Source of the DNA: Planctomycetota bacterium
Lineage (GTDB): Bacteria > Planctomycetota > UBA1135 > UBA2386
Length of the DNA stretch: 64,000 bases
Direction: 5' to 3'
Assembly: GCA_050181465.1 (NCBI GenBank)
Contig: JBFXDD010000005.1
Location: 125,587-189,586, forward strand
Shown here: piece by piece, positions 1 to 64,000 of the stretch
Layout: each line of letters starts with the position of its first letter
How positions within the stretch are numbered: the stretch's first letter is position 1
Made by a program: the position numbers and the translations under genes
Notes under the pieces: model-generated
Told to the model about the DNA's origin: nothing
The model's input: only the letters and a program-made list of their open reading frames with translations
Databases searched by the model: none

Positions 1-11
1 GCTGAGAGAGT

Positions 12-1511
12 ATGGACTCGATGAACTCGGCCGACTCGATGCGGGACAAGCTCGCGATCTTCGAACAGCGACCCTGGTCTCGCCCTGTCCACCTGGAACA
101 GACCCCGATCGGAATGCTGGGGGATGCGGAATCGGCGCTCTTCTACCACCTCACTCAGTCGTACTTCAGCGGCGCGGGGACCGTGATCGATGCGGGATCA
201 TTCCTCGGCAAGTCGGCGTTCTATCTCGCTTCCGGTATGCGAGACAACCCGAAAGTCGATGCCACGCGACATCGCGTGCACTGTTTCGACCTCTTCGAAG
301 TCAACCATCCAAGTACCATCGACTACATCCGACGAACCCTGGGCCAGGAGACCCGAATCGGCGATTCGACGACGGCTCTCTTCGAACGGCAAGTCGCCCC
401 GGTTCGCGAACTGCTGGAGGTTCACAAGGGCGACTTCATGGACGCTCACTGGCCCTCGGGCGAGATCGAGATCCTGATGGTCGATATCGCGAAGACGGCT
501 GCACTCGGACGAAAGGTGATGGAGCTGTTCTTCACTCACCTGATCCCGGGGAAGTCCTTGGTCATCCACCAGGACTATCACCATCCCTGGCATCCGTACA
601 TCCATGTGACCATGGAATACCTTGGCGAGAGCTTCCGGCTCGTCGAGCCCAGAGCGGATGGCTCCGCGGTGTTCTTCCTCCGCGCGCCACTCGACCCTGA
701 AGCCCTGCGCAGGGCGATCGAATTCGATTTCACGCGCGAGGAGATCCTGCAACTTCTCGCGAGAGCGATCGAGAGAATCCCGCATTCGCAACGCGACATG
801 GTCTGCCTCGTCGACCTACTCGTCCGAATGGAGACCGAAGATCCCTCCGCCGCGCTGATCGAGGCCGATCGAGTCAGCGCAGAGTTCGCCCGCGAGAACG
901 CCGATCCTCAGTGGCATCGATGCATGCGCGACATCCGACTGAACTTCGTGACGCAAGACGGCTGGAAGCAATATCGCGTCGGCAATTTCGAGCTGGGCCT
1001 CGCCAGAGCCGACGAGTTGATTCGCGCCGACAGCAGCAGCGAGTCGGGACGGTGGCTTCGTGCGTCCTGCCTGCGCGGCCTGAGGCGGCCGACCCAAGCG
1101 GAGGCCGACCTGCGGAGCCTGTTGGCGAGTGACCGCTTCCGAGGCTCGGCGACTCTGGATCTCGCCGAAATCCTCCTCGATTCGAAGCGTGCAGCAGACG
1201 CCGAGCAGATCCTGCTGCAGGGGCTCTCTTCCCACGCAGTGAACGATCCGACGCTCGGCGACCGCTTCGCGCTCTTGGCGCGCACGTGGCGGCTACTCGG
1301 CGACCATCAACGGGCGCTCGCGCACCTCGCCAAGCTGCAACCCCACTTTCGAACGGCGCCCGGGTTCTGGCTGCTCGATGCCGAAGTCCGTTCGATGAGC
1401 AACCGCCGCGCACATTCGTCGGCGAGTCTTCGTGAGGCTCGTCGTCACGGACTGCCCGGGGTGCAGATGCGTGAGGCAGCCAGGCGGCTCGGCCTCACGG
1501 ACGAGACCTGA
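12..1511 (+). CDS. Class I SAM-dependent methyltransferase-like protein with C-terminal helical-repeat (TPR-like) region
   Basis: An in-frame stop at 3-5 makes ATG 12 the first start. The N-terminal half carries a motif-I-like stretch (VIDAGSFLGKSAFYLASG) and looks like TylF/Methyltransf_24-type enzymes. The C-terminal third is a helical repeat. Family call is by eye only. Confidence 0.4.
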   Translation: MDSMNSADSMRDKLAIFEQRPWSRPVHLEQTPIGMLGDAESALFYHLTQSYFSGAGTVIDAGSFLGKSAFYLASGMRDNPKVDATRHRVHCFDLFEVNHPSTIDYIRRTLGQETRIGDSTTALFERQVAPVRELLEVHKGDFMDAHWPSGEIEILMVDIAKTAALGRKVMELFFTHLIPGKSLVIHQDYHHPWHPYIHVTMEYLGESFRLVEPRADGSAVFFLRAPLDPEALRRAIEFDFTREEILQLLARAIERIPHSQRDMVCLVDLLVRMETEDPSAALIEADRVSAEFARENADPQWHRCMRDIRLNFVTQDGWKQYRVGNFELGLARADELIRADSSSESGRWLRASCLRGLRRPTQAEADLRSLLASDRFRGSATLDLAEILLDSKRAADAEQILLQGLSSHAVNDPTLGDRFALLARTWRLLGDHQRALAHLAKLQPHFRTAPGFWLLDAEVRSMSNRRAHSSASLREARRHGLPGVQMREAARRLGLTDET

Positions 1512-1542
1512 GCGAAACGAGACGAGACGTCGAGCCCGAAGA

Positions 1543-1989
1543 TCAGCGCATCGGCACGACCAGCACCGGCACCCGCGCGCGGCGCAAGATCGATTCCGCG
1601 ACGCTGCCGAGCATCATGCGGCGCAGGCCGGATCGGCCATGCGACGACAGCACGATGTAGCTGGCGCCGAGATCTTCAGCGCACTTGCAGACCGCCTCGT
1701 CGACGTCGTTCGACGCGCGGGCCTCGAAAGTGACCTCCATGCCGACGAAGTGACCGCGTAGGTTCTCCAGATCCTTGTGGGCGAGAGCGATGAGTTCGTC
1801 GTCACCGGGCATCGGGACCGGGGAGACGAACGGCGAACCGGTGGGCTTGTGGTCGATCGTCGGCAGGACGTAGAGCACCACGACTCGGGCGCCGACTCCG
1901 CGGGCGAGATCGCAAGCGGCGGCGAACGCGCGGTGGGATTCCTGGGACAGGTCCGTGGTGACCAGGATGGTCTTCTTGGCAGTGCTCAT
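1543..1989 (-). CDS. Universal stress protein (UspA family)
   Basis: Start set at ATG 1989 (MSTAKKTILVTTDLS). The C-terminal stretch SSHGRSGLRRMMLGSVAESILRRARVPVLVV is the typical UspA ATP-binding region. The upstream 34 codons of the tracked ORF are probably not translated. Confidence 0.8.
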   Translation of the reverse strand: MSTAKKTILVTTDLSQESHRAFAAACDLARGVGARVVVLYVLPTIDHKPTGSPFVSPVPMPGDDELIALAHKDLENLRGHFVGMEVTFEARASNDVDEAVCKCAEDLGASYIVLSSHGRSGLRRMMLGSVAESILRRARVPVLVVPMR

Positions 1990-2155
1990 CGTGGATGGCT
2001 CGAACAGCGGGCTCGTCGCGATCGTGCGCGAGATCGCGAGTTTCGTCGACCTGCGCCAACGGAACTTATAGCCGACATCCCACGCGCTCACACTCGATCG
2101 AACCGGCCCCTATGCGCCGTGGAGGCGAGCGCTATCCTTCGCCGCCTCCACCACC

Positions 2156-3118
2156 ATGCAGGACGCTGTCGAAAGCGAGTTCGCCGTCGACCCGGCTGAA
2201 CTCGAACGGCATGTCCGCCGATCCTGGCGCCCAATCCAGGAAGGCGACGAACAGGCCTTTGCGCGCACGACGACGATGAACCTCATCGCCGTCGCTCGTT
2301 CCGAAGACGAGATGCTGTTGCGCTCGTCGCTGAGCGCGGTCTTCCGAGCCAGCCCGTGCCTGGCCTTCCTGGTGTTCCTCGACCACGAGCATCGAACCCT
2401 TCGGGCACATTTCTCGCGCTACGCGAAAGGCAACGGCCAGAATCGTCGCGTCGTGCTGGAGTGCATCTCGCTGTTCGCCGGTCCCGCCGAAGAGCGAAGG
2501 GTCGCGAGTCTGGTGCGGCCGCTGCTCCTCGACGACCTCCCGACGCAGTTCTTCTGGGCCGCTCCGCTGCCGGCGAACGCGGGTCTGTTCTTCGCACTCG
2601 GCGCTTCGGCCGATCAGGTCGTGGTGGACTCGAGTCTCTTCGACCGACCGGATCTCGAACGCCGCCGCCTGGCGGAGATGCAAGTGGAGTCGGTCGACCT
2701 CGTTTGGATGCGCCTGGTCGCCTGGCGGCGAGCGCTCGCCGAGGCCTTCGAGCACTTCGGGTGGCGCCCCGGCGAAGCGGTGACCGCCGAGATCCGTCAT
2801 GGCGACACCGCCGGGACCCGCGCCGCATCGCGAACCCTGGCCGCGTGGCTGCACGCACGCCTGAATGCGGACGTGACGCTCGTCGCCGCGCCCCACGGCC
2901 AAGCGCCGGTGGACGAACCGTGCTCGGTCGTTCTGCGCGTCGGTCAGCGTTCGGTTTGCATCGAGCACGGCTGGCCGGCACCGCGCCTTCGCGTCACGGT
3001 AGAACTCGAGGCGGCGCGATCGATCCCTTACGAAGTCGTGTCGCCGCCGCGCTCGCGCGGCGAGCTGCTGGTCCTCGCGGCACGCGAGATCGGCGTGCTC
3101 TCGGCGACGACGCGCTGA
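2156..3118 (+). CDS. OpcA-like protein (glucose-6-phosphate dehydrogenase assembly protein family)
   Basis: The stretches TTMNLIAVARSED and LPTQFFWAAP, plus overall length, resemble OpcA family proteins. No zwf gene is adjacent, so the functional link is unsupported here. Confidence 0.45.
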   Translation: MQDAVESEFAVDPAELERHVRRSWRPIQEGDEQAFARTTTMNLIAVARSEDEMLLRSSLSAVFRASPCLAFLVFLDHEHRTLRAHFSRYAKGNGQNRRVVLECISLFAGPAEERRVASLVRPLLLDDLPTQFFWAAPLPANAGLFFALGASADQVVVDSSLFDRPDLERRRLAEMQVESVDLVWMRLVAWRRALAEAFEHFGWRPGEAVTAEIRHGDTAGTRAASRTLAAWLHARLNADVTLVAAPHGQAPVDEPCSVVLRVGQRSVCIEHGWPAPRLRVTVELEAARSIPYEVVSPPRSRGELLVLAAREIGVLSATTR

Positions 3119-3151
3119 GGTGTCCCGGCGAAGCGTGCCCGTGCCGCGGAC

Positions 3152-4231
3152 TCAGTTGCGCGGAACCGCCTTGTCCGCCGCGGTGAGTAGCTCCCTCAGG
3201 ACTGCCGGTTCACCGGGAGCACGGCCGCTCTTCAGCGCAGCGCGTTCGAGACGATGAAACTCGGCAAGCCAGCGGGCCGAGCGGGCCCGGGCATCGCGGA
3301 ACTCTTCCGCCGTCGGGATGGGCGTCTTCTTGCGGCTGTGCTCGTTGGCTTCGCGCCAGTGTCTGACGATGCCGTCGCGGACCAGGACCATCTGCGCTTC
3401 TGCCGGGTGTCCGCGTTCGATCGCGACACCGTAGGCCCACCAAGCGAGATGAAGGTTCTGCTTGGCGAGATGGAGATCGCCGAGCGCTCGGTAGAGCTCC
3501 GGCCCTTCGAGTCCACCGAATCGCAGCATGCCGACGATCGCGGTGTGCAACTCGTCCCAGGGCACGCGTCGTGTCGTCTCGTCGACTCGAAACTTCGCAG
3601 TGAACCCGATCGAACCCGTGATCGAGAAGAACGGCTGGTCGCTCGGAATCACGTTCGCGAACGTCATGAAGTCGTGCTGCTCCCACAGCGACGGGTCCTT
3701 CCGGCATGCCGACACGTAGCGAATCAGGTCGATCTGAAAGCGTTCGCGGCCGAAGTGCGCCGCGGGCTCGATCGCGATGGCCTTCTCGAGTTCGACCAGA
3801 GCTTCCTCGAAGCGCCCGGAGTGAGCGAGGAAGGTGCCCTTGTTGGCGTGGTATCGATAACGGTGCTTCTCGACTTCGGCGTTCGACTCTTCGGGAGTGA
3901 GGGCCGCCATCGCCGACGCCTTTCGCTCGATCACGGCCATCGCCGAGGGACGATCGCTGAGTCGCTCGTGCGCCACCGCCAAGTCGTCGTAGGCCGCGAG
4001 GTCGGACGGGTGGGCTTCGAGGTGTGCGGGAAGGGTCTCGATGCGGTGGCGGTAGTAGTCCGCGGAATGACGGAACCAGCGACCGGTGAGCAGATCATGG
4101 TCCTCGGGAAGACCACGCAACTCGTCGGCAAGCGTGTCGCTGTCCCAGATACACGTCGGCGTGAACCCGGCGAACGGACCGGCGAGTGCGATAGCAACGA
4201 GCAGTCCTTGAAGGGAATGGGGGCTTACCAT
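3152..4231 (-). CDS. Secreted or lipoprotein-like TPR-type helical repeat protein, function unknown
   Basis: N-terminal hydrophobic signal with Cys (LLVAIALAGPFAGFTPTC), followed by TPR-like helical repeats (FEEALVELEKAIAIEP, LHLAWWAYGVAIERG). Confidence 0.4.
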   Translation of the reverse strand: MVSPHSLQGLLVAIALAGPFAGFTPTCIWDSDTLADELRGLPEDHDLLTGRWFRHSADYYRHRIETLPAHLEAHPSDLAAYDDLAVAHERLSDRPSAMAVIERKASAMAALTPEESNAEVEKHRYRYHANKGTFLAHSGRFEEALVELEKAIAIEPAAHFGRERFQIDLIRYVSACRKDPSLWEQHDFMTFANVIPSDQPFFSITGSIGFTAKFRVDETTRRVPWDELHTAIVGMLRFGGLEGPELYRALGDLHLAKQNLHLAWWAYGVAIERGHPAEAQMVLVRDGIVRHWREANEHSRKKTPIPTAEEFRDARARSARWLAEFHRLERAALKSGRAPGEPAVLRELLTAADKAVPRN

Positions 4232-4276
4232 GGGAGGGATGGAGATCGCGCAAGCCCAAACGTCGCAATGGACGGT

Positions 4277-6280
4277 TCAGTTCGTGTTTGGGCGAAGTTC
4301 CGCGGCAGTCAGGGTCGGGCCGCGGAACTGCGGGGCGGCGAGTGGTCGCGCCGCTTCGGCCCCGATCCCGATGACGATGTCCCCGGGCTGGAGGACGGTG
4401 TCTGCCCGGATGTTCAACTCGGTGATTCCCGCTCGCCGAATCGCCACGATGCTGAGGCCGGTGTCGCGGCGAAGCTCGGCTTCGCCGAGCGTGCGGTTGG
4501 CGATGGGGCTCCCGGCTTCGACGTGAAATGCCATGACCGAAAGACCGGGCACGTACTGGGAGAGCCGTGCCGTGTTCGCCTTGGGCGCCGGACCGACGCG
4601 ACGGATGGAGTAGGCGCGTTCCCGAATCTCGGCAACGGCGCGTTCGATATGGTCGTCGGGGACGAGGAAATGCCGCAGTGCGCGCGCTGTGAGTTCGACC
4701 CCGGTCTCGAGTTCCTGCGGGACGATCTCGTCGGCGCCGAGTCGCTCGAGTCCAGGCACCTCGGCGAGATAACTCGTGCGGACGAGGATGTGAACGCTCG
4801 GAGCGAGCTGTCGCACCATCTGGACGATACGGCGCGTGGACTCGGGATCGTTCGTCGCGACGACCAGCAGACGCGCCTGGCGAATCTCCAGCGCTTCGAG
4901 CACGCTCACGCGCGAGGCGTCGCCGGCGATGATGTCGACGCCTTCGCGACGTGCGCGGTGCACCGTCTCCGGGTTCATCTCCACGACACGGACCGGAATG
5001 TGTGCTTCGTGCAGCGACCTGGCGAGACCCTGTCCCGCCGGTCCGAAACCGACGACGACGACATGATCACCGATCCCCTCGTTGCCTCGACGTGCACCCG
5101 ACTGGCCGCGACCGACGATTCGGCCGATCCAGAAGAGCGCCGGTGTCAGTGCGATCGACGCAACCGCAACCACGAGAAACACCCGCTTTGCGCCGACTTG
5201 CAGCAGTGCGTGCTCATCGGCCAACTGTGCCAGGACGAAAGAGAACTCGCCCACCTGCGACAGCATCAGCGCCGCACGTAACGAGGTCCAAGACGGCATG
5301 CCGAGCGCACGGATGGCGACGAAGGCCAGGACCGCCTTACCGAAGACGACGACTCCGAGCGCCACGCCGAGGAAGAGTGGTTGCTCCGCGATCGTTCGCA
5401 CATCGAACAGCATTCCGATCGACACGAAGAACAGACTCGAGAGCGCATCGCGGAACGGCTCGACTTCCGATACCGCCTGATGGTGGTGATCCGAGGCGCC
5501 GATCACGAGACCGGAGAGGAATGCACCTAGAGCGAGTGAAAGGCCGAGCGCACTCGTCGCGAGCGCAAGCAACAGACACTGCACCAGCACGGTGAGCAGG
5601 TAGAGCTCGCGACTGCGCGTCCGTGCGACGACGTCGAGGATGCGCGGCACCAGGAACCATGCGATCGCCGTCAGCCCACCGAGCAGCGCCATGGCGCTCA
5701 TCGTGTCGACGAGCGCTGCGCCGACTCCGGTGGAAGACCCGCCGAGTATCGGCAGCAGGACGAGCATCGGAACGACCGCGAGGTCTTGGGCGATGCAGAC
5801 GGCGATCGCGAGGCGAGACGCCGGCGCATTGAGTTCGCGACGCTCGGCGAGCAGCTTGGTGATCGCAGCCGTGCTCGACAGAGCCAGCATGAAGCCGAGA
5901 AAGACCGCGCGACCGACGGCCATGCCGGCGATGGACGCGGCCAGGGCGCCGAGGCCGATCGTCAGTGCGAGCTGGAGTCCGCCGCCGAGAAAGATCGCGC
6001 GCCGCAGATGTGCGAGGCGAGTGATCGAGAGCTCGGTGCCAACGGTGAAGAGGAGCATGACCACACCGAGTTCGGCGAGCTGCTCGACCATCTCGGGATG
6101 GCGCACCAAGGCGAGGCCATTGGGTCCGATGAGGGCGCCCGCGAACAGGAAGCCGACGACCGCGGGAATTCGGATCCGCTGGAAGAGGACACCGACGAAG
6201 ACGCAAAGCGCGAACAGGGCACTCAGTTCGAGCAGGGTCTCCGAGAGGCCGGCGATCGCGATCAAGGTGTGTCGCATCAT
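4277..6280 (-). CDS. CPA2-family cation:proton antiporter with C-terminal TrkA-N and TrkA-C (RCK) domains (KefB/YbaL-like)
   Basis: Start set at MMRHTLIAIAG (6280). The protein has a multi-TM Na+/H+ exchanger-like core, then a Rossmann segment VVVVGFGPAGQGLARSL (TrkA-N), and a TrkA-C-like end (VLQPGDIVIGIG). Confidence 0.85.
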   Translation of the reverse strand: MMRHTLIAIAGLSETLLELSALFALCVFVGVLFQRIRIPAVVGFLFAGALIGPNGLALVRHPEMVEQLAELGVVMLLFTVGTELSITRLAHLRRAIFLGGGLQLALTIGLGALAASIAGMAVGRAVFLGFMLALSSTAAITKLLAERRELNAPASRLAIAVCIAQDLAVVPMLVLLPILGGSSTGVGAALVDTMSAMALLGGLTAIAWFLVPRILDVVARTRSRELYLLTVLVQCLLLALATSALGLSLALGAFLSGLVIGASDHHHQAVSEVEPFRDALSSLFFVSIGMLFDVRTIAEQPLFLGVALGVVVFGKAVLAFVAIRALGMPSWTSLRAALMLSQVGEFSFVLAQLADEHALLQVGAKRVFLVVAVASIALTPALFWIGRIVGRGQSGARRGNEGIGDHVVVVGFGPAGQGLARSLHEAHIPVRVVEMNPETVHRARREGVDIIAGDASRVSVLEALEIRQARLLVVATNDPESTRRIVQMVRQLAPSVHILVRTSYLAEVPGLERLGADEIVPQELETGVELTARALRHFLVPDDHIERAVAEIRERAYSIRRVGPAPKANTARLSQYVPGLSVMAFHVEAGSPIANRTLGEAELRRDTGLSIVAIRRAGITELNIRADTVLQPGDIVIGIGAEAARPLAAPQFRGPTLTAAELRPNTN

Positions 6281-6405
6281 GGCTGTCCGGAACGCCGCCC
6301 GCCAGGAATGTGCCGCGCACGTGGGGTGGGTCGACACTGCGGATCTTTCCGACGTGCGCGTTAGCATCCGCCACCCCGCCGGCGAGGTCAGCCGGAGTCC
6401 CTTCG

Positions 6406-8658
6406 ATGTCGATTCGTCGCGAATACAAGGTCCAGGAACGCTTGGAGCGACTTCTGCACGAGCATGCAGGAGCCGATCCGACGCGCGTCGGTGGTCTGGA
6501 CGAGCCGATCGTCCCCGGTTCCCGACTGACGCGACGCGCGGCGGTGCGCTTGTTCGAAGCTGCGCTCCAGTCGCGGCTCCAAGACCTGGAAGCGCGGCGC
6601 ATGAAGGACGAAGGTCGGAGCTACTACACGATCGGCAGCAGCGGCCATGAAGCCAACGCGGTGTTCGGACACCTCTTGAGGACCGACGACCCCGCGCTGC
6701 TGCACTATCGAAGCGGCGCGTTCATGGCCGCACGCGCTCGTCGCGGCCGCGGCGAGACACCGATCTTCGACACGATGTTGTCGTTCGCCGCATCGGCCGA
6801 GGATCCGATCTCGGGTGGGCGTCACAAGGTGTTCGGATCACACTCGCTGTGGGTCCCGCCGCAAACCAGCACGATCGCGAGTCACCTGCCGAAGGCCTTC
6901 GGGATGGCGTTCGCGATCGGGCGTCTGAAGCGAATGGGAGTCGGTCTGCCGATCCGCGGCGACGCGATCGTGTATTGCTCGTTCGGCGACGCATCGGTGA
7001 ATCACGCCACCGCTCTCGCCGGTCTGAACGCGGCGGCCTCTGCATCTCTGCAGCACCAGCCCTGCCCGGTGATCTTCGCATGTGAGGACAACGGGATCGG
7101 GATCAGCACGAGGACACCGAACGACTACGTTCAGTTGCGTTATGGAGCGCATGCCGGGCTCCGCTACTTCACTGCAGATGGGCGAGACCTGGCGGAGTCA
7201 CACGATCGCGCCGCGGAAGCGATCGAGTTCTGTCGCCGCACGCGACAGCCGGTGTTCTTCCATCTCCGGACCGTGCGGCTGATGGGCCATGCCGGATCGG
7301 ACGTCGAGACGGTCTACCGGAGCGAGGAGGAACTCGATCGGAGCGAGGCGCGCGACCCGATGCTCGCCTTCGCGGACCTGCTCCTGACGACCGGCGCGAT
7401 CTCGCCCGAAGGTCTGAACGCACTCCACGACGACCTCCGCGATCGGATCGCGCGAGCAGGTCGCGAAGCCTCGAACCGGCCGAAGTTGCGGACGGCAGCA
7501 GCCGTGCGCGAACCCTTGGAGTTCCCGGCGGCAGAGTCGTTGGTTCCACGGGTGGCGCCGACGGAAGATCGTCTGCGCGCCTTCGGCGGTCGCCTTCCCG
7601 AAGACGATCCCCGCGGTCGCCATCTTGCCTTTCGACTCGCGCAAGGTCTGAAAGACCTGTTGCTGGCCTACCCCGAGGCGGCCCTCTTCGGCGAAGACGT
7701 CGCGCGGAAGGGCGGCGTGTATCACGTGACCACCGGTCTCTACGAGACCTTCGGCGGCGGGCGGGTCTTCAACACGATCTTGGACGAGACCACGATCCTT
7801 GGTCTCGCGCAGGCCTTCGGCACACTCGGCGGCCTGCCGCTGCCGGAGATCCAGTACTTGGCGTACGTGCACAACGCCCTCGATCAGATTCGGGGTGAAG
7901 CGGCGAGCCTTCAGTTCTTCAGCGCGGGTCGCTTCCGCAACCCGATGGTCGTGCGCATCGCCGGCTACGCCTACCAGAAGGGATTCGGTGGTCACTTCCA
8001 CAACGACAACAGCATCGGTGCGTTGCTGGACATCCCGGGTCTCCTGATCGCGTCGCCATCCCGGGGCGATGACGCCGTAGGCATGCTGCGAACGCTGATG
8101 GCGGCCGCCGACCTCGCCGGCAAAGTCGGGATCTTCCTCGAGCCGATCGCGCTCTACATGACGAAGGATTTGCTGGAGAAGGGCGATGGACGTTGGGAGT
8201 GCGCATACCCACCCCCCGATCAGACCGTTCCGCTCGGCCAGCCGCGTCGTTACTGCGACGACGGCGACGACGACCTCTCGATCGTGAGCTGGGCGAACGG
8301 CCTACAGATGAGTCTCATCGCCCGCGAGCGACTGCGAGCGGAGGGCATCCGCGCGCGAGTACTGGATCTTCGGTGGCTGGCCCCGCTACCGATCGACGCG
8401 GTTCGCGCGGACCTGCACGCGACCGGTCGACTGCTCGTGGTCGACGAGTGCCGCGCGACCGCGGGCGGAGTCTCGCAAGCCATCCTCGCCGAACTCGCCG
8501 TCGACGACGCCTGCCGTGCCTACCCGATGCGTCGCATCGCCGGCGTCGACAGCTACGTCCCACTCGCAGAGGCGGCCAACCTCGTGTTGGTCCAGGTCGA
8601 TGACATCCTCGCCGCCGCGCGTGCGCTGGTCGCGGCGACCAAGGAGACCCTGCGATGA
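6406..8658 (+). CDS. Thiamine-diphosphate-dependent 2-oxoacid dehydrogenase E1 component, alpha and beta subunits fused
   Basis: Start set at ATG 6406 (MSIRREYK). The N-terminal half has the TPP motif region FGDASVNH...ACEDNGIGIS. The C-terminal half has transketolase-like pyrimidine-binding and C-terminal domains (VFNTILDETTILGLAQAFG, IASPSRGDDAVGMLRT). Confidence 0.8.
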   Translation: MSIRREYKVQERLERLLHEHAGADPTRVGGLDEPIVPGSRLTRRAAVRLFEAALQSRLQDLEARRMKDEGRSYYTIGSSGHEANAVFGHLLRTDDPALLHYRSGAFMAARARRGRGETPIFDTMLSFAASAEDPISGGRHKVFGSHSLWVPPQTSTIASHLPKAFGMAFAIGRLKRMGVGLPIRGDAIVYCSFGDASVNHATALAGLNAAASASLQHQPCPVIFACEDNGIGISTRTPNDYVQLRYGAHAGLRYFTADGRDLAESHDRAAEAIEFCRRTRQPVFFHLRTVRLMGHAGSDVETVYRSEEELDRSEARDPMLAFADLLLTTGAISPEGLNALHDDLRDRIARAGREASNRPKLRTAAAVREPLEFPAAESLVPRVAPTEDRLRAFGGRLPEDDPRGRHLAFRLAQGLKDLLLAYPEAALFGEDVARKGGVYHVTTGLYETFGGGRVFNTILDETTILGLAQAFGTLGGLPLPEIQYLAYVHNALDQIRGEAASLQFFSAGRFRNPMVVRIAGYAYQKGFGGHFHNDNSIGALLDIPGLLIASPSRGDDAVGMLRTLMAAADLAGKVGIFLEPIALYMTKDLLEKGDGRWECAYPPPDQTVPLGQPRRYCDDGDDDLSIVSWANGLQMSLIARERLRAEGIRARVLDLRWLAPLPIDAVRADLHATGRLLVVDECRATAGGVSQAILAELAVDDACRAYPMRRIAGVDSYVPLAEAANLVLVQVDDILAAARALVAATKETLR

Positions 8659-9674
8659 CTGCGAAGCCGACCGCCGTGCTGTTCTGTCCCGGACGCGGAA
8701 GCTACGGCCGTGGTGAACTCGGCGCGATCACGCGTCACGGGCTGGATGAAGCGATCACGACCGCGCTCGACGAGGCCGACGCCGTGCGTGCGCGCGAGGG
8801 ACGACCGACGATCCGCGAACTCGACGGCGCCGGCGCCTTCCGGCCGGGCCTCCACCTGGAGGGCAGGAACGCCGCGGAACTCATCTACTTCGCGACGATG
8901 GCGGAACTGCCCCTGTTGCTGGAGCGCTACCGCATCGTCGCCGTCGCCGGCAACTCCTTGGGTTGGTACACCGCGCTCGCTGCCGCGGGTGCGCTGAACG
9001 TGCGTGCCGGCGCGCGACTGATTCGCACGATGGCTGCGCTGCAGGAGTTGGCCGTCGGCGGGCAGATCCTGACGACGACCGTCGATGAGGAGTGGCGCAC
9101 CGACAGAGCACTCGCGGCAGCGGTCGATGATCGACTCGCTGCGGTGAACGCCTTGGGTTCTGATCACTTCGTGGCGCGCAGCATCCGGCTCGGCGGACAC
9201 GAGGTGTTGGCGGGGACCGAACGCGGGGTGAGCGAGTTGCTCGCGCGGCTGCCGGTCCAGAAGTCGAAAGAGCGCGAGTTTCCCTTTCGCCTCGCCGGGC
9301 ACGGCCCGTTCCACACCGCCCTTTGCGGCGAGGTGGCGGCAGCGGCCGAGGAGGCGCTCGCCGACCTGCCGATCCGAATGCCGAACATCGCGCTGATCGA
9401 CGGTCGCGGCGACAGTCATTCGCCGTGGTCTGCCGATCCGCTCGATCTGCTCGAGTACACGACCACCGAGCAGGTCACGACGACCTTCGACTTCAGCGCC
9501 GCCGTCCGCACCGCGATGCGCGAGTTCGTTCCCGATGTGCTGCTTTGCGCGGGGCCGGGCTCCAGCTTGCGCGCGCCGGTGGGGCACATGGTGCTCCGCG
9601 AGGGTTACCGCGGCGTGCACAGCAAGGCCGAACTGTTCGGAGCTGGCCTCGTGCGGACGCTCGCCGACGGCTGA
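8655..9674 (+). CDS. FabD-like acyltransferase (malonyl-CoA:ACP transacylase superfamily paralogue)
   Basis: The ATG overlaps the E1 stop (ATGA at 8655-8658). Three stretches match FabD motifs: LFCPGRGSY matches FPGQGSQ, VAGNSLGWYTALAAAGAL matches VAGHSLGEYSALVAAGAL, and GPFHT matches GAFHS/T. The Ser-His dyad appears retained, but the GHSLG His is Asn. Confidence 0.55.
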   Translation: MTAKPTAVLFCPGRGSYGRGELGAITRHGLDEAITTALDEADAVRAREGRPTIRELDGAGAFRPGLHLEGRNAAELIYFATMAELPLLLERYRIVAVAGNSLGWYTALAAAGALNVRAGARLIRTMAALQELAVGGQILTTTVDEEWRTDRALAAAVDDRLAAVNALGSDHFVARSIRLGGHEVLAGTERGVSELLARLPVQKSKEREFPFRLAGHGPFHTALCGEVAAAAEEALADLPIRMPNIALIDGRGDSHSPWSADPLDLLEYTTTEQVTTTFDFSAAVRTAMREFVPDVLLCAGPGSSLRAPVGHMVLREGYRGVHSKAELFGAGLVRTLADG

Positions 9675-9683
9675 GCCGGTGCG

Positions 9684-10385
9684 TCAGCTCGCGGCCTGAG
9701 CGGCGTCCTTCGACTTGGCCAGCCGCTCGCACCATTCCGCCAGCCCGGTCACCGTGCGCGGAAGGTCCTGGTAGCGTGCGAGTTGGGCGAGCAGCACGTC
9801 GAGAGTCGCATCGGCGTCCTTCACCGCAGAGTGGCGCTTCTGGTCGTCGATCGCGGCCTTCTTGTCCTTGTCACCGCTCTCGTCACGCTCCGCGAACGCC
9901 GCGCCCTGAGCACGCCCGCAGTAGTGGGAGACCGCGTTGTTCAGGTTGCGCGGACCGAGGATGAAGCGGTCCCACGAGGTCTCCTTGCCGACGAAGATCG
10001 TGCGTGCGTCGACCACCAGTCGGCCCTCCATCGCGAACGTGAGGCCATGACGACGGCACTCGGCCAACCAGAGCGGAAGGTCGTAGGCACTGATGTTGAA
10101 GCCGCAGAGATCGGCGTCGCCCAGGAAGTCGAGCAGAGCCTGACCGGCACGGGCCAGGGTGGGTTCGCCGAAGAGTCCGCGCACGTCGTCGTTGCGGATC
10201 CCGTGGATGCGCGTCGCGGACTCGGGGATGTCGATCCCGGGATCGAAGCGGCGCTGGAGGGAATCCCGGGAGCCGTCCGGGTTCAACCGGACGAGACCGA
10301 CCTCGACGATCCGATCGTTGCGGACATCCAGGCCGGTGGTTTCGAGGTCGAGACAGACGAGGGGACGAGCTAGCTCGAGAATCAT
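9684..10385 (-). CDS. DEDDh-family 3'-5' exonuclease (DnaQ/epsilon-like domain protein)
   Basis: Exo I motif LDLETTGLD, an Exo II region GFNISAYDLPLW, and Exo III HSAVKDADAT. Confidence 0.8.
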   Translation of the reverse strand: MILELARPLVCLDLETTGLDVRNDRIVEVGLVRLNPDGSRDSLQRRFDPGIDIPESATRIHGIRNDDVRGLFGEPTLARAGQALLDFLGDADLCGFNISAYDLPLWLAECRRHGLTFAMEGRLVVDARTIFVGKETSWDRFILGPRNLNNAVSHYCGRAQGAAFAERDESGDKDKKAAIDDQKRHSAVKDADATLDVLLAQLARYQDLPRTVTGLAEWCERLAKSKDAAQAAS

Positions 10386-10499
10386 CGCGACGGATCGGGC
10401 TCGGTTGAGGAACGAGACGCCGGCCCCTCCCAGGGCCCGGTTGCTCCCCTTATAGCTGGCTCGCCCGTGAGAGGAAGTTCGCGTCGCGCGGCCGACGAC

Positions 10500-11069
10500 T
10501 CAGGCCGGCCAGCGCTCTTCCAATTGCGCGACCACGGAGGACCAGTGGCTCACTCCTGGGTGGTTCGTCGCCATGCGCTCGAGTTCGGCACCGAGATCCG
10601 CCAGCTCTTCGGCACTCGCGCGCGCGGCAAGTGGGTAGATCGTCAGCTCTTCTTCGGTCATGTGTCGGCGCAACCGCGCGATGTAGGTCTGGGCGAGCTG
10701 GGCGAAGATCGCTCGCTCCTCCCCGAGGAGATCGGTCGGTTCCCAGAGCATGCACAGCGACTCGAGGAGATCGCTGGTCTCCTGGTGATCGCCGATCAGG
10801 CGGCCGAGTAGTTCGGCGTGGTCGTCACCGCCTACCGCCAGCACAAGCGGATGGATCGCCAGGCTCTCCCGATGGTGGTGGGAACGCTCGACGAACTCGC
10901 GCAGGTAGCGGAGGACCAAGGCGACGTCTTCGCTCGGGAAACGCCCCTGGTCCAAGCCTCGAGCGAGCCGCTCGAAGACCCGCAACAGCCGACGGTGCAA
11001 GGCATGCTCGGCAAGCAGGGTTTGGATGGGGTTGGTCACAACGAGCAGGCCCAGCTTGAGGGTCGACAT
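10500..11069 (-). CDS. Hemerythrin-like domain protein
   Basis: Start set at ATG 11069 (MSTLKLG). His/Glu-rich helical pattern (LLAEHALHRRLL, ERSHHHRESL, IGDHQET, RLRRHMTEEE) is typical of the hemerythrin HHE cation-binding fold. The 133 upstream codons of the tracked ORF look non-coding. Confidence 0.6.
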   Translation of the reverse strand: MSTLKLGLLVVTNPIQTLLAEHALHRRLLRVFERLARGLDQGRFPSEDVALVLRYLREFVERSHHHRESLAIHPLVLAVGGDDHAELLGRLIGDHQETSDLLESLCMLWEPTDLLGEERAIFAQLAQTYIARLRRHMTEEELTIYPLAARASAEELADLGAELERMATNHPGVSHWSSVVAQLEERWPA

Positions 11070-11505
11070 CGACACGCGCGCAATCCCGAGCCGCGGCGAC
11101 CAATTTCGACGGCCGTCCCAGGGCCTGAACTTTTCCCGAACTTTCTTCAGGTGCAGGCTTGCTTCCACCGAACTTATCCCTAACATCCGCGGAGTTCCCG
11201 AACGAGGCCCAAACATGACTGCGATCGCATCGGCACCGATTTCCCCCGCTCTTCGCCAGGCTCCGGTCTCGCGAGGCCGAGTGCGTGTCCGTCTCGATGG
11301 GTCTCGTCCGTCGCTTTCCCCGTCGAGTCCGCGGAGCGGAACACGGGACGCTTCAGCGGCGGGATCTGGACCGGCCGCGAATCGGGCGGGTGAGTCGCGA
11401 GGCGTTGGTTCGCCCGCTGGTGAAGGTCGGGCCTTCGTTCGGTTGGCGGATTGGCGCCATGGACCCACTGATTCCGCTCTGGTGGCGCCACTTCGGCACG
11501 CGACA

Positions 11506-11568
11506 GCGGTGGCTCTAGGGCCGACGGCGGTGGCTCTAGGCGCGGCGGCAGCAGATCTAGGCGCTGCG
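11506..11568. repeat. Tandem direct repeat, 3 x 21 bp (GCGGTGGCTCTAGGNCNGNCG-like units)
   Basis: Read directly from the sequence. The units are gcggtggctctagggccgacg (11506-11526), gcggtggctctaggcgcggcg (11527-11547) and gcagcagatctaggcgctgcg (11548-11568). Each unit contains CTAG. Confidence 0.85.
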
Positions 11569-11787
11569 GCCGGGGAGTGTGGTCCGGTCGGGCTCGCCCG
11601 GCCGGAGGAACCGCGGAGTGTCTCGCCCGCCGGGAAACTGGTTGCCGACCTCTTGGGCGCGGGACTCGCGGTCGCCGCGCTCCTGTTCTTGGCGATCTAC
11701 GCCTGAACCAAGTCGCTTTCGACGGCCGTCCGGGGTGGTGCGTTCGAAGCCCCGGGCGGCCACACTTTCCATTCTCCGCAACGATCG

Positions 11788-12408
11788 ATGCATCTGACGC
11801 TCACCGACAAGCAGCTCAAGGTGCTGCGCCTCTTCCGGGATTTTCGTGACGAGCACGGTCTGTCGCCGACTCTGGAGGAAGCTGCGCAGATCCTCGGGGT
11901 GAGCAAGATCACCGTGCACGAGCACCTGCGTCACCTGGAGGACAAGGGCGCCGTCCGTCGCGACAAGTCCAAGGCGCGTTCCGTTTCGATCCTCTACGAC
12001 CCCGATGAGCCGCGATCCCGCGGGACGCGGACGGTCAGCGAGCTCCCCATCTTGGGAGTGGTCGCCGCGGGTCGACCGATCGAGGCCGTCGAACACGCGG
12101 AGGTCGTGCCGCTGACGGATCTCGTCCCGACCGGCGATGACCACTATGTGCTGCGGGTCCAGGGCAAGTCGATGATCGAGGATCACATCGACGACGGCGA
12201 CTACGTGGTCATTCGACGGCAGCAGGCAGCGAAGAACGGGGACATCGTGGTTGCGATCGTGGACGGCGAAGAGGCGACGTTGAAGCGGTACTTCTTCGAG
12301 CACGGCAGGGTTCGACTCCAGCCCGCGAATTCAGCACTCACGCCGATTTACCCGGAGCGCTGTGAGATCCGCGGGGTCTTGCGCGGCGTGATCCGCAAAA
12401 TGCGCTGA
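11788..12408 (+). CDS. lexA: LexA repressor (SOS regulator, S24 peptidase)
   Basis: N-terminal winged-helix region (LTDKQLKVLRLFRDFRDEHGLSPTLEEAAQILGVSKITVHEHLRHLEDKGAV), cleavage-site region VAAGRPIEA, and the Ser/Lys catalytic pair (VQGKSMIED ... TLKRY). Confidence 0.92.
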   Translation: MHLTLTDKQLKVLRLFRDFRDEHGLSPTLEEAAQILGVSKITVHEHLRHLEDKGAVRRDKSKARSVSILYDPDEPRSRGTRTVSELPILGVVAAGRPIEAVEHAEVVPLTDLVPTGDDHYVLRVQGKSMIEDHIDDGDYVVIRRQQAAKNGDIVVAIVDGEEATLKRYFFEHGRVRLQPANSALTPIYPERCEIRGVLRGVIRKMR

Positions 12409-12453
12409 GCGCAGACGTCGAGATCCTTCGCTGTATCGATTGCAGCGCGGTGC

Positions 12454-12642
12454 GAAGCCTGGACTGGACTCTTCGTGAACGTCTGATGCGATCGTCGCCA
12501 TTCTCGCCGCGCCACGTCGCTACGTCGGCTCCGCCCTGGCTGTGTAGCTACGGCTACGCTTCGGTCATCGCTCCACGCAGCCCCTTGCCGTCCATCGACC
12601 TGCGTCCATCTCGCGACGACGTTCACGAATAGTCCGGCCTAG
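12454..12642 (-). repeat. Nested-palindrome intergenic element, long form (copy G, reverse orientation)
   Basis: The reverse complement begins CTAGGCCGGACTATTCGTGAACGTCGTCGCGAGATGG and matches copies C and F along its length, including the inner GTAGC-NNNN-GCTAC hairpin. It lies between the lexA stop and the CDGSH gene start. The left boundary is approximate. Confidence 0.85.
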
Positions 12643-12651
12643 ACTGGGCGA

Positions 12652-12936
12652 ATGCCCGACGAACCCAATCGGCCAACCCCTCCCGAAGCACCCGGCCGAG
12701 TACAGAATCGACCCTTCGTGGTGTCGTGCTCACCCGGCAAGTACGCCTACTGCCAGTGCCAACGAAGCGCGCGATTCCCGTTCTGTGATGGAACTCACCG
12801 CGAATTGGTCGCCGCTGGAACCGACATCGGCCCCATGAAGGTGGTGCTCGACGACGAGAAGATGGTCGCCTGGTGCTGCTGCGGAAAGTCCGGGAAGAAG
12901 CCCTTCTGCGACGGATCTCACGCGCGAGCGGAGTGA
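12652..12936 (+). CDS. CDGSH iron-sulfur domain protein (two CDGSH motifs)
   Basis: Two copies of the C-x-C-x2-(S/T)-x3-P-x-C-D-G-(S/T)-H signature: CQCQRSARFPFCDGTH and CCCGKSGKKPFCDGSH. Confidence 0.85.
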   Translation: MPDEPNRPTPPEAPGRVQNRPFVVSCSPGKYAYCQCQRSARFPFCDGTHRELVAAGTDIGPMKVVLDDEKMVAWCCCGKSGKKPFCDGSHARAE

Positions 12937-13526
12937 GACTTGGCCGGGGTGGTCGCGGTCCTCACTCCCGCGGAGACGACCGACGCTTCCAACTCGAGTA
13001 GAGCCTGCTTGATCGCGACACCACCGGTGTAGCCGGTGGCCTTGCCGTCGCTACCGATCACCCGGTGACAGGGAACGACCAGCGCGACGGGATTGGTCGC
13101 GTTCGCGCGTGCCACCGCGCGCCATGCCGTCGGGCGACCGATCCTCACGGCAAGCTCGCGATAGGTGAGAGTCTTGCCGTAAGGAATCCTCCGAACGACC
13201 TTCCAGACCGACTCCTGAAACGGAGTGCCGCGGACTGCGACCGGAAGATCTACGACCTTCGACTTGCCGGTCACGAACTCACGCACGGCCGCAACTGACT
13301 TGGCGCACAGTCGCGGACGCTCCTCGATCGCCGAGAAACGCGATCGCAACTCCTCCAGCGCCGATTCCAGTTCGCTGGTCTCACTTCCTTCGGCCAGGAA
13401 GCGGAGCCCAACCAGGGCCTGTCCCGAATCGACCGCAACCAGAACGCGCCCGACGCTCGAGGTGCCGACCGACCAGGCGATCGGCTCGGCAGATTCGCGA
13501 TTCGAAGTGCGAGAGGTGGTTCTCAT
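12918..13526 (-). CDS. ogt: Methylated-DNA--protein-cysteine methyltransferase
   Basis: Active-site motif VPCHRVIGSDG, with the preceding region IPYGKTLTYRELAVRIGRPTAWRAVARANATNP. Start set at MRTTS (13526) and is uncertain. The 3' end overlaps the convergent CDGSH gene by 19 bp. Confidence 0.85.
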   Translation of the reverse strand: MRTTSRTSNRESAEPIAWSVGTSSVGRVLVAVDSGQALVGLRFLAEGSETSELESALEELRSRFSAIEERPRLCAKSVAAVREFVTGKSKVVDLPVAVRGTPFQESVWKVVRRIPYGKTLTYRELAVRIGRPTAWRAVARANATNPVALVVPCHRVIGSDGKATGYTGGVAIKQALLELEASVVSAGVRTATTPAKSHSARA

Positions 13527-13566
13527 GCGACAGCAGTGCGATCGCATGAGCAAGAAAAGCGCTCGC

Positions 13567-14685
13567 TCACTTGCCCTTCGACGCCGGGGCGTTCGAGCCT
13601 TTCGCCTCGGCCTTGTTGGACGGCTCGCGAAGCGTGTAGTCGATCGTCATCTTCGACGCCTCGTCACCCTCCCCGAACTGCATCGTGAGGCGGCGCTGCT
13701 TCTCCGACGAGTGAACCAAGGTCTGCAACACGGGAACCTCGCTCCCGTCCGGACCATGAGTCGAGCCGGTGAAACGAAGGGTCTTGGACTTGGCGTCGAA
13801 CTCTCCGCTCGTGACGGTGAAGGTCGGCGTCCAAGAGTCGATCCAATAGCTGACGAGTTTGCCGGTGGTGGCATCGAAGCCGCTGAGTGCGTGACCGGTG
13901 AACGGCATGCCCATCATCTCCCCTGAGAAGTCGGACCACGTCCAGTGACCGCCGCAGACCCAGCGCACACTCTCGGCGCACTCCGACTCTTGGGGTGGCA
14001 TGCCGGGAATGTCATGGCGGGCCTTCGCCTTCCAGTCTCCAAGCCCGAGACCGAGTGGATGGACCTTGTCGCTGGCCGCCTTCAATGCCGGCACGGCCGC
14101 CTTCGGGGCTTCCTTGAGGCGGGTTCGACGGATGACCATGCACTGAGTCTGGGCTTGGTCCTCGCCGAGGATCCAACACGTCTCGACCGACTCGTCGTCG
14201 CTCTCCATGACCAGTTGGCTCCGCATCCGACCGTGGCCGGTGTTGCCTTCGAAAGTCCACGCGAGGCGCCTGGCATCGAAGCTACCTCGCATCCTCGCCG
14301 GCGGCTCTTCCATGCTGGAGACCCAAATGCCGTCATAGGCCTTCGCGTTGGGGTCGTAACCGACGATCCAGTAGCCCTCGAAGTTCTGACCTTCGTGGTG
14401 ACTCTGGGTCACACTCCTCAACCACAGACCACCGCCGAGCAAGTCGATGGTCTCGATGCCATCGCTCTCCGTTGCTTTCTCCATGCCGGGGATCCCAGGA
14501 ATCGCCTCGGTTCGATAGACGACGCGCCAAGTACCAACCTGTCGACTCAAGGCTCGATGGTGTTCGGTAACGGGATCGACCGACACCACTTCGTCGACGG
14601 CGACCGGCGAATCCGGTTCTTGAGCGAGCGTCAGTGGAAGGATGAAGGAGGAGGCAAGAAGGGATCGAATCAGCGTGTGAGACAT
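13567..14685 (-). CDS. Secreted protein with two DUF1579-like repeats
   Basis: Start at ATG 14685 (MSHTLIRSLLASSFILPLTLAQ signal). There are two similar halves (GTWRVVY...GGLWL...YDGIWVSSM and GDWKAKA...GGHWTW...LVSYWIDSW), as in DUF1579 proteins. Family call is from memory. Confidence 0.5.
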   Translation of the reverse strand: MSHTLIRSLLASSFILPLTLAQEPDSPVAVDEVVSVDPVTEHHRALSRQVGTWRVVYRTEAIPGIPGMEKATESDGIETIDLLGGGLWLRSVTQSHHEGQNFEGYWIVGYDPNAKAYDGIWVSSMEEPPARMRGSFDARRLAWTFEGNTGHGRMRSQLVMESDDESVETCWILGEDQAQTQCMVIRRTRLKEAPKAAVPALKAASDKVHPLGLGLGDWKAKARHDIPGMPPQESECAESVRWVCGGHWTWSDFSGEMMGMPFTGHALSGFDATTGKLVSYWIDSWTPTFTVTSGEFDAKSKTLRFTGSTHGPDGSEVPVLQTLVHSSEKQRRLTMQFGEGDEASKMTIDYTLREPSNKAEAKGSNAPASKGK

Positions 14686-14728
14686 GGGACGGAACGATCG
14701 CGCGAAGTGCGCGCCGCTACAGATCATG

Positions 14729-15256
14729 TCACCGAGCCGCTTCTGCCGCCGAGGAAAGACTCTGCGTCGAGCGCCCGCGCAACGTGAACCACAAGCTCGG
14801 AAGCCCGAAGACGACGAAGGCCTGGAGGGAATCGAGAATCCCGAAGTCGCGCGGTCCGACCGTGCCGTGAACCTGCGCCGCTACCCGATCGACCACGTAA
14901 CCACAGCATGCGAGGAAGACCACCGCGGTCACGAGGCGGCCCGCGAACCACAGTCGGCGTGGGAACCATGCGGCGATGGCGAACAAGACGAACAGCCCCG
15001 CCACGCCCTGTCGTATCCACTCGCCGGACCGATCCTCGACCGCGGGACCGGTCAGCATCGCCAGCCCAGCCGCCAGGGAGATCGGCGCTACCACGAACAC
15101 CATCAGCGCTGAGCCGCCGAAGGCCACGGAGGCGCCGGCGGGAATCGCTGGTTCCGCCGCAAGATCCGCCGGCTGACTCTCGACGATCCCGCCCGTGACG
15201 CGGCTGGTTGGCGCGCATTCCTCGCGTCGATGAAAGCTCCCGAGCGTAGTCCCCAT
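14729..15256 (-). CDS. Small integral membrane protein, function unknown
   Basis: Four hydrophobic segments (e.g. SALMVFVVAPISLAAGLAML, VAGLFVLFAIAAWF, LVTAVVFLACCGYVV, LQAFVVFGLPSLWF). The start is uncertain: ATG 15256 was chosen and 15103 is an alternative. Confidence 0.35.
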   Translation of the reverse strand: MGTTLGSFHRREECAPTSRVTGGIVESQPADLAAEPAIPAGASVAFGGSALMVFVVAPISLAAGLAMLTGPAVEDRSGEWIRQGVAGLFVLFAIAAWFPRRLWFAGRLVTAVVFLACCGYVVDRVAAQVHGTVGPRDFGILDSLQAFVVFGLPSLWFTLRGRSTQSLSSAAEAAR

Positions 15257-15334
15257 TCGCGGCTGGAACTGTATCGGCAAGAATCCCTCTGCGACCGTGA
15301 CGCGTACGCGGGCTTCGCGGCGTCTCTCCCTCCG

Positions 15335-17803
15335 ATGGCTCAGCACGACCAACCGCCAGATGACGCTTGGCTTCGTCGACTCGCGAGGTCATTGACCGCG
15401 GACGAAGCCACCGCACTGGATCTGAGCCAAGACACTCTGGTGGCGCGGGAGATCCATGCCCCGGGCGCCGGCCGAGCCTGGCTCGGAACCACCTTGCGAA
15501 ACCTCTGGGTGTCACGTCATCGCGAGCGCCAGCGACGTGTTCGTCGCGAAACCTTGGCAGCTCGCTCCGAGTGCTTGCCGGCCACCGACTACATCGTCGA
15601 GAGAATTGAACTTCGAGAGAGCGTGCTCGCCGCGGTGCGCGAGCTCGAGGACATCTACCGGGAAGCCATCGTGCTGCGCTACTTCGAAGACCTGACCCCG
15701 ATCGAGATCGCGCGTCGCAGCGGTTGCCCAGTGCGCACGGTGCACACGCGACTGCATCGCGGGCTGCAGCGGCTCCGCGAGAAGCTCGATCGACGCTTCA
15801 AGGATCGCACTCGCTGGACCACTGCGCTCCTCGCGATCCCACCGAAGAAGTCCGTCTATCTCGCCGCTTGGATAACCATGCTCACGAAGACCAAGGTAGT
15901 CGCTCTGACCGCGATGGCCGTGTTGCTTGGGCTGATCTCGCTCTGGCTGCAAGGAGATCCGACCTCACTCCCCGAGAACACATCGATCGAGTTGCCGATC
16001 GTTGGGGACGCCGAGAAGCAGACCGAGACTGCGACCGGAGTTCGCGTGCCGACTCCGGTCCTTCCTGAGATCGAGGAGTCTGATCTGCATGACGCTTTGT
16101 CGTCGGTGATCGCCAACTTGGGGTCGACACCCACGATCCCGATAGGCGGCATGGTGGTGGATCTGCTTGCTCGACCAGTCCCTGGAGTCGAGGTCTATTA
16201 CGACGACTTCTCCGGTCACTCGCGATCGAAGTCGACGCCGATCCTCACGGACGAAGAGGGTCGCTTCGAGTTGAAGCGCGCTGCGAGCATGGGACACGTC
16301 AAGATCGGCGGTCCGCAATGGGTGGCCGTTCTCGAACCACACATCTACGACAACGACCGCGAGCATCTCGATCTGACCATCGTCGTCGCGCCGGCGATCG
16401 AGCTGCGCGGCACCACCGTAGACGAGAACGGCGAGCGGGTGCCCGGCGCGAGTCTGTGGCTGAACTTCACCAAGGACCTTCGCAGCGGCATCCCTCGCAT
16501 TCTCGATCGCGACGTATCCGTCACATTCACCGCCACGAGCGACGAACAAGGTTCGTTTCGATTCGAGGCCGCACCGAACAGTGACCTCGTCGAGGTTGTC
16601 GCCCATGCCAAAGGCCGACACGGTGCGACCATGAGTCTGACGAGCGTTCTTCGAGGCGAGCCGATCGTGCTCAAGCGATCTAGATCCGGCGACGAACTCC
16701 GTGGGCTTGTCTTGACTCGCGATGGTGCATCCGTCACGGCTGCAACGGTGACTCTCTTCGACCTCACGGTGACGGTCGATGATTCGGGCAACTTCGCCCT
16801 GCCGCTCTGGCAAGTCGAGCAAGACTCGTCGATGGATCGACCTGCAGAGCTCGTGGTCTCCTCGCCGGGCCGCTCCCCATCGCGACTGTCGGCGATCGGT
16901 CCTCATTGGCGAACACGCGCGGCCTGGCCCGCAGACCTCACTCTCACGCTGGGCGAGCGAGCCCTGACCATCCGCGGGCGCGTCGTGAGGCACGACGGCT
17001 CGCCGTTCCCATCACCCCATGTCGACTTCGTCGCACCCGCTCCCCCATGGATCGAACCGGCGAGCGGATCGCTCGGAAACGGTGTCTACGTTCAGAGGAA
17101 CCTCGACTCGAGTCTCGGGGAGTTCGAAACCCGTCCCGTCGCCGCGGGATGGTATCGACTGCGGGTGATCGTCTTCGAATCCTTGGAGGTGCACGACACA
17201 GACCCCATCGAGGCAGGTCGAACGGATGTCGAGATCCGCTTGCCGCATCGCGAGAAGTGGCCGCACCTGCGTGGCCGGGTCGTCGATCGTTCCGGGAATC
17301 CGGTGCCTGGTGCCGATTGGATCATCGAACGCCCACATCCCGACCATGGCGATGGCTCGGTGGTGCTCAACGGCCATTGGCACAACGCGGATCCACTCGG
17401 TCGAATCGAGCACGAACCACTCGATCGGTCGGCGCAGTTCCTTTGCGTCAAGGCCGCGGGCATGGCCGAGTGGAAGAAGTACGCGATCGCCGAGTTGGCC
17501 CGCGAAGGCGAGTTTCGGGTGATCGTTCCCGTCGGCTGCCGCGCCAGCATCCAACTCTCGACACGTGATCCGGCGGTGACGATGGCCCGATTGTTCGATG
17601 TCAAAGGTGACGCGTCGCCGGTCGTCATCACCCGCGGCAATATCGCGTTCGGAACGCGCGATATCGGGCTGACCGACGGCGCGTCCGAGAGTTTCGTGGC
17701 GCTCGACGACTGCGTCGAACTGGTGCTCTACTCCGACGGCGCGATCGTCCAGCGGATCCCGATCCAATTGCGTCCGGGAGTGGACACGATCCTTCGCAAT
17801 TGA
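15335..17803 (+). CDS. ECF-type sigma-70 family protein fused to a transmembrane helix and a ~590-aa extracytoplasmic domain of repeated carboxypeptidase-regulatory-like (Ig-like) modules
   Basis: Start at ATG 15335 (MAQHDQ). A sigma2-like region (DLSQDTLVA...AWLGTTLRNLWVSRHRE) and sigma4 (YREAIVLRYFEDLTPIEIARRSGCPVRTVHTRLHRGLQRLREKL) are followed by a TM helix (VVALTAMAVLLGLISLWL). About five modules of the form xxGxVVDxxGxPVPGAxV...GxFxL follow. Confidence 0.7.
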   Translation: MAQHDQPPDDAWLRRLARSLTADEATALDLSQDTLVAREIHAPGAGRAWLGTTLRNLWVSRHRERQRRVRRETLAARSECLPATDYIVERIELRESVLAAVRELEDIYREAIVLRYFEDLTPIEIARRSGCPVRTVHTRLHRGLQRLREKLDRRFKDRTRWTTALLAIPPKKSVYLAAWITMLTKTKVVALTAMAVLLGLISLWLQGDPTSLPENTSIELPIVGDAEKQTETATGVRVPTPVLPEIEESDLHDALSSVIANLGSTPTIPIGGMVVDLLARPVPGVEVYYDDFSGHSRSKSTPILTDEEGRFELKRAASMGHVKIGGPQWVAVLEPHIYDNDREHLDLTIVVAPAIELRGTTVDENGERVPGASLWLNFTKDLRSGIPRILDRDVSVTFTATSDEQGSFRFEAAPNSDLVEVVAHAKGRHGATMSLTSVLRGEPIVLKRSRSGDELRGLVLTRDGASVTAATVTLFDLTVTVDDSGNFALPLWQVEQDSSMDRPAELVVSSPGRSPSRLSAIGPHWRTRAAWPADLTLTLGERALTIRGRVVRHDGSPFPSPHVDFVAPAPPWIEPASGSLGNGVYVQRNLDSSLGEFETRPVAAGWYRLRVIVFESLEVHDTDPIEAGRTDVEIRLPHREKWPHLRGRVVDRSGNPVPGADWIIERPHPDHGDGSVVLNGHWHNADPLGRIEHEPLDRSAQFLCVKAAGMAEWKKYAIAELAREGEFRVIVPVGCRASIQLSTRDPAVTMARLFDVKGDASPVVITRGNIAFGTRDIGLTDGASESFVALDDCVELVLYSDGAIVQRIPIQLRPGVDTILRN

Positions 17804-17843
17804 ATCGAGAGAACCGAACTCGAGGCGTTCTTCGGAACCGGCC

Positions 17844-19613
17844 TCAACCGCCGAGATCCGTGGTCAGCAACCAGCTCTGACGATGCGCCAGCTGCGCGGA
17901 AGTCGGCAAGTCAACGCCGACGATGCTCACCTTGCCGGGTCGCATCGAACCGGGCTCGACTTCAATCGTTTCGATCTTGCCGCGCCTTGCCAGCAACACC
18001 GCGACCTTGCTCGCCGACTTGGCGCGCGCCGTCCAGATCGAGTCGAAGGCCTTGGGCTCGACGCGCAATCCATCGATCGCAAGGATCTCGTCGGAAGGGA
18101 ATACTCCCGCGAGATCCGCGGGAGAACCGTCCTTGACCGCCGCCGCTCGCGTGCTGCCGACGTCGAATCGCACGCCGAATTCCGGGACCGTCGAAGCACG
18201 GGTGTCGAGTCGCAGGCCGAACAGTTCGAGCGCAGCGTCGACATCGGGATCGAATGGACCCTCGATCCAGGCTTCGACTTGTGATGCGAGCGAACGACCT
18301 GCCGCTTGGTCGATGGCAGCGATCACGTCCTCGAAGTCGTAGCCGCGCCCCTGCTGCCAGGTGGAAGCCCACAGCGCTCGCACGGCGTCGTCGAGCGTTC
18401 GAGTGCCGGCACTCGCGCGGCGAATCGCCGCATCGATGAGGAAGGCCGCGAGAGCGCCGTTCGTGTAGTAGTTCTGGGAGACGTTGCGCGTGCTCTCGTC
18501 GGGGCGATACAGGAGCAACCACGCGTCGAAACTGGAAGCGCCGAGAGAGAGTCGACGTCGACCGGGATTGTCGAGCATCGCATCGACATGCGAGGCGAGT
18601 CGCGACAGGTAACGCCGGACACTCATCACTCCCGCGCGGCGACACAGCAAGTCGTCGAAGTAGGCAGTGAAGCCTTCGGCGACCCACAACAATCGAGTGG
18701 GGTTCTCCGTCTCGTAGTCGTAGTTCCAGAACTCACGCGGTCGCATCCGCTTCACGTTCCACGCGTGCAGATACTCGTGGGCGATCAGGGACAGGAAGTC
18801 CTCGTACTCCTCTCGATCGTCGAAGGTGTGGCGAGGTGCCAGCAATACGGAACTGTCGCAGTGCTCCAGGCCGCCGTGACCTTGATCACTGAACAGCGAG
18901 AGGAATGCGTAGGAGGTGAATGGCAACGATCCGCCGAAGACTGCGGCCGTGACCTCGAGCACCGATCGCAGGTCTCGCGGGAAGTTCGCCGGCCAGGCGA
19001 AGGGCTCCAGACCGGCAGCGACGAAGTGATGGGGCACTCCATCGATCGCGACCTCACAGCGTCGACTTCCGCCGACCAGAACCGGGGTATCCATCGCGTG
19101 GTCGAGGTCGGCAAGACTCACCTCCGCGACCAGCGCACTCACGCGCGAAGCCTCGATCCCACCGGCAAACACGAGTTGATCGGGGCCGGCGAGCCTGATC
19201 TGCAGCGACGCAGAACAATCGCGCGCTGGTTGGCCACCCGCACCGATGGGCCAGAGCAACACGTTCGCAGCGTTCCAGAACGCGAGATCAGGCTGGACGT
19301 AGCTGGTCCTAACCGTGAGGTCGCGGGCGTAGACCGACCAGCGGAGGTCGAGCGTGCCGTCGGCGAGCACCGGAACGCGCCAACGATTCTTGGATCGCTT
19401 CGCGCACGCAACCTCGCCTCCGTCGAGGGTCCTGGCGCGAACGTCGCGCACGAGGCGCGCGAACTCGCGCACCAGGTAGCTCCCGGGGGTCCACACCGGC
19501 AGGAAGACCTCGGCCGACCCGCCCTTGTCGCTCGTGACCTCGCAGCGCAACCGGAAGTGGAGGAGTCGACGGCGGACGTCGCTCAGGTCGACTTCGTATC
19601 GAAGGGGCGTCAC
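17844..19613 (-). CDS. M61 family metallopeptidase (glycyl aminopeptidase-like) with C-terminal PDZ domain
   Basis: Zinc motif context [17 protein letters not shown] and a C-terminal PDZ-like segment ([23 protein letters not shown]). The tracked ORF start (GTG 19649) overlaps the tRNA 3' end, so the in-frame GTG at 19613 ([10 protein letters not shown]) was preferred. The start remains uncertain. Confidence 0.8.
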
Positions 19614-19646
19614 GACAGGCCGGGGGCGCGCGGTTGCGATGGAATG

Positions 19647-19720
<74 letters not shown>

Positions 19721-20084
19721 TTGTTTTTCGCAAAGGCGAAAGAGATCGAAGATCCCTTCGCGAGGCTCCCGGGGTGACCGGCCCCGTGTGATATCCGTGC
19801 CAAAGGGGGAAAACAACCGGCGCGGGCCGCCGGCGGCACTCGGACCCCCCCCGCCGGTCGGGCTCCGACGAGGGCTCCGAACGGCAGCGAGGGGGAAACC
19901 GGTTACCGCGCCGAGGTGGGGTACTTGTGGTCCTTGAGCTCCTAGGCTTCAATCTGTCGTAGATTTCGTTGTCCGAACCGTGTCCTAGGTTGCTCTCCCC
20001 GAGCCGAGGCGCGGGCGGTTCGCAGCCCACGCAGGATCGACGACCCTCCGAGCCTGCGTCGGGAAGTGCGAACAGCAAGTCCGA

Positions 20085-21095
20085 GTGGCGAAATCCAAGC
20101 CGATGCTGCCGAATCGATCGCAAGACCAAGCAGAGAACCGAACGCCGTGGCGTTGGTCATGGCCGCTCATGACGGGCGCGCTCGCAATCGCCGCGTCGAT
20201 TGCATGGACGACAGCTCCGTGGATGATCACGGGAGGAGATGACGGTGGAGATGGAGCCGCGCCCAATGGAGTGCTCGCGGCAGCACCCGCCGCGATGCCG
20301 CAGGGCGGATTGGTCGACACTGACGGCGACCTCTTGCCGGACTGCGTGGAGTTGCCGCTGTTGCTGGATCCGAGTGCGGTCGATAGCGACAGCGACGGGA
20401 TCGACGACTTCCTCGCCGCCGCGCAGTTCCGGCGACCCTTCGACCATCCTGGTTCGCCGCGACCGATGGACGACGAGATGCGGGTGGTGGTCTCCGCCTC
20501 GGAGAACGTCGCCGGGGTCGAGTCGGTGTGGGTCCACTTCCTCTTCCGATTCGTCGGCGCGAATCTCGGCGAACTGCGTGGGATCACACCCTTCCTGGAT
20601 CTCTCGGGCACGCGCTACTCGTTTGCCAGCATGATCGGCGCCGGCGGCGTCGCCATGAGCACCCGAGTGGATCCCGTCGAGGGGCTCTTCTGCGTCGCCT
20701 CCTTCGAATTGCTCAATCTGGAAGCTTTGCGGAACATCCTGCCGTGCACGGTGGGTGCGACCGCGATGGTGGGCAGCCGACTGATCCATTCGGGGGCATA
20801 TCTTCAGGACGTCGCCGGGGTCGTCACGGTGCTCACCGCCGCCGACGACGACAAGGGAATGGTTGTCCCGCTCGATCCAGCTGCCACGGACGATCCCTTC
20901 TGGACCTCGGCGCGAATCTGCGTCATGCAGTTGGAGGTCATGTCCACGACGCCGAGCGGTTCGCTCTGCGAGGTGCGCAACGCGGAATGCATGTCGAGCG
21001 GTCGCCTAGCCTGTCCGCCGACTTGCCTGCAATCGCGGGGCTCGTCGATGTTCTTCCCCAACGGGTTGGGGACCGTGACCGGCAGCGGCCGCTAG
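20085..21095 (+). CDS. Secreted hypothetical protein with thrombospondin-type-3-like Asp-rich calcium-binding repeat
   Basis: Motif DTDGDLLPDCVELPLLLDPSAVDSDSDGIDDF. The likely signal peptide begins at MTGALAIAASIAW (ATG 20169), so the true start may be 20169 rather than GTG 20085. The TAG stop lies inside repeat copy H. Confidence 0.45.
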   Translation: MAKSKPMLPNRSQDQAENRTPWRWSWPLMTGALAIAASIAWTTAPWMITGGDDGGDGAAPNGVLAAAPAAMPQGGLVDTDGDLLPDCVELPLLLDPSAVDSDSDGIDDFLAAAQFRRPFDHPGSPRPMDDEMRVVVSASENVAGVESVWVHFLFRFVGANLGELRGITPFLDLSGTRYSFASMIGAGGVAMSTRVDPVEGLFCVASFELLNLEALRNILPCTVGATAMVGSRLIHSGAYLQDVAGVVTVLTAADDDKGMVVPLDPAATDDPFWTSARICVMQLEVMSTTPSGSLCEVRNAECMSSGRLACPPTCLQSRGSSMFFPNGLGTVTGSGR

Positions 21096-21213
21096 TCCGA
21101 AGGATTCGTGAGCATCTGCTGCGATCGCCGCAAGCCGCGCTCGGCGGCGGCGCTACGTGCCGAGCATCGACCTGTGGCGATCTCGCGACGACGTTTCCGA
21201 ATAGTTCGGGCTG
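21092..21213 (-). repeat. Nested-palindrome intergenic element, medium form (copy H, reverse orientation)
   Basis: The reverse complement CCAGCCCGAACTATTCGGAAACGTCGTCGCGAGATCGCCACAGGTCGATGCTCGGCA...CCGCCGCCGAGCGCGGCTTGCGGCGATCGCAGCAGATGCTCACGAATCCTTCGGACTAG aligns end to end with copy F, apart from an internal deletion of roughly 64 bp. Confidence 0.88.
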
Positions 21214-21428
21214 GGCATTCGCTCCGGCAGCTCGTTGCCCCGGTGGAGTCAGTGCGGCATTGAGTGCGGTATGAGCCCCTTGTACGCTCCAAGCCGCTCT
21301 CCTCGACGGACTTCGGTCAGATTCCCAATTCGGGCCGAGCCCCTCTCACGCGCGGACTTTCCACACCGTTACGGAACATCCGGATCGGTCCTGGTCGTCC
21401 GAACCGCCATCCGCTGCCGTCTCCACTC

Positions 21429-22142
21429 GTGACCTTCAACGCCCAATCCTCCGACCTCGAACTGGTCGATGCCTGCCGTGATGTGCAGGACGATCGCTTC
21501 GAGACCGCCTTCGAGGAGCTGTATCGGCGCTATCGAGACCGGGTCTACTCGATCGCCTACCGGATGACCGGCTCGGCGAACGATGCGATGGACGTGGCCC
21601 AGGACACCTTCCGCGTCCTGTTCCTCAAGATCGGCACCTTCCGCGCCGACGCACTGTTCAGCACCTGGTTGTTCCGCATCGTGGTGAACTGCGCTTCTGA
21701 TCACCGTCGTCGTCTCCACGGACGACGACGCGCAGTTCCGCGAGCGATGACAGATCTCGGCCATGAACCGGATCCGACCGATCCCTCGGACAGCCCGATG
21801 GACGTGGCGGCCTCCAGCGAAGCCGGTGAGCACGTGCATGCCGCGCTCCTGCGGCTGAGCCCCAAGCTTCGGGCCGTGCTGGTGTTGCGCTACTTGGAGG
21901 GGCTCAGTTACGAGGACCTGGCGGTCGCGCTCGCCGTGCAGCCCGGCACGATCAAGTCGCGCCTCGCTCGTGCTCACGTTGCTCTCGAGCGAGAGCTCTC
22001 CGGAAGTGCGGAAGCGCTGGGGTTCGGGATCCCCGGCTCTCGCAGCCGATTCTCCAGCGCCGGTTCGGCCGACGAGTCGATGGACGATCCGCCGGCAGGC
22101 CCGGATTCGTCGGGCTCAAGCCGACGACAGGGGGTCGCATGA
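21429..22142 (+). CDS. ECF-type RNA polymerase sigma factor
   Basis: Sigma2 (FEELYRRYRDRVYSIAYRMTGSANDAMDVAQDTFRVLF...FSTWLFRIVVNCASDHRR) and sigma4 (LSPKLRAVLVLRYLEGLSYEDLAVALAVQPGTIKSRLARAHVALERE) are present. The start is taken as the in-frame GTG at 21429 and is uncertain. Confidence 0.8.
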   Translation: MTFNAQSSDLELVDACRDVQDDRFETAFEELYRRYRDRVYSIAYRMTGSANDAMDVAQDTFRVLFLKIGTFRADALFSTWLFRIVVNCASDHRRRLHGRRRAVPRAMTDLGHEPDPTDPSDSPMDVAASSEAGEHVHAALLRLSPKLRAVLVLRYLEGLSYEDLAVALAVQPGTIKSRLARAHVALERELSGSAEALGFGIPGSRSRFSSAGSADESMDDPPAGPDSSGSSRRQGVA

Positions 22143-22846
22143 GCCCGCGGGAATCGATCCTCGATCGACTGCCGATGTCGAACGCCGAGTTGGCGGCACT
22201 CGAAGCCGATCCCACGGTGTCGCCCTCGGACCTGGAGTTCGCCCGCGCCGCTTCACGACACATCGCCGCGCTGCGCGCACTGCCGGCGGCGCCGGCGGTC
22301 GATTGGAGCGCGGTTGGCAGTGACTCGGTCGGCCGCAACACGGCTGCGCCGCGTCCGTCGGCGAGCCGCGGGCCCAAGGTCACGCTTCCTGGCCTGGAAG
22401 CCTTGCACGAGTCGATCGCGGACGAGTCAGCCGCGAGGTTGCCGGGGTCGGTGAAGGCGATTCTCTCCCAGCCGCTCACCCCGCCTCGCGAGATCGACTG
22501 GAGTGCCGCGGTGCTGGACCACCTGCAAGGTTCGCCGCTGCGGAGTCGACCGGACGCCGTGGGCAGAGCCATTTCCCCGCCGTCCCACGCGACCCCGGGC
22601 TGGCTCTGGCAGCGAATCCGCGGCGATGTGAAGGAGCTGCGCTCGCGCACGCGTCGAGTTCGCGGCGCTTGGGTGGCCATGGCCGCGAGCCTGATGCTCG
22701 GCGTTTGGGCCGCCACGATTCTCCTCGGTCCGGATCGCTCGGAGCGCACGTCGCTGACGATTTCTTTCCAACGGGTCGACCAACCCTTCGTCTCCGGCTT
22801 CTCGACAGGTTCCATTCTCGCGGAGGTGCGACGTGGTTCGCGTTGA
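22139..22846 (+). CDS. Putative membrane-anchored anti-sigma factor (positional call)
   Basis: The ATG overlaps the sigma gene stop (ATGA). It has a single TM helix near the C-terminus (AWVAMAASLMLGVWAATILLG). No zf-HC2 motif was seen. The role is inferred only from position after an ECF sigma gene. Confidence 0.35.
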   Translation: MSPRESILDRLPMSNAELAALEADPTVSPSDLEFARAASRHIAALRALPAAPAVDWSAVGSDSVGRNTAAPRPSASRGPKVTLPGLEALHESIADESAARLPGSVKAILSQPLTPPREIDWSAAVLDHLQGSPLRSRPDAVGRAISPPSHATPGWLWQRIRGDVKELRSRTRRVRGAWVAMAASLMLGVWAATILLGPDRSERTSLTISFQRVDQPFVSGFSTGSILAEVRRGSR

Positions 22847-23936
22847 CTCGGCACGGCGGTCGACCTGCGTCACGCTGCTCGCGGTCCTGACCACGCTGTT
22901 GGTCAGCTCGACCGATCGTGCAGTCGCTCAGACGCAGTCGCCGGGCGAAGTCACCTTCGCGTCGATCGCGAACGCGCGACACCGGACCTGGGCTGAGATT
23001 CGCCAGACTCGGTCCGTGCTCCACGTCGGCGGGACGTCCTCGAGCGGTGGTTCCGGAAGCTCCCAGCCGAGCCTGTCCTGGGACTCTGTGTCCGAGTCCT
23101 TGATCCTGGCACCTGATGCGCCCGATGGCTCCTCGCGCTTCCGCTTGGACTTCCTCGGGATCCCCGGCCAGATCCTCGATCCAGTCGAGCATTCCCTTCG
23201 GGCCGCGACCCATGCGTCCCAGGCGGGCTTCCTCCACCAGTTCGGCGGTTTCCAGATCGCTGATCCGACGCGGGCAGCGCAGTCCTACCGGATCGTCCCC
23301 ATCGATCGACGAGTTCGTCTCTCGCGCCCCACGATCCGCGTCGCCGTCGTTCCGATTCGACTCGGCCGCTCGGCATGGATCCTCGAGCTGGATGCGGCGA
23401 CTCACTATCCGCTCTATTCGGCGGAGGTCTCTGCCTTCGGATCGATCGTCGGCACTCTCGAGGTCACGAGCTTCACCCTCACCGACCCGCGCTCGGTCGA
23501 CTCGGTCGAGTGGTGGGAGCCGTCCTCGCTGCTGCGCACTTACGGTTCCGTTTCTGCTGCGGTCGGATCCCTCGACGGTACGCCGCGTCCGATTCTGCCG
23601 GAGCCTGCCGACCTGCCAGAGGGTTTCGACTTCCTTCAGGCTCGCACCGTGTTGAACGACCTGCGCGCGGAGTCGAGCCTGGTGCTGATCTACGGGGATG
23701 GGATCGCCTCGATCTTCGTGGTCGAGACCTTCGGCGTCCCTGCGCCGAGTCTCCCAAGTCCGGTGCCCGGAAGCGGAACCAAGCCCTACGCCGTGTTCTT
23801 CTTCCACGACCAGAGTTCGCTCCAGCTCATGTTCCAAGTGGGCGGAGTTCAGACGATCGTGATCGGCGCAACTGGCGAGTTCGGCGTCCTCTCGCTCACC
23901 GAGCGTTTGCTCGAGCGAGCAGTCGGCGTTCGCTGA
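22833..23936 (+). CDS. Secreted protein, third gene of the sigma operon (possible RseB/MucB-like role, unverified)
   Basis: It overlaps the previous gene by 14 bp and has a signal-like N-terminus (CVTLLAVLTTLLVSSTDRAVAQ). The size and position resemble RseB/MucB-type periplasmic regulators, but I cannot confirm homology. Confidence 0.35.
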   Translation: MVRVDSARRSTCVTLLAVLTTLLVSSTDRAVAQTQSPGEVTFASIANARHRTWAEIRQTRSVLHVGGTSSSGGSGSSQPSLSWDSVSESLILAPDAPDGSSRFRLDFLGIPGQILDPVEHSLRAATHASQAGFLHQFGGFQIADPTRAAQSYRIVPIDRRVRLSRPTIRVAVVPIRLGRSAWILELDAATHYPLYSAEVSAFGSIVGTLEVTSFTLTDPRSVDSVEWWEPSSLLRTYGSVSAAVGSLDGTPRPILPEPADLPEGFDFLQARTVLNDLRAESSLVLIYGDGIASIFVVETFGVPAPSLPSPVPGSGTKPYAVFFFHDQSSLQLMFQVGGVQTIVIGATGEFGVLSLTERLLERAVGVR

Positions 23937-24127
23937 ATCAGTCGCAGAAATCGGACAGCGTCGCGCGAGCGCGACCCGCTGGTCGGACAGATCGGACTCG
24001 GACCGGTCGACGATTTCGGATCGATCCCGGCAAGACTCCTTCGCAAGGGTCGGTCCGTGCGTCGATGGTTTCGCCGCACATTGGCATCCCGGCTGCTTCC
24101 TGGTCTCTCAGCCCCCAGGAGACACCG

Positions 24128-24550
24128 ATGGATTCCGAACGCTTCCCTGATTCTCGCGACCAAGCCAACACTGCTTCCCGGGAATACCGGACCAAGCTGC
24201 TGACCAAGCTCAACTGCCTAATCGCCGTTCTCGACGTCGCCCTCGCGAAGGTCGGTCGGAGCATGGAAGAGCCCGGAGCCAACAGCGAGCGCCTGACGCG
24301 CATCCGAACCAACCTCGAGAACACGTTGGCGATCTGTCATCGAGCTCGACGGACCCTTCAGCGAGCCATGGAGGGCGGTGCGGTAGAGAACAGCGCCGAG
24401 GCCGCGCGGCGGCGCATGAGCTATCGCGACTACGTCGAACTGACCAGCATCGAGGAGTACCGCAAGTTCAAGACACTGCCGCCGATCTCGGCCGAGGAAC
24501 TTACGACGACCGACCTCGACGACCTCCTTCGTCGACTCAGCGGGAGTTGA
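24128..24550 (+). CDS. Small helical hypothetical protein (140 aa)
   Basis: The ATG at 24128 is preceded by AGGAG 7 nt upstream (cccAGGAGacaccgATG). The sequence is predicted helical (LTKLNCLIAVLDVALAKV, LENTLAICHRARRTLQRAM). No family was recognised. Confidence 0.45.
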   Translation: MDSERFPDSRDQANTASREYRTKLLTKLNCLIAVLDVALAKVGRSMEEPGANSERLTRIRTNLENTLAICHRARRTLQRAMEGGAVENSAEAARRRMSYRDYVELTSIEEYRKFKTLPPISAEELTTTDLDDLLRRLSGS

Positions 24551-25132
24551 TCCGCGTCTCCTTGACGCATCGCCCCGTGGCCGCCGCTTCGCCACCACGG
24601 CTGGTGGTGCCGGTGTTCAAGAACTCCTGAGTGCCCTGCGGAGTCGCTGAGCAGAGTCTTCCCGGCTCGCGCGGCTGCGACGGCCGAGCCGACGGCGCGA
24701 CATCGGCGCATCCGAACTCTCTTCCAGGACTCTAGAGCGTCGGCTCACGACGATTCCCCACCTCGGAGCGCGCGTCCTGTCACCGCGAATCGGCCCCATT
24801 CCTCGCCTGTCGGGTGCCCCGTCGAACGTTCTCCACAGTTCGAACGACCTGAAGATCAGGTCGGTGACAAGCCACGAAACCAAGACCAACAACAAGACAT
24901 CGCTCGGCCAGGAGTCCGGCAAGCAGCGGCGGCTGCTCCCATCGACGGCGAAGCTCGCGAAACCTCGCAGCGACCCGCTCCTGAAGGCATTCGACGGTGT
25001 TCCCCAGGGGCCGTGCAGCTACATTCTCGGGGCTCGCTAGGCCGCACCCTCTCCCCTACCTCGAACCGTCGCGGGGAGAGGTTGGCGTGCTCCTCGAGCC
25101 TCCGTGCACCGGCCCTTTCCCCGCCCCAAGAC

Positions 25133-26226
25133 ATGAAGATCCTCTGCGATCGGCAAGAGTTGCAGGATGCCTTCGCCGCTGTCAGTGGCATCCCGCCCGT
25201 CAAGAGCACCAAGACGGTCCTCCAGAACGTCTTGCTGCGTGCCGAGCCCGAGCGTGTCGTGTTCCTCGCGACCGACAACGAGATGACCGCACGCGCCACG
25301 CTCCGGTCCGTGAAGGTATCGGAACCCGGCAGCATCCTGCTTCCCTGCCGAGAGACGAGTGCGCTGATTCGCGAACTGAGCGAGCCGACGGTCGCGATCA
25401 AGGCCAGTTCGGACCGCTGTCGGATCGAGAGTGGTTCCGGTTCGTTCGATCTCCTGAGTGCGGATGTCGATCAGTTCCCGCCGGAGCCCAAGCTGCAGGC
25501 CGAAGTCGAACTCGAGGTTTCGATGAAGGACATCCTGCAGATGTATCGGCGAACGTCCTTCGCCTGCGCCAAGGAAGAGACTCGTTACGCCATCAACGGT
25601 GTGCTCATCGATTTCGTCGACGGCTGTCTTCGGATGGTCGGCACCGATGGTCGTCGCCTCGCCCTCGCCTACACCAACATCGCCACCCAGGCTCCGCGCA
25701 TCCGAGCGGTGGTGCCGCTCCGCGCCCTGAATGCCTTGACCAAGGCGTTCGCCGACGACAGCGAAGCCATGTTGACGATCGGCATCGCGCGATCGCAGAT
25801 TCGCTTCGAAGCGGCTGGGAACCTGCTGGTTTCGCAGTTGCTGGACAACCGATTCCCCGACTACGAGCAGGTCATTCCGAAGGCCGCGGAGACGGTCATC
25901 GAAGTGGACCGACAGGAACTGGAACGCAACCTCCGCCGCGTTGCGGTCCTCGCTTCGAACGACATCCGCATGGTCGCTCTCGAATTCGCCGACGGCAATC
26001 TCGACATGCGCGCGGAGAGTTCCAGCGTCGGCAAGGCCCATCTCACGATGGCTGTCGACATGAAGGGCAAGCCCGTCAAGATGGGATTCAACCCCGACTT
26101 CCTCATCGAAGCCCTGCGCGTCTCCGAGTTGGACACGATTCGTATCGACGTCGTCGACGGTTCGGTTCCGATCAAGTGCGCGCTCGGTGAGTCCTATAGC
26201 TACATCCTCATGCCGATCGGCGCGTC

Positions 26227-26230
<4 letters not shown>
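25133..26230 (+). CDS. dnaN: DNA polymerase III beta subunit (sliding clamp)
   Basis: Start at ATG 25133 (MKILCDRQELQDAFAAVSGIPPVKSTKTVLQNVLL). It has typical clamp features (FLATDNEM, RYAINGVLIDF, MVGTDGRRLA, SYILMPI). Confidence 0.92.
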
Positions 26231-28975
<2,745 letters not shown>

Positions 28976-29009
28976 TCGATACTGACCGAGCGACCCAAGA
29001 CGCCGAACC

Positions 29010-30470
29010 ATGGACCGATTCCGACAGGCCTTCGGTATCGCGACGATCGTCGCCGCGATCGCGCTCGGCGCGTGGTTCTTTCGTCTCTTGGCAGACGACG
29101 GCAAGTCGGGACTCTTCGAACTGCGGATCGAGTTTCGCGACGTTCGCGGACTCAAGTCCGGCGCTGATGTTCGGTACCGCGGAGTTCGCGTCGGCACGGT
29201 GACGAGCGTTTCGATCGGACTCGACGGCGAGAAGGGTGTGGTCTCCCTGCTGCTCGAACCCGATGGCTCTCGACTCGCGCGGCAGGCGAGTCGCTTCTGG
29301 GTCGTCGTCCCTCGCTTCGGCGGCCTCACATCGGGCGCGACCGGGCTCGACACCCTCGTGCGCGACGCCTACGTAGCGTTCCTCACCGAGGAGATCGAAT
29401 CGCCGGAACTCGCGGCCGGCAGCCTGCTCGCCGGGCTCGAGCGTCCGCCGGTCGACCGAGCCATGGCGGACCTCGATCCTATCGAACGCGGCGACTTGCT
29501 GATGACGCTCCTCGTTCTCGAGAACGGCGGCATCGATGCCGGCGCATCCATTCAGTTTCGAGGGATCTCCGTGGGCGAGGTGCGGCGCGTCGAACTCGCG
29601 TCGACCGGAACACACGTCGAACTCACGCTGCGAATTCGCGAACGATTCCGTACGACGGTCACGGACAAGACCAGCTTCTGGGTCGCCAAGCCACGCGTGT
29701 CGGGTGCCTTGCTGCGCGGCATCTCGTTGGACGATGTCGGCGCCTTGCTCAGCCCGTTCATCGGCTACCACAACCAGGACGAGCGCGGTGTGCCCGTTCC
29801 GGACGGCTATCGAGCGGTCGCGCGGGAGGAACGGCCCGACACCTCGGCCAGCGAGATCCCGGCCAGCGCTCGCGAGCAGCCGCCGACACAACCGCGACTC
29901 GCGTCGGGCGAGGTCATCGCCGTCGAAGTGATCTACGAGTGCACCGAGGAGGACTGGCTGAGTCCGAACGACGAGGAGAAGCGACGCGGCTCTGGCGTGA
30001 TGTTCGTCGATTCTCAGGGTCGCACGGCGGTGTTGACGGTGCGCAGCCTCTGTGACGGTGCCTCGTTCATGGCCGACACCTTCGGTGGTGTCGAGATCAA
30101 GAGTGAGGCGATTCGCGTGGTGGTCCCGAAGGTCGGCGTGTTTCGAGCCGGCCGCACCTGGATCGACCCGGCGGGCGGGGAGCTCGCGTTGCTGATCCTG
30201 GACGGCGTCCCACCCGACCTCCCGGCGACCTTGTCCTCCGCGATGGAGTTCGAGGCCGACGTCGACACTGCGGACGGGTTCTTGATCGCCGGTGCCGAAC
30301 ATCCTGCAACGCTCACCAACGGACTACCCTCGTTGGCGGATGCCCGCGGCGGGATCCTCGTGCGTGGCGGGACCGTGGTCGGACTCGTGGGCCGAAGCAC
30401 GTCGGATGCTGCCAAGCCGGCGCGAATCGCCCTGAGTTCGGTTCCGGCCGGGCTGAGGCCGCGGCCGTGA
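29010..30470 (+). CDS. MCE/MlaD-PqiB-like protein (N-terminal TM, two MCE domains) with C-terminal degenerate trypsin-like domain
   Basis: TM helix AFGIATIVAAIALGAWFF. MCE-type stretches are VRGLKSGADVRYRGVRVGTVTSV, RFWVVVPRFGGLTSGATGLDTLV, IQFRGISVGEVRRVEL and SFWVAKPRVSG. The C-terminal ~170 aa resembles a chymotrypsin fold (GSGVMFVDSQGRTAVLT, ELALLILDG, GGILVRGGTVVGLVG) but lacks the catalytic His and Ser. Confidence 0.7.
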   Translation: MDRFRQAFGIATIVAAIALGAWFFRLLADDGKSGLFELRIEFRDVRGLKSGADVRYRGVRVGTVTSVSIGLDGEKGVVSLLLEPDGSRLARQASRFWVVVPRFGGLTSGATGLDTLVRDAYVAFLTEEIESPELAAGSLLAGLERPPVDRAMADLDPIERGDLLMTLLVLENGGIDAGASIQFRGISVGEVRRVELASTGTHVELTLRIRERFRTTVTDKTSFWVAKPRVSGALLRGISLDDVGALLSPFIGYHNQDERGVPVPDGYRAVAREERPDTSASEIPASAREQPPTQPRLASGEVIAVEVIYECTEEDWLSPNDEEKRRGSGVMFVDSQGRTAVLTVRSLCDGASFMADTFGGVEIKSEAIRVVVPKVGVFRAGRTWIDPAGGELALLILDGVPPDLPATLSSAMEFEADVDTADGFLIAGAEHPATLTNGLPSLADARGGILVRGGTVVGLVGRSTSDAAKPARIALSSVPAGLRPRP

Positions 30471-31984
30471 GCGATTCCTCGCCGTCGCTCGCGATCGAAC
30501 TTCGCGACTTCGGCCTCGCCTACCGAGGACGGGCCAAGGAGCGGATCGTCTTCGTCGACGTCGATCTGAGCATTCCCTCCGGGTCCTTCCTTCTGCTCGT
30601 CGGCGAGAGCGGCTCGGGTAAGTCCACGCTGCTCCGCCTGTTGTGCGGGCTGTGGGAGAGTCGCGAGCCCGCTCCGCGAGTACGCGGCAGCGTGCGGGTG
30701 CTCGGCGAGAACGTCGGCGTGCACTATCCGCGTCGCCTCCGTGGTCAGGTGCAGGCGGTTCTGCAGGACGAGGGTCTGCTCGACGAACTTTCCCCGCGCG
30801 GCAACGTGGAACTCGCACTTCGCGTCGCGAAGCGATCGCCGACGCTCGCACTTGGCTTGCTCGCCCAGGTGGGCCTCGAACATCCTCCAGAACGCGTTCA
30901 CGAACTGTCCGGCGGCATGCGAAAGCGCGTGGCGGTCGCACGGGCGCTCGGCGGTGGCCCGAGACTCTTGTTCTTCGATGAGCCGACGGCCGGACTCGAT
31001 GCCGAATCGGCGCGCGCGATCGCGACGTTGTTGGTCGACACGCATCGTTCGACTGCGGGGGCCCGTACGACGATCGTGATCACGCATGACCTGAGAGCCT
31101 TCGAGGGCCTGCACGACGGAGTCCTCCACATCGATCCCGACTCGAAGTCGCTGCGATGGATTCCACCCGGAGAGCCGATCGTGGACGACGATCGGGACGT
31201 GGAGATCGAGGCGACCGTGGAGCCGCTCTTCGATCTCCGCGGTCTGCAAACGCTGCTCTACGGCGCGGCTGACTTCGGGGCGACGATCGGCAACGCGATC
31301 TGGCGGATCGTGCCGCGATGGCCCGAACTCGCTGCCGGAACCATTCGTCGCTACATCATCGAAGCTGCCGTCTTCGTCGTCATTGGGTGCGCGACCGTCG
31401 GCGGACTCGCGATGTTCTTCGCGCTGCGGAACAATCCGCTCGAAGGAGCCTTCACCGGAGCGCTGATCACCGGATCGGGGACCGTTCTCGTCGCGGTGCT
31501 CATCCCGCTCCTCGCCGGATTCTTCTTCACCGCGCGCGTCGCCGCCGGCGCGGCTGCGCGACTCGGAACGATGAAGCGCACCGGCCAGATCGATGCGCTA
31601 CGCATGATGGGGATCCGGCCGGTCGACTACTTGTTGATCCCGCTGCTCTGGGGTGTCTGTGTTGCACTGCCGATCGTCACTGCCTGCGGAGTCGTCTTTG
31701 CGGGACTGGCATCACTCTTCGCAGCACAACTCGTGAGCGGAATCTCGGCGTACGGATGGGCACGAGCCTTCATCGTGGAACTCGATCGAGGCGACATTCG
31801 TTTTGTTGCCTACAAGGCCCTGATCTCGGGCTTCCTCGTGGCCATCGTCACCTATTTCTTGGCCACGGGCCCGAAGCGGTCCGGTCTCGATGTGGGACGA
31901 GCGGTCAACGGCAGCATCGTGTTCGGGATGACCGCGGTCTTGCTGGTGCACGCCGCTCTGATCCTCCTGCATTACGCGCGCTAA
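30467..31984 (+). CDS. ABC transporter with fused ATP-binding (MlaF-like) and permease (MlaE-like) domains
   Basis: The GTG overlaps the MCE gene stop (GTGA). It has Walker A GESGSGKST, signature LSGGMRKRVAVARAL and Walker B LLFFDEP. A multi-TM MlaE-like C-terminal half follows (GSGTVLVAVLIPLLAGFFFTARVAAGAAARLGTMKRTGQIDALRMMGI). The TAA stop lies in repeat copy A. Confidence 0.75.
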   Translation: MSDSSPSLAIELRDFGLAYRGRAKERIVFVDVDLSIPSGSFLLLVGESGSGKSTLLRLLCGLWESREPAPRVRGSVRVLGENVGVHYPRRLRGQVQAVLQDEGLLDELSPRGNVELALRVAKRSPTLALGLLAQVGLEHPPERVHELSGGMRKRVAVARALGGGPRLLFFDEPTAGLDAESARAIATLLVDTHRSTAGARTTIVITHDLRAFEGLHDGVLHIDPDSKSLRWIPPGEPIVDDDRDVEIEATVEPLFDLRGLQTLLYGAADFGATIGNAIWRIVPRWPELAAGTIRRYIIEAAVFVVIGCATVGGLAMFFALRNNPLEGAFTGALITGSGTVLVAVLIPLLAGFFFTARVAAGAAARLGTMKRTGQIDALRMMGIRPVDYLLIPLLWGVCVALPIVTACGVVFAGLASLFAAQLVSGISAYGWARAFIVELDRGDIRFVAYKALISGFLVAIVTYFLATGPKRSGLDVGRAVNGSIVFGMTAVLLVHAALILLHYAR

Positions 31985-32076
31985 CCCGGAATCCTCGTGA
32001 ACGTCGTCGCGAGATCGACGCAGCCGGGCGCGAGTTGCGGCGATCGCAGCAGGCGTTCACGAGTGATCCGGGCCAG
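31981..32076 (+). repeat. Nested-palindrome intergenic element, short form (copy A)
   Basis: Sequence CTAACCCGGAATCCTCGTGAACGTCGTCGCGAGATCGACGCAGCCGGGCGCGAGTTGCGGCGATCGCAGCAGGCGTTCACGAGTGATCCGGGCCAG. The outer arms CCCGGA..CTCGTGAACG and CGTTCACGAG..TCCGGG are inverted repeats. Confidence 0.92.
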
Positions 32077-32209
32077 TCGACCTCCTCGTCCAGGCGGGCT
32101 CGACCGATTGTCGAGTTCTGCGGCAGAGTGGCACGACGGACCGTCGCCGCCGAGTACATCGACCTGGTCGCATTCAAGTCCCCGATCCGATCGCGTCGAT
32201 CCGTTCCCC

Positions 32210-32797
32210 GTGAAGGGCATCGAAAAGCTCACCCCGATTCGACTCGCGGAAGTCCTCACCCAACGTGGACTCGTCCCGAACGAGACGATCACCGATGCGC
32301 TGTACTCCCAGGACCGCTACGGCGAGTCCTTCTCGGAGGTCTTGGTCAGCAGTGGTCAGATCAACGAATGGGACCTGGCGAAGGTGGTCGTCGAAGTCTT
32401 CGGCATCCCGTTCATGATGGCGAGTTCGTACGACATCACGAAGGAGGCGCAGTCCGCCATCCCGAAGGAGTTGTTGTTCCGCCACATGGTGGTGCCGCTG
32501 GATCGCTTGGGCAACGTCGTCACCGTGACGATGCCGATCCTCACGCCGTTCGACGTGCTCGGAAAGATCGGTCGCGAATCCGGCTGCGAGATCTATCCGT
32601 TCGTCGGCTTGATCGGGGAGAACCGCAAGGTCTTGGCCAACATCTACTCCGACTATGAGGACTGGCGACTCGAGCAGGAGAAGAAGCGCGAGGAACTCCG
32701 CAAGTCGCGATCGAATCGGAAGGAGCGCGGCGGAGACTGGATGTCGATGTTCGACTCCGCCGACGAGCAGGTTCGCAAAGACCGCCGCGATCCCTGA
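32210..32797 (+). CDS. Stand-alone GspE/PilB N-terminal (T2SSE_N / MshEN) domain protein
   Basis: Start taken as the in-frame GTG at 32210. The sequence RLAEVLTQRGLVPNETITDALYSQ...SFSEVLVSSGQINEWDLAKVVVEVFGIPFMMASSYDITKEAQSAIPKELLFRHMVVPLDRLGNVVTVTMP matches the T2SSE_N architecture. No ATPase domain is present. The upstream part of the tracked ORF starts inside repeat A and is an artefact. Confidence 0.6.
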   Translation: MKGIEKLTPIRLAEVLTQRGLVPNETITDALYSQDRYGESFSEVLVSSGQINEWDLAKVVVEVFGIPFMMASSYDITKEAQSAIPKELLFRHMVVPLDRLGNVVTVTMPILTPFDVLGKIGRESGCEIYPFVGLIGENRKVLANIYSDYEDWRLEQEKKREELRKSRSNRKERGGDWMSMFDSADEQVRKDRRDP

Positions 32798-32810
32798 GTT
32801 CGATCAGTCG

Positions 32811-32903
32811 CTAGCCCGGATGACTCGTGAACGTCGTCGCGAGATCGCCGCCGGGCGCGAGTTGCGGCGATCGCAGCAGACGGTCACGAATGATCCGGGC
32901 TAG
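32811..32903 (+). repeat. Nested-palindrome intergenic element, short form (copy B)
   Basis: Sequence CTAGCCCGGATGACTCGTGAACGTCGTCGCGAGATCGCCGCCGGGCGCGAGTTGCGGCGATCGCAGCAGACGGTCACGAATGATCCGGGCTAG. CTAG is present at both ends. The right arm overlaps the last codons and the stop of the convergent tatA-family gene. Confidence 0.92.
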
Positions 32904-33366
32904 GGGTTTGCGGGTCCGCCTCTGCGGCCGAGCCCGTCACCGAGGCGCGCCGCTCCCGTTCACCAGCAGGTTCGTCGGTCGCGTGGTCGGTCGTCGACTC
33001 GTGCCCTTCGACGGCGGCGCGCTCCGCGGCCAAGCGTTGCGACTCTGCCTCGATGACCGCTTGGTGGTCGTCGCCTGGGTCGCGATCGTCGGGGTGTTCC
33101 GGATGATCGTCGGCCATCACGTGATCGACCAGGCGCTTGGGATCCAGCGCCTGCCGCGGCGCATCCAATGCACTGCGCATGTCGCGCATGCCGGACCGCA
33201 CCTCGCGCAGGCTCTCGTCACGATCCAGTTCGCGCCGGAAGTCATCGAATCCCCGGCGTAGGTTCGCCACGGTGCGCCCGACTTGCCGCCCGACCTCCGG
33301 AAGTCGCCTCCCGTAGATCATGATCCCCACGAAGAGGATCATCACCCACTCGCCGGTGCTCGGCAT
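32884..33366 (-). CDS. tatA: Twin-arginine translocase TatA/TatE/TatB-family protein with long acidic C-terminal tail
   Basis: Start at ATG 33366. The sequence MPSTGEWVMILFVGIMIYGRRLPEVGRQVGRTVANLRRGFDDFRRE gives the canonical TM helix, hinge and amphipathic helix. At 160 aa it is long for TatA. Confidence 0.75.
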   Translation of the reverse strand: MPSTGEWVMILFVGIMIYGRRLPEVGRQVGRTVANLRRGFDDFRRELDRDESLREVRSGMRDMRSALDAPRQALDPKRLVDHVMADDHPEHPDDRDPGDDHQAVIEAESQRLAAERAAVEGHESTTDHATDEPAGERERRASVTGSAAEADPQTPSPDHS

Positions 33367-33526
33367 GCTGAGGAAGGCGAGGGGTAGGGGGAGTGAAGTC
33401 ACGACGGTTCATCGTCGGCTGCCGTTGCCGTGTGTCAACCGGGCGGGCGGGTCGCTAACCTGTTCGGCCCCAATGTCCGCCCGCGCACCATTCCGGTTCG
33501 CGCGTACCGGCGGAACCTGATCGCCC

Positions 33527-35116
33527 ATGGCCGAGCGCAACGTCTTCGCCCTCGAACGACTCACCAAGAGCTACCACAAGAAGCCGGTCCTCAATGACAT
33601 CAGCCTCGTGTTCCTCGAGAACGCCAAGATCGGCGTGATCGGCGCGAACGGGGCCGGCAAGTCGACCCTACTCCGCATCATGGCGGGTGAGGACAAGGAA
33701 TATGACGGTGTCGCGCGCGCGGCCGAGGGCATCACCATCGGTTACGTCCCGCAAGAACCGAAGCTGGTCGAGAACAAGACGGTCCGGGAGAACGTCGAGA
33801 TCGCGGTCGCTCCGATCCGCGCATTGCTCGCCGAACACGAGACTCTGAGTCTCAAGCTGGGCGAAGACATCTCGGCCGATGAGATGGAGAAGGTGATGAC
33901 CGAGCTCGATCGGCTGCAGCACGAGATCGAAGCGCGCGACGCGTGGGAGCTCGACCGCCATGTGGAGACGGCGATGACCAAGCTCCACTTGCCTCCGGAC
34001 GACAAACTCGCCGGCGAGTGCTCCGGCGGCGAGAAGCGACGCGTCGCACTGTGCAAAGTGTTGCTCGAACACCCGGACATCCTGTTGTTGGACGAGCCGA
34101 CCAACCACCTGGATGTCGACTCGGTCCGATGGCTCGAGGAGACACTCGCCAACTACAAGGGCACTGTCGTGGCCATCACCCACGATCGATTCTTCCTCGA
34201 CAACGTCGTCGGTTGGATGCTCGAGATCTGGCACGGCCGCGCGATTCCCTACAAGGGCAACTACTCCCAATACCTCGAGGCCAGAGCCAAGCGACTGGAG
34301 ATCTCCGAGAAGGAAGAGCGTTCTCGAGCCAAGGTGCTCGAGCGTGAACTCGAGTGGATTCGAATGAATCCCAAGGCCCGCACCTCCAAGAACAAGGCCC
34401 GTGTGCGCAACTACGAGCGGATGCTGGAGCAGGAAGTCGAGGAGAAGGACGGCACCGTCGAGTTGCACATTCCGCCTGGTCGTCGACTCGGTGACGTCGT
34501 CGTTCGCTTCGAACGCGTGGACTTCAGCTACGACGGTGAGCACAAGGTCCTCGACAACGTGTCGTTCGAACTCGCACCCGGTGACATCCTCGGCATCGTC
34601 GGTCCGAACGGCACCGGCAAGACCACGATGCTGAAGCTGATCACCAAGAAGCTGAAGCCCGACAGCGGTCGCGTCGTCGTCGGCGAGACCGTTGAGCTGT
34701 GCTACGTCGATCAGGAACGGGAGACTCTCGATCCCGAGAAGACCGTCTGGCAGGAGATCAGCGAGGGTCAGGACATCCTGAAGCTGGGCAAGGTCGAAGT
34801 GAACAGCCGCAGCTACGTTGCGAAGTTCAACTTCACCGGACCTGACCAGCAACAGAAGGTCGGCTCCCTGTCGGGCGGGCAACGCAATCGCGTGCAGCTC
34901 GCGAAGATGCTCCGCCGCGGCGGCAACTTGGTCCTGCTCGACGAACCCACCAACGATCTCGACCTCGACACCCTGCGCGTTCTCGAGGAAGCGATCCAAG
35001 TCTTCCCCGGCTGCATGGTGATCGTCAGCCACGATCGATACTTCCTCGACCGCGTCTGCACCAAGATCCTCGACCTCGGCAACTACGAGCCGGGCAAGTT
35101 CATGGACAGCGTGTGA
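33527..35116 (+). CDS. ettA: ABC-F family ATPase, energy-dependent translational throttle protein EttA
   Basis: Two ABC cassettes (GANGAGKSTLLRIMAG, LSGGEKRRVALCKVLL, LLLDEPTNHLD; GPNGTGKTTMLKLI, LSGGQRNRVQLAKML, LVLLDEPTNDLD). It appears colinear with E. coli EttA along its full length, judged from memory. Confidence 0.9.
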   Translation: MAERNVFALERLTKSYHKKPVLNDISLVFLENAKIGVIGANGAGKSTLLRIMAGEDKEYDGVARAAEGITIGYVPQEPKLVENKTVRENVEIAVAPIRALLAEHETLSLKLGEDISADEMEKVMTELDRLQHEIEARDAWELDRHVETAMTKLHLPPDDKLAGECSGGEKRRVALCKVLLEHPDILLLDEPTNHLDVDSVRWLEETLANYKGTVVAITHDRFFLDNVVGWMLEIWHGRAIPYKGNYSQYLEARAKRLEISEKEERSRAKVLERELEWIRMNPKARTSKNKARVRNYERMLEQEVEEKDGTVELHIPPGRRLGDVVVRFERVDFSYDGEHKVLDNVSFELAPGDILGIVGPNGTGKTTMLKLITKKLKPDSGRVVVGETVELCYVDQERETLDPEKTVWQEISEGQDILKLGKVEVNSRSYVAKFNFTGPDQQQKVGSLSGGQRNRVQLAKMLRRGGNLVLLDEPTNDLDLDTLRVLEEAIQVFPGCMVIVSHDRYFLDRVCTKILDLGNYEPGKFMDSV

Positions 35117-35142
35117 GCGAGCGCGGCATGGGCCGCGCGCTC
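35115..35142. terminator. GC-rich hairpin between convergent genes (possible bidirectional terminator)
   Basis: GCGCGGC (35121-35127) pairs with GCCGCGC (35132-35138) around the loop ATGG. The hairpin sits between the ettA stop (35116) and the stop of the minus-strand gene (35141). There is no U-tract, so intrinsic-terminator status is weak. Confidence 0.25.
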
Positions 35143-36172
35143 AGCGAGACAACGTTACACCGACCCCGTTGCCGACTTCGAGTCCCAGGGACGGGATCGG
35201 CGGCACCGCAACAGCCTGCATGTAGAGCGATGCGCCCTCCAGAGCGTTGATCGACGGCAGCGGGACCACGAGATCGAAGCTGTTGCTCGCGAGCGCGCCG
35301 AAGTTGGTGGCGATGTCGGGAGCGACGAGGAGATCGCAGTGGGGGAAGCCCAGGGGCGCCAGCGACCAGGGCAAGGTCCCGCCGGACCAGCTTTGATTGC
35401 TGGTTCCGAACAGAACTCCGAAGGTCGAGCCGCTGATGAGCCCGACCGTTCCGAAGGTGAAGGAACTGCCGAGCTGCGGTCGGCCGGCCGTGACATCCGA
35501 GATCGGCAGCAACGCTCGCGCGGAACAACCGAAGCCGAATCGGTCGGCGAACTCGACCAGCAGATGTGGGCTGGTTGCGGCTCCGGTCTCTCTCGAGTGC
35601 GCAAACCCTGGGCGCGCAGCGCCCGCATTACTTTCGATCGGATCCTTGATCACGAGACCGTGATCTTGCACGGCTCCGGTCAACCATGCTTGCACCAGCG
35701 CGGTCACGTCCGCTCGCTTCCAGCCGTTGCTGAAAGAATCCCCGACGCAGGCGGTGGCGATCACGGCCGGATCATGGGTCGGCATCGACTGCCAGGTGAC
35801 GCTCGACTCAGACCACGCCGACGTCACGCGGTGGATTGCGACATCCAGGCAACCTGCGGCACTCGCGCGATTCTGATTCCATACCAAGAGGACACGTGTC
35901 GGCCAGCGCCCCGTGTTCCTGATGAGCTGCGTGTCGAATCTCAGATAAGCGCGCTGAAACCACGTCGTGAAGGTTGGACTGGATCGGAAGTTCTTGCCGA
36001 ATCCGAGTTCGAGTGATGTGCCGAAGTTGGTCGTCGGCTGGCTCTGATCGGAGTGGGCGTCTTCGATCGCTGCCAAGGAGAAGTTCTGCTGCGCCGCGAC
36101 CGAAGTCAGGCTCAGAAGACCGGCACCCACCAGGCCGGCGAGCACGAGAGGGAGGTTCATCGCGTGCAACAT
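35141..36172 (-). CDS. Secreted DNRLRE-domain-like protein
   Basis: Signal peptide MNLPLVLAGLVGAGLLSLTSVAAQ. The sequence IEDAHSDQSQPTTNFGTS...AYLRFD...AIHRVTSAWSESSVTWQSMP...WKRADVTALVQAWLTG matches the DNRLRE domain pattern as I remember it. Confidence 0.5.
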   Translation of the reverse strand: MLHAMNLPLVLAGLVGAGLLSLTSVAAQQNFSLAAIEDAHSDQSQPTTNFGTSLELGFGKNFRSSPTFTTWFQRAYLRFDTQLIRNTGRWPTRVLLVWNQNRASAAGCLDVAIHRVTSAWSESSVTWQSMPTHDPAVIATACVGDSFSNGWKRADVTALVQAWLTGAVQDHGLVIKDPIESNAGAARPGFAHSRETGAATSPHLLVEFADRFGFGCSARALLPISDVTAGRPQLGSSFTFGTVGLISGSTFGVLFGTSNQSWSGGTLPWSLAPLGFPHCDLLVAPDIATNFGALASNSFDLVVPLPSINALEGASLYMQAVAVPPIPSLGLEVGNGVGVTLSR

Positions 36173-36242
36173 ATCGCGCTACCAACCGCTCTGCCGACGG
36201 CCCGGCGCTCGCCGCCCGATCATGGGTCGACCCCGAGCGACC

Positions 36243-38741
36243 TCAGTAATCGAAGATCCGCGATGCTCCGAACTCGTAGCCGCCGACGTTCCAAGTCGCG
36301 TTCTGGCGGACCAGATTGCCCAAACGCGGCTCGAAGTCGATGTTGAAGCTGGTGTCGTCGGTCACCACATCGTAGGTCAGCCCGAAGAACAAGCGCCAGT
36401 CCAGATCGTTGCGAATGAGGTTGGCGACGTAGAACGCACTGCGACTGCGCTCGATGTCATAGGTGCCGCGCAGATCGATCTGCCAGCGCGTGCGAAGCGG
36501 AATCGACACGCCGTAGCCGACGATTCCCTTCTCGACTTGGTCGGTTCGATACTGGAACAGCCAACTGAGCCGACCGGTTCGAAGCTGCGTGTAGATGTTG
36601 AAGGTCCGCAGTTCCTGAATGTTCCAGTCCTGCTCACCCTCGATCATCAGACCGAGGGACACATCCTCGGTGAAGCGAAGTGAGCGTACCAACAACTCGA
36701 ACTCGAAGACGTCGAGAACGTCTCCGCCGTTGTCGCGATCGGCGTTGGGTGCGAAGCGCTGCGCGAGATCGAGCCACACTTCTTCGCGTTCGTCGAGTTC
36801 GTGAGCATCGACTTGATCGATCGATGTGGAACCCGAATCGACGGGCTCGCTTCGGTCACGAGTTCGCGACAAGAGCCGCTGCAAGACGCCGACTCGCAAG
36901 GCAGAGCGTTCGGTCAGGGCGTCGACGGCATCTTGTTGGAAGAAGTCTGATGCGGTTCGCTGCACGGCGAATCGATTCTCATAGCGAACCGTCGGCACCA
37001 CTTCGTGGCGCCAGAGTGAACCGCCGCCAAGATCGAAGTCACGGGCGAGTTCCGTGCCCATCTCGGCACCGACTTGACTGGCGAATCGACCGTGCGCACC
37101 ACCCACCGCAGTGCGTTCATAGCCCGTGTACCGAGTCGCCAGGAACGGCCGCACGTTGACGACGCCGAACCGGGCGGGGACAGCGAGCTCGATCTCCTGG
37201 TCGAATCGGAACGTGCGATCGTCCACGGTGCCGGTCGCCCCTTCGCCCCAGTTGCTCTGCAGCATGCCGATGCCGCTCGAGGTCGTCAGCAGGAGCGGGG
37301 TGCGATCGGCGAACTCGAGCAACGGCTGGGAGAACCAATCCAGGGTCGCGTACGGCAGTTCCTCGCCGAAGCGATTCGCGAGCTGTCGACCATCGGCGTA
37401 GGAGAAGTCGGCGAGATTCCCCCGCACGCCGACGATGCCGATCCACGAGTCGCCGCGATGTCGGAGGTAGGCGCTCGTCTCGGGTCGCTCGTTGAGGTTG
37501 TACTCGCCACGATAGAAGTCCGGGAAGATCGAGGGATCGCTCGCCCAGAACGCCGTGACGTCGAGCTCCGTGCGTTCCGAGAAGTGGACTCGGTTCTCGG
37601 TGCGCAGCATCGAACGTGCGTCGGGAGTGATGCGGCTGCCGTCGAGTTCGCGTCGGATCGGCCCGATGGGGGCGAGCGCGTCGTCGATCCCCATGGCGAA
37701 CAGCCGGCCCTCGTAGAGATCGCCGCCCTTGTAACGCAGGTCGGCATCGATCGGGAACCCGCGCTTCTCGATCCAGCCGGTGCCCAGTCGCCAAGTCCCG
37801 CGGAACTCGTCGGCAGGGCGACCGGTGAGCCACTCGTGGATGGAACCGCCGAAGTCGTTGAAGGTGCTTCCCCAGAGGATGCGCGCGCGCGGACCCAGGC
37901 GCTGCGAGATGCCGGCGCTCGCCCCCTTGATGAGCAGTTGGTCCTGATCGGCGGTGAAGATGTGCTGATCCGGTAGCGGCAGGACCGCGGTGCCGTGCAC
38001 CCGCATCTGGTTGCCGCGCGCGAATACCTCGAACTCATCCGCGCGCTCGCGAATCTCGATGTCGTCGGACAGCACGTCGAACTGTGGTTCGCCGGCGGTC
38101 GAAGTCGTCAGCGAGACCGTCCGTCCGGTGAATCGTCCGTGCTGGCGCACCAGCTCTGCGGCGCGAACGGTGATCTGGATGGGCCGGCCTTCTGCTGTCG
38201 ACTGCAACAGCCGTAGGGTCGGCTCCACGATTCGGACGCGATCGTCGATCGGGGAGAAGTGAAGACTCTTGCAACGCAAGACTTCGATCCCGCCGAAGAC
38301 GATCGTCACATCGCCCTCGAGATACACCGAGCGGAAGAGCTCGACCGAAAGCCCGCGTTGACCCTCGCCGAGCGGTCGCCGCCGAAGTGCCGCGAGAAAG
38401 CCGTCGATGCGGGAACGGAGCAGCTTCTCGTCGACCAATCGTCTCGCTGACGGCAGCGGTGCATCGCGGCGCGGAGGTCCGGCCGTCCCGACGGAGGTCG
38501 ACTGGAGCCGAGCGCTCTCGGTGCGGTCGAAGACGACCAGCGCAGAATCGCAGCGGATGCTGAAGTCGATCGCGCGATCCTCGAACCAGACGCCGCCGGT
38601 CGCGGTAACTTCGGTCACATCGGTGAGCTGGCGCACCTGCGTGACGTCGGCCCCGAAGGGCGGATCCTCCTGCGCGCGAAGAGTCGTCGCGCACAGCAGC
38701 ACGACACCCGCGGCGAAGGAGGACAGCCAGGACACGCCCAT
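36243..38741 (-). CDS. Large outer-membrane beta-barrel protein, LptD/OstA-like (tentative)
   Basis: Signal peptide (SWLSSFAAGVVLLCATTLRAQ), an N-terminal OstA-like segment, and a long C-terminal region rich in alternating aromatic/Gly/Asp beta-strand patterns. The protein ends ...GASRIFDY. Confidence 0.4.
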   Translation of the reverse strand: MGVSWLSSFAAGVVLLCATTLRAQEDPPFGADVTQVRQLTDVTEVTATGGVWFEDRAIDFSIRCDSALVVFDRTESARLQSTSVGTAGPPRRDAPLPSARRLVDEKLLRSRIDGFLAALRRRPLGEGQRGLSVELFRSVYLEGDVTIVFGGIEVLRCKSLHFSPIDDRVRIVEPTLRLLQSTAEGRPIQITVRAAELVRQHGRFTGRTVSLTTSTAGEPQFDVLSDDIEIRERADEFEVFARGNQMRVHGTAVLPLPDQHIFTADQDQLLIKGASAGISQRLGPRARILWGSTFNDFGGSIHEWLTGRPADEFRGTWRLGTGWIEKRGFPIDADLRYKGGDLYEGRLFAMGIDDALAPIGPIRRELDGSRITPDARSMLRTENRVHFSERTELDVTAFWASDPSIFPDFYRGEYNLNERPETSAYLRHRGDSWIGIVGVRGNLADFSYADGRQLANRFGEELPYATLDWFSQPLLEFADRTPLLLTTSSGIGMLQSNWGEGATGTVDDRTFRFDQEIELAVPARFGVVNVRPFLATRYTGYERTAVGGAHGRFASQVGAEMGTELARDFDLGGGSLWRHEVVPTVRYENRFAVQRTASDFFQQDAVDALTERSALRVGVLQRLLSRTRDRSEPVDSGSTSIDQVDAHELDEREEVWLDLAQRFAPNADRDNGGDVLDVFEFELLVRSLRFTEDVSLGLMIEGEQDWNIQELRTFNIYTQLRTGRLSWLFQYRTDQVEKGIVGYGVSIPLRTRWQIDLRGTYDIERSRSAFYVANLIRNDLDWRLFFGLTYDVVTDDTSFNIDFEPRLGNLVRQNATWNVGGYEFGASRIFDY

Positions 38742-38811
38742 TGCGAGGCATCGTCCTTATCCGACGGTCGCGGCGGTGGCCAGCGGGAGCATGGAACCTT
38801 GACGCGGTGCC

Positions 38812-40767
38812 TCAGGCGCCGCCGAGCATGCGCAGCGCGACGGCCTTCACCTGGTCGTCGGTGTCGGTTTCCGCGATGCGCTGAATCCGACTGCGGTCGA
38901 CGCCCTCCGAGCCGCGGCGCGCAAGCGTCGTGAGTGCCGTCTGGCGCACGAAGCTGTCGACATCCGTCTCTGCCGCCACGAGCAGGACTTCGACGACCGC
39001 GGGCTCGCTTCGCGTCGCGAGGCTGGTCAGTGCCGTGGCTCGCGCCATCGGTTCCCGATGGTCCCAGACGATCCGAACCAGTGACTCGAACGCATTGCTG
39101 CCCGCCACCTGGGCCAGCGCGCGGATTCCGGCGTCACGAACGTGCTCGCGCGGATCCTCGATCGCCTCGCGAGCTGCTTCCTCCAGCCCCGGCGCCTTGG
39201 CGTTCCCCATCGCATCCAGCCAAAGGTCTTCGGCATCGAGGTCCTTGGCTCGACCGCGCCAGGCCGCGATCGCCAAGGTCGCGTTGCCCTCCCCGGCAGT
39301 GGGGCCGGCATTTCGCCCTTCCATCGCACCCAGCGCGAGAACCGCGGTCGCGTCCGCCGGATCGACCGTCGTCAGTTGGCCGACGCGGCTCGCGACGCCG
39401 CTCAGAAGTTCCGCGGTCGGCGCGACCACATCGAACATCGCCGCGGCGGCGGCTCCACGCAGTTGCAAGGGTGCGGTGGCGTCGCCGTAGGTCGACAGCA
39501 TGGTCGACTGCGCCTCCGGCGTGCCGGCCTTCGCCAGCGCCGAGAGCATCAGCCCATGGAGTTTCGGATCGAGGGTGCCGTCGAGCAGCATGTGGCGGAT
39601 CGATTCGAGCGCCTGCGGGTCGAGCTTGACGAGCCAGCTCAGCTCCTCCCACCGCTCCATGAGTTCCCGCGAATCGTCGCGACCGGCGAGGAACTCCTCC
39701 ATCATCTCGCGGACCACGGTGCCGGCGTTCTTGCCGCGAAGCTTCGTGCGCCATTCTGCTTCGAGCGAGGCCGCGGCGACCGCGGCGGGGTCCTCGGTGT
39801 GACCCGACGCGCTGGCGAAGCTGTCGCCGAACGGATCGGCCGCGAGCTCTACCGCGACCTGCGCATGCGACACCAGCTCGAGAGTCGAGCGGTTCCCGAC
39901 GTGAAACTCCACCGGCATCATGTCGGTGCCGACGTGGGTGGTCTCGTCGAGTCGGGCGGCGACGAGCCAGCCGATCGAGTCGCCGTCGAATCGGGCGCGG
40001 GCCGAGCCGCTGGTGGTCACCTGCATGCGCTCGTGGTCACGCACCGCCGTGTAGCGCAGCTTCTCGCGCACGACCTCGAGCGGCGCGCCGTCGTTCGACT
40101 CGCGGCGGTACCTCGCTTCGAACTCACCGGCGGAATCGGCGCCGCTCGCCGACCACTCGCGTTGTTGGTCGTCGAACGCGACGAAGGCGAAGCCGCCGAC
40201 GATCCCGCGCACGAAGTCGCGCTGCGCACTGTCGAGCGAGCGCGGGAAGCGGTACCCGTGGATGCGCCCGTCGTTGTCCATCCGCACGAGGGTCGGCTCC
40301 TCGAACGCTGCGAGGTTGGCCGCCAGCTCGGTGGGCAACGTGCTGCCTTCCGGCAACTCGACCGCCAGATCGTCGCTCGTGACCGAAGCGAGGAGATCGC
40401 GGCCTTCGCGCGCCACGACCGTCACGCTCAGGTGGCCGCGTGTGACCAGGTTCGTGCTCTCTCGCCGGGGCGAGCCACCTTCGTCCTTGCCTTCGGTGGT
40501 CAACTCGATCCGCGAGTCGAGCGCGAACACCAAACGGGTGCCGACCGGTGCCCAGCAGACGCCGTCGCGGACGACCGCTGACTCGCGGTCGCCGGCGGCA
40601 ACCCCCGCACCCGCGTGCGCGGCGCCGAGTTCGGTTCGAACGAGGTTCGTCTCGACCGTGGCGGGAGCTGCGGGAGTCCCGGCACTCGTCCAAAGGAGCG
40701 TCCCGGTCAGGGCCAGGGGAGCGAGCAGAGCGAGCAGGGCGGCGTGTGGGCGCTTCATCGGTTTCAC
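38812..40767 (-). CDS. Secreted protein with C-terminal HEAT/armadillo-like repeats
   Basis: Signal peptide (RPHAALLALLAPLALTGTLLW). The C-terminal third has HEAT-like repeats (HVRDAGIRALAQV, MARATALTSLATR, FVRQTALTTLARR, VKAVALRMLG). Confidence 0.45.
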   Translation of the reverse strand: MKPMKRPHAALLALLAPLALTGTLLWTSAGTPAAPATVETNLVRTELGAAHAGAGVAAGDRESAVVRDGVCWAPVGTRLVFALDSRIELTTEGKDEGGSPRRESTNLVTRGHLSVTVVAREGRDLLASVTSDDLAVELPEGSTLPTELAANLAAFEEPTLVRMDNDGRIHGYRFPRSLDSAQRDFVRGIVGGFAFVAFDDQQREWSASGADSAGEFEARYRRESNDGAPLEVVREKLRYTAVRDHERMQVTTSGSARARFDGDSIGWLVAARLDETTHVGTDMMPVEFHVGNRSTLELVSHAQVAVELAADPFGDSFASASGHTEDPAAVAAASLEAEWRTKLRGKNAGTVVREMMEEFLAGRDDSRELMERWEELSWLVKLDPQALESIRHMLLDGTLDPKLHGLMLSALAKAGTPEAQSTMLSTYGDATAPLQLRGAAAAAMFDVVAPTAELLSGVASRVGQLTTVDPADATAVLALGAMEGRNAGPTAGEGNATLAIAAWRGRAKDLDAEDLWLDAMGNAKAPGLEEAAREAIEDPREHVRDAGIRALAQVAGSNAFESLVRIVWDHREPMARATALTSLATRSEPAVVEVLLVAAETDVDSFVRQTALTTLARRGSEGVDRSRIQRIAETDTDDQVKAVALRMLGGA

Positions 40768-40907
40768 CTTGTGGTCTTGGGTTCTGCCGACACGAGTCCC
40801 GTCGCCAAGGCCGGCGTTCGCCGCGACTGCCAGAAAAACGCGAAGACCGCAGCCCTCTTCGAGGGCCGCGGTCGTGGGCGGGTCGGTGGTGCGTGCGCCG
40901 CGATCGC

Positions 40908-41780
40908 TCAGAACAAGATGTTGAAGAGGGTGATCGGGCTGGAGGACCAGTTGACCAGGTTCACCGTGAAGCGGCGGATGACCGCGACCCAGACGTCCAG
41001 GCGCAGCGCGATGGCCTGGATGGTCAGCGGCACGCTGCCCGACACGGTTGCGGATCGCGGTCCGACACCGCCGTTCTGCAAGGGGTTACGAGCGTCGGCG
41101 GTCATGCTCGGGCTGAGCCGGGTGTTGGCGAAGGTTGCGGTGAAGTCCGCACCCGCACCGAACCAGGACCAACCGGCCTGGGCCCGGACTCGGCCGTAAC
41201 CCCAGACTCGACCGAGCGCACCGAGACGGGCGTAGCCGGTGCCGCTCAGCGTGCAGTTCGCGTTCGCCTCGCAACCCACACCCAGGTTGCCGCTGACCGA
41301 GACCGGGTAGCCGTAGACCGACACCTCGATGCGCGGGTCGGTCGGGAAGAGGTCGAAGCTGCGGTAGTAGGACAGGAAGTTGTGCGTGCCCGCGGTCGTG
41401 AAGCGCTGGTTGCGCTCCGTCACCCCTCGGATCATCAGGTTGAAGCGGCCCTCGTAGGGAGTGGTGCTGTTGTTCTGCGCCCGCGCCGACATCACGCCGT
41501 AGGCGAGCACCAAGCGCGGCTGCTTGAGGTAGCGCACCGAGGCGTCCATCGACAGGAGGTCGTAGGCGTAGTCGTTGGTGCGGAAGGTGACGCCGTCGCG
41601 CAGGGTTCGGCTCGCATACATCGAGGCGCCGGCGAAGACGTTGCCGCCCATCCACTCGTTGCCGAGGTTGAGCGAGTAGTAGCCGGAGCGCTGGGCGGTC
41701 TGGGCTTCGGTTTGGGCGGTCGGGACGAGGAGGGCGGCCAGGAGGGAGGCGGCGGCGAACAGGTTCGTGCGGAAGTTCAT
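40908..41780 (-). CDS. Secreted protein, probable small outer-membrane beta-barrel
   Basis: Start at ATG 41780 (MNFRTNLFAAASLLAALLVPTAQTEAQ signal). It has alternating-pattern strands and a C-terminal aromatic residue (...ITLFNILF). The tracked ORF extends far upstream, but that extension is antisense to the sigma gene and is not credible. Confidence 0.4.
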   Translation of the reverse strand: MNFRTNLFAAASLLAALLVPTAQTEAQTAQRSGYYSLNLGNEWMGGNVFAGASMYASRTLRDGVTFRTNDYAYDLLSMDASVRYLKQPRLVLAYGVMSARAQNNSTTPYEGRFNLMIRGVTERNQRFTTAGTHNFLSYYRSFDLFPTDPRIEVSVYGYPVSVSGNLGVGCEANANCTLSGTGYARLGALGRVWGYGRVRAQAGWSWFGAGADFTATFANTRLSPSMTADARNPLQNGGVGPRSATVSGSVPLTIQAIALRLDVWVAVIRRFTVNLVNWSSSPITLFNILF

Positions 41781-41945
41781 GACAGGTTTCCTTTCGTTTC
41801 TTCTTGGTTGGGAGGTCGTTCGGCACACTCGTGCCGTTCTGCCTCCACGAGTCCCGCTGCCGCCGCTCGCGTTCGCGCCGCCTTCGAAAATTCCGTCGGC
41901 TACACTGGGCGACCATCGCCGCGAGTTTTTCCTGCCGCCGCCCAA

Positions 41946-42545
41946 ATGGACCTCCGCTCGACGATCTCCGCCGCCGCCGCGGGCGACCCCGAGGCGCTCA
42001 ACCTGTTGTTCGCGCGCAACCTGCCGGTCCTCGAAGCATTCATCCGCATGCGGGTGGGTCGGAAGGTGGGCCAGCGCGAGTCGGTTCGGGACATCGCGCA
42101 GTCGGTCTGTCGCGAGGTGGTCGCGGATCTCCCCGGCATGGAGATCCGTGGTGAGAAGGAGTTCCGCAACTGGCTGTTCTTGGAGGCCGGTCGCAAGATC
42201 CTGAAGAAGGCGCGCTTTCATGGCCAAGAGCGGCGCGACGTCGGCCGCGAGGCGGCGGCGCTCGACCCCGAGGATGCCGCGACGCTGCACGCGGCCTATG
42301 CGAGCTTTCTGACGCCGAGCCAGATCGTCGACGCTCGAGACGAGGTCGCCGCGGTCGAGAGTGCCATCGCCGGCCTGCCCGAGCAGCAGCGCGACGCGAT
42401 CACCCTCACGAGGCTGATGGGTTTGTCGACCGCCGACGCCGCCAAGGAAATCGGTGTGAGCGAGTCTGCCGTGCGCGGCCTGATTGCGCGCGGCCTGGCG
42501 CGCATCGCCGCGATCCGCGCAGAACGTGGTCGAGCCGACGCATAG
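41946..42545 (+). CDS. ECF-type RNA polymerase sigma factor
   Basis: Start at ATG 41946 (MDLRSTISAAAAGDPEALNLLFARNLPVLEAFIRMRVG). Sigma4 is LPEQQRDAITLTRLMGLSTADAAKEIGVSESAVRGLIARGLARI. Only the last 199 codons of the 665-aa tracked ORF are credible. Confidence 0.8.
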   Translation: MDLRSTISAAAAGDPEALNLLFARNLPVLEAFIRMRVGRKVGQRESVRDIAQSVCREVVADLPGMEIRGEKEFRNWLFLEAGRKILKKARFHGQERRDVGREAAALDPEDAATLHAAYASFLTPSQIVDARDEVAAVESAIAGLPEQQRDAITLTRLMGLSTADAAKEIGVSESAVRGLIARGLARIAAIRAERGRADA

Positions 42546-42551
42546 TCCGAG

Positions 42552-45500
42552 CTATCGCGCAGCGTTCAGGGCGAGCTGCGCACGTTCGATGCGCCGATCG
42601 AGAACCGCATCGACGCGCAGTGCAGGGCAAATCTCGCGCAATCGCTCGACGACGGACTCGAGCTCGGTCTTGGCGTTTGCTTCGCCGACGCGCAGCGCCG
42701 CAAGCCCGGTCAGGAGTTGCAGCTCGAGGCGGTCGCGAAGTGCTGGGGACGGTGTCGCGGGATCGACCGCGTCCGCGACGGTTGGAGCGCCACGCACTCG
42801 ATCGAGTGCTCGGCGCAGTCCCGCTTCCTCGTCGAGGGCGAGCGCTTCGAGCAAGGTGAGTTCGAGCAGAACCGGATCGTCGCTGGCTTCGTCGACCGGA
42901 TCCGTCCCTCGCAACGACCGCTGGACCGAGGTCAGCCGCGGCAGATCGCCGATCTCCGCGGCGGCGATCGCCTCCAGGTGAAGCATCGTGCGCACGTAGG
43001 TGGCCTGGTCGGCATGCCCCAAGAGCTCTGCCAGGGAGGAGCCGAGTGCGTCTCGAGTGCGGCTGACGAGATCGAGCGCCGCGCGCGCGTTTCCGCGGTC
43101 GAGTTCGACTCCCGCCCTCACCGATCCGGCGACAACGAGGTCGCCCGCCCGCTCGAAGTTGCCGCGTGCGCCGTTCCACGAGTCCATTGCGCGCCGCATT
43201 GCTTCCTCGGCGAGCGCCTCTGCTTCGGCCGTGCGTTCGTCGCCGCGCTCGACGTCGGCCAAGTTGGTGAGGAAGTTGATCAGGAGTCCGCCGCTCGCCG
43301 GCAGTCCCTTGCGGGCGAGTTCGAGCGCGCGGGACAGGTGACGTCGCGCCTCGGCGAGATCTCTCCGCAGCCCGCGCTCCGCCAGGGCATGGCCGAGATT
43401 GCCGGTGAGCATCATGAACGAGCGCTGTGCTGCCCCATCGCCCGGGAACTCCATGGCGACCGCGAAGGCCGCCTCCACCGCGTCGCGGAAGGCGTCGATC
43501 ACCTGATCGTCGATTGCCTCGGTGGCCATGAAGATCGCGAGTTCGCTGGTCGCCGTCGCCTTCATCGCGCGGTACAGCGGGACTTCGGGGTGATCGCGGC
43601 AGAGGCCGTCGACGGCGGCGACTTGGGCGCGACCGGCGGCGATCGCTTCCGCGGAGCGACCCGATCGATAATCGAGGTGACCCTGGAACCGATGCAACTC
43701 GACTGCGGCTTCGCGGAGGTCGAGGTCGATCTCCTGGTTCAGGTCGAAAGCGGCCAGCGCTTGCCGGCCGAGTTCCAATGCTGCGTGCGCACGTTCGGGG
43801 TCTCGCCGCATCAACTCGCAGCCGGCGATTCCGACCTGCTGGATCGCGCGCATGCGCTCGACCCAGCGTAGTTCATGGTTTGCCCCCTTCAATCGATCGA
43901 GCAACTGTGAGCACTCGCTCCAGCGCTCGATCGCCAGGTCCGGGTTTCGCTTGCGCTGGAGCATCGCGGCGTTGTGCAGAGCTGCTGCCAAGTCGCGCTG
44001 GGCGCCGGGGTCGGTCGGACTTGCTGCGACCACGGCGCGGCGGTCGGCGATCGCCAGCGCGAAAGCCGCCTCTGCATTCGCTTCGTCGCCGTCGGCGTTG
44101 GCGACCTGGGCGAGAACGTCGTGCGCAGCGGCGCGCTCGGCCATCGCGCGAGGTTCGCTCACGACCACGCTCGTCAGTTCGGCGATCGCGGTAGTGGCGT
44201 GCGCCTTGGCCGCGGTCGTGTTGCCGAGCGTGAACTCGAGACGCGCGAGCACGACACTCGCTGTCGCCGCTTGGAAGCGCGCGCGCAGATCGTCGCGGCG
44301 ATCCTCACGAAGGCGGCCGTAGAACGAGATCGCGTCTTCGAGGATGGCACGTCGAACCTTGTCCGTGCGCGGCACACTCTCCAGCCGAGCGTCGCCGACC
44401 CGCTGAAGCAGCACATCGACCGCTTCCAGAGCACTCGCGAAGTCGCGTTCCGCAGCATCGCGCGCCGTGCGTTCGGCATCGAGTGCGAGTCGTGCGGTGG
44501 TCGCGGCGTCGTTCGCGCGCCTGGCGAAGACGACGCTGACGATCAGCCCGGCGATGAGTGCGATCACGACCGCCGCCGCTGCCCCGACCTCCAGGCGATG
44601 GCGACGCAGGAAGCGCGCCAAGCGATAGCGCCGACTCGGCGGCCCGGCCGAGACCGGCTCATTGGCGAGGTAGCGCCGAAGGTCGGCAGCGAACTCGTGC
44701 ACCGTCGGATACCGACGTTCGCGATCCTTCGCGAGTGCCATCATGCAGATGTGATCGAGATCACCGCGCAATGCGCGCATGAGTTCGCGAGTCTCGTTCG
44801 TGCGCTCGACTCCCTTGGTGCCGCCCCTCGACAGCCGAGTGGACAGGCGACGACTCGGGGTCGGGGGTTCCTCTTCGTTGAGGATCCGATGCAGGCGATC
44901 CGGATCTCCACGCAGTCTCTCCGATGGGAACGGAAGCTCGCCGGTCAACAGCTCGTAGAGGATCACGCCCAACGACCAGACGTCGGTGCGGAGATCGATG
45001 TCGAGTGCGTCGCGACCGGCCTGCTCCGGGCTCATGTATTCCGGTGTGCCCAGAACCACTCCCATCATCGTGTGCAGCGTGGCATTGCCGATCCGATGAT
45101 CCATCGCCTTGGCGATCCCGAAGTCGATGATCTTCGGGATCGGACGACCGTCACTCTCCGCCACCAAGATGTTGGACGGCTTGAGGTCGCGATGGATGAT
45201 GCCTTTCTGGTGCGCGTGTTGCACACCGTCGCAGACGTCGAGAAGCAGGTCGATGCGCGCCTTAGCGGGCATGGACCTACGTTCGCAGTAGTCGGTGAGC
45301 GGCAGACCTGCGACGTGTTCCATCGCGAACCACGGGCGACCATCCGCGGTCGAGCCGGCGTCGAACACCTTGCAGATCGACGGATGGTTCATCACCGCGA
45401 GCGCCTGCTTCTCGATGGCGAAGCGGGTCAGCACCTCGTGGGTGTCCACCCCGCGCTTCACCAATTTGATCGCGACCTTGCGGCGGACCGGCTCGCGCTG

Positions 45501-45752
45501 TTCGGCGAGATAGACCGCACCCATTCCACCGCGGCCGAGCGGCTCGAGGATGCGGTAGGGGCCGATCGTGGTGGGGTGATCGTCGATCAACCCGGTGCTC
45601 GATAGATCTTCGAGTCGCCGACGCGCTTCCTTTGCGAGATCAGGGTGTGCCGCCAGCAGCCGCTCGACCTCGCCGTAATCACCTTCGGCATGCGCGAGGA
45701 TGCAGCGGGCGACGAGTTCGTCCAGGTCGATGATCGGGTCTGGGTCGTTCAT
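42552..45752 (-). CDS. Ser/Thr protein kinase with a transmembrane helix and ~640-aa C-terminal TPR-like region
   Basis: Start at ATG 45752 (MNDPDP). Kinase motifs are GRGGMGAVYLA, VAIKLVK, HRDLKPSNILV, DFGIAK and GTPEYMSPEQ. These are followed by the TM helix VGAAAAVVIALIAGLIVSVVF and then helical repeats. Confidence 0.9.
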   Translation of the reverse strand: MNDPDPIIDLDELVARCILAHAEGDYGEVERLLAAHPDLAKEARRRLEDLSSTGLIDDHPTTIGPYRILEPLGRGGMGAVYLAEQREPVRRKVAIKLVKRGVDTHEVLTRFAIEKQALAVMNHPSICKVFDAGSTADGRPWFAMEHVAGLPLTDYCERRSMPAKARIDLLLDVCDGVQHAHQKGIIHRDLKPSNILVAESDGRPIPKIIDFGIAKAMDHRIGNATLHTMMGVVLGTPEYMSPEQAGRDALDIDLRTDVWSLGVILYELLTGELPFPSERLRGDPDRLHRILNEEEPPTPSRRLSTRLSRGGTKGVERTNETRELMRALRGDLDHICMMALAKDRERRYPTVHEFAADLRRYLANEPVSAGPPSRRYRLARFLRRHRLEVGAAAAVVIALIAGLIVSVVFARRANDAATTARLALDAERTARDAAERDFASALEAVDVLLQRVGDARLESVPRTDKVRRAILEDAISFYGRLREDRRDDLRARFQAATASVVLARLEFTLGNTTAAKAHATTAIAELTSVVVSEPRAMAERAAAHDVLAQVANADGDEANAEAAFALAIADRRAVVAASPTDPGAQRDLAAALHNAAMLQRKRNPDLAIERWSECSQLLDRLKGANHELRWVERMRAIQQVGIAGCELMRRDPERAHAALELGRQALAAFDLNQEIDLDLREAAVELHRFQGHLDYRSGRSAEAIAAGRAQVAAVDGLCRDHPEVPLYRAMKATATSELAIFMATEAIDDQVIDAFRDAVEAAFAVAMEFPGDGAAQRSFMMLTGNLGHALAERGLRRDLAEARRHLSRALELARKGLPASGGLLINFLTNLADVERGDERTAEAEALAEEAMRRAMDSWNGARGNFERAGDLVVAGSVRAGVELDRGNARAALDLVSRTRDALGSSLAELLGHADQATYVRTMLHLEAIAAAEIGDLPRLTSVQRSLRGTDPVDEASDDPVLLELTLLEALALDEEAGLRRALDRVRGAPTVADAVDPATPSPALRDRLELQLLTGLAALRVGEANAKTELESVVERLREICPALRVDAVLDRRIERAQLALNAAR

Positions 45753-45816
45753 GCCGGGGCTGCGGGGTGGCGTATTCGAGCGTGGGGAGTGTCGCTCTGT
45801 CCATCTTCGCCACCGA

Positions 45817-47733
45817 GTGTTACACCAACCGGCCGTGAGCGAGCCGAACAGCCATTCCACGCCGACCGATCCGCGGGTGACTGCTGCTCTGCAGCGATGG
45901 TTCGGCTTCGACACGTTGCGACCGCTGCAGAGCGAGGCGATCGCTGCCGCACTGGATCGCCGCGATGCGCTCGTCGTGCTCCCAACCGGCGGTGGCAAGT
46001 CGCTGTGCTATCAACTTCCGCCGTTGATCCACGGGCGCCTGACCCTGGTCGTCTCACCGCTGATCGCCCTGATGCAGGATCAGGTGGACGGTCTGCGCCT
46101 GGCCGGCTATCCCGCTGCCGCATTGCATTCGGCGGCGACACCCGCGGATCGGGCACGCACCCGCGAAGCGATCGCCGACGGCAGCCTGCGCCTCCTGTTC
46201 CTCTCGCCGGAGCGACTGTTCACCGGCGACACCGTGGAGTGGATCGCGGGACTCGGCGTCGGCGCCATCGCGATCGACGAGGCGCACTGCATCAGCCAAT
46301 GGGGCCATGACTTCCGCCCCGAGTATCGTCGCCTGCGGGAGATTCGCCGGCACCTGCCCGAGGTCCCGTTCCACGCCTACACGGCAACCGCAACCCCGCG
46401 CGTGCGCGCGGACATCATCGAGCAACTGGGGCTGCGCGACCCGCGCGTGCTCATCGGCACCTTCGACCGTCCCAACCTCACGTATCGCGTGCACCCTCGC
46501 GTCGATCGCGATCGGCAGGTGGCGGACGCAGTGGCGCGGCATCCCGATGCGGCGTCGATCGTCTATTGCATCTCTCGCGCGGACACCGAGAAGGTCGCGG
46601 AAACGCTGCGAGATCGCGGAATCCAAGCGCGTGCGTATCACGCCGGTTTGGACAACGAAGAGCGGACGAAGATCAGTGAGGACTTCCGTGCGGAACGGCT
46701 GCCGGTCGTCGTCGCAACCGTCGCATTCGGTATGGGGATCGATCGCGGCGACGTGCGGCTCGTGGTGCACGCGGCGATGCCCAAGAGCATCGAGCACTAT
46801 CAGCAGGAGACCGGCCGTGCCGGTCGCGACGGGCTGGAGGCAGAGTGTCTGCTCCTCTACTCCGGCGGTGATGCGGCGAAGTGGCGGAGCCTGATGGAGC
46901 GCAACGCGGTCGAGTTCGGCGCCAGCGACGACTCGCTGCGCGCGCAGGTCGAACTGCTGGCGCACATGCACCGCTTCGCGAGCGGTGCGCGTTGTCGGCA
47001 CCGTGCGCTGAGTGAATACTTTGGCCAGGATTTCGGCGACGGCAACTGCGGGGCGTGCGACGTCTGCCTGGGCGAATATCTCCCCGTCGCGGATGCGCAT
47101 GTCACGGCGCAGAAGATCCTCTCGGCGGTCGCGCGCACCGGCGAGCGGTTCGGCGCCAAACACGTGATCGATGTTCTACGCGGCAGTCGAGCCGAGCGTG
47201 TCATCGAGCGGGGCCATGACAAGCTGAGCACCTTCGGTTTGTTGGCTGCCATGGACGGTCGCACGATCGGCAACTTCATCGACCAGCTCGTCGATGCCGG
47301 CGATCTCGGGCGCACCGAGGGCGAGTATCCCACGCTCTATCTCACTGCGGGCTCGCGGGATCTCTTGGCGAGTCGGCGGGAAGCGACGCTGGTCCAGCCG
47401 AAGGTGAACGTGACCCGTGCCTCTCCGCGATCGCGCGCGACGTCGGCGCGCGGCGGTGCGAGTGCGCGGGCGACCGATGCGACGGATCGGCCCCTCGACA
47501 ACACCGAGGAGGCATTGTTTCAGGCCCTGCGTGCCCTTCGTCGAGACGTCGCCCGCGAGCTCTCGCTGCCGCCCTACATGGTGTTCAGCGACGTCACGCT
47601 GGAGGACATGGCGCGTCGCCGTCCCGCGACGCTCAGCGAGATGCTGGCAGTCAAGGGTGTCGGCCAGAAGAAGCTCGACAGCTTCGGTCAGCGGTTCCTC
47701 GATCTGCTCAACGGTCGGGGCGCGTCGGGTTGA
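45817..47733 (+). CDS. recQ: ATP-dependent DNA helicase RecQ
   Basis: Contains FGFDTLRPLQSEAI, PTGGGKSLCYQLP, DEAHCISQWGHDFRPEY, the zinc-binding cysteines (CRHRALSEYFG...CGACDVC) and a C-terminal HRDC domain (LFQALRALRRDVARELSLPPYMVFSDVTL). The start is uncertain: GTG 45817 was chosen because ATG 45700/45751 would overlap the divergent kinase start. Confidence 0.9.
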   Translation: MLHQPAVSEPNSHSTPTDPRVTAALQRWFGFDTLRPLQSEAIAAALDRRDALVVLPTGGGKSLCYQLPPLIHGRLTLVVSPLIALMQDQVDGLRLAGYPAAALHSAATPADRARTREAIADGSLRLLFLSPERLFTGDTVEWIAGLGVGAIAIDEAHCISQWGHDFRPEYRRLREIRRHLPEVPFHAYTATATPRVRADIIEQLGLRDPRVLIGTFDRPNLTYRVHPRVDRDRQVADAVARHPDAASIVYCISRADTEKVAETLRDRGIQARAYHAGLDNEERTKISEDFRAERLPVVVATVAFGMGIDRGDVRLVVHAAMPKSIEHYQQETGRAGRDGLEAECLLLYSGGDAAKWRSLMERNAVEFGASDDSLRAQVELLAHMHRFASGARCRHRALSEYFGQDFGDGNCGACDVCLGEYLPVADAHVTAQKILSAVARTGERFGAKHVIDVLRGSRAERVIERGHDKLSTFGLLAAMDGRTIGNFIDQLVDAGDLGRTEGEYPTLYLTAGSRDLLASRREATLVQPKVNVTRASPRSRATSARGGASARATDATDRPLDNTEEALFQALRALRRDVARELSLPPYMVFSDVTLEDMARRRPATLSEMLAVKGVGQKKLDSFGQRFLDLLNGRGASG

Positions 47734-47757
47734 GGGGTGTTCCCGAGGTCAGCAGCC

Positions 47758-47941
47758 CTAGCCCGAACTATTCGCGAACGTCGTCGCGAGATCGACACAG
47801 GTCGATGCCTGCCAAGGAGCTACGACGGTCCACGACCGAAGCGTAGCCGCAGCTACGCGGCCAGGGAGGAGCCGTCGTTGCGACGCAGCTCGGCGCGAGT
47901 TGTGGCGATCGCAGGAGACGTTCACGAGTAATCCGGGCTGG
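47758..47941 (+). repeat. Nested-palindrome intergenic element, long form (copy C)
   Basis: The sequence runs CTAGCCCGAACTATTCGCGAACGTCGTCGCGAGATCGACACAGGTCGATGCC...GCGTAGCCGCAGCTACGC...GCGCGAGTTGTGGCGATCGCAGGAGACGTTCACGAGTAATCCGGGCTGG. It has the same ends and core as the short form plus a ~90-bp internal module. Confidence 0.9.
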
Positions 47942-47984
47942 CCCGTTGCTCACCGGTTCTTGCCCATCGGTGGACTCGACGCCG

Positions 47985-48005
47985 CGTGAATGATCATCAT
48001 TCACG
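47985..48005. repeat. Perfect 9-bp-stem hairpin between repeat copies C and D
   Basis: CGTGAATGA-TCA-TCATTCACG was read directly from the sequence. The stem shares the CGTGAA/TTCACG motif of the repeat-family arms. Confidence 0.8.
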
Positions 48006-48020
48006 TCATGAATGGATTTC

Positions 48021-48116
48021 TTAGCGCGGACGACTCTTGAACGTCGTCGCGAGATCGACGCAGCCGGGCGCGAGTTGTGGCGATCACAGCAGACGTTCAC
48101 GAGTCGTCCGGGCTGG
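48021..48116 (+). repeat. Nested-palindrome intergenic element, short form (copy D)
   Basis: Sequence TTAGCGCGGACGACTCTTGAACGTCGTCGCGAGATCGACGCAGCCGGGCGCGAGTTGTGGCGATCACAGCAGACGTTCACGAGTCGTCCGGGCTGG. The arm variant GGACGAC...GTCGTCC changes on both sides, which is compensatory. Confidence 0.92.
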
Positions 48117-48368
48117 ACTGGTCGAGGACGCCCTCTCCGAGCGTCTTGGTTCGATGCCGGCGATCGTCGTGACCGGGCATGGGAGCGCTTTCCTCTCAGG
48201 AGATCGCGGCCGGAGATTCTGGTCGATAGATATGATCGAGAGTCATGAGTTCCGTCAGGCGAGTCGGCTTACGAGGGTTCCCTCGGGAACGCAGGTGTCG
48301 ACTGCCCGCTTCCCTCGCCACTCTGACACCGAACTCATGTTCCCCGTTCAACCGGAAGCAAGGGACAA

Positions 48369-50297
48369 GTGACGAGCGAAGCTAACCTCCTCAAGTTCGC
48401 ACTTGCCGTCGGCGTGCTACTGCTGGTCGCCCTCGTCTCATGGATCGTCCTATCCGTGGACGCTGAGCGAACGGGAAGTATGGAATCCAGCCGAGCTTTG
48501 CGTTCGCAAGCGAACAACCACTCACGAGATGGAGTGAGCGGCATTGCGAACCCCGGGCTGGAACGCGCTCGTGTGAAGGTGGGGCAACTCACGGTTCGCG
48601 TTCTCGATTCGAAGTCGGCACCGCTCTCCACCGCCCAAGTGGCCGTCAGGTCGATGGGGCTGGAGGACGACTGGGAACTGCTCGGTGACGCCGGTGACGG
48701 TCGGTTCGCACTGCCGCCGCTGTCTCGATTCGAAGGGAATCTCGTCCAAGTTCAGGTCGTCGCTCCCGGGTTCCTGCCGCATCTGAGCCGGCACCAGGTT
48801 CCTGTGTCATCGAGTCCACAAGACGTCATCGAAGTCGTGCTGTTGGAGCCCGCCGTTCTGGATGTGATGGTTCGGTATTCCGACGGATCGCCCGCCACCG
48901 GGGTCCGGGTTTGCCTGCTGCCGACTCCTGGCAACTTGCGGGTCGAAGAGATCTCTCCCGGACTGTTGCTGGAGCGAGCGATCCTCAGGCGGCCGACTGA
49001 GGACGGAACCGTGTCGTTCACTGGCCTGCAGCCTGACGAACGATACGTGTGTGCCTGTCTTGCCGCGCACGACGACGGAACAACTCGCTCACCCGCGCTG
49101 GAGGTGCGTTCTCTCCTGTTGGCGGAGGGGCGCAACTCCGAGCCGATCCGACTGCCAGCGACCCGCATTCGGGGCGCATTCCTCTCTGCAATTCGGGCGG
49201 AGCGAGGTGAAGCAACACTGCTGTCCATCACCGGTGTGTCCAAAATGAATCGCCCACCGAGCTCCTCGCTCAGTGGGAAGACCATTAGCGAGCTCCTGCA
49301 GACGGATCTTGGCTCGAACGGCAGCTTCGAGTTCCTCGTTCATGAGCCGGGTCGATACGCCATATTGGCCTCCCGAAGCGCGGACAGAGACGTCTGGGTT
49401 GGCGCCTGGGACGTGGACGTGACGAAGCTCGGCATCGACATCGACCTCGGTCAGTTGTCCTCTGCGTCAAACTCCTCGGTACCGGTCCGCGTGGATCTCG
49501 ACGGTCTGGTCCCCGCCTCAGCAATCGAGGACTCGAGATTGGCGGTCAGAGTCGCCACCGGGAGGACGGGCGATCCGAGGTCCTCCGAGGATCTCTACTC
49601 GATCGGATTCCACATGGAGTTGGCTGCCGGCGTGCTCACGACAATTCACGGTCTACCGAACTTGACCGTGTTCTTTCATGCAAGAGAAGTCATCACTCCA
49701 GCGAAGATCGATCCCATTCCGCTGGCGATGCTCCCAAGCTGGAAGTGGAGCGAAGAACAATCTTCGCCGGCCACGCTGGTGGTATCGAGAGATCGTCGCC
49801 CGCGTGTTTCCTTCGTCGTGCATGGGGCGGATGTGCAACCGACTCAAGTCACGGGCTTGGTCATTCATCGAGACGACACTCGCAAGTCCGTCGTGATCTC
49901 GGCGGAAACGGTCACATGGAATCGCGAGGAGCAGGTGCTTCATGCCTTCTGCCGAGCGGACAGCGGCAGGTATAGGGCAGTGTTTCGTTGGAGGGCGGGA
50001 GAGGCGTTCGTCACGGCCGCCGGCGAGTTCGATGTCTTCGACGCGGACGTCTCGTCGGATGTCCGTCCAGCCGCATGCTCGATGGTCGAGTTCAGCGTGG
50101 ACACGGTGAACATCAGTACGCTTCCGGTTCTCAGCTTCGGCTTCGTGGGTAGCGATGAAGTCATCTCGGCGGTCCGGCCGTGGTCCGATGGGATCTATCG
50201 GATCGAGAGCGTCCCGGAGCATCAGTCCATCTGGGTCTACGGCTTGCCCAAGGGCGATTCGATTCGAACGGCCGATCGACGGATCACGTCTCGGTGA
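48369..50297 (+). CDS. Membrane-anchored protein with carboxypeptidase-regulatory-like repeats, function unknown
   Basis: GTG start at 48369. The N-terminal TM helix is KFALAVGVLLLVALVSWIVLSV. Repeats follow of the type LTVRVLDSKSAPLSTAQVAVRS...GDGRFALPPL. The gene is bracketed by repeat copies D and E. Confidence 0.5.
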   Translation: MTSEANLLKFALAVGVLLLVALVSWIVLSVDAERTGSMESSRALRSQANNHSRDGVSGIANPGLERARVKVGQLTVRVLDSKSAPLSTAQVAVRSMGLEDDWELLGDAGDGRFALPPLSRFEGNLVQVQVVAPGFLPHLSRHQVPVSSSPQDVIEVVLLEPAVLDVMVRYSDGSPATGVRVCLLPTPGNLRVEEISPGLLLERAILRRPTEDGTVSFTGLQPDERYVCACLAAHDDGTTRSPALEVRSLLLAEGRNSEPIRLPATRIRGAFLSAIRAERGEATLLSITGVSKMNRPPSSSLSGKTISELLQTDLGSNGSFEFLVHEPGRYAILASRSADRDVWVGAWDVDVTKLGIDIDLGQLSSASNSSVPVRVDLDGLVPASAIEDSRLAVRVATGRTGDPRSSEDLYSIGFHMELAAGVLTTIHGLPNLTVFFHAREVITPAKIDPIPLAMLPSWKWSEEQSSPATLVVSRDRRPRVSFVVHGADVQPTQVTGLVIHRDDTRKSVVISAETVTWNREEQVLHAFCRADSGRYRAVFRWRAGEAFVTAAGEFDVFDADVSSDVRPAACSMVEFSVDTVNISTLPVLSFGFVGSDEVISAVRPWSDGIYRIESVPEHQSIWVYGLPKGDSIRTADRRITSR

Positions 50298-50373
50298 AAC
50301 CACGAACCAGATCACATGACTGGTTCGGAACTCGCCTGAGGGTGATCTCTTGGGAGCACGGCGGACGCTCGTG

Positions 50374-50469
50374 CTAGCCCGGATCACGCGTGAACGTCGT
50401 CGCGACATCGACGCAGCCGGGCGCGAGTTGCGGCGATCGCAGTGGATCTCTACGAATCATCCGGGCTAG
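50374..50469 (+). repeat. Nested-palindrome intergenic element, short form (copy E)
   Basis: Sequence CTAGCCCGGATCACGCGTGAACGTCGTCGCGACATCGACGCAGCCGGGCGCGAGTTGCGGCGATCGCAGTGGATCTCTACGAATCATCCGGGCTAG. CTAG is present at both ends. Confidence 0.92.
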
Positions 50470-50497
50470 AACAGCCACCGCCTTGGGGTTTCCCGAC

Positions 50498-51829
50498 ATG
50501 CGAACTCGACTTCAGCAACAGCTCCTTCGTTTCGGATCGTGCCTGTTACTCGGGATGGCTGCCGGCCGCGCTCAGGACTGGGTCGCCCTCGACCAGGCCT
50601 GCGCTCGAGCCGCTGAGGCCGGATCCACGTTCTACGTGGTGGTCGCAGGCCGGAACACCGAACCGTTCATCCGCACAGCCGGCGAATTGCCTCGCGCGGC
50701 GCAGAACGGAACTCCGTTGCTTCCGCTCGGCGACGTGTCGCGAGTGCTGCTCGCCAGTCTCTTGCGTGCCGTTGCCGGCGACCAACGTATCGACATCGAC
50801 AAGCCGATCGTGCAGGAGGAGGACGCGACTCTCTGGGCACTTGGCCCACCGTTTACTCGATGGACCTGGAGAGAGGTCGTCAACGGGACTGCCGCTGGCG
50901 CTCTTCCAGCATGGCGATTCCTCGGGTCGGGAGACCGGGCACGCAGCTCGGCCGAGTTCCTTGCCGCGCACGCCCTGAAGGATGAGACCGCACGCTGGCA
51001 TCGAGTCGCGAGCAACGAATCGAGCCAGGTACCCGTCGCCGTTCTGCAGGCTGCACTCGAGCGTCGAACGGGGAAGAGTCTCGCAGCCTGGGTCCGCGAT
51101 GCGGGTGCGGCAGCAGGGTTGCCGAGTGCGTGTCTGAGCGACTCCGGGCTCGGCGGGTGTCCGAACGCCGAAATGGATGCCGCGCACGACTTGACGTTGA
51201 CCCCGACGGATCTTCCGCGCTTCCTGCGGGCGATGCTCGATCTCGACTTCAAGCTGAATGTGCACGGTCTGGAGCGGGTCTTCGGCCTGCAACCGACGGA
51301 CTTCGATTTCAGCATCTTCGGGAAGGGCTGCGATCGTCATGCACACGTAGATCGGTGGCGCGGCGCAACTTGCCGCGTGTCGACTTCGTTCGCCGGCGAC
51401 CACGTGTTCTTCTCCTGGTCCGGTGATTCCCGGGAACCAGATTTTCTCGAGGCGTTCCTGAGCGATCTTGACGAGGGCGATGTCCTGTACACGGGAGCAG
51501 TCGGCTACGGCGAACCTCGAGATCCGGAGGCAACCCATGGGATCGACGGCGAACAGGTTGCAGAGTTGAAGGATCTCGACGGCACGATCCGTCTCAGTCT
51601 CTCGGCTCCCGGCGATCAGCCCTGCGTTCGACTCGGCCCTCGCGAGGAGGTGATTCCTCTGACCCGGATCAGGGAGGATCTCTTTGCCGAGTTCGGACTG
51701 GGGGACACCAAGCGTGGTGTGTTGGACCTGCGCTTCGACGACGGTCGCTGGATCGGCACTCTGAGCACCTACGACAATCCACGCTACTGGCTGCCCTGGC
51801 GCATCACGTTCGAACGTGCCGGCCGTTGA
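50498..51829 (+). CDS. Secreted hypothetical protein, possibly a degenerate beta-lactamase/serine-hydrolase-like fold
   Basis: Start at ATG 50498 (MRTRLQQQLLRFGSCLLLGMAAGRAQ signal). LLPLGDVSRVLLASLLRAV resembles the G-S-x-S-K-x-x-TA region of class C/DD-peptidase-like hydrolases, but reads DVSR rather than SxxK. The upstream part of the tracked ORF begins inside repeat E. Confidence 0.4.
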   Translation: MRTRLQQQLLRFGSCLLLGMAAGRAQDWVALDQACARAAEAGSTFYVVVAGRNTEPFIRTAGELPRAAQNGTPLLPLGDVSRVLLASLLRAVAGDQRIDIDKPIVQEEDATLWALGPPFTRWTWREVVNGTAAGALPAWRFLGSGDRARSSAEFLAAHALKDETARWHRVASNESSQVPVAVLQAALERRTGKSLAAWVRDAGAAAGLPSACLSDSGLGGCPNAEMDAAHDLTLTPTDLPRFLRAMLDLDFKLNVHGLERVFGLQPTDFDFSIFGKGCDRHAHVDRWRGATCRVSTSFAGDHVFFSWSGDSREPDFLEAFLSDLDEGDVLYTGAVGYGEPRDPEATHGIDGEQVAELKDLDGTIRLSLSAPGDQPCVRLGPREEVIPLTRIREDLFAEFGLGDTKRGVLDLRFDDGRWIGTLSTYDNPRYWLPWRITFERAGR

Positions 51830-52179
51830 GCGACACTGACGTCGCCGACCACACTCGATACAGCGCCGTGCTTCGTTGGAGAACCGGTGAGGCGTTCGTT
51901 ACGGCCACCGTCGAGTTCGAGGTCTTCGACGAAGACGTCTCCTTGGATGTCCATTCAGCCGCAGGTTCGATCGTTGAGTTCAGCGCGGACCCGGTGAACA
52001 ACCGTGCGTTTCCGATTCTCAGCTTCGGCTTCGTGGGTAGCGATCACGTCTTGGCGAGTCGACGGAGCAGACACACGATTCGCTGCGGGCCCGGCGTTGT
52101 GAACCACTCGGCGGTCGGCAATCACCCATCCACGCGGCGCGCCGCGGTCTTCCACGCGCGCCACTCGCGGGTGAGATAG
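51826..52179 (+). pseudogene. Fragment homologous to the C-terminal part of the 48369..50297 gene (truncated paralogue remnant)
   Basis: The fragment reads HTRYSAVLRWRTGEAFVTATVEFEVFDEDVSLDVHSAAGSIVEFSADPVNNRAFPILSFGFVGSD. The full gene reads SGRYRAVFRWRAGEAFVTAAGEFDVFDADVSSDVRPAACSMVEFSVDTVNISTLPVLSFGFVGSD. DNA 51857-52044 aligns with 49969-50156, and the last ~29 bp are identical. Only ~60 aa are homologous. The TTG start overlaps the upstream stop, and the tail overlaps the convergent gene. Confidence 0.6.
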
Positions 52180-54926
52180 TCGACTTGGATCATGCCGCCC
52201 GTGTAGCGCCAGCCGTTCATCTCGAGCCAGGCGCCGTCGTCGGTGGAGCTTTGGATGTCGAGTTGATGACGAGGGACGTCGATCGTGAGTTGCTCGGCGA
52301 AGGCGCGCATGCCGCGCCACAACATGGATGCGTGGGTCGCGGCGAGCGATTGAACGCTGCCGCTGGTGCGATCGAGTGCCGCACGCAGTCGCAGCGTGGT
52401 GACATCGAGACCGAGAGGGTCGATCGAAGCGTCCCGACGCAGAGCGAGAATTCGTGAAGTGCCGTCGACCATCAGTTCGTCATCGGTCAGAACGATGGGC
52501 GACGACGCGATGACGCGCAGGTTGTCGAGATCACCGCCGTCGGTTCGTTCGCCGGCGTCGCTCACCGTCGCCGCGGGAGCGAGCAGGTCGATCTCCGGTG
52601 CCGATGATGGTCCCGGCCACAACTCGATGCGCGAACCGCCGGCAGCTTGCACGCCGCGGAGTCGATCGCCGCGCGCGAGTAGTCGCCGCCCGCTCGGCTC
52701 GATTCGTTCGAGGACGGCCGGCGAGCCGTGCAACATCGCTGCCGCCGACGAGGGCAGCAGGAAGAGCCGATCGCCCTGACTGCGTCCTTGATCCACCGCG
52801 GCAACGTCACGCCGCACCAGGAGGACATCGCGATCGGCGAGCACGGCCGGCTGCGTGATCGCCAGAGTCCACCGCGAACCCAGGCCGTGTGCGACCAGAA
52901 CGGCGCGCGGCAGAAGGGTCGGCAGAAAGGTGATGCGCCGCGAACTCAGCTCCGCGCTCTCAGCGGCGGCACCGACGGCGTTCTTGGTCCAGGCACCGCG
53001 CACTTCGGCGGGCGTCCCGCGCACGACGATCGCCGGTTGACCGATCGAGTGCGGCACCACATCGATTCGACCGCCGACCAGGGTCCCGCCGCCTTCCCGC
53101 TCGACGCGCGCCGGTGAGCCGAGAACCACGAGTCGCTGGCCGTCCCATGTCTCGATACGTTCGCCGAAGGTCCGAATCGCTTCCTGCCGACCCTTGCCGA
53201 CGTCGAGCGTGGTGGCGAACTCGACCGCGGGTCCGCTCGCGACGATCGAGCGCACGACCTCGCGTCCCTCGATCGATGCCTCGAGTGCCGCCACGCCGAC
53301 GACCTTGCCGCGATCGCTCTGCACGGTGACGTCGGCGACATCCGACCGCAGATCGAGAGCCACGCTGCCGAGCGTCGATCGTTCGATCACGCATCGGCCG
53401 GTGCCGTCGACGACGATCGGCTGACCCTTCGTCGGCACCGTCTCGACGTGAAAGCGCGACGGTGCGGCAGGATCCTCGCCCAGCTGCATCCGTTCGCCGA
53501 GCGGAGATCGCGAATACACGAACCCCTTCGCAGACTCCGCGAGCAGCTCCGGCGAGGTGATCATCGCTGCGTTCGCCGTGCGCGCGATCGCGAGCCCGGC
53601 GTCGCCGGCGAGGATGCGGATGCCGTCCTTGGCGACGATCGTGGACTCCTTCTTGTGATCGGTCAGCGTGGTCTGCTCTTCGAAGCGAAGGAGCCAGCGC
53701 GCCAGGAAACCGAGCCGCAGCGGATTGCCGCCGGCCAGCCGATGTTGCGGTGCCAGCCAACGTTCGAGGTCGACCAGCGATGCGCGGCCCTTGCAGCGCA
53801 CCGAGATTCCGCGCGCCGGGTCGTCGAGCTGCGGATTGCCGTCGGCGACGATCACCGCGGGCTCTCCCGCGAGCGACGGACGGACGACCAACTCCGCGCA
53901 GCGCACCACGAAGGTGTCGAACGCGACCCGCACCGGCGCGCCGCGAAGCAGCAGGTTGCGCCAAGCGCCATCGCCGCCGGCCAACGGTTCGACTGTCGCC
54001 GCGGGGGCCGCGGTGTTCCGCTGCAGCAACGCGATCAACTCCTCGGCTTCCCCGTTCACCGCCTTGCCGCCGGCGAACTCGCCGAGGATGCGCACCGCAT
54101 TGCGCATGGTGAGCCGACCGAACCCGGTGGCGACGTCCTCTCGGTATTGCAGCTTGCCGCTCGCCTGAAGGGTGCCGGCACGACTTCGCACGACGGGATC
54201 GTTGGCGATGTCGAATCGCAGAGTGCCGCCGACCTCGTCCTCGCCGCGAGGCACGAAGCCGTCGACGCCGCGACCGGTCATCGTCACTTCACCGGCCCCG
54301 AGCAGCTTGGCTTCGAAGGGCACCTGGTCGTCCGGGGTGCGCAGGTGAATCCCGCTGTCGTCCTGTCGCACGAGCGCGCGGGCGATCGCGATGCGGATGT
54401 CGGACTGCGACGAGCCGGGGACCGACGTCAGCACGATGTCCGCGAGGTCCATGTCGCGATCCTCGCGGATCGAGGGGCGACCCTCTTCGTCGCGGCCGAT
54501 CTGCACGAGCGCTTCGCGCGCGACGATCTTCGCCACCGCCTTCTCACTCGGCGGGTTCGTCGTCCGATCGACGCGATATACGTCGACCGTGACGCGATCG
54601 AGATGCACGAGGTCGGACGACACCGTCGCGCTGTCCTCGGCGACGAATCGGTAGCGGCGAAGCCGTCGCCTCGAACCGTCGGCGAGCGTGATCTCGACCT
54701 TCGGTTCGATCTGGAATCGCCCGCGCATCGACACCGCGACCGCGCTGTTGCGATCGCCGTCGGGATTGCCGATGACGATCTCGGGCGGCGGCCGTCGCGA
54801 GCTCTCGACCGGCTTCTTCGAGCCGCCGCTCCCCGTGCTCGCGAAGTTCTCGAAACCGATCGCGAAGTGCATGACGCCGAGGGCGACGACGATGAGCACG
54901 ATCGCGAGGAAGAGGCGGCGGATCAT
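52122..54926 (-). CDS. 934-aa membrane-anchored periplasmic protein, possibly an extended LptC/LptA (OstA-fold)-like protein
   Basis: N-terminal TM helix RRLFLAIVLIVVALGVMHF. The rest is long, beta-rich and repetitive (...VTVDVYRVD..., ...IVAREALVQ..., ...VRAFAEQLTIDV...). It lies 20 bp downstream of kdsD on the same strand. The function is inferred from position and composition only. Confidence 0.4.
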   Translation of the reverse strand: MIRRLFLAIVLIVVALGVMHFAIGFENFASTGSGGSKKPVESSRRPPPEIVIGNPDGDRNSAVAVSMRGRFQIEPKVEITLADGSRRRLRRYRFVAEDSATVSSDLVHLDRVTVDVYRVDRTTNPPSEKAVAKIVAREALVQIGRDEEGRPSIREDRDMDLADIVLTSVPGSSQSDIRIAIARALVRQDDSGIHLRTPDDQVPFEAKLLGAGEVTMTGRGVDGFVPRGEDEVGGTLRFDIANDPVVRSRAGTLQASGKLQYREDVATGFGRLTMRNAVRILGEFAGGKAVNGEAEELIALLQRNTAAPAATVEPLAGGDGAWRNLLLRGAPVRVAFDTFVVRCAELVVRPSLAGEPAVIVADGNPQLDDPARGISVRCKGRASLVDLERWLAPQHRLAGGNPLRLGFLARWLLRFEEQTTLTDHKKESTIVAKDGIRILAGDAGLAIARTANAAMITSPELLAESAKGFVYSRSPLGERMQLGEDPAAPSRFHVETVPTKGQPIVVDGTGRCVIERSTLGSVALDLRSDVADVTVQSDRGKVVGVAALEASIEGREVVRSIVASGPAVEFATTLDVGKGRQEAIRTFGERIETWDGQRLVVLGSPARVEREGGGTLVGGRIDVVPHSIGQPAIVVRGTPAEVRGAWTKNAVGAAAESAELSSRRITFLPTLLPRAVLVAHGLGSRWTLAITQPAVLADRDVLLVRRDVAAVDQGRSQGDRLFLLPSSAAAMLHGSPAVLERIEPSGRRLLARGDRLRGVQAAGGSRIELWPGPSSAPEIDLLAPAATVSDAGERTDGGDLDNLRVIASSPIVLTDDELMVDGTSRILALRRDASIDPLGLDVTTLRLRAALDRTSGSVQSLAATHASMLWRGMRAFAEQLTIDVPRHQLDIQSSTDDGAWLEMNGWRYTGGMIQVDYLTREWRAWKTAARRVDG

Positions 54927-54946
54927 CGGCGGGTCATGCGTGAACG

Positions 54947-55921
54947 TCAGCCGATGCGCAGGTCGAGCAGATCTTGCACGTCGAGGAGCCCGACCAGCCG
55001 ACCGTCGGCGGCCACGACCGGCAACTGGTCGACGCGGAAGTTGTGAAGGCTGGCGAGCGCTTCGATCGCGAAGGTGTCGGGCGAGATCGCGCGCGGGTTG
55101 CGGGTCATCACGTCGTCGATGCGCTGCGATCGTAGGTCTGTGACCGCAGCGGACTCGAGCAGCCGTCGCAGATCACCATCGGTGAAGAAGCCGACCAGCC
55201 GATCGCCCGAGTCGACCACGCTGGTGGCGCCGGGGCGGCCGGGGGTGCGGGTCATCACGCCGATCGTCTCGAGCAGGCTGACCCCGCTGCGCACGATCGG
55301 GTTACGGTCGCCGCGGCGCATCAGCTCCTCGACGCGCATCAGTCGCCGGCCGAGGTCGCCGCCGGGGTGGTAGCGCGCGAAGTCCTCCGGGCCGAAGTTC
55401 CGGCCCTCCTGGACCACGATCGCCAAGGCGTCGCCCAGGCACAGCATCGCGGTCGTGGACACCGTCGGCGCGAGCCGCAGCGTGCCGGCCTCTTCGAGAT
55501 CACCGAGCGCGAGCACGAGGTCGGCGTGCTTGGCGAGAGTCGACTCCCGCGATTGGGTCATCGCCACCACCCGGCAACCCACTGCCTTGACCGGGCCGAG
55601 CAGGCGCAGGACTTCTTCGGTTTCCCCCGACTTCGACAGGGCCAGCAAGAGGTCGCCGCGCGCAATGCGGCCCAGATCGCCGTGGATCGCTTCGGCGGGA
55701 TGCAGATAGATTGACGGCGTGCCGGTCGAGGCGAAGGTGGCGGAGAGCTTCTGCGCAATGATCCCGGCCTTGCCCATGCCGGCCGTGACCACGCGGCCGT
55801 CGAGGGCAAGGATCGCGTCGACCGTGCGGAGGAAGTCGCCGTCGACCCGCTCGGCCACCTGACGCAGGGCGTCGGCCTCGGTGGCGATGATCGCTCGTGC
55901 GCGCTGGATGCGGTCGTCCAT
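54947..55921 (-). CDS. kdsD: KpsF/GutQ-family arabinose-5-phosphate isomerase (SIS domain plus two CBS domains)
   Basis: Start at ATG 55921 (MDDRIQRARAIIATEADAL). The SIS motif is GRVVTAGMGKAGIIAQKLSATFASTGTPSIYLHPAEAIHGDLG...LSKSGETEEV. A C-terminal CBS pair follows. Confidence 0.9.
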   Translation of the reverse strand: MDDRIQRARAIIATEADALRQVAERVDGDFLRTVDAILALDGRVVTAGMGKAGIIAQKLSATFASTGTPSIYLHPAEAIHGDLGRIARGDLLLALSKSGETEEVLRLLGPVKAVGCRVVAMTQSRESTLAKHADLVLALGDLEEAGTLRLAPTVSTTAMLCLGDALAIVVQEGRNFGPEDFARYHPGGDLGRRLMRVEELMRRGDRNPIVRSGVSLLETIGVMTRTPGRPGATSVVDSGDRLVGFFTDGDLRRLLESAAVTDLRSQRIDDVMTRNPRAISPDTFAIEALASLHNFRVDQLPVVAADGRLVGLLDVQDLLDLRIG

Positions 55922-56032
55922 CAGGTGCGGGGTACCAGCGCGGATTATGCGCTGTCTCGCCGGCAACTGCGATCGCGGTCAGCAGGTCTGGACCACTTCG
56001 CGCGCGCGCCCCCCTCGCGTAGACTCCGCGTG

Positions 56033-56863
56033 ATGTCCTACCGGGTCGATCTGCCGGTCTTTTCAGGCCCGCTGGATCTGCTGCTCCACTTGGTGAAGCA
56101 GCAGGAGGTGGACGTCCACGAGATCAGGATTGCAGCGATCCTCGACCAATACCTTCGACATCTCGAAGTCCTGCGCGAACTCGACCTCTCCGACCTCGGC
56201 GATTTCCTGGTGATGGCCAGCACGCTGATGGAGATCAAGTCGCGCGAGATGCTTCCGAACGAGACCGTCGAAGTGGAGGCCGAGTTGGACCCCCGCGACG
56301 ACCTCATCCGTCGACTGCTCGAGTACAAGCGCTATCGCGACCTGTCCCGCCGACTCGATCGCCTGGCCCAGCGGCGCGCGCGGATGGTCGACGTCGCCTT
56401 GCCCTTGCCCGAGGCCGTGCAGGACACCTGGAAGCGCCGCGAGGAGAACGCCGACGGCCTCGACCTGGGCGACATCGAGATTTGGACCCTCACTGCGGCC
56501 TTCGCCAAGCTGCTGGAAGAGACCGGCTCGCAGCGGAGCACGCTGGAGATCGAGGTGGACAAGCGCGGCATGCGCTACTTCGTCGACGACGTGCTGTCGC
56601 GCACGCGCGGCAAAGGCGAGGTTCGATTCGAAGCACTGTTTGCCGAGAGGACCGGGCGATTGGCGCTCATCGGAGTCTTCATCGCCGTGCTCGAAATGAT
56701 GAAGCAGGGCGTACTGCGCGCCTGGCAAGGCGACCGCCATGGCGAGATCCTCGTGATCTATCGCGGCGATGAATCCCTCACCGCCGACCAGATCCTGGCC
56801 GGCGGCGAACGGCTCGACGAAGAAGCCCCCATCGAGATCGAGCCCGAACCGACCGAGGACTGA
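56033..56863 (+). CDS. scpA: Segregation and condensation protein A
   Basis: Start at ATG 56033. The sequence MSYRVDLPVFSGPLDLLLHLVKQQEVDVHEIRIAAILDQYLRHL...FLVMASTLMEIKSREMLP is the typical ScpA N-terminus. Confidence 0.85.
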   Translation: MSYRVDLPVFSGPLDLLLHLVKQQEVDVHEIRIAAILDQYLRHLEVLRELDLSDLGDFLVMASTLMEIKSREMLPNETVEVEAELDPRDDLIRRLLEYKRYRDLSRRLDRLAQRRARMVDVALPLPEAVQDTWKRREENADGLDLGDIEIWTLTAAFAKLLEETGSQRSTLEIEVDKRGMRYFVDDVLSRTRGKGEVRFEALFAERTGRLALIGVFIAVLEMMKQGVLRAWQGDRHGEILVIYRGDESLTADQILAGGERLDEEAPIEIEPEPTED

Positions 56864-56866
56864 ACC

Positions 56867-58780
56867 ATGACTCTTCGGAGCCTGCTCGTCGGCACCATTC
56901 TCATGGGGATGGTGGCGGTGCAGTATTCCCCTGCTCTCGAGCCACCCAGAGCAGCACAGCGCGCGGCGGATTCTCAGCATCTCGTGACGGCGCATCGCGT
57001 GGCGGTGATTCTCCGGCGCGCCGACGGCACGCCCTGGGCGGACGCGCACGTCCATGCTCGAGCGGGCTACTGGACGCCCGGCTGGGTGCTGCCCGGCTCG
57101 CCGCAGGCGGACGGCAAGAGCGACGCGAACGGTCGCTGCATCCTGTCGCTGGCGCCGTGCACGGAACACTGGATCTGGGCGGAGTCGGCGACGGACGACG
57201 GGAAGCGATGGATCGCGGATGCGGTCTCCTTGCGAGCCGAGAAGTCGGTGCGATTGGTCGCGCGACCCGATCCGGTCGGACCCACGATTCTTCGGCTGCG
57301 AAGCCAAGAAGACCGTTGCGCACGGGTGCGCGTTCGCGATCGCGCGTTGGGCTGGGAGCGGGAGTTCGAGGGGCTGCCCACCGAGTTGCGACTCGAAGCG
57401 CCGCCGTCGCCGTGGCTCGAAGTCGTGGTGTTCGATCCGGAGAGCCGGCCGAGTCTGCTGGTGGATGTTCAGAACGACGGCCGCGAGCACGTGATCGAGC
57501 CGGAGAGCACGCGTGTGCAGGAGGTCGTCGTCGTCGCGCCGCCGGCCGGCATCGATCCTGCGGATCTTCGCTTGCAGCTCTGGCATCGTGGCGAGACCTT
57601 CGATCTCGCCGCCTTCGATGCGCAGGGTCGCACCCGTTTCGACTTCGATCGCTGGCAGGGGCTCGTCGACGGCCGCGGGCAGTGCGCGAAGCAGTCGGGA
57701 AGTGCCTATGTGGTGAACGGTGACGCGATCGACCCGGTGGTGATCGACCTCGTCTGGTCGGACTACCGGCGCCCGGACACGACTCTCCCGATCCCGGTTC
57801 ATGTGCGAGCGCGCGAGCGCACGGGCGGGTGGTTTCGCATCCAACTCGGCGGGGAGGAGCTCGACCACGCCTCACTGCGCCGAGCGGTCGAGCTCGAGCA
57901 CGCGCACGGCGAACGGCGGAATCCGATCCGGTTTGCCTTGGACGAGCGCCTCGCTGGTCGTCGCGTGCCGTTGTCGATGAGCTTGAAAGAGTTCCCGCTC
58001 TGGTTGACCGGAGCCGCGCGGAGCGACGCAGCGCTAGCACGACAATGGCAGCCTTGGCTGGACGGAGTCGTGCCGATCCTCCTCGATGTTCCGCCGGATT
58101 CGGCGAGCCCGCCGCAGATCGACCTCGATCTGGCGACGGACTTCGTTCGCTGCGAACTGACCTTCGTCGGTGTCGATCGATTGCCGCTCGCAGACCAGTT
58201 CGTGCGCTGGTGGGTGCGACCGTCCGATCACGCCTGGCGCATGGATGTGCGCACCGATCCGAAGGGTGTCGCGCGGTTTCTCCTCCCGAAGAAGCTGACG
58301 AGTGACGCCTGGTGTTGGCATGTCTCGCCGCAGGGCTGGACCAGCTTCCTGCTCAATGAGCTTGCGATCGCCGAAGTCGCGAGGCGGACCGGCGTTCTTC
58401 GGGCCGAGATCCAGATGCTGCCGGTGCATCGGGTCCGCCTGGCCTGCGCCGAGCCGATGGACGTCACGCTGGCCGTGCGGTTCGACGACCAGCGATTGGA
58501 TCCGATTCCCGCTGCGGCCGTCTCCGACCGACCCGAGTGGATCGCCGTCGCTCGTCCCGAGAACGCGCTCGCTGGTTTCCGCGAGATCTACGAGTTCCGC
58601 ACGTACCGGCTGCCCGACGACCTGATCGCGGTCCCCGCACTGCCGCTGCGCAGCGTGATCCACCTCCGTTCACGGGTGACCGACGGCCAGCGACCCGAGG
58701 GCTTCCGGCGCCCGACCAACTTCGCGATCGAGGCATCGGTCGAGCCGCAAGTTCTCGAGTTCGTGCTGGAGCAGAGGTGA
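56867..58780 (+). CDS. Secreted or membrane-anchored hypothetical protein (637 aa)
   Basis: Hydrophobic N-terminus (SLLVGTILMGMVAVQ). At least one carboxypeptidase-regulatory-like segment is present (VAVILRRADGTPWADAHVHA...DANGRCILSL). It starts 4 bp after scpA, where scpB would normally be, but does not resemble ScpB. Confidence 0.45.
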   Translation: MTLRSLLVGTILMGMVAVQYSPALEPPRAAQRAADSQHLVTAHRVAVILRRADGTPWADAHVHARAGYWTPGWVLPGSPQADGKSDANGRCILSLAPCTEHWIWAESATDDGKRWIADAVSLRAEKSVRLVARPDPVGPTILRLRSQEDRCARVRVRDRALGWEREFEGLPTELRLEAPPSPWLEVVVFDPESRPSLLVDVQNDGREHVIEPESTRVQEVVVVAPPAGIDPADLRLQLWHRGETFDLAAFDAQGRTRFDFDRWQGLVDGRGQCAKQSGSAYVVNGDAIDPVVIDLVWSDYRRPDTTLPIPVHVRARERTGGWFRIQLGGEELDHASLRRAVELEHAHGERRNPIRFALDERLAGRRVPLSMSLKEFPLWLTGAARSDAALARQWQPWLDGVVPILLDVPPDSASPPQIDLDLATDFVRCELTFVGVDRLPLADQFVRWWVRPSDHAWRMDVRTDPKGVARFLLPKKLTSDAWCWHVSPQGWTSFLLNELAIAEVARRTGVLRAEIQMLPVHRVRLACAEPMDVTLAVRFDDQRLDPIPAAAVSDRPEWIAVARPENALAGFREIYEFRTYRLPDDLIAVPALPLRSVIHLRSRVTDGQRPEGFRRPTNFAIEASVEPQVLEFVLEQR

Positions 58781-58966
58781 GCCACCCTGACTATTCGTGA
58801 ACGTCGTCGCGAGATCGCCGCAGGTCGATGCTCGGCATGGAGCTACGTCGTGCGACGACCGAGGCGTAGCCGTAGCTACGCTGCCAGGGAGGAGCCGCCG
58901 CCGCCGCGCCGCCGCCGAGCGCGGCTTGCGGCGATCGCAGCAGATGTTCACGAATAGTTCGGGCTA
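58781..58966 (+). repeat. Nested-palindrome intergenic element, long form (copy F)
   Basis: The sequence runs ...CTGACTATTCGTGAACGTCGTCGCGAGATCGCCGCAGGTCGATGCTCGGCA...GCGTAGCCGTAGCTACGC...GAGCGCGGCTTGCGGCGATCGCAGCAGATGTTCACGAATAGTTCGGGCTAG. The left terminus has diverged, so that boundary is approximate. The right terminal TAG is the stop codon of the convergent gene. Confidence 0.88.
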
Positions 58967-59857
58967 GATCCCCGCGTCGCGCGGCATGCCGGCAAGTTCG
59001 AGCGCGGCCCGCAGCGTGTCGGCGTCGGCGCGTGCGAAGTCGGCCTCGTCGTCGTAGCACCATCGCCCAAAGAGCTCGGCGGCACCCAACGCCTGCGGGA
59101 AGTGCGGCGCGGGCAACTCGACCGGTCGCGGGCAGAACCACGTCGTGCGGCCGTCATCGATCAGGTTGAAGGCCGCGGTGGCACGCAGTGCCGCGAGTTC
59201 CAGCGCGACTGCCAGGCGCTGGTCGCGCTCGCCGTCGATCCGCAGCAGCAGCAGCGGGCACGGTGCCTGGGCTCGTGCGAGGCGGACATTCGGGAAGCGG
59301 GCGAGAACGGCGCTGCTCGCGGCTTCGTACTCGAGGCCGGCGAGGAATCCGGTTCGGTCGCCGAGCAGGTGGCCGTGACTCCGCACGATCGAGGCTGCGG
59401 CGCCGACGGTGTTGAGCAGGAAGGTCCCCTCGACCGCCGCGGCGATCGACGAACCGTTGGTCAGCAGTGCGAGATCGGGCTCGCGACGGAACTCGGCAGC
59501 CCACAGGATCGCTGCGCTCGCCGCGAAGGGGTGCCGATTCGGCGTCATCACCACGCCCTCGCCGCGCCAGATCGCCTCAGCGGCGATGATCTCGGCGCCG
59601 TGGTCGCGCGCGATCGCCGGGCGACTCGCCAGCGGCCGACCACGGCGGTTGCGACGCTCCGGCAGCCAACAGAGTTCGACCGCGCGATCGAAGAGTTCGA
59701 GCGACCGCACCGCCGCAGGACGGAAATCGCCGCTCGGAAGGCGGTCGGGCGGTGCGACGCTCATTTGGCGGCCGGATTGCGAGGGGTCGACACCACGGAT
59801 AGCCTCCCCTGTCGATCCGACGCTGTCGAGATCGACCTGCCCCTCCGCGTCCGACAT
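58964..59857 (-). CDS. Hypothetical protein, possibly a HIT-superfamily (GalT/Apa2-like) nucleotidyltransferase or phosphorylase
   Basis: VMTPNRHPFAASAAILWA resembles the NK(F/Y)P...H.LL segment, and IVRSHGHLLG resembles the H-x-H-x-hydrophobic nucleotide-binding motif of that branch. The assignment is weak. Confidence 0.3.
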   Translation of the reverse strand: MSDAEGQVDLDSVGSTGEAIRGVDPSQSGRQMSVAPPDRLPSGDFRPAAVRSLELFDRAVELCWLPERRNRRGRPLASRPAIARDHGAEIIAAEAIWRGEGVVMTPNRHPFAASAAILWAAEFRREPDLALLTNGSSIAAAVEGTFLLNTVGAAASIVRSHGHLLGDRTGFLAGLEYEAASSAVLARFPNVRLARAQAPCPLLLLRIDGERDQRLAVALELAALRATAAFNLIDDGRTTWFCPRPVELPAPHFPQALGAAELFGRWCYDDEADFARADADTLRAALELAGMPRDAGI

Positions 59858-59874
59858 CTGCCGAGCCCCTGCCC

Positions 59875-60807
59875 TTGAGAATCGTCTTCTTCGGTTGTGG
59901 GGACTATGCCTGTCCCTCGCTGGATGCCCTGCTCGCCGCGAAGCTGAAGCCCGATCTGGTCGTGACCAAGCCCGATGCGGCTCGTGGGCGCGGGCGGAAG
60001 ATCTACCCGGCTCCAGTCCGCCTCCACGCGGAGGAGCTTGGCCTGAGGGTAGCGCAGCCGGAGAACCCGCACGATCCCGGCTTCATGGAGGAACTCGGCG
60101 CGATGAAGCCGGACGTCGGACTGGTCGTCAGCTACGGCGTGATCCTTCGCACCGAGCTGATCAAGTTGCCGCGGCACGGAATGCTGAATGCGCACGCGTC
60201 GCTCCTGCCGCAGTTCCGGGGCGCAGCACCCATCGAACACGCGATCTGGCAGGGCCATACCGAGACCGGCGTGACGATCATGCGGATCGTCGAGCAGCTC
60301 GACGCAGGGGACATCCTCATGCAGGAGCGCACGGCGATCGATCCACGCGAGAACGCGGGCATGCTGCGCGAACGACTCGCGGCCCTCTCCGGCGCGGCCT
60401 TCTGCAAGGCCGTCGAAGTGTTGCGTAACGGTGGCGCGGAGTTCATTCCCCAGGATCACGGCAAGGCCACGCACGCGCGCAAGCTCGAGAAGCCCGACGG
60501 CGTCATCGATTGGTCGAAGCCGGCCGATCAGATCGCGCTGCTCGTGCGCGCGATGACCCCAAAGCCGGGCGCACAGACGCGGCTCGGTTCGAAGCGATTC
60601 ATCGTGCTCGAAGGGGAGGTCGAAGAAGATCGTTACGGGATGGGCGTTCACGGCGGCGTGCAGTCCGCCGGCGAGGAAGGCATCCGTGTTTGCACCGGCA
60701 AGCAGCTCTACCGCATCACGAAGATCAAGCCCGACAACGGGCGGACGATGACTGCGGGCGAATTCGTGCGCGGCCACTCGATCCCACCCGACGCCCGGTT
60801 CACGTGA
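59875..60807 (+). CDS. fmt: Methionyl-tRNA formyltransferase
   Basis: TTG start at 59875. Contains MRIVFFGCGDYACPSLDAL, VVSYGVILRTELIKLPRHGMLNAHASLLPQFRGAAPIEHAI and VEQLDAGDIL. Confidence 0.92.
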   Translation: MRIVFFGCGDYACPSLDALLAAKLKPDLVVTKPDAARGRGRKIYPAPVRLHAEELGLRVAQPENPHDPGFMEELGAMKPDVGLVVSYGVILRTELIKLPRHGMLNAHASLLPQFRGAAPIEHAIWQGHTETGVTIMRIVEQLDAGDILMQERTAIDPRENAGMLRERLAALSGAAFCKAVEVLRNGGAEFIPQDHGKATHARKLEKPDGVIDWSKPADQIALLVRAMTPKPGAQTRLGSKRFIVLEGEVEEDRYGMGVHGGVQSAGEEGIRVCTGKQLYRITKIKPDNGRTMTAGEFVRGHSIPPDARFT

Positions 60808-62138
60808 ACGATTCGCCCCGACGTCGCACACGGGAGGCTCGTCAGGTCGCGATGGAGGCGTTGCTTGCCTTCGCCGCCGATCCCGACGGTCGCATTCTCA
60901 CCAAGCTCGAGCTGCACGACATGGACCCCCGCGACGCCGCGCTCGCCCGCGAGATCGCGCTGGGAGTCGTTCGGCGGCGCGATCTGCTCGATCACATCTG
61001 CACCGGCTACACCGAGCGCGGTTTGCCTGCCTATATCGAGGCGCGCTTCGCGTTGCGTATCGGCGCCTATCAACTCTGCTTCCTCGATCGCATTCCTCCG
61101 CATGCCGCGGTCGACAGCAGCGTGAACCTGTGCGAAGCGCCGTCGCGCGGATTCGTCAATGCGGTGTTGCGACGGATCGCGGAGAGGGTGCTGCCGGCGA
61201 GTGAGTCGATCGGTCCCGATTCGGATCGTTTGGCTTTGCCAGGCAATCGTGTCATTCAACTCGGGTTGCCTTTGCCGCATCCGGAGCGCGATCCCGCCGG
61301 GTGGATGAGTGTGGTGGGCGGCATACCGATGTTCTTGGCGCAACGGTGGTTCGACCGTCATGGCCGGACTCGCGCGTTCGAACTCGTCGAGGCCGCGACC
61401 CGCAATGCGGGCGTGATGCTGCGCACGGTGCGCGTGAGTCGTGACGAACTGGCGGAGCGACTCCGCACCGAGGGCGTGCTCACCGAACCCGCCGTCCATC
61501 CTCGCGTGCTGCGCTGGAGCGATGGTGCGTCGCCGTTCGACACCCAGGCCTATCGCGACGGCTGTTTCGTCGCGCAGGACCCGACGTCGGTCCGCGCTGC
61601 GGAGGCAGTGGGAGCACAACCCGGCGAGACCATCTTGGACCTGTGCGCGGCACCGGGCACGAAGGCGTCGCTGTTGGCGGAAGCAGTGGGAGCGGAGGGC
61701 AAGGTCGTCGCGTCGGATCCGGATGCGCGGCGACGCGCTCGGATCGTCGACAACGTGCTGCGCTTGCGCATGCCCTGGATCAAGATCGGCGAGGATCCCC
61801 GACGCGGCATCGGCGCGGATCGCGTGCTCGCCGATGTGCCCTGTTCGAATACCGGTGTGTTGTCGCGGCGCGTGGAAGCGCGTTACCGATTGACCGCCGA
61901 GCGCATCTCCGAGTTGGTGGCGACGCAGCGCGAGATCCTCGCGCAGGCTCTCGAACTCGTGCGCCCTTCGGGAACCGTCGTGTATTCCACCTGCAGCATC
62001 GAGCAGGAGGAGAATCACGACGTCGTCGCGCCGGTCGCGCGGGAATGGCAGGCCACGATCGTGGCGGAGCACACGACGTTTCCCGATCCGCCCCAGCACG
62101 ACGGCGGCTATTTTGCGATTCTTCGCGCGCCTGATTGA
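60804..62138 (+). CDS. rsmB: 16S rRNA (cytosine-C5)-methyltransferase RsmB/Sun (NusB-like N-terminal domain plus methyltransferase)
   Basis: The GTG at 60804 overlaps the fmt stop (GTGA). Motifs are DLCAAPGTKAS, DVPCSNTGVLSRR and YSTCSIEQEEN. The fmt-rsmB order is conserved. Confidence 0.88.
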   Translation: MNDSPRRRTREARQVAMEALLAFAADPDGRILTKLELHDMDPRDAALAREIALGVVRRRDLLDHICTGYTERGLPAYIEARFALRIGAYQLCFLDRIPPHAAVDSSVNLCEAPSRGFVNAVLRRIAERVLPASESIGPDSDRLALPGNRVIQLGLPLPHPERDPAGWMSVVGGIPMFLAQRWFDRHGRTRAFELVEAATRNAGVMLRTVRVSRDELAERLRTEGVLTEPAVHPRVLRWSDGASPFDTQAYRDGCFVAQDPTSVRAAEAVGAQPGETILDLCAAPGTKASLLAEAVGAEGKVVASDPDARRRARIVDNVLRLRMPWIKIGEDPRRGIGADRVLADVPCSNTGVLSRRVEARYRLTAERISELVATQREILAQALELVRPSGTVVYSTCSIEQEENHDVVAPVAREWQATIVAEHTTFPDPPQHDGGYFAILRAPD

Positions 62139-62194
62139 GCGTCGCGGGTCGGCGAGTCGGCTATTCTCGGCGGTCCCCCGAACGTCGAAACACC

Positions 62195-62812
62195 ATGGCC
62201 AGCCGTCCGAAGTCCGTCGCTTCTGCTTCCTCGAGTCCCGCCGCGCGGCCCCGTACGGGATCGCGAACGCGCGCCGCGTCCGGCGGCGCAGGACAACAAG
62301 GGCTCATGATCGGCATCGGGGTCGCGGTAGTCGCGATCGCTGCCGTGATCTACTTCATGAACTCCGGTGGATCGGGCGGTGACTCGAACAGCGGTTCGAA
62401 CTCGGCGGCGAAGCCTGCCGCGGCACCGAAGAGCGAAACGCCGCCCGCGAACGTTCCGGCGACGTCCAACGAGCAGGGCAGAGCCGGCAAGACGCCGAAG
62501 ACACCGGCACCGGCGATCGCGCAGAGCGACATCGCGACCGCCGAGAGTGAGTACCAAGCGTCGCTCGCCAAGTGGACCGAGGCCGAGCAGGGACGTCAGG
62601 CCGGCGATCACGACAAGTTCAAGACCGCGTTGACGGAGGCTTCGGATGCGATGAAGCGCGCGGACCGCGTGATCGAACGCTACCGCGATTGGCTCAACGA
62701 GGCGGAGTTCGAGAGCTGGGCGATCCCCGGTGAATACGTCGCGCTGCAGCAGCGGATGGGCGTGTGGGATCGTCACATGGCGAAGGTGAAGAAGGCCAAG
62801 CCGCGAGACTGA
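62195..62812 (+). CDS. Membrane-anchored hypothetical protein with low-complexity linker and helical C-terminal domain
   Basis: Start at ATG 62195 (MASRPKS...). It has a TM helix (LMIGIGVAVVAIAAVIYFM), a Ser/Gly/Pro/Ala-rich linker, and a helical domain (AESEYQASLAKWTEAEQGRQAGDHDKFKTAL). Confidence 0.45.
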   Translation: MASRPKSVASASSSPAARPRTGSRTRAASGGAGQQGLMIGIGVAVVAIAAVIYFMNSGGSGGDSNSGSNSAAKPAAAPKSETPPANVPATSNEQGRAGKTPKTPAPAIAQSDIATAESEYQASLAKWTEAEQGRQAGDHDKFKTALTEASDAMKRADRVIERYRDWLNEAEFESWAIPGEYVALQQRMGVWDRHMAKVKKAKPRD

Positions 62813-62828
62813 GCGCAACGCAATCACC

Positions 62829-63743
62829 GTGAAGCTCGGTTACGTCACGAATGGGTTGCGCGATCATCGTCTCGACGACGCTCTGCGTCTCTTGGCGGAT
62901 CACGGATACGAAGCCGTGGCGATCACGCCCGACGTCGGGCACCTCGACCCCTATCGCACGACTGCAGCGGAGATCGAAGCGATCGGGACGCTGTGCGCAG
63001 CACTGAAGCTGACCGTCGTCGTCGAGACCGGCGCGCGCTTCCTGCTCGACCCACGCCACAAGCACGAGCCGACCCTGATGTCCGCAGAGGCGGCTGCGCG
63101 CGCGGCGCGTGTCGAGTTCTACGCGCGCTGCGCAGCGATCGCGCGCGATCTCGGTGCTCTCGTGCTGTCGTTCTGGTCGGGAGTAGACCGCACCGGCAGC
63201 GCGGACTCGGCGGCGATCCTGGTCGAGGGAGTCGAACGCACGTGCGAGGCCGTGCGCGCGCGAGGCATATCGCCCTCGATCGAGCCCGAGCCCGGAATGG
63301 CGCTCGCCAATCTCGCCGACTACGAGAAGTTGGCGCAGTGCATGCAGTCGCGTGCGCCGTCGCTCACGCTCGACGTGGGCCATCTCTACGTGGATACCGC
63401 CGCGTCGCCGAACGCGATTCGCGAGATCGCCGCGCAGTGTCAGCGGATGGCCGCTCGCTGCGCACAGGTGCAAATCGAGGACATGCGATTCGGTGTGCAC
63501 GAGCACTTGCCGCCGGGCGAGGGCGATGTCGACTTCGTCGGCGCACTCACCGCCTTGACGCGCGGCGGCTACGGCGGCCCCGTGTGTTTCGAGCTGTCGC
63601 GTAGCAGTCATCGGGCTCCCGAGCTGGTCGCTGCCTGTGCTCGCCTGTTCCGCGCCGCCGCAGCCTTGCGCGGCACGGGTCCAAAGGCGTACCCTTCCGC
63701 CTCTCTCCCGATCGAGCCTCGACCCCAGGAAGGTTTGCCATGA
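62829..63743 (+). CDS. Xylose-isomerase-like TIM-barrel protein (sugar phosphate isomerase/epimerase family)
   Basis: GTG start at 62829. The pattern MKLGYVTNGLRDHRLDDALRLLADHGYEAVAI...VVETG...IEPEPGMALANL...LTLDVGHLYV...VQIEDM...HLPPGEGDVDF is typical of the AP_endonuc_2 fold. Confidence 0.7.
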   Translation: MKLGYVTNGLRDHRLDDALRLLADHGYEAVAITPDVGHLDPYRTTAAEIEAIGTLCAALKLTVVVETGARFLLDPRHKHEPTLMSAEAAARAARVEFYARCAAIARDLGALVLSFWSGVDRTGSADSAAILVEGVERTCEAVRARGISPSIEPEPGMALANLADYEKLAQCMQSRAPSLTLDVGHLYVDTAASPNAIREIAAQCQRMAARCAQVQIEDMRFGVHEHLPPGEGDVDFVGALTALTRGGYGGPVCFELSRSSHRAPELVAACARLFRAAAALRGTGPKAYPSASLPIEPRPQEGLP

Positions 63744-64000
63744 AGTCGTCCGTTCCGGATTCGACCTCGCCTGCGACGGCCTCGCAGCCTCTCTTGCGGC
63801 AGTGCCCGACGCTTCGAAGCGCTGGGAACAGCTTGATCGCTCACCGGATCGACTGCGGCAGTTGTCTTCAGCGCCAGCGAGACATGTACCACAAGTGCTA
63901 TCGCTGCGTGTACCAGGGCAAGCCCGCCGACTTCGTGGCGGAACTGCCGGTGGAACTCGGTCGCCCCGAGGACAAGACGCCGGTCGACTTCATCGACATT
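63740..64000 (+). CDS. Partial CDS (5' end only), Cys-rich N-terminus, function unknown
   Basis: The ATG at 63740 overlaps the upstream stop (ATGA). My translation is MKSSVPDSTSPATASQPLLRQCPTLRSAGNSLIAHRIDCGSCLQRQRDMYHKCYRCVYQGKP..., and the frame stays open to the window end. This ORF is not in the supplied track because it is unterminated. Confidence 0.3.
   Translation, partial: MKSSVPDSTSPATASQPLLRQCPTLRSAGNSLIAHRIDCGSCLQRQRDMYHKCYRCVYQGKPADFVAELPVELGRPEDKTPVDFIDI

Follow-up and report, generated by a model that had tools for sequence, protein, structure and literature searches.

A family of hairpin-shaped repeats at CTAG sites in a planctomycete genome: probable MITEs at gene ends

In a 64,000 nt stretch of DNA (hereafter, the window) from a MAG of an uncultured landfill planctomycete (locus-tag prefix AB7I19), eight loci share the same long, nested palindrome, which raises the question of what kind of element this repeat is and how its copies came to lie where they do. 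A first-pass annotation had offered three options: a MITE, a BIME-like composite REP, or a structured RNA or terminator module. The first of these is strongly favored by the terminal inverted repeats, the flanking CTAG tetranucleotides, six filled/empty sites in a comparison with a relative, and the coincidence of two of the empty sites with CTAG, whereas the BIME-like REP and, as a primary identity, the structured RNA or terminator did not hold up.

A search with a 20-mer query, allowing up to 3 mismatches, recovered exactly the eight loci already listed in that annotation, against a chance expectation of 0.07, and neither nhmmer nor sensitive blastn detected further copies in the window. The coordinates given previously were off by only 1 to 5 nt after the boundaries had been refined to take in the flanking tetranucleotides, and the orientations also proved correct, with profile scores of 90–123 bits in the forward direction vs. 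16–34 bits in the reverse direction (E-values of the copies, 1e-28 to 1e-38). The copies are listed below in the order of their positions, with two internal features of copy A as examples.

12459–12642, minus strand: copy G, long form (184 nt), more decayed than any other copy; 50 nt past the lexA stop, between the convergent genes lexA (+) and ogt (−); termini, in element orientation, CTAG (5′) and CCAG (3′).
21092–21214, minus strand: copy H, intermediate form (123 nt) with a deletion of the apex; its own CTAG is the TAG stop of the gene at 20085–21095, and the copy is located upstream of an ECF sigma gene.
31981–32076, plus strand: copy A, short form (96 nt); the left tetranucleotide, CTAA, contains the stop codon of an ABC/MlaE fusion gene (30467–31984).
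31985–32005, plus strand: left terminal inverted repeat of copy A, pairing with 32052–32072.
32000–32016, plus strand: 5′-arm motif GAACGTCGTCGCGAGAT of copy A, an asymmetrically conserved 17-mer.
32811–32903, plus strand: copy B, short form (93 nt), CTAG at both ends; in the 3′ end of a convergent TatA-like gene (−); the element now contains the TGA stop of this gene and the 6 codons before it.
47758–47941, plus strand: copy C, long form (184 nt); 24 nt past the recQ stop.
48021–48116, plus strand: copy D, short form (96 nt); 79 nt past copy C, flanked by TTAG and CTGG.
50374–50469, plus strand: copy E, short form (96 nt), CTAG at both ends, 3′ arm decayed; 76 nt past the stop of the gene at 48369–50297.
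58785–58967, plus strand: copy F, long form, with a core (58785–58963) followed by CTAG (58964–58967), the left CTAG missing; between two convergent genes, the right CTAG containing the stop of the minus-strand gene at 58964–59857.

A ninth copy, of the long form and in minus orientation, is located just outside the window, its end being 2 nt to the left of position 1 (L053, 1–134), and three additional copies with 78–91% identity are found in unrelated flanks on other contigs (L012, L036, and L042). The family is dispersed, with nine copies per approximately 64 kb and three elsewhere, and the flanks show no homology. Along the DNA, the nine copies are oriented − − − + + + + + +.

The copies fall into three size classes: short (93–96 nt), intermediate (123 nt), and long (184–187 nt). 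The outer inverted repeats and the hairpin described in the earlier annotation are both present: the terminal inverted repeats span 21–25 bp, with the consensus CCCGGAYNAYTCGTGAACGTC, the interior is a second, imperfect palindrome, and every copy folds into one long, interrupted hairpin with a stability of −49 to −136 kcal/mol and a z-score of −4 to −7 in seven copies and of −3 in the decayed copy G. Across 11 aligned copies, 90.2% of the cells in the outer 20-pair stem (columns 5–25 with 163–183) are paired, and the altered arms reported for copy D (GGACGAC...GTCGTCC) are real. The short form corresponds to the long form minus a segment located between 8-nt direct repeats (CGACRCAG). The long form (~180 nt) probably represents the parental architecture, from which loss of the hairpin apex would have produced the intermediate and the short (~92 nt) forms; the short form, with the apex deleted between the CGACRCAG repeats, would then have spread as a subfamily of its own. 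No Pfam-bearing ORFs were found across the copies, and the only mini-ORF noticed in the long form, that of L012, lacks conservation in copy C. Conservation of the two arms is unequal: GAACGTCGTCGCGAGAT in the 5′ arm includes 13 consecutive columns that are invariant in the alignment of 11 copies, with a change within the 17-mer in copy E only, and its partner in the 3′ arm is variable. A simple neutral MITE predicts neither this conservation of one arm nor the order of orientations along the DNA.

About 39 kb of the window are collinear with a relative genome that has about 89% nucleotide identity and whose proteins are 90–98% identical; loci L048, L049, and L047 of this relative correspond to window positions 20335–42216, 52122–63999, and 42552–47736, respectively, at 86–93% identity. 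Copies H, A, B, C, D, and F, that is, 6 of the 8, are absent from the orthologous positions of the relative, and no copy of the element was found in the 57 kb of this genome examined. The collinear blocks are interrupted at H, A, B, and F only; beyond recQ, collinearity stops 3 nt after the recQ stop codon, just before copies C and D. Five junctions could be aligned. At copy A, the relative reads GCGCG-CTAG-TCGGAC, the single CTAG consisting of a C and a TAG stop, and the window reads GCGCG-CTAA-core-CCAG-TCGACC. At copy H, CTGA in the relative corresponds to CTAG...CTGG in the window, at copy B, CGCG corresponds to CTAG...CTAG, and at copy D, a single CAGG between the same flanks corresponds to TTAG...CTGG. 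At copy F, where the stops of the convergent genes are 4 nt apart in the relative, GCGA-CTAG-ATCC corresponds to GCCA-core-CTAG-ATCC. Altogether, one tetranucleotide in the empty site is represented by two in the filled site at four of the five junctions, with just one at copy F, and the empty-site tetranucleotide is exactly CTAG in two cases (A and F) and a different one in three. The copies diverge from the family consensus by 7–17% and the third codon positions of the two genomes by 19–21%; these distances are consistent with insertions around or after the split of the two genomes. In this two-genome comparison, the difference may also be due to loss of copies from the relative rather than to gain in the lineage of the window.

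CTAG is a rare tetranucleotide in both genomes. The window contains 21 occurrences vs. 204 expected, 8 of which are element termini, and the relative contains 14 vs. 178 expected, a ten-fold depletion in either case. Five CTAGs of the relative have a counterpart in the window, two of these being the insertion sites of copies A and F, and none of the seven non-element CTAGs is conserved between the two genomes. Thus, the three empty sites that differ from CTAG are plausibly decayed targets, which would require that CTAG decays rapidly. At the elements themselves, CTAG or a one-transition variant is found on both sides in 10 of 12 copies, the exceptions being copy F, without the left one, and the ninth copy, whose far end lies beyond its contig; the decayed forms of the termini include CCAG and CTGG.

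Taken together, these observations make it probable that the family is a non-coding, hairpin-shaped MITE that was inserted at CTAG by a transposase encoded elsewhere in the genome. IS630/Tc1-mariner elements duplicate TA, and IS5-group elements generate a 4-bp duplication of YTAR, such as CTAG or CTAA. The transposase that would place the copies at CTAG, presumably of the DDE type, could duplicate either the central TA in the former manner or all four bases in the latter. At the termini (C-TA-G), 2-bp and 4-bp duplications look alike, and since CTAG is palindromic, a duplicated target is not formally separable from a terminal CTAG carried by an element that enters beside a CTAG with no duplication. 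According to references in PMC2170065, IS630 inserts at TA, with a preference for TA within CTAG (Tenzen & Ohtsubo 1990/1991). In the window, Pfam scans of 30 ORFs and the precomputed annotation of homologous loci yielded neither a transposase nor an integrase, in agreement with the first-pass annotation, and no autonomous element with matching ends was found there. On the proposed mechanism, the matching IS would be expected to have the ends CCCGGAYNAYTCGTGAACG with a TA or CTAG duplication.

The choice of target also bears on gene ends. CTAG persists mostly as a C followed by a TAG stop codon and in spacers, so that insertions would fall at or beside the ends of genes and replace stop codons or last codons; targeting of CTAG would therefore lead to copies that abut or supply stop codons. 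In this way, the element rewrites gene ends: the stop codon was replaced in two genes, and the last six codons were replaced in the TatA-like gene.

Rfam, plasmids, viral contigs, and the literature were searched with no match. The proposal that the family is undescribed stands as far as tested, and the sequences would represent a new family within a well-known class of elements. Bacterial MITEs of less than 200 bp with terminal inverted repeats, TA termini, long stem-loops, and long and short variants are well documented, and although density and length are indeed above those of a classical REP, as had been pointed out, they are ordinary for MITEs such as ERIC, Correia/NEMIS, RUP, and YPAL (PMC2229807). 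The closest parallels are found in Correia/NEMIS elements of Neisseria, which also are non-coding, have terminal inverted repeats of about 25 bp, form a single long stem-loop, exist in long and short forms that differ by an internal segment (~155 and 107 bp in Neisseria), have TA at the termini, show filled/empty polymorphism between strains, and lie near genes; in Neisseria, the TA is duplicated and the elements are co-transcribed with these genes (PMC2229807), and both may hold for the planctomycete family. However, the two families have no sequence relationship and occur in different host phyla; the planctomycete family targets the full CTAG rather than TA alone and loses the hairpin apex between 8-nt direct repeats, and is not known to have an IHF site or promoter function. 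ERIC/IRU (RU-1) of enterobacteria are likewise imperfect palindromes (~127 nt) in transcribed intergenic regions, with indel size variants and two orientations (PMC2229807), but their terminal inverted repeats are very short (7 bp, table in PMC2229807), and they lack CTAG specificity. RUP of Streptococcus pneumoniae and other IS630-derived MITEs are similar in being small, non-coding elements with terminal inverted repeats at TA; RUP is inferred to be mobilized in trans by IS630-Spn1 (PMC2229807), a cognate IS recognized by the similarity of the terminal repeats, whereas no partner of the planctomycete family was found in the window. The CTAG, CTAA, and TTAG flanks agree with YTAR, and one tetranucleotide is retained in the empty sites, as for the IS5 group and its MITEs, but the terminal repeats show no verifiable resemblance to the ends of the IS5 family.

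An alternative to the MITE, which we consider unlikely, would be mobilization of the hairpin in single-stranded form, in the manner of REPINs or IS200/IS605-type elements. In this case, an HUH Y1 transposase (RAYT or TnpA) would recognize the foot of the hairpin and cut at CTAG with no true duplication, and orientation would be coupled to the direction of replication. IS200/IS605-type elements insert beside their target without duplication, and copy F, with its core beside a single CTAG, would fit such a mode, as would the folding of the whole element into one hairpin with a clear polarity, the conserved tetranucleotide at its foot, and the asymmetric conservation of GAACGTCGTCGCGAGAT. In addition, all three copies to the left of 21.2 kb are in minus and all six copies to the right of 32.0 kb are in plus orientation, the interval of the switch contains dnaN and gyrB, and in 9 of 11 copies, the plus orientation gives the more stable fold. 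However, G:U counts are symmetric between the strands (53 vs. 49), no strand switch is seen in the GC3 skew of individual genes along the window, and with a single near-consensus DnaA box, an origin at dnaN is not demonstrated. No Y1_Tnp match was obtained for the 30 window ORFs scanned, and the presence of the tetranucleotide or its one-transition variant on both sides of most copies also argues against this mode. Like REPINs and REP-BIMEs with their RAYTs, the family consists of dense intergenic hairpin repeats (~100 nt when REPs are paired) that are polar and have a conserved tetranucleotide at the foot of the hairpin (PMC3733652). REP units, however, measure 20–40 nt, carry an unpaired GTAG or CGTC tag, cause no target duplication, and flank RAYT genes (PMC3733652), a set of features not seen for the planctomycete family in the window. 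A REP/BIME assignment is not supported because the units measure 93–187 nt, with perfect terminal repeats of 21–25 bp, no unpaired GTAG or CGTC is present, the CTAG at both ends being paired with its partner, and the target tetranucleotide appears duplicated. We regard as improbable, too, a further reading in which a structure-specific enzyme, of the Y1/HUH type or another, moves the single-stranded hairpin at CTAG and the direction of replication locks its orientation, and/or the one-sided, nearly invariant GAACGTCGTCGCGAGAT is a candidate protein-binding site that dozens to hundreds of genes have received at their 3′ ends from the element. If orientation were so locked, the three minus copies to the left and six plus copies to the right of the dnaN-gyrB interval would be accounted for.

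Very improbable is the view that the element is primarily a host RNA module, that is, a 3′-UTR hairpin that terminates transcription or makes mRNA more or less stable and is kept by selection rather than by transposition. All copies lie 0–76 nt past a stop codon, and where genes are in tandem, 6 of 7 copies point in the same direction as the gene upstream; hairpin stability is very high, and the 17-mer persists despite the overall decay of the copies. Moreover, canonical U-tract terminators are scarce between 47000 and 59500 (1 found vs. 5.2 in shuffles), and a precedent exists in Yersinia, where ERIC affects the stability of the upstream mRNA depending on its orientation (PMC2229807). Placement, however, is accounted for by the CTAG target, and 6 of the 8 sites are empty in a relative with highly similar proteins, so that the genes do not need the element. 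Both orientations occur, and the elements lack a U-tract: the terminator scan of 47000–59500 reported no copy, and the 3′ flanks are GC-rich. At the gathering threshold, Rfam left the element unmatched across the whole window, where a tRNA-Arg was the sole match, and no match was obtained at E ≤ 1 over 47700–48200 (copies C and D). Covariation in the outer stem is weak, with 4 pairs changed on both sides, a number that is reached by 59 of 500 shuffles. An RNA function could have been acquired secondarily, by exaptation of a MITE, and the transcribed hairpins may affect termination or mRNA stability, but a non-mobile origin of the element would not fit.

Chance similarity of GC-rich palindromes, or misassembly, can practically be dismissed: the genome (65% G+C) is rich in CGATCG and TCGCGA palindromes, and short-read contigs break at copies, but the match counts and profile E-values, a copy in an unrelated dataset (L042), and independent Logan assemblies of the same population, which are 100% identical to the window right into the copies and thus exclude an assembly artefact, refute this reading.

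As a probable MITE, the family provides a clean example of a distribution dictated by a strongly avoided tetranucleotide and a handle on the avoidance and turnover of CTAG; it also records the activity of mobile elements in a planctomycete lineage that has barely been sampled, and the general knowledge of MITEs is unchanged by it. For assembly and binning, the copies are a warning. The Logan contigs break inside copies E, F, and G, one of them ending within E, and two contigs that bear copies sit in a ‘Dehalococcoidia’ bin.

Eight intergenic loci had been annotated on a first pass as copies of one repeat, and a 20-mer of the element, searched with up to 3 mismatches, matched exactly these loci, with 0.07 matches expected in shuffled sequences. 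No further copies were detected in the window by a profile search built from the copies or by sensitive blastn. The reverse orientation described for copies G and H relative to A–F was also recovered: profile scores were 90–123 bits in one orientation and 16–34 bits in the other, so that the element is an imperfect palindrome of real polarity. In addition, a short-read contig overlapping the left window edge (L053, from the Logan assemblies) contains a ninth copy.

Copies of the element in contig order (coordinates include the flanking tetranucleotides)
Ninth copy: L053 1-134, ending 2 nt before window position 1, minus strand; long form, 12 nt ahead of the first gene's ATG
Copy G: 12459-12642, minus strand; long form, the most decayed copy, follows lexA
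Copy H: 21092-21214, minus strand; intermediate form, shares a TAG stop with gene 20085-21095
Copy A: 31981-32076, plus strand; short form, overlaps the TAA stop of an ABC/MlaE fusion gene
Copy B: 32811-32903, plus strand; short form, follows a small MshEN-like gene, with the end of a convergent TatA-like gene inside
Copy C: 47758-47941, plus strand; long form, after recQ
Copy D: 48021-48116, plus strand; short form, after recQ and copy C
Copy E: 50374-50469, plus strand; short form, after gene 48369-50297
Copy F: 58785-58967, plus strand; long form, occupies the space separating two convergent genes, the minus-strand gene having its stop in the CTAG

Each of the eight window copies is intergenic, 0–76 nt past a stop codon. 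Along the contig, including the ninth copy, the orientations read − − − + + + + + +, with the switch between 21214 and 31981, an interval that holds dnaN (25013-26230) and gyrB (26522-28975).

From two JGI metagenomes, protein searches recovered a close relative (RecQ 94%, MlaE 98% and a 934-aa protein 90% identical), in which no element copies were detected in the 57 kb fetched. Three blocks are collinear.

Collinear blocks between the window and the loci of the relative (nucleotide identity)
20335-42216: L048, 86–93%
42552-47736: L047, 87%
52122-63999: L049/L050, 87–91%

Within these blocks, copies H, A, B and F are the sole interruptions. Copy D is also absent from the relative, in surroundings that can be aligned by eye, and homology beyond recQ ends 3 nt past its stop codon, just before copy C. 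Five junctions could be compared.

Empty sites in the relative and filled sites in the window
A: empty GCGCG-CTAG-TCGGAC; filled GCGCG-CTAA-(core)-CCAG-TCGACC
H: empty GGTCG-CTGA-GCACC; filled GGCCG-CTAG-(core)-CTGG-GCATT
B: empty CAGTCG-CGCG-GGGG; filled CAGTCG-CTAG-(core)-CTAG-GGGT
D: empty GGATTT-G-CAGG-T-CTGGTCGA; filled GGATTT-C-TTAG-(core)-CTGG-A-CTGGTCGA
F: empty TGA-GCGA-CTAG-ATCC; filled TGA-GCCA-(core)-CTAG-ATCC

At four of the five junctions, the filled site contains two tetranucleotides and the empty site one; the exception is F, with a single CTAG. A duplication extending outside CTAG was rejected, given that the 4 nt beyond CTAG differ at copies A, B and E. The copies diverge by 7–17% from the family consensus, compared with 19–21% at third codon positions between the two genomes, values consistent with insertion around or after the split of the two genomes, without a very recent burst. 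From this two-genome comparison, we infer gain in the window lineage rather than loss in the relative.

The empty tetranucleotide is exactly CTAG at two of the five junctions, in genomes that are starved of this sequence. The window contains 21 CTAGs vs. 204 expected from base composition, an approximately ten-fold depletion, and 8 of the 21 are element termini; the relative is equally depleted (14 vs. 178 expected). Of the relative's CTAGs, only five have a window counterpart, two being the insertion sites of A and F. None of the seven non-element CTAG sites that are comparable between the genomes is conserved, indicating that CTAG turns over fast; empty sites that read otherwise, as at H, B and D, are therefore unsurprising. 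The decayed element termini CCAG and CTGG are single transitions of CTAG. Insertion at CTAG also accounts for the placement of the copies at gene ends, because many of the surviving CTAGs are TAG stop codons preceded by C. Such a site was used by copies A and F and by the copy on L036, a contig from another assembly; copy H adjoins a stop codon as well, its empty site in the relative being CTGA. At copy B, the gene end itself has been rewritten: the element (32884-32903) encodes the TGA stop and the six final codons of the TatA-like gene (32884-33366, minus strand), and the C-terminal tail of the protein is unlike that of the relative (160 vs. 159 aa).

The copies fall into short (93–96 nt; A, B, D and E), intermediate (123 nt; H) and long (184–187 nt; C, F and G, together with the copies on L053 and on the contigs L012, L036 and L042) size classes. 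In the alignment, the short form corresponds to the long form without the hairpin apex, with the deletion lying between 8-nt direct repeats CGACRCAG, whereas in copy H a smaller, distinct stretch of the apex is deleted. Because the four short copies have identical end points, the short form most probably spread as a subfamily of its own. A mini-ORF or a Shine-Dalgarno/start codon pair in the long-form apex was considered and rejected, neither being conserved in the alignment.

As anticipated from the sequence alone, each copy folds into one long interrupted hairpin. The window copies have folding energies of −49 to −111 kcal/mol, and their z-scores lie between −4 and −7 except in the decayed copy G (−3). 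Across 11 copies, pairing is seen in 90% of the cells of the 20-pair outer stem (consensus CCCGGAYNAYTCGTGAACGTC). The change on both arms reported for copy D is real and belongs to four outer-stem pairs changed on both sides; the covariation signal is weak, however, with 59 of 500 shuffles giving as many two-sided pairs and a score modestly above the control. G:U pairs are equally common on the two strands (53 vs. 49), so that no RNA from one strand in particular is singled out. Conservation is uneven between the arms: the 5'-arm 17-mer GAACGTCGTCGCGAGAT contains 13 consecutive invariant columns (p = 1e-5 under uniform substitution, 0.0017 under column shuffling), whereas its pairing partner on the 3' arm is variable. 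The ninth copy departs from this otherwise conserved motif by two substitutions.

The evidence best supports a non-autonomous MITE that a CTAG-targeting transposase mobilises in trans. Among the options listed in the first-pass annotation, the MITE is the one favoured by the structure, the flanks, the filled and empty sites and the coincidence of insertions with CTAG. The BIME-like composite REP is not supported, nor is an RNA or terminator module as the primary identity. No transposase, integrase or Y1 gene was found in the window, either by Pfam scans of 30 ORFs or from the precomputed annotations of homologous loci, as had been noted on the first pass. IS5-group elements duplicate 4-bp YTAR targets. 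A transposase acting in trans would insert the element at CTAG and duplicate either all 4 bp, in an IS5-group-like manner, or only the TA within CTAG, in an IS630-like manner; CTAG being its own reverse complement, the two duplications look the same at the junctions. IS630 itself, according to work of Tenzen & Ohtsubo as cited in PMC2170065, inserts at TA within CTAG and duplicates the TA. The transposase may belong to either of these classes, and a partner element would be expected to have CCCGGAYNAYTCGTGAACG in inverted orientation at its ends.

A single-stranded mechanism of REPIN-like or IS200/IS605 type would fit the one-hairpin, polar architecture, the conservation of the 17-mer on one arm only, and the single CTAG of copy F. 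Most copies, however, have the tetranucleotide on both sides, the window holds no Y1 gene, and the element falls outside the definition of a REP, which is 20–40 nt long and carries an unpaired GTAG or CGTC tag (PMC3733652). The orientation pattern, with its switch in the dnaN/gyrB interval, would also fit such a mechanism and may reflect a replication origin at dnaN, but a single near-consensus DnaA box (24829) and no AT-rich stretch were found, and per-gene GC3 skew is of equal polarity on both sides of the switch. A purely host-functional RNA module is contradicted by the empty sites next to otherwise nearly identical genes in the relative, the occurrence of copies in both orientations, the absence of U-tracts and the lack of an Rfam match. 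The hairpins of a MITE, once transcribed, may nevertheless have gained a secondary role at mRNA 3' ends, as reported for ERIC (PMC2229807).

The family appears to be undescribed, as proposed on the first pass, because no sequence relative was found in the collections searched, although it is of a well-known kind. Rfam yielded no match at the gathering threshold or at E<=1, and neither did viral contigs and a plasmid collection, for which both the whole element and the TIR served as queries. A scan of a genome collection with a 19-mer, an unspecific pattern, gave chance matches at 37 of 39 loci, the real copies being L012 and L036; a degenerate 23-mer scanned against JGI metagenomes recovered L042 as the one additional real copy, besides six chance matches. 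The element resembles Correia/NEMIS, ERIC and RUP in its size and TIRs, in folding over its whole length into a hairpin, in having long and short forms with TA in their termini, in polymorphism between filled and empty sites, and in its nearness to genes (PMC2229807). Features that merit follow-up are its specificity for CTAG in a genome so poor in that sequence, the way in which it rewrites gene ends, the 17-mer conserved on one arm and the pattern of orientations.

The organism belongs to the Planctomycetota: RecQ, MlaE and other window proteins have their best matches in this phylum, and the window genes include DUF1579, Ser/Thr kinase and ECF sigma genes. A protein of an NCBI MAG labelled 'Planctomycetota bacterium' (locus tag AB7I19_04770) shares 100% identity with one window protein. 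Logan contigs from SRR27751815 and SRR27751816 match the window at 100% identity; these runs derive from a project on a closed landfill in Southern California (bioRxiv 10.1101/2024.05.30.596742). Four of these short-read contigs (L051, L052, L054 and L055) end inside copies E, F and G (window 50413, 58917 and 12581), as expected of a multi-copy repeat; the family thus fragments assemblies. L012 and L036 (JBFWUX01) are short contigs binned as 'Dehalococcoidia bacterium CA_2019_TPBF_80' in the landfill project of the window MAG. Given this shared origin and their planctomycete-like genes (on L012, ECF sigma and CarboxypepD_reg proteins like those of the window), they are probably mis-binned pieces of the window's population rather than independent evidence.

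Several further features were observed. The region between the collinear blocks (window 47737-52121 vs. L047 11894-16303 and L049 12806-19608) is not collinear; in the relative, recQ is followed by a tyrosine integrase island, and the 934-aa gene by an ABC/MacB transporter and a toxin-antitoxin pair of PIN/RHH type. Downstream of recQ, between C and D, a palindrome, GTGAATGATCATCATTCAC (window 47986-48004), is kept in the relative (L047 11917-11936) and could be an operator or a terminator. Beside copy A, 57–60 nt (32077-32136) with a small hairpin, CTCGAC-CGATT-GTCGAG, are missing from the relative; a second repeat family was rejected, this sequence being unique in the window. TTAA does not occur in the 64 kb, whereas CGATCG, TCGA and GATC are over-represented (observed/expected 8.9, 4.7 and 3.8). 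The 8-mer GCGATCGC, the HIP1 sequence of cyanobacteria, occurs 37 times vs. 2.4 expected (for example, at 5661, 21121, 32040, 47905 and 58931) and is carried by the element. Finally, a direct repeat of 192 nt with 84% identity links 49971-50162 and 51859-52050; the small ORF 51826-52179 is a duplicate of the 3' portion of gene 48369-50297.

Follow-up and report, generated by a model that had tools for sequence, protein, structure and literature searches.

In the stretch of DNA analysed here, which comprises 64 kb of a Planctomycetota genome and is referred to as the window, one gene is confirmed to be real and to encode a sigma factor, a membrane anchor and a string of beta-sandwich domains in a single chain. 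The 822-residue protein is a member of a large Planctomycetota family of membrane-anchored ECF sigma factors, a kind of protein that has already been described. Its best mechanistic reading, to which we assign a probability of roughly 60%, is activation by regulated intramembrane proteolysis, by analogy with the sigma factor IutY of Pseudomonas putida. An earlier note had proposed an ECF core, a single transmembrane (TM) helix and a large ectodomain of CarboxypepD_reg repeats within one open reading frame, and the results from Pfam, NCBIfam, hydropathy and AlphaFold (AF2) agree on this architecture (Table 1).

The open reading frame is uninterrupted and the gene complete, with 822 codons and a stop. 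On the forward strand the frame can be extended at most from 15230 to 17803 (857 residues), and the ATG at 15335 yields the 822-residue product. This start codon is supported by the orthologous locus L001 (80% identical), which begins with the same ATGGCTCAGCACGACCAG start and lacks a 56-bp segment containing the alternative ATG at 15230. The product is 100% identical to the NCBI entries MGE0142530.1 and MGE3878325.1, two MAG records titled 'MAG: sigma-70 family RNA polymerase sigma factor [Planctomycetota bacterium]', a label that is right but omits both the membrane anchor and the ectodomain. For the purposes of genome annotation, the gene is an ordinary result.

Table 1. Features of the gene and its upstream region, given as positions in the window.
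Feature	Positions	Strand	Evidence
Membrane-anchored ECF sigma factor gene	15335..17803	+	Open reading frame list; identity to MGE0142530.1; start kept in L001
Two conserved upstream blocks, ATCGGCAAGAATCC (15273-15286) and GCGACCGTGACGCGTAC (15291-15307)	15273..15307	+	Comparison with L001
Sigma region 2, residues 12-68, with DLSQDT and RAWLGTTLRN motifs	15368..15538	+	Pfam PF04542; conserved columns; AF2 helices
Sigma region 4 helix-turn-helix, residues 95-149	15617..15781	+	PF08281, PF04545; Foldseek
Cytoplasmic juxtamembrane linker, residues 151-187	15785..15895	+	Column counts; AF2 helix 158-166; no anti-sigma match
Single TM helix, residues 188-205, N-in/C-out	15896..15949	+	Hydropathy; charge pattern; AF2 helix 187-204; family conservation
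Low-complexity tether, residues 206-247 (predicted disordered), then helix 248-263	15950..16123	+	AF2; Pro213
Five tandem CarboxypepD_reg (prealbumin/transthyretin-like) modules	16133..17506	+	Pfam PF13620; motif positions; AF2; Foldseek
Sixth, C-terminal beta-sandwich, residues 725-822	17507..17800	+	Alignment; AF2 strands 726-821 at high pLDDT

The N-terminal part identifies the protein as an ECF (group 4) member of the sigma-70 family, with regions 2 and 4 but without regions 1.1 and 3. The Pfam profile Sigma70_r2 (PF04542) matches residues 12-68 with 25.8 bits (cutoff 24), Sigma70_r4_2 (PF08281) matches residues 95-147 (E 2e-13), PF04545 also recognizes region 4 (E 5e-9), and the NCBIfam model TIGR02937 (sigma70-ECF) scores 57.6 bits, above its trusted cutoff of 42.9. 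For sigma region 3 or region 1, Pfam returned no match in the 822 residues. The region preceding sigma2, which had been singled out as shortened, is indeed short, but this is a minor trait: the Sigma70_r2 match spans profile positions 8-71 of 71, and the close orthologues P0002 and P0003 share the short N-terminus.

The majority residues D29, Q32, W49 and R63 each occur in 148 or more of 151 aligned family sequences, and near-invariant signatures mark region 2.2 (DxxQ), regions 2.3-2.4 (RxWL..V.RN) and region 4.2 (TVxTRLxRG). The AF2 model shows two helical domains connected by a linker, with the sigma2 helices (residues 8-20, 24-41 and 47-76) predicted at pLDDT above 90. In Foldseek searches the core matched chains of Mycobacterium tuberculosis SigL and SigH and of Escherichia coli SigE with probability 1.00 at 19-32% identity, and region 4 matched the corresponding region of ECF structures at rmsd 0.8-2.5 A. 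The core appears to be a working sigma factor: the signatures of regions 2.2-2.4 and 4.2 are near-invariant, and the predicted fold resembles that of ECF sigma factors found in complex with RNA polymerase, at 26-32% identity. The modelled placement of sigma2 relative to sigma4 is closer to ECF sigma factors bound to RNA polymerase (rmsd 5-13 A) than to those bound to anti-sigma factors (15-22 A); it is holoenzyme-like rather than compact and inhibited, and the model itself gives no sign of sigma inhibition.

The gap between sigma4 and the TM helix spans only 38 residues, fewer than the approximately 50 estimated in the earlier note, and a fused class I anti-sigma domain (four helices, ~80-90 residues) is not accommodated in this gap. 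Neither Pfam nor NCBIfam searches detected an anti-sigma domain in the linker, a Cys/His motif is absent from residues 150-187, and zf-HC2 gave no Pfam match. Instead, the linker carries a family motif, LD..xGDRxxWxxALLP...G...MxxKxK, which is conserved to the level of the sigma core itself (W161 in 146, R158 in 137, G156 and G178 each in 126, L165 in 118 and P167 in 105 of 151 sequences). The only helix predicted there by AF2 is short (158-166, pLDDT about 77-93), and the roughly 20 residues from 171 to 190 are of low predicted order.

The TM helix, VVALTAMAVLLGLISLWL, is the sole strongly hydrophobic 19-mer region of the protein: all Kyte-Doolittle windows above 1.5 start at residues 180-190, with a peak mean of 2.15, and the next-highest window, at residue 787, reaches 1.32. 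Two Lys and no acidic residues occupy the 15 positions before the helix, and three acidic and no basic residues the 15 positions after it, a charge pattern which, by the usual sequence rules, places the sigma domain on the cytoplasmic side and the repeats beyond the membrane. The family consensus of the helix is rich in Ala and Gly. Substrates of site-2 proteases typically have small, helix-destabilizing residues.

Beyond the membrane, the tether (pLDDT below 50 for residues 205-247) includes a proline, Pro213, that is kept in 133 of 151 family sequences. The ectodomain of about 615 residues is modelled (mean pLDDT 82) as five CarboxypepD_reg-type beta-sandwiches and a sixth at the C-terminus, so that the structure prediction suggested earlier yields six confident sandwiches. 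Pfam recognizes CarboxypepD_reg (PF13620) in four stretches (E 1.5e-20), and an opening motif of the type G-x-V-x-D-x-x-G-x-P-V-x-G recurs at residues 271, 359, 457, 548 and 647. The five modules are beta-strand domains, mostly at pLDDT above 85, whose Foldseek matches are strings of Ig-like domains of the pilin, TIE, SpyCEP and NOMO types. The sixth sandwich lacks the opening motif and is conserved within a subfamily of 800-860 residues, with the pattern ITHGNxAxG ... DDxVxLVL ... and a C-terminal LRP or LRN.

The fusion is a property of the whole family. Colinear full-length homologues occur at 80%, 49% and 25-33% identity. A word-indexed homology search with residues 1-208 gave only six weak matches, and an exhaustive search was used instead; among the matches listed, it recovered at least 150 representatives at 40-52% identity, the two closest being 83% and 52% identical. 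At 50% identity, the family numbers about 150 clusters or more. The matches listed are mostly 800-1200 residues long, and their alignments mostly extend through the linker and the TM helix. When both homology searches are pooled, 143 of the 152 long members (at least 600 residues) have a hydrophobic segment at positions 170-260, preceded directly in some relatives by a second, weaker one. CarboxypepD_reg repeats were found in 49 of 55 representatives sampled from the matches listed and HTH_23 in four of them; WD40 does not figure in the list of the 25 most frequent Pfam families of this sample. All named homologues from the first homology search are Planctomycetota. One relative, P0114, is annotated as Archangium sp.

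Given these colinear homologues and the retention of the TM segment and the repeats across the family, the fusion is under selection. An assembly or frameshift error joining a sigma factor gene to a downstream surface-protein gene could be argued from one split relative (P0042), in which a 310-residue sigma-TM protein is followed after 45 nt by a 715-residue CarboxypepD_reg protein. The likelihood of such an artefact is negligible, and we reject it, as the conservation data already refute it: the frame is continuous, the identical 822-residue product is present in two NCBI MAG records, and the order of the parts is the same in the 80% and 49% orthologues and in well over 100 remoter ones. The conserved architecture means that no frameshift or stop lies between the sigma and ectodomain parts, the very check by orthologue comparison that had been proposed. 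A genuinely short member, P0040 (272 residues), consists of a sigma core with a short C-terminal tail and has no ectodomain repeats; the large ectodomain is therefore not obligatory.

The genomic neighbourhood agrees with the earlier statement that no anti-sigma gene is adjacent. The gene is flanked by a divergent gene for a DUF1579 protein and a convergent one for an M61-PDZ peptidase, and an adjacent anti-sigma gene was found neither here nor at five homologue loci. A gene for a TonB-dependent receptor does not adjoin it. In a search for conserved neighbours, only the 80% orthologue proved syntenic, four more distant loci having unrelated neighbours; beyond that orthologue, no conserved neighbour points to a regulon or partner. 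[quoted passage not shown] The M61-PDZ peptidase was rejected as a site-1 protease, since its sequence shows no obvious signal peptide and its association is confined to the close orthologue. A canonical-looking ECF/anti-sigma pair is located 3.5 kb downstream (21264-22846).

Upstream of the gene, the comparison with L001 reveals ATCGGCAAGAATCC, GCGACCGTGACGCGTAC and a stretch running into the start codon as the sole long invariant runs within the part close to the gene; the intergenic region has otherwise diverged. Both blocks are unique in the window and are a candidate promoter or 5'-leader element. No match to a sigma-70-type promoter was found upstream. An autoregulatory ECF promoter was rejected on two counts: the upstream GGAAC is not conserved in L001, and the conserved GAATC-N17-CGTAC block does not recur convincingly elsewhere in the window.

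Fused ECF sigma factors with TM-containing extensions, which the earlier note rightly mentioned as known, are represented by several groups. Compared by description, the closest is the planctomycetal ECF57 (originally ECF01-Gob), characterized by a TM-containing C-terminal extension, and within it subgroup s3, for which ECF classification 2.0 records a 'conserved carboxypeptidase regulatory-like' domain (Casas-Pastor et al., 2021; bioRxiv 10.1101/2019.12.11.873521). The domain combination is therefore not unusual, contrary to what had been supposed, both because of this record and because it defines the large family described above. For ECF57, the authors of the classification proposed 'release from the membrane' as the mode of activation (bioRxiv 10.1101/2019.12.11.873521), and the group averages about five copies per genome (PMC7826278). 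The protein shares with ECF57 the planctomycetal host, to which that group is restricted, the ECF core with a long TM-bearing C-terminal extension and the lack of a nearby anti-sigma factor; ECF57 is likewise described as lacking a conserved genomic context and promoter motif. According to the same description, however, ECF57 members average about two TM helices, whereas one strongly hydrophobic helix is present here; their N-terminus is about 20 residues longer; some subgroups carry WD40 or homeodomain-like modules, and the CarboxypepD_reg family fits the note on s3 only; and two fully conserved Cys residues, a pair split between sigma2 and sigma4, have no counterpart in the 151 aligned members. 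In that alignment no Cys column is conserved (at most 10 of 151, at residue 35), and C80 and C131 of the 822-residue protein are not conserved either. The expectation that the protein would be unremarkable if it fell into a well-characterized fused group is only half borne out: a fused group, ECF57, has been described, but its Cys pair is missing here. We consider it rather unlikely that the family forms a distinct, unnamed ECF group instead of ECF57 proper, defined by the single TM helix, the CarboxypepD_reg rods, the missing Cys pair and an invariant GDRxxWxxALLP serving as a minimal anti-sigma or protease-recognition element. If this were true, a new regulatory principle would follow, namely that a sigma factor is controlled in the absence of a canonical anti-sigma domain or is active in its membrane-tethered form.

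The actinobacterial groups ECF52 and ECF53 (e.g., SCO4117) also combine an ECF core with a C-terminal extension containing one or two TM helices (PMC8999054; PMC5411451). ECF52 has an extracytoplasmic carbohydrate-binding domain, and both groups are predicted to be activated by proteolysis; they differ from the present protein in their restriction to Actinobacteria and in the zinc-finger (ZAS-like) element that they carry after sigma4, ahead of the TM helix. IutY, the sigma/anti-sigma hybrid of P. putida (ECF243), likewise unites a cytosolic ECF domain, a single TM helix and a periplasmic domain in one chain and has no cytoplasmic anti-sigma domain. All of its TM-containing variants are inactive unless cut by RseP, and this intramembrane cleavage frees the sigma factor (PMC5411451). 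Before that, Prc shortens the periplasmic portion to some 50 residues (PMC5411451; reviewed in PMC8999054). IutY, at 374 residues, has a periplasmic domain of FecR type and the TonB-dependent transducer IutA as its partner, whereas the ectodomain here consists of prealbumin-like repeats without a FecR Pfam match; the two sigma cores are not specifically related. As in canonical pairs of an ECF and a single-pass anti-sigma factor (RpoE-RseA type), a signal from outside the cytoplasm would reach an ECF sigma factor across the membrane, probably via site-1/site-2 proteolysis, but there is no separate anti-sigma protein or domain and the proteases would act on the sigma factor itself.

By this analogy, the protein would act as a transmembrane signalling device made of one polypeptide, with a cytoplasmic ECF core, a linker and TM helix, and a periplasmic rod of six sandwiches. 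At rest, the sigma domain would be held inactive at the membrane; a signal acting on the ectodomain would expose the protein to periplasmic (site-1) trimming, after which a site-2 protease may cut in or near the Ala/Gly-rich helix. The freed sigma fragment of ~20-23 kDa would then bind core RNA polymerase and switch on its regulon. Counted against this reading are the lack of a protease gene in the 64-kb window, the uninhibited arrangement of the modelled sigma domains and the existence of the short member P0040. Furthermore, the invariant Trp motif of the linker is not explained by a simple tether-and-cut scheme and hints at an additional interaction.

That interaction might be inhibitory: GDRxxWxxALLP may fold back on sigma4 or sigma2 and block core binding, the tether alone not being inhibitory, until the motif is dislodged, whether by a conformational signal relayed along the TM helix or following proteolysis. 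The core-like conservation of W161, R158 and G156, the fairly confident linker helix and the existence of short anti-sigma peptides (CnrY, NepR), with partner-sigma complexes among the Foldseek matches, speak for such a built-in inhibitor; its 38-residue span, far below the length of class I anti-sigma domains, the lack of anti-sigma matches and a modelled sigma2/sigma4 pair that is not in the compact anti-sigma-bound arrangement make it improbable. We hold a similarly low opinion of the idea that the sigma factor works while membrane-bound, recruiting RNA polymerase to DNA close to the membrane, as do membrane-bound activators of the ToxR/CadC type, with the ectodomain modulating it through oligomerization or conformation and no proteolysis involved. 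In ECF holoenzyme structures the C-terminus of sigma4 is surface-exposed, which would allow this arrangement, as would the poorly ordered linker residues before the helix and the holoenzyme-like model; ECF sigma factors have also been found in detergent-soluble fractions of a planctomycete (PMC8567305). Nevertheless, a membrane-bound active sigma factor is without known experimental precedent, IutY variants keeping their TM helix are inactive without RseP (PMC5411451), and a tether of ~38 residues leaves little space for a polymerase of ~400 kDa on DNA. Far less probable still is a decoy role, in which the N-terminal domain would titrate another regulator at the membrane as a PhyR-type anti-anti-sigma factor. 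Weak PhyR_sigma2 (PF22029) matches in a few relatives point that way, and we reject it given the near-invariant core-binding and promoter-recognition signatures, the TIGR02937 score, best structural matches that are genuine ECF sigma factors in transcription complexes, and the lack of a receiver domain. Proteolytic release remains the reading we prefer.

Planctomycetota are rich in membrane-anchored 'one-component' ECF sigma factors, and this locus is a clean example, consisting of a single gene with a product whose structure is well predicted; the conserved juxtamembrane motif obtained from the family alignment is an obvious target for mutagenesis. Such proteins could provide compact transmembrane sensor-to-transcription modules for synthetic biology, and their mechanism of release or activation, once shown, would account for a large share of planctomycetal signal transduction.

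The claim of an earlier note that one ORF joins an ECF sigma core, a TM helix and a repeat ectodomain is borne out by Pfam and NCBIfam matches, a hydropathy scan and an AlphaFold2 model. The gene lies within an uninterrupted ORF on the plus strand (15230-17803), and the start which that note had chosen, the ATG at 15335 giving 822 aa, is retained: the ATGGCTCAGCACGACCAG start is common to this gene and to L001, the locus of an 80%-identical orthologue, and L001 lacks the 56-bp segment that contains the upstream ATG, which makes 15335 the better choice. The product is identical in sequence to two NCBI MAG proteins, MGE0142530.1 and MGE3878325.1, annotated as 'sigma-70 family RNA polymerase sigma factor [Planctomycetota bacterium]', and a longer form of 857 aa (P0191) has been called by another pipeline.

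Domains and modelled elements of the sigma protein (residues of the 822-aa product)
Feature	Residues	Source	Score or confidence
Sigma70_r2	12-68	Pfam	25.8 bits, cutoff 24
Sigma70_r4_2	95-147	Pfam	E 2e-13
CarboxypepD_reg	four stretches	Pfam	E 1.5e-20
Two-domain sigma core (helices)	8-155	AlphaFold2	confident
Short helix	158-166	AlphaFold2	
Poorly ordered stretch	171-190	AlphaFold2	
TM helix	187-204	AlphaFold2	
Disordered extracytoplasmic tether	205-247	AlphaFold2	
Helix beyond tether	248-263	AlphaFold2	
Six beta-sandwich domains	267-821	AlphaFold2	

The N-terminal part also exceeds the NCBIfam cutoff for TIGR02937 (sigma70-ECF; 57.6 bits vs 42.9) and matches ECF sigmas in the PDB by Foldseek (M. 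tuberculosis SigL and SigH, E. coli SigE; 19-32% identity). In a Kyte-Doolittle scan of the whole protein, the sole strongly hydrophobic region is residues 188-205 (peak mean 2.15), preceded by 15 residues with two Lys and no acidic residue and followed by 15 with three acidic and no basic residues, so that the sigma part is predicted to lie inside and the repeats outside. In the AlphaFold2 model, built from a 38-sequence family alignment (mean pLDDT 82), the CarboxypepD_reg signature opens five of the sandwiches, at residues 271, 359, 457, 548 and 647; the sixth (725-822) is without it and is conserved in a subfamily of 800-860 aa. By Foldseek against the PDB, the ectodomain resembles strings of Ig/prealbumin-like domains, such as those of pilins, B. 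anthracis TIE, SpyCEP and the NOMO-containing BOS complex. No catalytic signature was found in the ectodomain, which has the look of a rod made up of binding modules; that it reaches the wall or outer membrane, or binds a polymer, is speculation. Elsewhere in the window, a 642-aa protein (48369-50297, +) scores 27.6 bits for CarboxypepD_reg, below the cutoff of 32.3, and may be another surface protein with the same kind of module.

The architecture recurs widely. A word-indexed search returned 38 proteins that pair a sigma with CarboxypepD_reg domains, all named ones from Planctomycetota, among them relatives that are colinear over their full length, at 80%, 49% and 25-33% identity. An exhaustive phmmer search with residues 1-208 against 1.84 billion representatives (E<=1e-3) gave 28,325 hits, which represent ECFs in general; the best 150 of these are 40-52% identical, excluding P0002 (83%) and P0003 (52%), are mostly 800-1200 aa long, and in most cases align through the linker and TM helix. 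With both searches pooled, 143 of 152 long sequences (at least 600 aa) carry a hydrophobic segment at 170-260, and CarboxypepD_reg repeats occur in 49 of 55 representatives sampled among the listed hits for a Pfam census. Sigma-core relatedness therefore tracks the type of extension, and the proteins form a coherent family, not a one-off. Variants include a genuinely short member of 272 aa with only a short C-terminal tail after the sigma core (P0040, at locus L007) and a split member (P0042), in which a 310-aa sigma-TM protein is followed 45 nt downstream by a separate 715-aa CarboxypepD_reg ORF. The family is not strictly planctomycetal, on the basis of a 1124-aa member annotated from Archangium sp. 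(Myxococcota) on a 9.4-Mb contig (P0114).

The window protein combines a functional-looking ECF core with a covalent, N-in membrane anchor and a large ectodomain, and has no anti-sigma partner. That the fusion is an artefact is practically inconceivable, as full-length colinear relatives retain both the sigma and the repeat parts, which shows it to be genuine and not the product of a joining frameshift. Column conservation over 151 aligned family N-termini further reveals near-invariant sigma signature residues (D29, Q32, W49, R55, N56, R63, R68, E72, T135, V136, R142 and R148), which favour a working sigma over a PhyR-like decoy and make the latter very improbable. The modelled core superposes better on RNA-polymerase-bound sigmas (rmsd ~5-13 A) than on anti-sigma-bound ones (~15-22 A). 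Conservation equal to that of the sigma core extends over the 38 residues that link sigma4 to the membrane, at L151, D152, G156 (126/151), D157 and R158 (137/151), at W161 (146/151), A164, L165 and P167, and at G178 (126/151), M182, K185 and K187; the TM helix is Ala/Gly-rich with W204 at its end, and P213, outside the membrane, is conserved in 133 of 151. The Trp motif around W161 might act as a built-in mini anti-sigma, an unlikely reading that would leave room for proteolysis as an additional layer; the 38-residue linker is not long enough for a class I anti-sigma domain and matched no anti-sigma family in Pfam or NCBIfam. Activity of the sigma while still tethered appears equally unlikely.

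The best-supported mechanism, to which our analysis assigns a probability of roughly 0.6, would be one in which the sigma factor itself undergoes regulated intramembrane proteolysis. A functional likeness exists in IutY of Pseudomonas putida, which shares this layout: a single TM helix separates its sigma domain from a periplasmic one, and there is no cytoplasmic anti-sigma domain. Prc acts first, trimming the periplasmic part to ~50 residues, and RseP is required for the activity of every TM-retaining variant (PMC5411451; PMC8999054). No gene of the site-2 protease, Prc/CtpA or DegS type was found within the 64-kb window.

As had been noted from the sequence, no anti-sigma gene adjoins the sigma gene, which is flanked 5', on the opposite strand, by genes for a DUF1579 protein, an MGMT-type methyltransferase, a CDGSH protein and LexA, and 3', convergently, by an M61 peptidase with a PDZ domain and tRNA-Arg. 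This order is preserved only in the 80% orthologue; four more distant homologues lie amid unrelated genes, and none of these loci has an adjacent anti-sigma gene. LexA (11788-12408), the CDGSH iron-sulfur protein (12652-12936) and the O6-methylguanine-DNA methyltransferase-domain protein (12918-13553, minus strand) form a small DNA-damage-type cluster (11788-13553), of which LexA and the methyltransferase keep their order in L001, where the CDGSH gene is uncalled. The tRNA-Arg(CCG) gene (19646-19720, -) and the M61-PDZ ORF (17844-19649, -) share 4 nt at the ORF's listed GTG start. The true start of the peptidase is probably further downstream; it is called at 589 aa in L001 vs 601 aa in the window. 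The ~600-bp spacer 5' of the sigma gene (14727-15335) contains only weak ORFs (207 aa minus strand, 142 aa plus strand) for which no Pfam match was found, and no gene is called in its L001 counterpart. Its gene-proximal half is poorly conserved apart from a stretch adjacent to the start codon and two blocks, 15273-15286 and 15291-15307, which are invariant between window and L001 while the rest of the spacer has diverged. These blocks could, as a lead only, be a candidate promoter (GAATC-N17-CGTAC), of which no second convincing copy was found in the window.

Other loci in the window deserve mention. A second, canonical-looking ECF sigma (within 21264-23936, +; Sigma70_r2 E 3e-16, r4_2 E 1.5e-13) shares 4 nt at its stop with the start of the next gene, whose 235-aa product has a single TM helix in its C-terminal half and no Pfam match and is likely an anti-sigma factor; next comes a 367-aa protein that is hydrophobic in a segment at its N-terminus, and the trio recurs in L001. 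The genes dnaN (25013-26230) and gyrB (26522-28975), preceded by a ~1-kb gap without a convincing gene call, together with the minimum of the window's cumulative GC skew at 24-26 kb, suggest a chromosomal replication origin in 23936-28975; a search for DnaA boxes gave, at 24829, a single near-consensus match (TTCTCCACA), no more than chance would give. In an Mla-like pair for lipid transport (29010-31984), a 486-aa MlaD-domain protein is followed by one of 505 aa whose single chain holds both an ABC ATPase domain (residues 31-175) and an MlaE permease domain (residues 300-499); ATPase and permease are usually separate proteins. A Ser/Thr protein kinase of 1148 aa (42552-45998, -; Pkinase E 1e-43), with ~780 unannotated C-terminal residues, is another large planctomycete-style signalling protein.

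By taxonomy and architecture, the closest described group is ECF57, which is restricted to Planctomycetes; its members carry a C-terminal extension with TM helices, and neither their genomic context nor a promoter is conserved. The hallmark stated for ECF57, a Cys pair conserved throughout the group with one residue in sigma2 and one in sigma4, is missing from the present family, whose 151 aligned N-termini share no conserved cysteine; ECF57 moreover averages ~2 TM helices, in contrast to one here, and the WD40 modules of some of its subgroups went unreported in our 55-member sample, being absent from the 25 commonest Pfam families reported there. Membership of ECF57, compared by group description, is not established. 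The actinobacterial groups ECF52 and ECF53 belong to a different phylum and own a zinc-finger element. A planctomycetal ECF clade with highly diverse long C-terminal extensions has already been described (Pinto and da Fonseca, PMC7671368). The interpretation in the earlier note holds, including its remark that ECFs with TM-containing C-terminal extensions have been described. Membrane-tethered ECFs with an extracytoplasmic extension are in the literature, and the domain combination that the note called unusual is itself a known association. The novelties are modest: a large coherent family, the missing ECF57 Cys pair, and a juxtamembrane motif whose sharp conservation makes it attractive for experiment.

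Follow-up and report, generated by a model that had tools for sequence, protein, structure and literature searches.

The eight copies of a hairpin repeat that lie in the 64-kb window (the whole 64,000 nt stretch of DNA analysed here) are probably insertions of a lineage-specific MITE of uncultured Planctomycetota that targets the tetranucleotide CTAG and whose surviving copies have been filtered by purifying selection. The repeat is best described as a non-autonomous, whole-length-palindromic (foldback) MITE, which behaves as transposons ordinarily do and represents no new mechanism. An earlier note had counted eight copies; all of them stand, with slight corrections to two sets of coordinates. 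They are non-coding, 93-184 nt each, and occur in the window at roughly one copy per 7-8 kb:

12459..12642, minus strand: copy G, long form, 184 nt including its flanking 4-mers CTGG and CTAG
21092..21214, minus strand: copy H, intermediate form, 123 nt, with CTAG (21092-21095) and CTGG (21211-21214)
31981..32076, plus strand: copy A, short form, 96 nt, flanks CTAA and CCAG
32811..32903, plus strand: copy B, short form, 93 nt, CTAG at both ends
47758..47941, plus strand: copy C, long form, 184 nt, flanks CTAG and CTGG
48021..48116, plus strand: copy D, short form, 96 nt, flanks TTAG and CTGG
50374..50469, plus strand: copy E, short form, 96 nt, CTAG at both ends
58785..58967, plus strand: copy F, long form, 183 nt, left 4-mer missing, right end CTAG (58964-58967)

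A ninth copy lies 5 nt to the left of the window (L087, 1-134) and two more occur on unrelated contigs (L049 and L081), giving a sample of 11. The element is bounded by terminal inverted repeats of about 25 bp (CCCGGAnnAnTCGTGAACGTC / GACGTTCACGAnTnnTCCGGG), perfect in L049; these arms are not themselves palindromes, and the whole element forms a single strong hairpin. Predicted folding energies are -49 to -59 kcal/mol for the short forms (z-scores -4 to -7.6) and -136 kcal/mol for the long form (z = -14), the hairpins being highly stable whichever strand is folded. In long copy C the segment that is absent from the short form is bounded by direct repeats, CGACACAG and CGACGCAG, which lie 88 nt from each other. 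All four short copies have one internal junction in common, an 88-nt deletion between the long-form direct repeats CGACRCAG, indicating that the deletion derivative was itself amplified to new loci. Neither Pfam nor Rfam matches any copy in the window, where the sole Rfam match at gathering score is a tRNA at 19647-19720, and searches of the window and of the plasmid collection revealed neither an autonomous element nor a transposase with these inverted repeats. Short-read (Logan) assemblies of the same genome break at copies of the element.

CTAG stands at 8 of the 15 preserved element ends in the window (both ends of B and of E, G-right, H-left, C-left and F-right), and the other seven, CTGG four times and CTAA, CCAG and TTAG once each, are one transition away, which bears out the terminal sequences given in the earlier note. 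The tetranucleotide is otherwise scarce in this genome (65% G+C, 92% coding): 21 occurrences in 64 kb, against 204 expected from mononucleotide and 49 from dinucleotide composition. Element ends account for eight of the 21, and the remaining 13 comprise six in solid genes and seven in non-coding DNA or dubious ORFs.

Comparison with orthologous loci lacking the copies had been set beforehand as a check on whether CTAG is a duplicated target. Loci of a sister species (L074, L079, L077 and L078), 85-91% identical to the window in nucleotide sequence, cover copies G, H, A, B and F; the sister species lacks all five, and the alignment breaks exactly at each. Each of these sites carries a single 4-mer in the sister and a pair in the window, of which copy F has since retained only one. 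Site G is empty in L079 (GAGT CTAG ACTGGATGG ATG) and reads CTGG-element-CTAG in the window; site A is GCG CTAG TCGGAC in L074 against CTAA-element-CCAG; and site F is GAGCGA CTAG ATCCC in L077 and L078 against element-CTAG. The single CTAG of the sister at A, F and G, against two 4-mers in the window, indicates that CTAG is host target sequence duplicated on insertion, in agreement with the earlier proposal of a YTAR-like target. The remaining two of the five empty sites are not CTAG in the sister, which has CGC TGA GCA at H (4-mer CTGA; L074 and L079) against CTAG-element-CTGG and GTCG CGCG GGGG at B (4-mer CGCG; L074) against CTAG-element-CTAG, and the target at these two is read from the flanks in the window. 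Copy F lacks exactly its left CTAG, which requires an extra 4-nt loss. More distant relatives carrying an MlaFE protein 74-76% identical to that of the window (L075, L076 and L088-L092) have no copy, and their MlaFE stop is TGA, which polarises A and B as gains; a profile search with nhmmer recovered no copy of the element in 187 kb of relatives. Of the features that define a MITE, those seen here are small, dispersed, non-coding copies with terminal inverted repeats, presence or absence between related genomes and, comparing filled with empty sites, a target-site duplication of which F has lost one 4-mer.

The same ends could be read differently. If the repeat were a REP/REPIN-like element, moved as a single-stranded hairpin by a tyrosine transposase (HUH, IS200/IS605-type RAYT or TIRYT), it would insert beside a CTAG and bring its own CTAG at the other end, and the duplication would be only apparent. 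We regard this as improbable, even though the whole element is one strong hairpin, some inverted-repeat positions vary together on both arms, and F has CTAG on one side only. The tag is also comparable to the GTAG of REPs. Di Nocera et al. 2013 (PMC3733652) report that REP termini with this tag often give flanking ORFs their TAG stop, and that tyrosine transposase genes flanked by repeats are numerous in the planctomycete R. baltica. Against it, the CTAG tag is symmetric, at both ends of 9 of the 10 complete copies, the arms are 25-bp non-palindromic inverted repeats unlike the 20-40 bp REP units, and no tyrosine (Y1/RAYT) transposase is encoded in the window. A REP or REPIN unit would be an imperfect palindrome of 20-40 bp with GTAG/CGTC at one end, not an element of 93-184 nt with CTAG at both. 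Tyrosine-type elements such as IS608 and ISDra2 are, moreover, not known to produce a symmetric duplicated tetranucleotide.

Three of the end 4-mers, those of H, A and F, contain the stop codon of a neighbouring gene, and a fourth gene ends within B:

21093-21095, TAG at copy H: stop of the gene 20085..21095
31982-31984, TAA at copy A: stop of the MlaF-MlaE fusion gene 30467..31984
complement of 58964-58966, TAG at copy F: stop of the minus-strand gene 58964..59857
32884..32903, minus strand, inside copy B: last six codons and TGA of the TatA_B_E-family gene 32884..33402

These are the four overlaps of the earlier note, and all of them hold; the stop at F is, however, formed by the first three bases of the terminal CTAG (58964-58966), not by the last three bases of the copy. 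In the MlaF-MlaE fusion the Pfam MlaE match extends to residue 499 of 505. The 3' end of the tatA-like gene, in the right arm of B, reads CCT AGC CCG GAT CAT TCG TGA (..P S P D H S *). Copy B sits between this gene and the stop of the gene 32210..32797, and the body of F begins 4 nt past the TGA (58778-58780) of the convergent gene 56867..58780. Elsewhere, G sits between lexA (stop 12408) and a CDGSH gene (ATG 12652), C begins 24 nt past the RecQ stop (47733), D follows C by 79 nt in the same spacer, and E lies 76 nt past a stop at 50297, with the ATG of the next gene (50498, NCBI annotation) 28 nt beyond it.

That these overlaps are a small-sample coincidence, arising from a repeat scattered randomly in intergenic DNA, is scarcely credible. 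The copies are indeed only eight, and with 92% of the genome coding any spacer adjoins the ends of genes; yet under uniform placement the probability that at least 3 of 8 copies have their terminal TAG at an unchanged stop is about 2e-5. TGA is the stop of about 41 of the 47 called genes in the window, and of the approximately six TAG or TAA stops three are associated with the element. Across about 56 kb of sister DNA a CTAG overlies a stop codon at just two places, the very sites filled by the element in the window (A and F). The uniform-placement probability and these occupied stop-codon sites together refute chance placement.

The earlier note had concluded that the element has remodelled gene ends, which is true of one gene only. 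The stops at A, F and H are already at the identical codon in the sister species (TAG, TAG and TGA, respectively), and those proteins are unchanged. Among the flanking proteins the tail of the tatA-like gene alone is altered, by a net three residues: the sister has ..PPPPRD*, the reconstructed pre-insertion tail is ..PQTPSD*, and the present one is ..PSPDHS*. Comparing this tail with relatives that lack the insertion had been one of the checks proposed in the earlier note. The former stop is the complement of 32804-32806, on the far side of B. Reading from a gene into the element, frame 1 stops at once (TAG), frame 2 meets TGA after five codons, and frame 3 is open as far as the far TAG.

Placement alone says little about cause. 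As noted earlier, every one of the eight copies follows a plus-strand gene and no divergent spacer contains one, and we count nine divergent junctions in the window rather than six; the avoidance of divergent spacers is barely informative, P being 0.18 when spacers are counted and 0.03-0.04 when their lengths are used. The pattern invites the reading, slightly less probable to us than a REP-like origin, that copies are retained by selection as transcribed 3'-end hairpins (a terminator or mRNA stabiliser). The stability of the hairpins on either strand and the position of every copy after a plus-strand gene would fit, as would the vacant non-coding CTAGs, found in spacers that are probably regulatory (upstream of lexA and of dnaN, and the divergent spacer with the tRNA). 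REPs and Correia elements are known to affect mRNA stability (background in PMC3733652). On the other hand, every copy that can be compared is missing from the sister species and from more distant relatives, which keep the same genes, and the copies are thus recent additions, not conserved structures. No hairpin is followed by a T-run, and terminator-like sites in the region are at chance (11 against 9.9 expected), with none at the elements. Intrinsic (Rho-independent) terminators were considered for copies A-E; no terminator-like site was called at any of them, and their flanks have no T-runs. G, E and the ninth copy end 9, 28 and 12 nt, respectively, before a start codon, so that these copies are at 5' ends too. 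The CTAG target by itself explains the exact coincidence with stop codons, and retention as 3'-end structures, which the earlier note had offered as the other possibility, is not needed.

The CTAG-targeting MITE remains the preferred reading. A transposase encoded outside the window, elsewhere in the genome, and probably of the DDE cut-and-paste type, would act in trans by recognising the terminal inverted repeats of about 25 bp. That some positions of these repeats change in step on both arms may speak against this being the whole account, and may reflect selection on the hairpin in addition to transposase binding. Integration would take place at the palindromic CTAG, with staggered cleavage that duplicates TA or the whole CTAG. 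Insertions within genes would be removed by selection, and, CTAG being very rare, the survivors would occupy the few harmless sites: intergenic CTAGs, C-TAG stop codons, and CTAGs close to the 3' end of a gene, within its final codons. Duplication would leave an intact (C)TAG on the gene side, thereby keeping a targeted stop as a stop at the same position. Where the CTAG falls in another frame, the inverted repeat would supply a TGA five codons in, as in the tatA-like gene.

The length of the duplication is partly masked by the target: CTAG is palindromic, and for that reason a 2-bp TA duplication (IS630-like) and a 4-bp duplication (IS5-like) look alike. The flanking 4-mers fit YTAR or its transitions. 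TA duplication within CTAG is compatible with the element flanks at every site; the sister sequence at H, CTGA, has no TA. Copies D and L081, with TTAG on the left, have CTGG and CTCG on the right, with C rather than T as first base; these ends lean slightly towards TA duplication over identical 4-bp copies, the difference resting on one substitution in each of two copies. The element ends (CCCGGA..) are unlike those of IS5 and ISPsy2 (GGAAGGT..).

Beyond passive targeting of CTAG, the element may even have become adapted to colonise a compact genome in a 'stop-codon-safe' manner, although we think this unlikely. The suggestion comes from its inverted repeats, which, read from either end, offer a TAG in one frame and, five codons in, a TGA in a second, and from the target duplication that regenerates the stop codon landed on. 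If it were so, the element could saturate C-TAG stops and last codons at almost no cost, and could influence where TAG stops persist among the genes. Of the sister's CTAGs in the syntenic DNA examined, the element fills in the window both that are C-TAG stops and three of the five that are non-coding. More generally, the case is a worked example of how target specificity and purifying selection can make a mobile element seem to supply stop codons; before annotators and comparative genomicists interpret such overlaps as remodelled genes, they should compare the filled sites with empty ones. It opens no new mechanism, and adds an abundant MITE family, not described before, from an uncultured lineage of Planctomycetota, with possible uses as a strain-typing marker and in the detection of mis-binned contigs.

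Among known systems, the Correia (NEMIS) elements of Neisseria are abundant hairpin-forming MITEs of 100-150 nt with a TA target duplication, found near gene ends and co-transcribed with their neighbours, with documented effects on RNA processing and promoters. The planctomycete element resembles them as a hairpin-forming MITE near gene ends; it differs in sequence and host phylum. The GTAG-tagged REPs, with members reported in Planctomycetes too, are likewise intergenic and palindromic, and flanking ORFs often take their TAG stop from the tagged termini of these repeats, but they are stem-loops of 20-40 bp that bear the tag at a single end and are associated with RAYT tyrosine transposases, and PMC3733652 mentions no target duplication for them (Di Nocera et al. 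2013), in contrast to the 93-184 nt, 25-bp inverted repeats, CTAG at both ends and duplicated target seen here. Among the IS630/Tc1-mariner elements and their MITEs, IS630 uses the TA of 5'-CTAG-3' as its insertion site (Tenzen and Ohtsubo 1991, as cited in PMC2170065). The target is thus likewise a palindromic CTAG, in which duplication of TA would give the same C-TA-G...C-TA-G flanks. The right 4-mer of the two TTAG-left copies still begins with C, as it should if G...C belong to the element; our material yielded no IS630-type transposase and no matching inverted repeat. IS5 duplicates YTAR (PMC5009759), and MITEPsy1 of Pseudomonas syringae, derived from the IS5-family ISPsy2, duplicates CTAG or YTAA (PMC3189936). 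The inverted repeats of MITEPsy1 (GGAAGGTCTGAAAAAGCC) are unrelated to those of our element, it is not a whole-length hairpin, and its parent IS is known, whereas here no parent was found and a 4-bp duplication is putative; like the planctomycete element, MITEPsy1 is about 100 nt long, non-coding and bounded by terminal inverted repeats (PMC3189936).

Repeat finding, together with BLAST and profile searches, identified a hairpin repeat family with exactly eight copies in the window (64 kb, ~65% G+C), as follows.

Copies of the repeat in the window (window positions)
Copy G: 12459-12642, minus strand, long form, 184 nt
Copy H: 21092-21214, minus strand, intermediate form, 123 nt
Copy A: 31981-32076, plus strand, short form, 96 nt
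Copy B: 32811-32903, plus strand, short form, 93 nt
Copy C: 47758-47941, plus strand, long form, 184 nt
Copy D: 48021-48116, plus strand, short form, 96 nt
Copy E: 50374-50469, plus strand, short form, 96 nt
Copy F: 58785-58967, plus strand, long form, 183 nt

A ninth copy, of the long form, occupies 1-134 of locus L087, its end 5 nt left of window position 1 (L087 position 136). Each copy carries terminal inverted repeats of ~25 bp (CCCGGAnnAnTCGTGAACGTC ... GACGTTCACGAnTnnTCCGGG), the inverted-repeat sequence bounding the element being CCCGGACTATTCGTGAACGTC, and folding predicts a single hairpin spanning the entire element, at -49 to -59 kcal/mol (z-scores -4 to -7.6) for the short form and -136 kcal/mol (z = -14) for the long. 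Removal of the 88 nt between direct repeats CGACACAG and CGACGCAG converts the long form into the short, and because one internal junction is common to all four short copies, this deletion derivative has itself moved to new loci. The 79-nt gap between C and D holds a perfect palindrome (47985-48005, 10-bp arms, CGTGAATGAT-C-ATCATTCACG) with weak likeness to the inner inverted repeat of the element (..CACGAATGATC..). Logan short-read contigs of this genome begin or stop inside element copies; one of them, L086, starts inside F.

The element has no match in Rfam, Pfam or the plasmid collection, and no transposase genes were found within the 64-kb window. Two unrelated contigs, L049 and L081, each carry one further copy. 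A genome-collection scan (596 Gb) with the 18-nt degenerate pattern AACGTCGTCGCGASATSG, which proved too unspecific, returned 73 loci of which L049 alone is a true copy; a metagenome scan with 21 specified bases added L081, its five other matches being chance occurrences within an unrelated coding gene. L049 (JBFWUX010000034.1), a 5.2-kb contig labelled as a Dehalococcoidia MAG, has a perfect long-form copy at 3790-3973, with an ECF-type sigma factor encoded on one side and a hypothetical gene on the other; a CarboxypepD_reg-domain protein follows ~1.2 kb beyond. Its gene content resembles that of the planctomycete window, and the contig is probably mis-binned.

Contigs of a sister species, reached in JGI metagenomes via homologues of three window proteins, align with the window at 85-91% nucleotide identity over about 56 kb. 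Alignment breakpoints coincide exactly with the elements, and all five copies that can be compared (G, H, A, B, F) are missing from the sister.

Empty sites in the sister species and filled sites in the window
Site A: sister GCG CTAG TCGGAC; window GCG CTAA (element) CCAG TCGACC
Site F: sister GAGCGA CTAG ATCCC; window GAGCCA (element) CTAG ATCCCC
Site G: sister GAGT CTAG ACTGGATGG ATG; window AAGC CTGG (element) CTAG ACTGGGCGA ATG
Site H: sister CGC TGA GCA (4-mer CTGA); window CGC TAG (element) CTGG GCA
Site B: sister GTCG CGCG GGGG; window GTCG CTAG (element) CTAG GGGT

Since empty sites hold one 4-mer and filled sites two (the left one at F being missing), one CTAG is host sequence that was duplicated, which supports the suggestion of the earlier note that the element targets such a site. 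The flanking tetranucleotides, confirmed at the window copies as that note gave them, are CTAG at eight ends (right of G, left of H, left of C, right of F, and on either side of B and E), with CTGG four times and CTAA, CCAG and TTAG once each at the remainder, all one transition from CTAG; copy F has no left 4-mer. The left junction of F (58781-58790) reads GAGCCA/CCCTGA, against GAGCGA-CTAG-CCCGGA expected from the sister site and consensus, and looks like a clean 4-nt loss of CTAG.

More distant relatives (L075, L076 and L088-L092, with MlaFE proteins 74-76% identical) lack the element and end MlaFE with TGA, so that A and B were gained in the lineage of the window; an nhmmer search of 187 kb of relatives at maximum sensitivity was likewise negative for the element. 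Around C, D and E, cluster look-ups for RecQ and the two genes downstream yielded no sister orthologue, and synteny with sister contig L077 ends below window position 52122. Window 42217-52121, which holds RecQ and these three copies, has no match in the sister loci fetched, and past its orthologue of gene 52122..54926 L077 carries PIN/RHH toxin-antitoxin and ABC/MacB genes, which suggests that the two species differ here by a rearrangement or insertion. The same region includes a 192-nt direct repeat (84% identity; 49971-50162 and 51859-52050) joining the 3' part of gene 48369..50297 to a small ORF, 51826..52179, which may be a duplicated gene fragment.

The four overlaps between copies and stop codons described in the earlier note all hold on re-reading of the window genes. 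TAG at 21093-95, at an end of H, is the stop of gene 20085..21095; TAA at 31982-84, at an end of A, is that of the MlaF-MlaE fusion (Pfam); the complement of 58964-66, at an end of F, is that of the minus-strand gene 58964..59857; and the TatA_B_E-family gene (32884..33402, minus strand) runs into the right arm of B (CCT AGC CCG GAT CAT TCG TGA). TGA accounts for ~41 of 47 stops in a codon-usage gene map of the window, and element-associated stops are three of its roughly six TAG or TAA stops. Under a null model of uniform placement across non-coding DNA and the final 10 codons of each gene, at least three exact coincidences among eight copies have P ~2e-5, so the overlap is real; this value, and the filling of both CTAG-stop sites of the sister, rule out chance as the cause. 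Of the frames that read into an intact end, frame 1 stops immediately at TAG, frame 2 runs five codons to TGA, and frame 3 is open as far as the distal TAG. The fused MlaF (ABC ATPase) and MlaE (permease), ~505 aa, lies downstream of MlaD (window 30467-31984, L074-L092) and is kept across hundreds of Planctomycetota homologues.

The sister species shows that none of the stops at A, F or H was created by the element. At A and F the codon was already a TAG stop, within a CTAG, before insertion; the sister gene at H stops with TGA at that same codon, upstream third-position differences showing a conserved frame. The three proteins are therefore unchanged, and the wider claim that the element had remodelled gene ends is mostly unsupported, standing only for the tatA-like tail. 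The CTAG at B, read in the frame CCT AGC, stood two codons ahead of the tatA stop, and a reconstructed tail ..PQTPSD* became ..PQTPSPDHS*, leaving the former stop stranded at 32804-06, across B. In the sister, which lacks the insertion, the tail reads ..PPPPRD*.

CTAG is very rare in this DNA, with 21 occurrences in the window against 204 (mononucleotide) or 49 (dinucleotide) expected. Element ends make up eight of these; the 13 others comprise six in solid genes and seven in non-coding DNA or dubious ORFs. Only two of 18 CTAGs in sister DNA lie over a stop codon, and A and F occupy both in the window. Syntenic sister DNA has five non-coding CTAGs, of which three correspond to filled sites in the window; the two left free lie in a divergent spacer that holds a tRNA. 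Ahead of lexA and of dnaN there are further unoccupied non-coding CTAGs. Targeting of a very rare tetranucleotide plus loss of disruptive insertions accounts for this pattern.

Several of these spacers have features of their own. The tRNA gene (19647-19720, minus strand; Rfam, 70.8 bits) shares 3 nt with the 5' end of ORF 17844..19649 (minus strand), and its divergent spacer has unoccupied window CTAGs at 19942 and 19985. Upstream of lexA (11788..12408), by ~230-280 nt, GGTGGCTCTAGG is present at 11508 and again 21 nt on, at 11529, followed by AGATCTAGG (CTAG at 11557), so that 11508-11565 holds three of the 13 free CTAGs within 50 nt; the repeat could be operator-like, or lie inside a small ORF annotated in the sister (L079 6399..6713). 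In the stretch 24551-28975, the cumulative GC-skew minimum falls at ~24-26 kb, beside dnaN (25082..26230), dciA (26227..26529; Pfam DciA) and gyrB (26522..28975), and the 530-nt spacer upstream of dnaN, with unfilled CTAGs at 24732 and 25037, is probably the replication origin.

That the copies avoid divergent junctions is true of all of them (none at the nine counted in the window) but statistically weak, with P = 0.18 when spacers are counted and 0.03-0.04 when their length is used. Nor are copies confined to 3' ends, since G, E and the ninth copy lie 9, 28 and 12 nt from the next start codon, the last with its CTAG end upstream of the ATG of gene 12..1511. The option that copies are kept as 3'-end structures is mostly unsupported, and an intrinsic terminator role was rejected, the hairpins having no T-run and terminator-like sites of the region occurring at chance level.

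The inverted repeats, the duplicated target and the presence or absence between species fit a MITE that a DDE transposase would move in trans, inserting it at the rare CTAG with duplication of the target, after which disruptive insertions would be removed. A REP/RAYT-type mechanism is a minor alternative: the hairpin spans the whole element, some changes are paired across both arms and F has CTAG on one side only, but the arms lack the palindromic form of REPs, and nine of ten complete copies carry CTAG symmetrically. For the MITE, duplications of 2 and 4 bp look alike because CTAG is palindromic; D and L081, with TTAG on the left and a C-initial 4-mer on the right, lean slightly toward duplication of TA. 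Duplications of 4 bp are likewise given by IS1380 and IS701. IS630 is cited as inserting at TA within CTAG (in PMC2170065), and IS5 has a YTAR target (PMC5009759). The repeat is a new MITE family in an uncultured planctomycete, of a kind already known: MITEPsy1 makes a 4-nt CTAG/YTAA duplication (PMC3189936), and the termini of the GTAG REPs have already been described as supplying TAG stops (PMC3733652).

Follow-up and report, generated by a model that had tools for sequence, protein, structure and literature searches.

The intergenic region downstream of recQ in a Planctomycetota genome contains two members of a repeat family, the long copy C and, 79 nt further downstream, the short copy D. 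They belong to a set of eight copies in the window, which is the whole 64-kb stretch of DNA that was analysed (GC 0.61–0.69). Three copies are long (184–186 nt), four are short (93–96 nt) and one is 123 nt. A ninth copy, Z, is a long form on the minus strand directly left of the window edge, and was read from a short-read contig. The local density is ~1 copy per 7 kb (nine copies in ~64 kb). All copies are intergenic. The copies in the window, and two genes that serve as landmarks, are the following.

12459..12642, minus strand: copy G, long, 184 nt, between lexA (11788..12408, plus strand) and a CDGSH gene (12652..12936, plus strand)
21092..21214, minus strand: copy H, medium and the only one of its kind, 123 nt, F/Z-like with a 64-nt internal deletion
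25013..26230: dnaN
26522..28975: gyrB
31981..32076, plus strand: copy A, short, 96 nt
32811..32903, plus strand: copy B, short, 93 nt, with a deletion junction 3 nt shorter
47758..47941, plus strand: copy C, long, 184 nt, scoring 175.8 bits with the covariance model; its hairpin consists of outer stem, basal block pair, P2, P3 and apical hairpin
48021..48116, plus strand: copy D, short, 96 nt
50374..50469, plus strand: copy E, short, 96 nt
58782..58967, plus strand: copy F, long, 186 nt, with an eroded left terminus and a GCC-rich run in place of the P3 3′ arm

Searches of the window with parts of the element give very little background. The left-arm 21-mer GAACGTCGTCGCGAGATCGAC has eight matches at three or fewer mismatches (0.05 expected), and a right-arm 31-mer has five (0 expected). 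A terminal inverted-repeat pattern has 14 matches (0.04 expected), which represent 14 of the 16 possible arms and no other sequence. The covariance model recovers precisely the eight copies. Alignment, pattern statistics and covariance model thus agree with the copy positions and size classes of a preliminary description of this DNA. That description had three size classes; among the 12 usable copies the long and the short class hold, and the medium form is one intermediate copy, which leaves two classes and a singleton.

Three full long copies from elsewhere were found by blastn. Two of these, L012 and L036 (MAG JBFWUX01), came from a scan of a genome collection with a 19-mer, and the third, L041, from a metagenome scan with a 23-mer. 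The genome-collection scan gave at least 39 loci; among the matches listed, 33 of 39 are chance or coding matches and the real family loci are L012 and L036 plus L008, L010, L018 and L021, which form the remote clade described below. The metagenome scan returned four loci, with L041 as the sole real copy and L043 a chance match. Scans of viral contigs for the left block and the inner hairpin produced coding chance matches or none, and the plasmid and phage collections contained no family match. With Rfam 15 the window yields tRNA alone, and nothing meaningful appears at E values up to 10 for copy C, L012 or L010. Full-text literature searches for the core sequence found no paper containing it. 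Altogether 16 copies were studied, 12 of the Planctomycetota type and four of the remote clade.

Short-read (Logan) contigs of the same organism terminate inside copies: L044 ends 3 nt into F, L046 begins within the right arm of F, and L045 begins inside Z. Contigs that stop within repeats are indirect evidence of many more genomic copies. Because contigs break at the repeats, the family is nearly invisible in public short-read assemblies.

Copies of every size class fold into one long hairpin, with z-scores of −5 to −7, and the long form differs from the short one by an extension at the apex, in line with the stem-extension series that had been suggested. The full-length unit of ~184 nt has an outer stem, a basal block pair, the stems P2 and P3, internal loops and an apical GCGUAGC-loop-GCUACGC. 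In copy C, all on the plus strand, its parts are placed as follows.

47774..47794: left basal block (GCGAACGTCGTCGCGAGATCG); no other segment of the family is as well conserved, and the clade consensuses are identical over 20 of 20 nt
47793..47800: left copy of an imperfect 8-nt direct repeat (CGACACAG), which bounds the segment absent from the short form
47819..47828: P3 5′ arm (GCTACGACGG), which pairs with 47872–47881
47841..47858: inner hairpin, GCGTAGC-CGCA-GCTACGC
47872..47881: P3 3′ arm (CCGTCGTTGC)
47881..47888: right copy of the 8-nt direct repeat (CGACGCAG)
47906..47924: right basal block (CGATCGCAGGAGACGTTCA), which both clades conserve and which repeats the left block imperfectly in inverted orientation

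The basal blocks, TGAACGTCGTCGCGAGATCG and CGATCGsAGCAGAyGwTCA, are invariant in sequence and pair imperfectly with each other. The internal loops are purine-rich and carry GGCAAGGA, GAGGA and AAGGAAG. Preservation is best in L012, whose 184 nt form a nearly perfect hairpin (−136 kcal/mol, z = −14) with a perfect outer stem of 27 bp, followed by an imperfectly paired basal region, P2, P3, the purine-rich internal loops and an apical GCGUAGC-CGUA-GCUACGC. Compared with the other copies, C and L036 have an A/T to T/A swap on both sides of P3. In 11 of 13 full copies, folding is better for the top strand than for the bottom one.

When all loci were searched with an nhmmer profile, a very divergent relative of the family, with four copies, came to light in deep-subsurface MAG contigs. 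Two full-length copies (L010 and L018) and a partial one (L021) are in QZJD01, labelled Desulfobulbus sp. SURF_48, and a second partial copy (L008) is in QZIR01, labelled Desulforudis sp. SURF_60; the taxonomic labels of short MAG contigs (Dehalococcoidia, Desulfobulbus, Desulforudis) may reflect binning errors. These copies are 178–180 nt in length and colinear with the Planctomycetota long form, with gaps of 3 nt and 1 nt only. The blocks conserved in both clades are TGAACGTCGTCGCGAGATCG (20/20 identical), GGCAAGGA, CsGrAAGCGUAGC (the inner hairpin's 5′ arm), GAGGA, GACGCCG and CGATCGsAGCAGAyGwTCA. In both clades, all long copies have the start of the apex motif at +46 nt from the left block, and the right block is at +110 or +111 versus +114 when the two clades are compared. 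A possible third clade at L001:4469-4659 (40.7 bits with the covariance model) was rejected as an unrelated microsatellite-armed palindrome.

The stems themselves have changed between the clades. For the outer stem the two clades have CTAGCCCGGACTATTCG and AGAGCCTCTTGCAAAA, complementary in each, and the outermost 16 bp are wholly different. P2 is GC-rich in one clade and A/U-rich in the other, and P3 is GCUACGUCG/CGACGUAGC versus GUGAAAUCG/CGAUUUCAC in the remote clade. G-U pairs that are invariant in one clade become A-U in the other. RNAalifold on a MAFFT alignment gives 65 pairs, 27 of them changed on both sides. In this alignment 89.8% of cells are paired, and the 27 covarying pairs compare with 14.2 ± 2.5 in shuffles (0 of 500 reach that number) and with 6–10 in slid controls; the covariation represents essentially one deep split and cannot separate RNA from single-stranded DNA. 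A covariance model built from the six Planctomycetota long copies alone matches L010 and L018 over their full length (E = 4e-12 and 5e-10).

The remote clade shares the complete long architecture, and for this reason the long form is placed before the short form. As judged from the comparison of the two clades, the long architecture, inner hairpin included, is ancestral. The short form has been seen in the window genome only and is derived.

The inner hairpin has the sequences first reported for it. It is perfect in C and in F (GCGTAGC-CGTA-GCTACGC) and has a single mismatch in G (GCTACAC). It is intact in five of seven Planctomycetota long copies and degenerate in Z (TCGTAGC-TGTA-GCCAAGC). 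Among the Planctomycetota copies its stem displays no compensatory change, and its 18-nt window ranks 25–35 of 165 for conservation, a ranking topped by the left basal block. In the remote clade the stem covaries, from CGUAGC/GCUACG in L010 to CGGAGC/GCUCCG in L021 and L008, with L018 intermediate. On the cross-clade data the inner hairpin can be regarded as a conserved, structured feature, for which the Planctomycetota copies alone make a weak case. All four short copies lack it and yet are multi-copy; four hairpin-less copies with one junction at four loci indicate that it is dispensable for the persistence or spread of the short form. The conservation claimed for the hairpin in the preliminary description is upheld, the hairpin being kept in the long copies and at the same place in the remote clade, but the short form persists and spreads without it.

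If one copy of the 8-nt direct repeat and the whole segment between the two copies are taken out of the long form, the short form results. On the left the repeat reads CGMCRCAG and is preceded by GAGAT; on the right it reads CGACGCMG and is followed by CyGGGCGCGA. Its two copies agree at just 5–7 of 8 positions, also in the best-preserved copies of the element. A loss bounded by direct repeats in this way is what slippage or recombination over the base of a hairpin leaves behind. Copies A, D and E have an identical deletion junction, and that of B is off by 3 nt. The common junction implies either one deletion that then spread or recurrence at a hot spot.

The medium copy H has a different history. 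It aligns with F at both ends, as had been described, and has F-specific variants on either side of a gap of ~64 nt in the internal module, a gap that takes in the inner hairpin; F, H and Z also have GCGCCGCCGCCG in common. The junction in H is without a repeat and occurs once. By its sequence, H is a one-off deletion of an F/Z-like copy. The medium form was initially taken as a class, and random decay was held not to account for the pattern, but a single copy with a repeat-less junction is just such one-off decay.

That the copies are insertions can be seen at copy F, because relatives have an empty site there. The gene upstream of F (56867..58780) has orthologues in three relatives (L050, L051 and L054), with 74–66% protein identity, and in all three the site is empty: 4 nt separate the upstream gene from the convergent gene that follows it, and the sequence reads TGAgcgaCTAGatccc. 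In the window, the 183-nt element F is found directly before that CTAG, which at the right terminus of F is the stop codon of the convergent gene 58964..59857 (minus strand). No family copies are present in ~45 kb of the relatives' DNA (L050–L054, some overlapping). A homologue search with the protein 48369..50297, made for empty sites at C, D and E, returned the protein itself only.

Other copies also supply stop codons. The terminal CTAA of copy A provides the TAA of 30467..31984 (plus strand), and the terminal CTAG of copy H provides the TAG of 20085..21095 (plus strand). In L036 the terminal CTAG or CTAA is likewise the stop codon of the neighbouring gene. The open reading frame 32884..33402 (minus strand) ends within copy B. 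CTAG-like tetranucleotides are found at both ends of 9 of 11 copies; they are palindromic and lie within the stem. F has one CTAG, no duplication and an eroded left end, and the copies of the remote clade lack flanking CTAG as well as any clear duplication. Read from sequence, the CTAG-like ends would fit equally a duplication of TA, a duplication of CTAG, or insertion in the middle of CTAG by an element of the form AG...CT. The termini are CTAGCCCGG and CCGGGCTAG, or AGAGCC and GGCTCT, and the remote clade has the same termini AGCC and GGCT. The remote-clade termini (GAGCCTCTTGCAAAAT) may resemble ISL3-type inverted repeats. No transposase was detected with Pfam among the ~50 window open reading frames, and none was linked to the element elsewhere. 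REP-RAYT systems have a single-copy RAYT (Y1/HUH) gene bordered by the same REPs. Such a gene is absent from the window open reading frames, and no parent insertion sequence with matching ends is present in the window or the loci examined.

The orientation of the copies follows a pattern. Z, G and H are on the minus strand left of dnaN/gyrB, and A to F are on the plus strand right of dnaN. All nine copies keep one orientation relative to dnaN and to the GC-skew minimum (the cumulative G−C minimum is at 26 kb). By our own calculation, a single flip among nine copies has a probability of ~0.035; the interval of the flip makes up 17% of the window and contains dnaN. Should the origin of replication be near dnaN, all nine top strands would be on the lagging-strand template. 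The putative origin rests on dnaN-gyrB and a weak local skew minimum only, and the skew across 1–12 kb has the wrong sign for it. The window has no dnaA and no DnaA-box cluster, and its one DnaA-box near-match is no more than expected by chance. Transcription does not explain the orientation, because G is antisense to both lexA and the CDGSH gene and H is antisense to the two plus-strand genes that flank it.

In their combined features the copies are best matched by REPINs. These are doublets of REP sequences that form hairpins, are mobilized by RAYT tyrosine/HUH transposases and fall into spacing classes of 71 and 110 bp in SBW25 (PMC3116915). They have two conserved inverted regions and a hairpin-forming spacer whose length and pairing are critical and in which compensatory changes are common, and there are two spacing classes (PMC3116915). 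REP sequences are imperfect palindromes of 20–40 nt with an unpaired GTAG (or CGTC) tag at one end (PMC3733652). The match rests on inverted blocks, stems of fixed length and free sequence, high density, intergenic location, polymorphism, strand asymmetry and deletions that keep the base. As in REPINs, whose palindromic unit is ~70–110+ nt, two conserved inverted regions lie near the ends and the hairpin spacer covaries; the elements are intergenic, high in copy number and found in discrete spacing classes with degenerate derivatives. Unlike REPINs, the repeats have no unpaired GTAG/CGTC tag followed by a short palindrome of 8–13 bp. The blocks TGAACGTCGTCGCGAGATCG and CGATCGsAGCAGAyGwTCA, unlike REPs, are not self-contained stem-loops, and the sole GTAG lies in the paired apical stem. 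At 184 nt the unit exceeds that of REPINs, and its interior holds an apical hairpin and three more conserved blocks; the conserved block has the same sequence in two host lineages that are very divergent, and no RAYT gene is seen in the window. The E. coli REP consensus presumably has CCGGATG-N3-CGTGAACG in common with the left arm. In view of the missing GTAG/CGTC tag and short palindrome, the repeats are filed as a new family of foldback non-autonomous repeats.

For discrete size classes with an extra site in the long form, Correia and ERIC/RU elements are the best parallels (PMC2649163, PMC2759123). Correia elements (CREE/NEMIS) of Neisseria have size classes of 153–157, ~105 and 71–73 bp that arise through internal deletion; the long form carries an IHF site that is absent from the short form, and the target contains TA (PMC2649163). 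Their transcript hairpins are RNase III substrates, and insertions are polymorphic between strains (PMC2649163). The family described here is likewise foldback and intergenic and has inverted ends, size classes that differ by a deletion, and something extra in its long form; an apparent TA-containing target and insertion polymorphism are also common to both. It differs in that its core is a continuous covarying hairpin with conserved loops, its orientation looks tied to the direction of replication and F shows no TA duplication; Correia elements are confined to one genus. ERIC sequences are conserved across genera, consistent with an RNA-structure constraint, and their long forms have been described as insertions at specific internal sites. 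The ERIC/IRU size variants of enterobacteria are RU-1 (127 bp), RU-2 (168 bp) and RU-3 (103 bp) (PMC2759123). These too are imperfect palindromes over their whole length, intergenic and with size classes that share common ends, but the host is different, and in the present family the long form is ancestral and the short form would be a deletion. The likeness to Correia and ERIC is one of organization only, the sequences being judged unrelated from the Rfam, plasmid and phage searches.

A third comparison is with single-stranded substrates. As in IS200/IS605 ends and attC sites, structure prevails over stem sequence, there is strand specificity, and the active strand would be on the lagging-strand template; further features common to attC sites are length classes that result from variation of the terminal structure, and a location immediately behind stop codons. 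IS200/IS605 elements, however, have two separate short subterminal hairpins, and here one hairpin spans the whole element. Unlike attC, the repeats lack the core sites RYYYAAC and GTTRRRY, and their neighbours are housekeeping genes in conserved synteny, not cassette arrays.

The most likely mechanism, favoured at slightly better than even, is that of a REPIN/MITE-like foldback non-autonomous repeat that is recognized as a folded single strand. This mode of recognition is proposed because stems change while pairing, blocks and spacing are kept, because the top strand folds better, and because of the common orientation of all nine copies. The full-length hairpin of ~184 nt is the starting form. 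The 93–96-nt form would have arisen by deletion of the apical ~90 nt between the imperfect 8-nt repeats, with the outer stem and the invariant block pair retained, and either spread afterwards to at least four loci or was produced repeatedly by the same repeat-mediated deletion. The element would be recognized and propagated as a folded single strand, most likely single-stranded DNA of the lagging-strand template, as are REPINs and the substrates of HUH transposases. The basal block pair is the likely recognition site, and the apical part, inner hairpin included, would be conserved yet dispensable for persistence of the short form.

A more tentative proposal, put at clearly less than even, is that the repeats constitute an undescribed class of structured single-strand element, which may be a single-stranded DNA substrate of a dedicated HUH or other recombinase at the replication fork, or a functional non-coding RNA. 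Its five sequence blocks, the lengths of its stems and its apical hairpin are kept between distantly related bacteria, and it has reached a very high genomic density, with ~1 copy per 7 kb here.

The repeats could also be classical MITEs, that is, deletion derivatives of an insertion sequence mobilized in trans by a DDE transposase (IS630/Tc1-like or IS5-like) at a (C)TA(G) target duplicated as TA or CTAG. The hairpin would then be incidental to the long terminal inverted repeats, and internal deletions would account for the size classes. We consider this unlikely. Terminal inverted repeats are indeed present, with 27 bp perfect in L012; most copies have CTAG-like ends compared with the single CTAG at the empty site; the copies are all intergenic with TA-containing stop codons as apparent targets; and the orthologous site of F displays presence/absence polymorphism. 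Correia elements combine a TA target, discrete sizes and a long form with an extra site (PMC2649163). However, the outermost 16 bp, which a DDE transposase needs for recognition and cutting, are those that differ completely between the clades, and the parts that are conserved or covary are subterminal blocks and interior stems. Complementarity of P2 and P3 is not demanded by a DDE mechanism. The sole copy with an empty-site comparison, F, has no duplication, and the remote-clade copies are without CTAG flanks or a clear duplication. The uniform orientation of nine copies is also unexpected for a cut-and-paste element with symmetric ends.

Still less probable, and doubtful in our view, is that the hairpin is kept for a function of its RNA, to the benefit of the host or of the element itself, with mobility as a mere means of distribution. 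It might be a processing or stability element of 3′-untranslated or intergenic regions that RNase III or RNase E cuts or binds, or an RNA that titrates proteins via the GGA and Shine–Dalgarno-like loops. The pattern is that of a structured RNA, with conserved loops, covarying stems and the change of G-U to A-U between clades, and the internal loops hold GGCAAGGA, GAGGA and AAGGAAG. The top-strand RNA is the more stable one in 11 of 13 copies, but G-T pairs stabilize single-stranded DNA too, so that the strand asymmetry is non-discriminating. Six of the eight window copies, and both the L012 and L036 copies, are in sense orientation just downstream of a gene; G and H, however, are antisense to both neighbours. 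Correia and ERIC elements act in this way (PMC2649163). Against a role of the RNA, Rfam gives no match for E values as high as 10, and short copies, which are without all the apical motifs, are as common as long ones.

Several other candidates were rejected. A small protein gene (MNVVARS...) is at odds with a block that is nucleotide-identical across lineages, stems that are replaced wholesale and, for some copies, stop codons in all frames; the translated element (frame from the left-arm GTG) gave no matches when used as a protein query. An intrinsic terminator does not fit a hairpin without a following T-run. 6S RNA, attC, retron, omega RNA and bridge RNA are excluded by copy number, architecture or absent core motifs.

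The preliminary description had also offered an element within an element, and a model in which a ~90-bp hairpin element was inserted into the loop of a ~95-bp palindrome, with the 8-nt repeat as target-site duplication, is highly improbable: the length difference is discrete and the imperfect repeat (CGMCRCAG, CGACGCMG) does flank the extra segment, but the repeats match at 5–7 of 8 positions only, the ~90-nt module has no inverted ends of its own and was found alone neither in the window nor in the 54 loci or the viral contigs, its left half (CAGGTCGATGCTCGGC) pairs with a right-arm sequence (GCCGTCGGGCGCGACTTG) that short copies also carry and that is orphaned and poorly paired in them, and the full long architecture is older, being present in the remote clade, where no short form is seen. 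The sequences instead argue for an old, structured mobile repeat.

The family matches no curated RNA family in Rfam and no paper in the literature search for its core sequence. Size variants of palindromic repeats are ordinary; a long architecture that is conserved block for block, with compensatory stems, in a remote lineage is not. The two forms provide a natural dissection of the element, in which persistence and spread need no more than the basal block pair and the apical loops and hairpin are conserved for another reason. The copies also have practical consequences: they break short-read assemblies, give stop codons to flanking genes and give open reading frame callers false GTG starts. 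If the repeats do represent an undescribed class, its minimal mobilizable core would be the short form, and recognition at the basal block pair could be tested directly. A link between orientation and replication that extended to the whole genome would make the family a new and dense case, outside Proteobacteria and Cyanobacteria, of mobile DNA that is targeted as a single strand.

The ~180-nt hairpin has a second clade, of very divergent sequence, in SURF MAG contigs from the deep subsurface that carry the labels Desulfobulbus and Desulforudis. Its copies are as follows:

L010:5639-5818, minus strand, remote-clade copy
L018:1527-1706, minus strand, remote-clade copy
L021:7820-7933, plus strand, remote-clade copy
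L008:1-114, minus strand, remote-clade copy

This clade and the window family share their sequence blocks and the spacing of these; the stems are of wholly different sequence, with complementarity kept. The right basal block, one of a conserved inverted pair, carries a perfect 8-nt palindrome in the right arm (window 47905-47912 and equivalents; L010 and L018), and palindromy is kept across the clades (GCGATCGC vs CCGATCGG). TCGCGA lies within the left block, and GATC is present in both arms of the element. GC content is 0.49-0.50 in the remote-clade element and higher, 0.56-0.60, in the contigs that host it.

Terminal tetranucleotides other than CTAG mostly read CCAG or CTGG, which is one transition at the central TA (ends of A, C, D, G, H and of the long copy at L036, from another MAG). 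They may be products of a directional decay of CTAG within this GC-rich genome. In copy F, a GCC-rich run, GCCGCCGCCGCCGCGCCGCCGCCG, at window 58888-58925 takes the place of the 3′ arm of P3, a stem inside the long form. Because part of this run is common to H and Z, the copies F, H and Z are, judging from their sequence, one sub-lineage. Z is a ninth family copy:

L045:2-137, minus strand, copy Z, long form, directly left of window position 1

The apical inner hairpin is degenerate in Z, reading TCGTAGC-TGTA-GCCAAGC. Logan short-read contigs of the host organism (L044, L045 and L046) start or stop within family copies, which suggests that copy number is high genome-wide.

In four copies, the CTAG or CTAA at the element's end also serves as the stop codon of an adjacent gene:

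window 31981-31984, element terminus and neighbour's stop codon
window 21092-21095, element terminus and neighbour's stop codon
window 58964-58967, element terminus and neighbour's stop codon
L036:2970-2973, element terminus and neighbour's stop codon

The ORF of a TatA-like protein, 32884..33402(-), terminates within copy B. The left arm offers a start codon, GTG in copies A, B and E and TTG in D:

window 31997, 32827, 48037 and 50390, ORF starts in the left arm

The ORFs thus opened are long and extend into downstream genes, and therefore produce false N-terminal extensions in ORF lists, e.g. 50390..51829. A separate length difference is seen at 48369..50297, where the longest ORF has 642 aa and the NCBI protein 587 aa.

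A 192-nt direct repeat unrelated to the hairpin family (84% identity) is found at window 49971-50162, and 51859-52050; the 3′ region of the CarboxypepD_reg-domain gene holds one copy, and a small ORF beyond the next gene holds the other. The contig of the closest relative, L050, is syntenic with window 52-64 kb, and outside the syntenic block has a Cas4/Cas1 fusion gene and cas2 (L050:18947-20914).

The nine family copies all change strand across the dnaN-gyrB locus: Z, G and H, to the left, are on the minus strand, and A to F, to the right, on the plus strand.

window 25013-26230, dnaN
window 26522-28975, gyrB

The cumulative G-C minimum of window 1-64000, at 26 kb, coincides with this locus. 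Neither dnaA nor a DnaA-box cluster was found in the window, and a putative origin at dnaN-gyrB is not proven; if an origin is located there, the top strand of the element would always be on the lagging-strand template.
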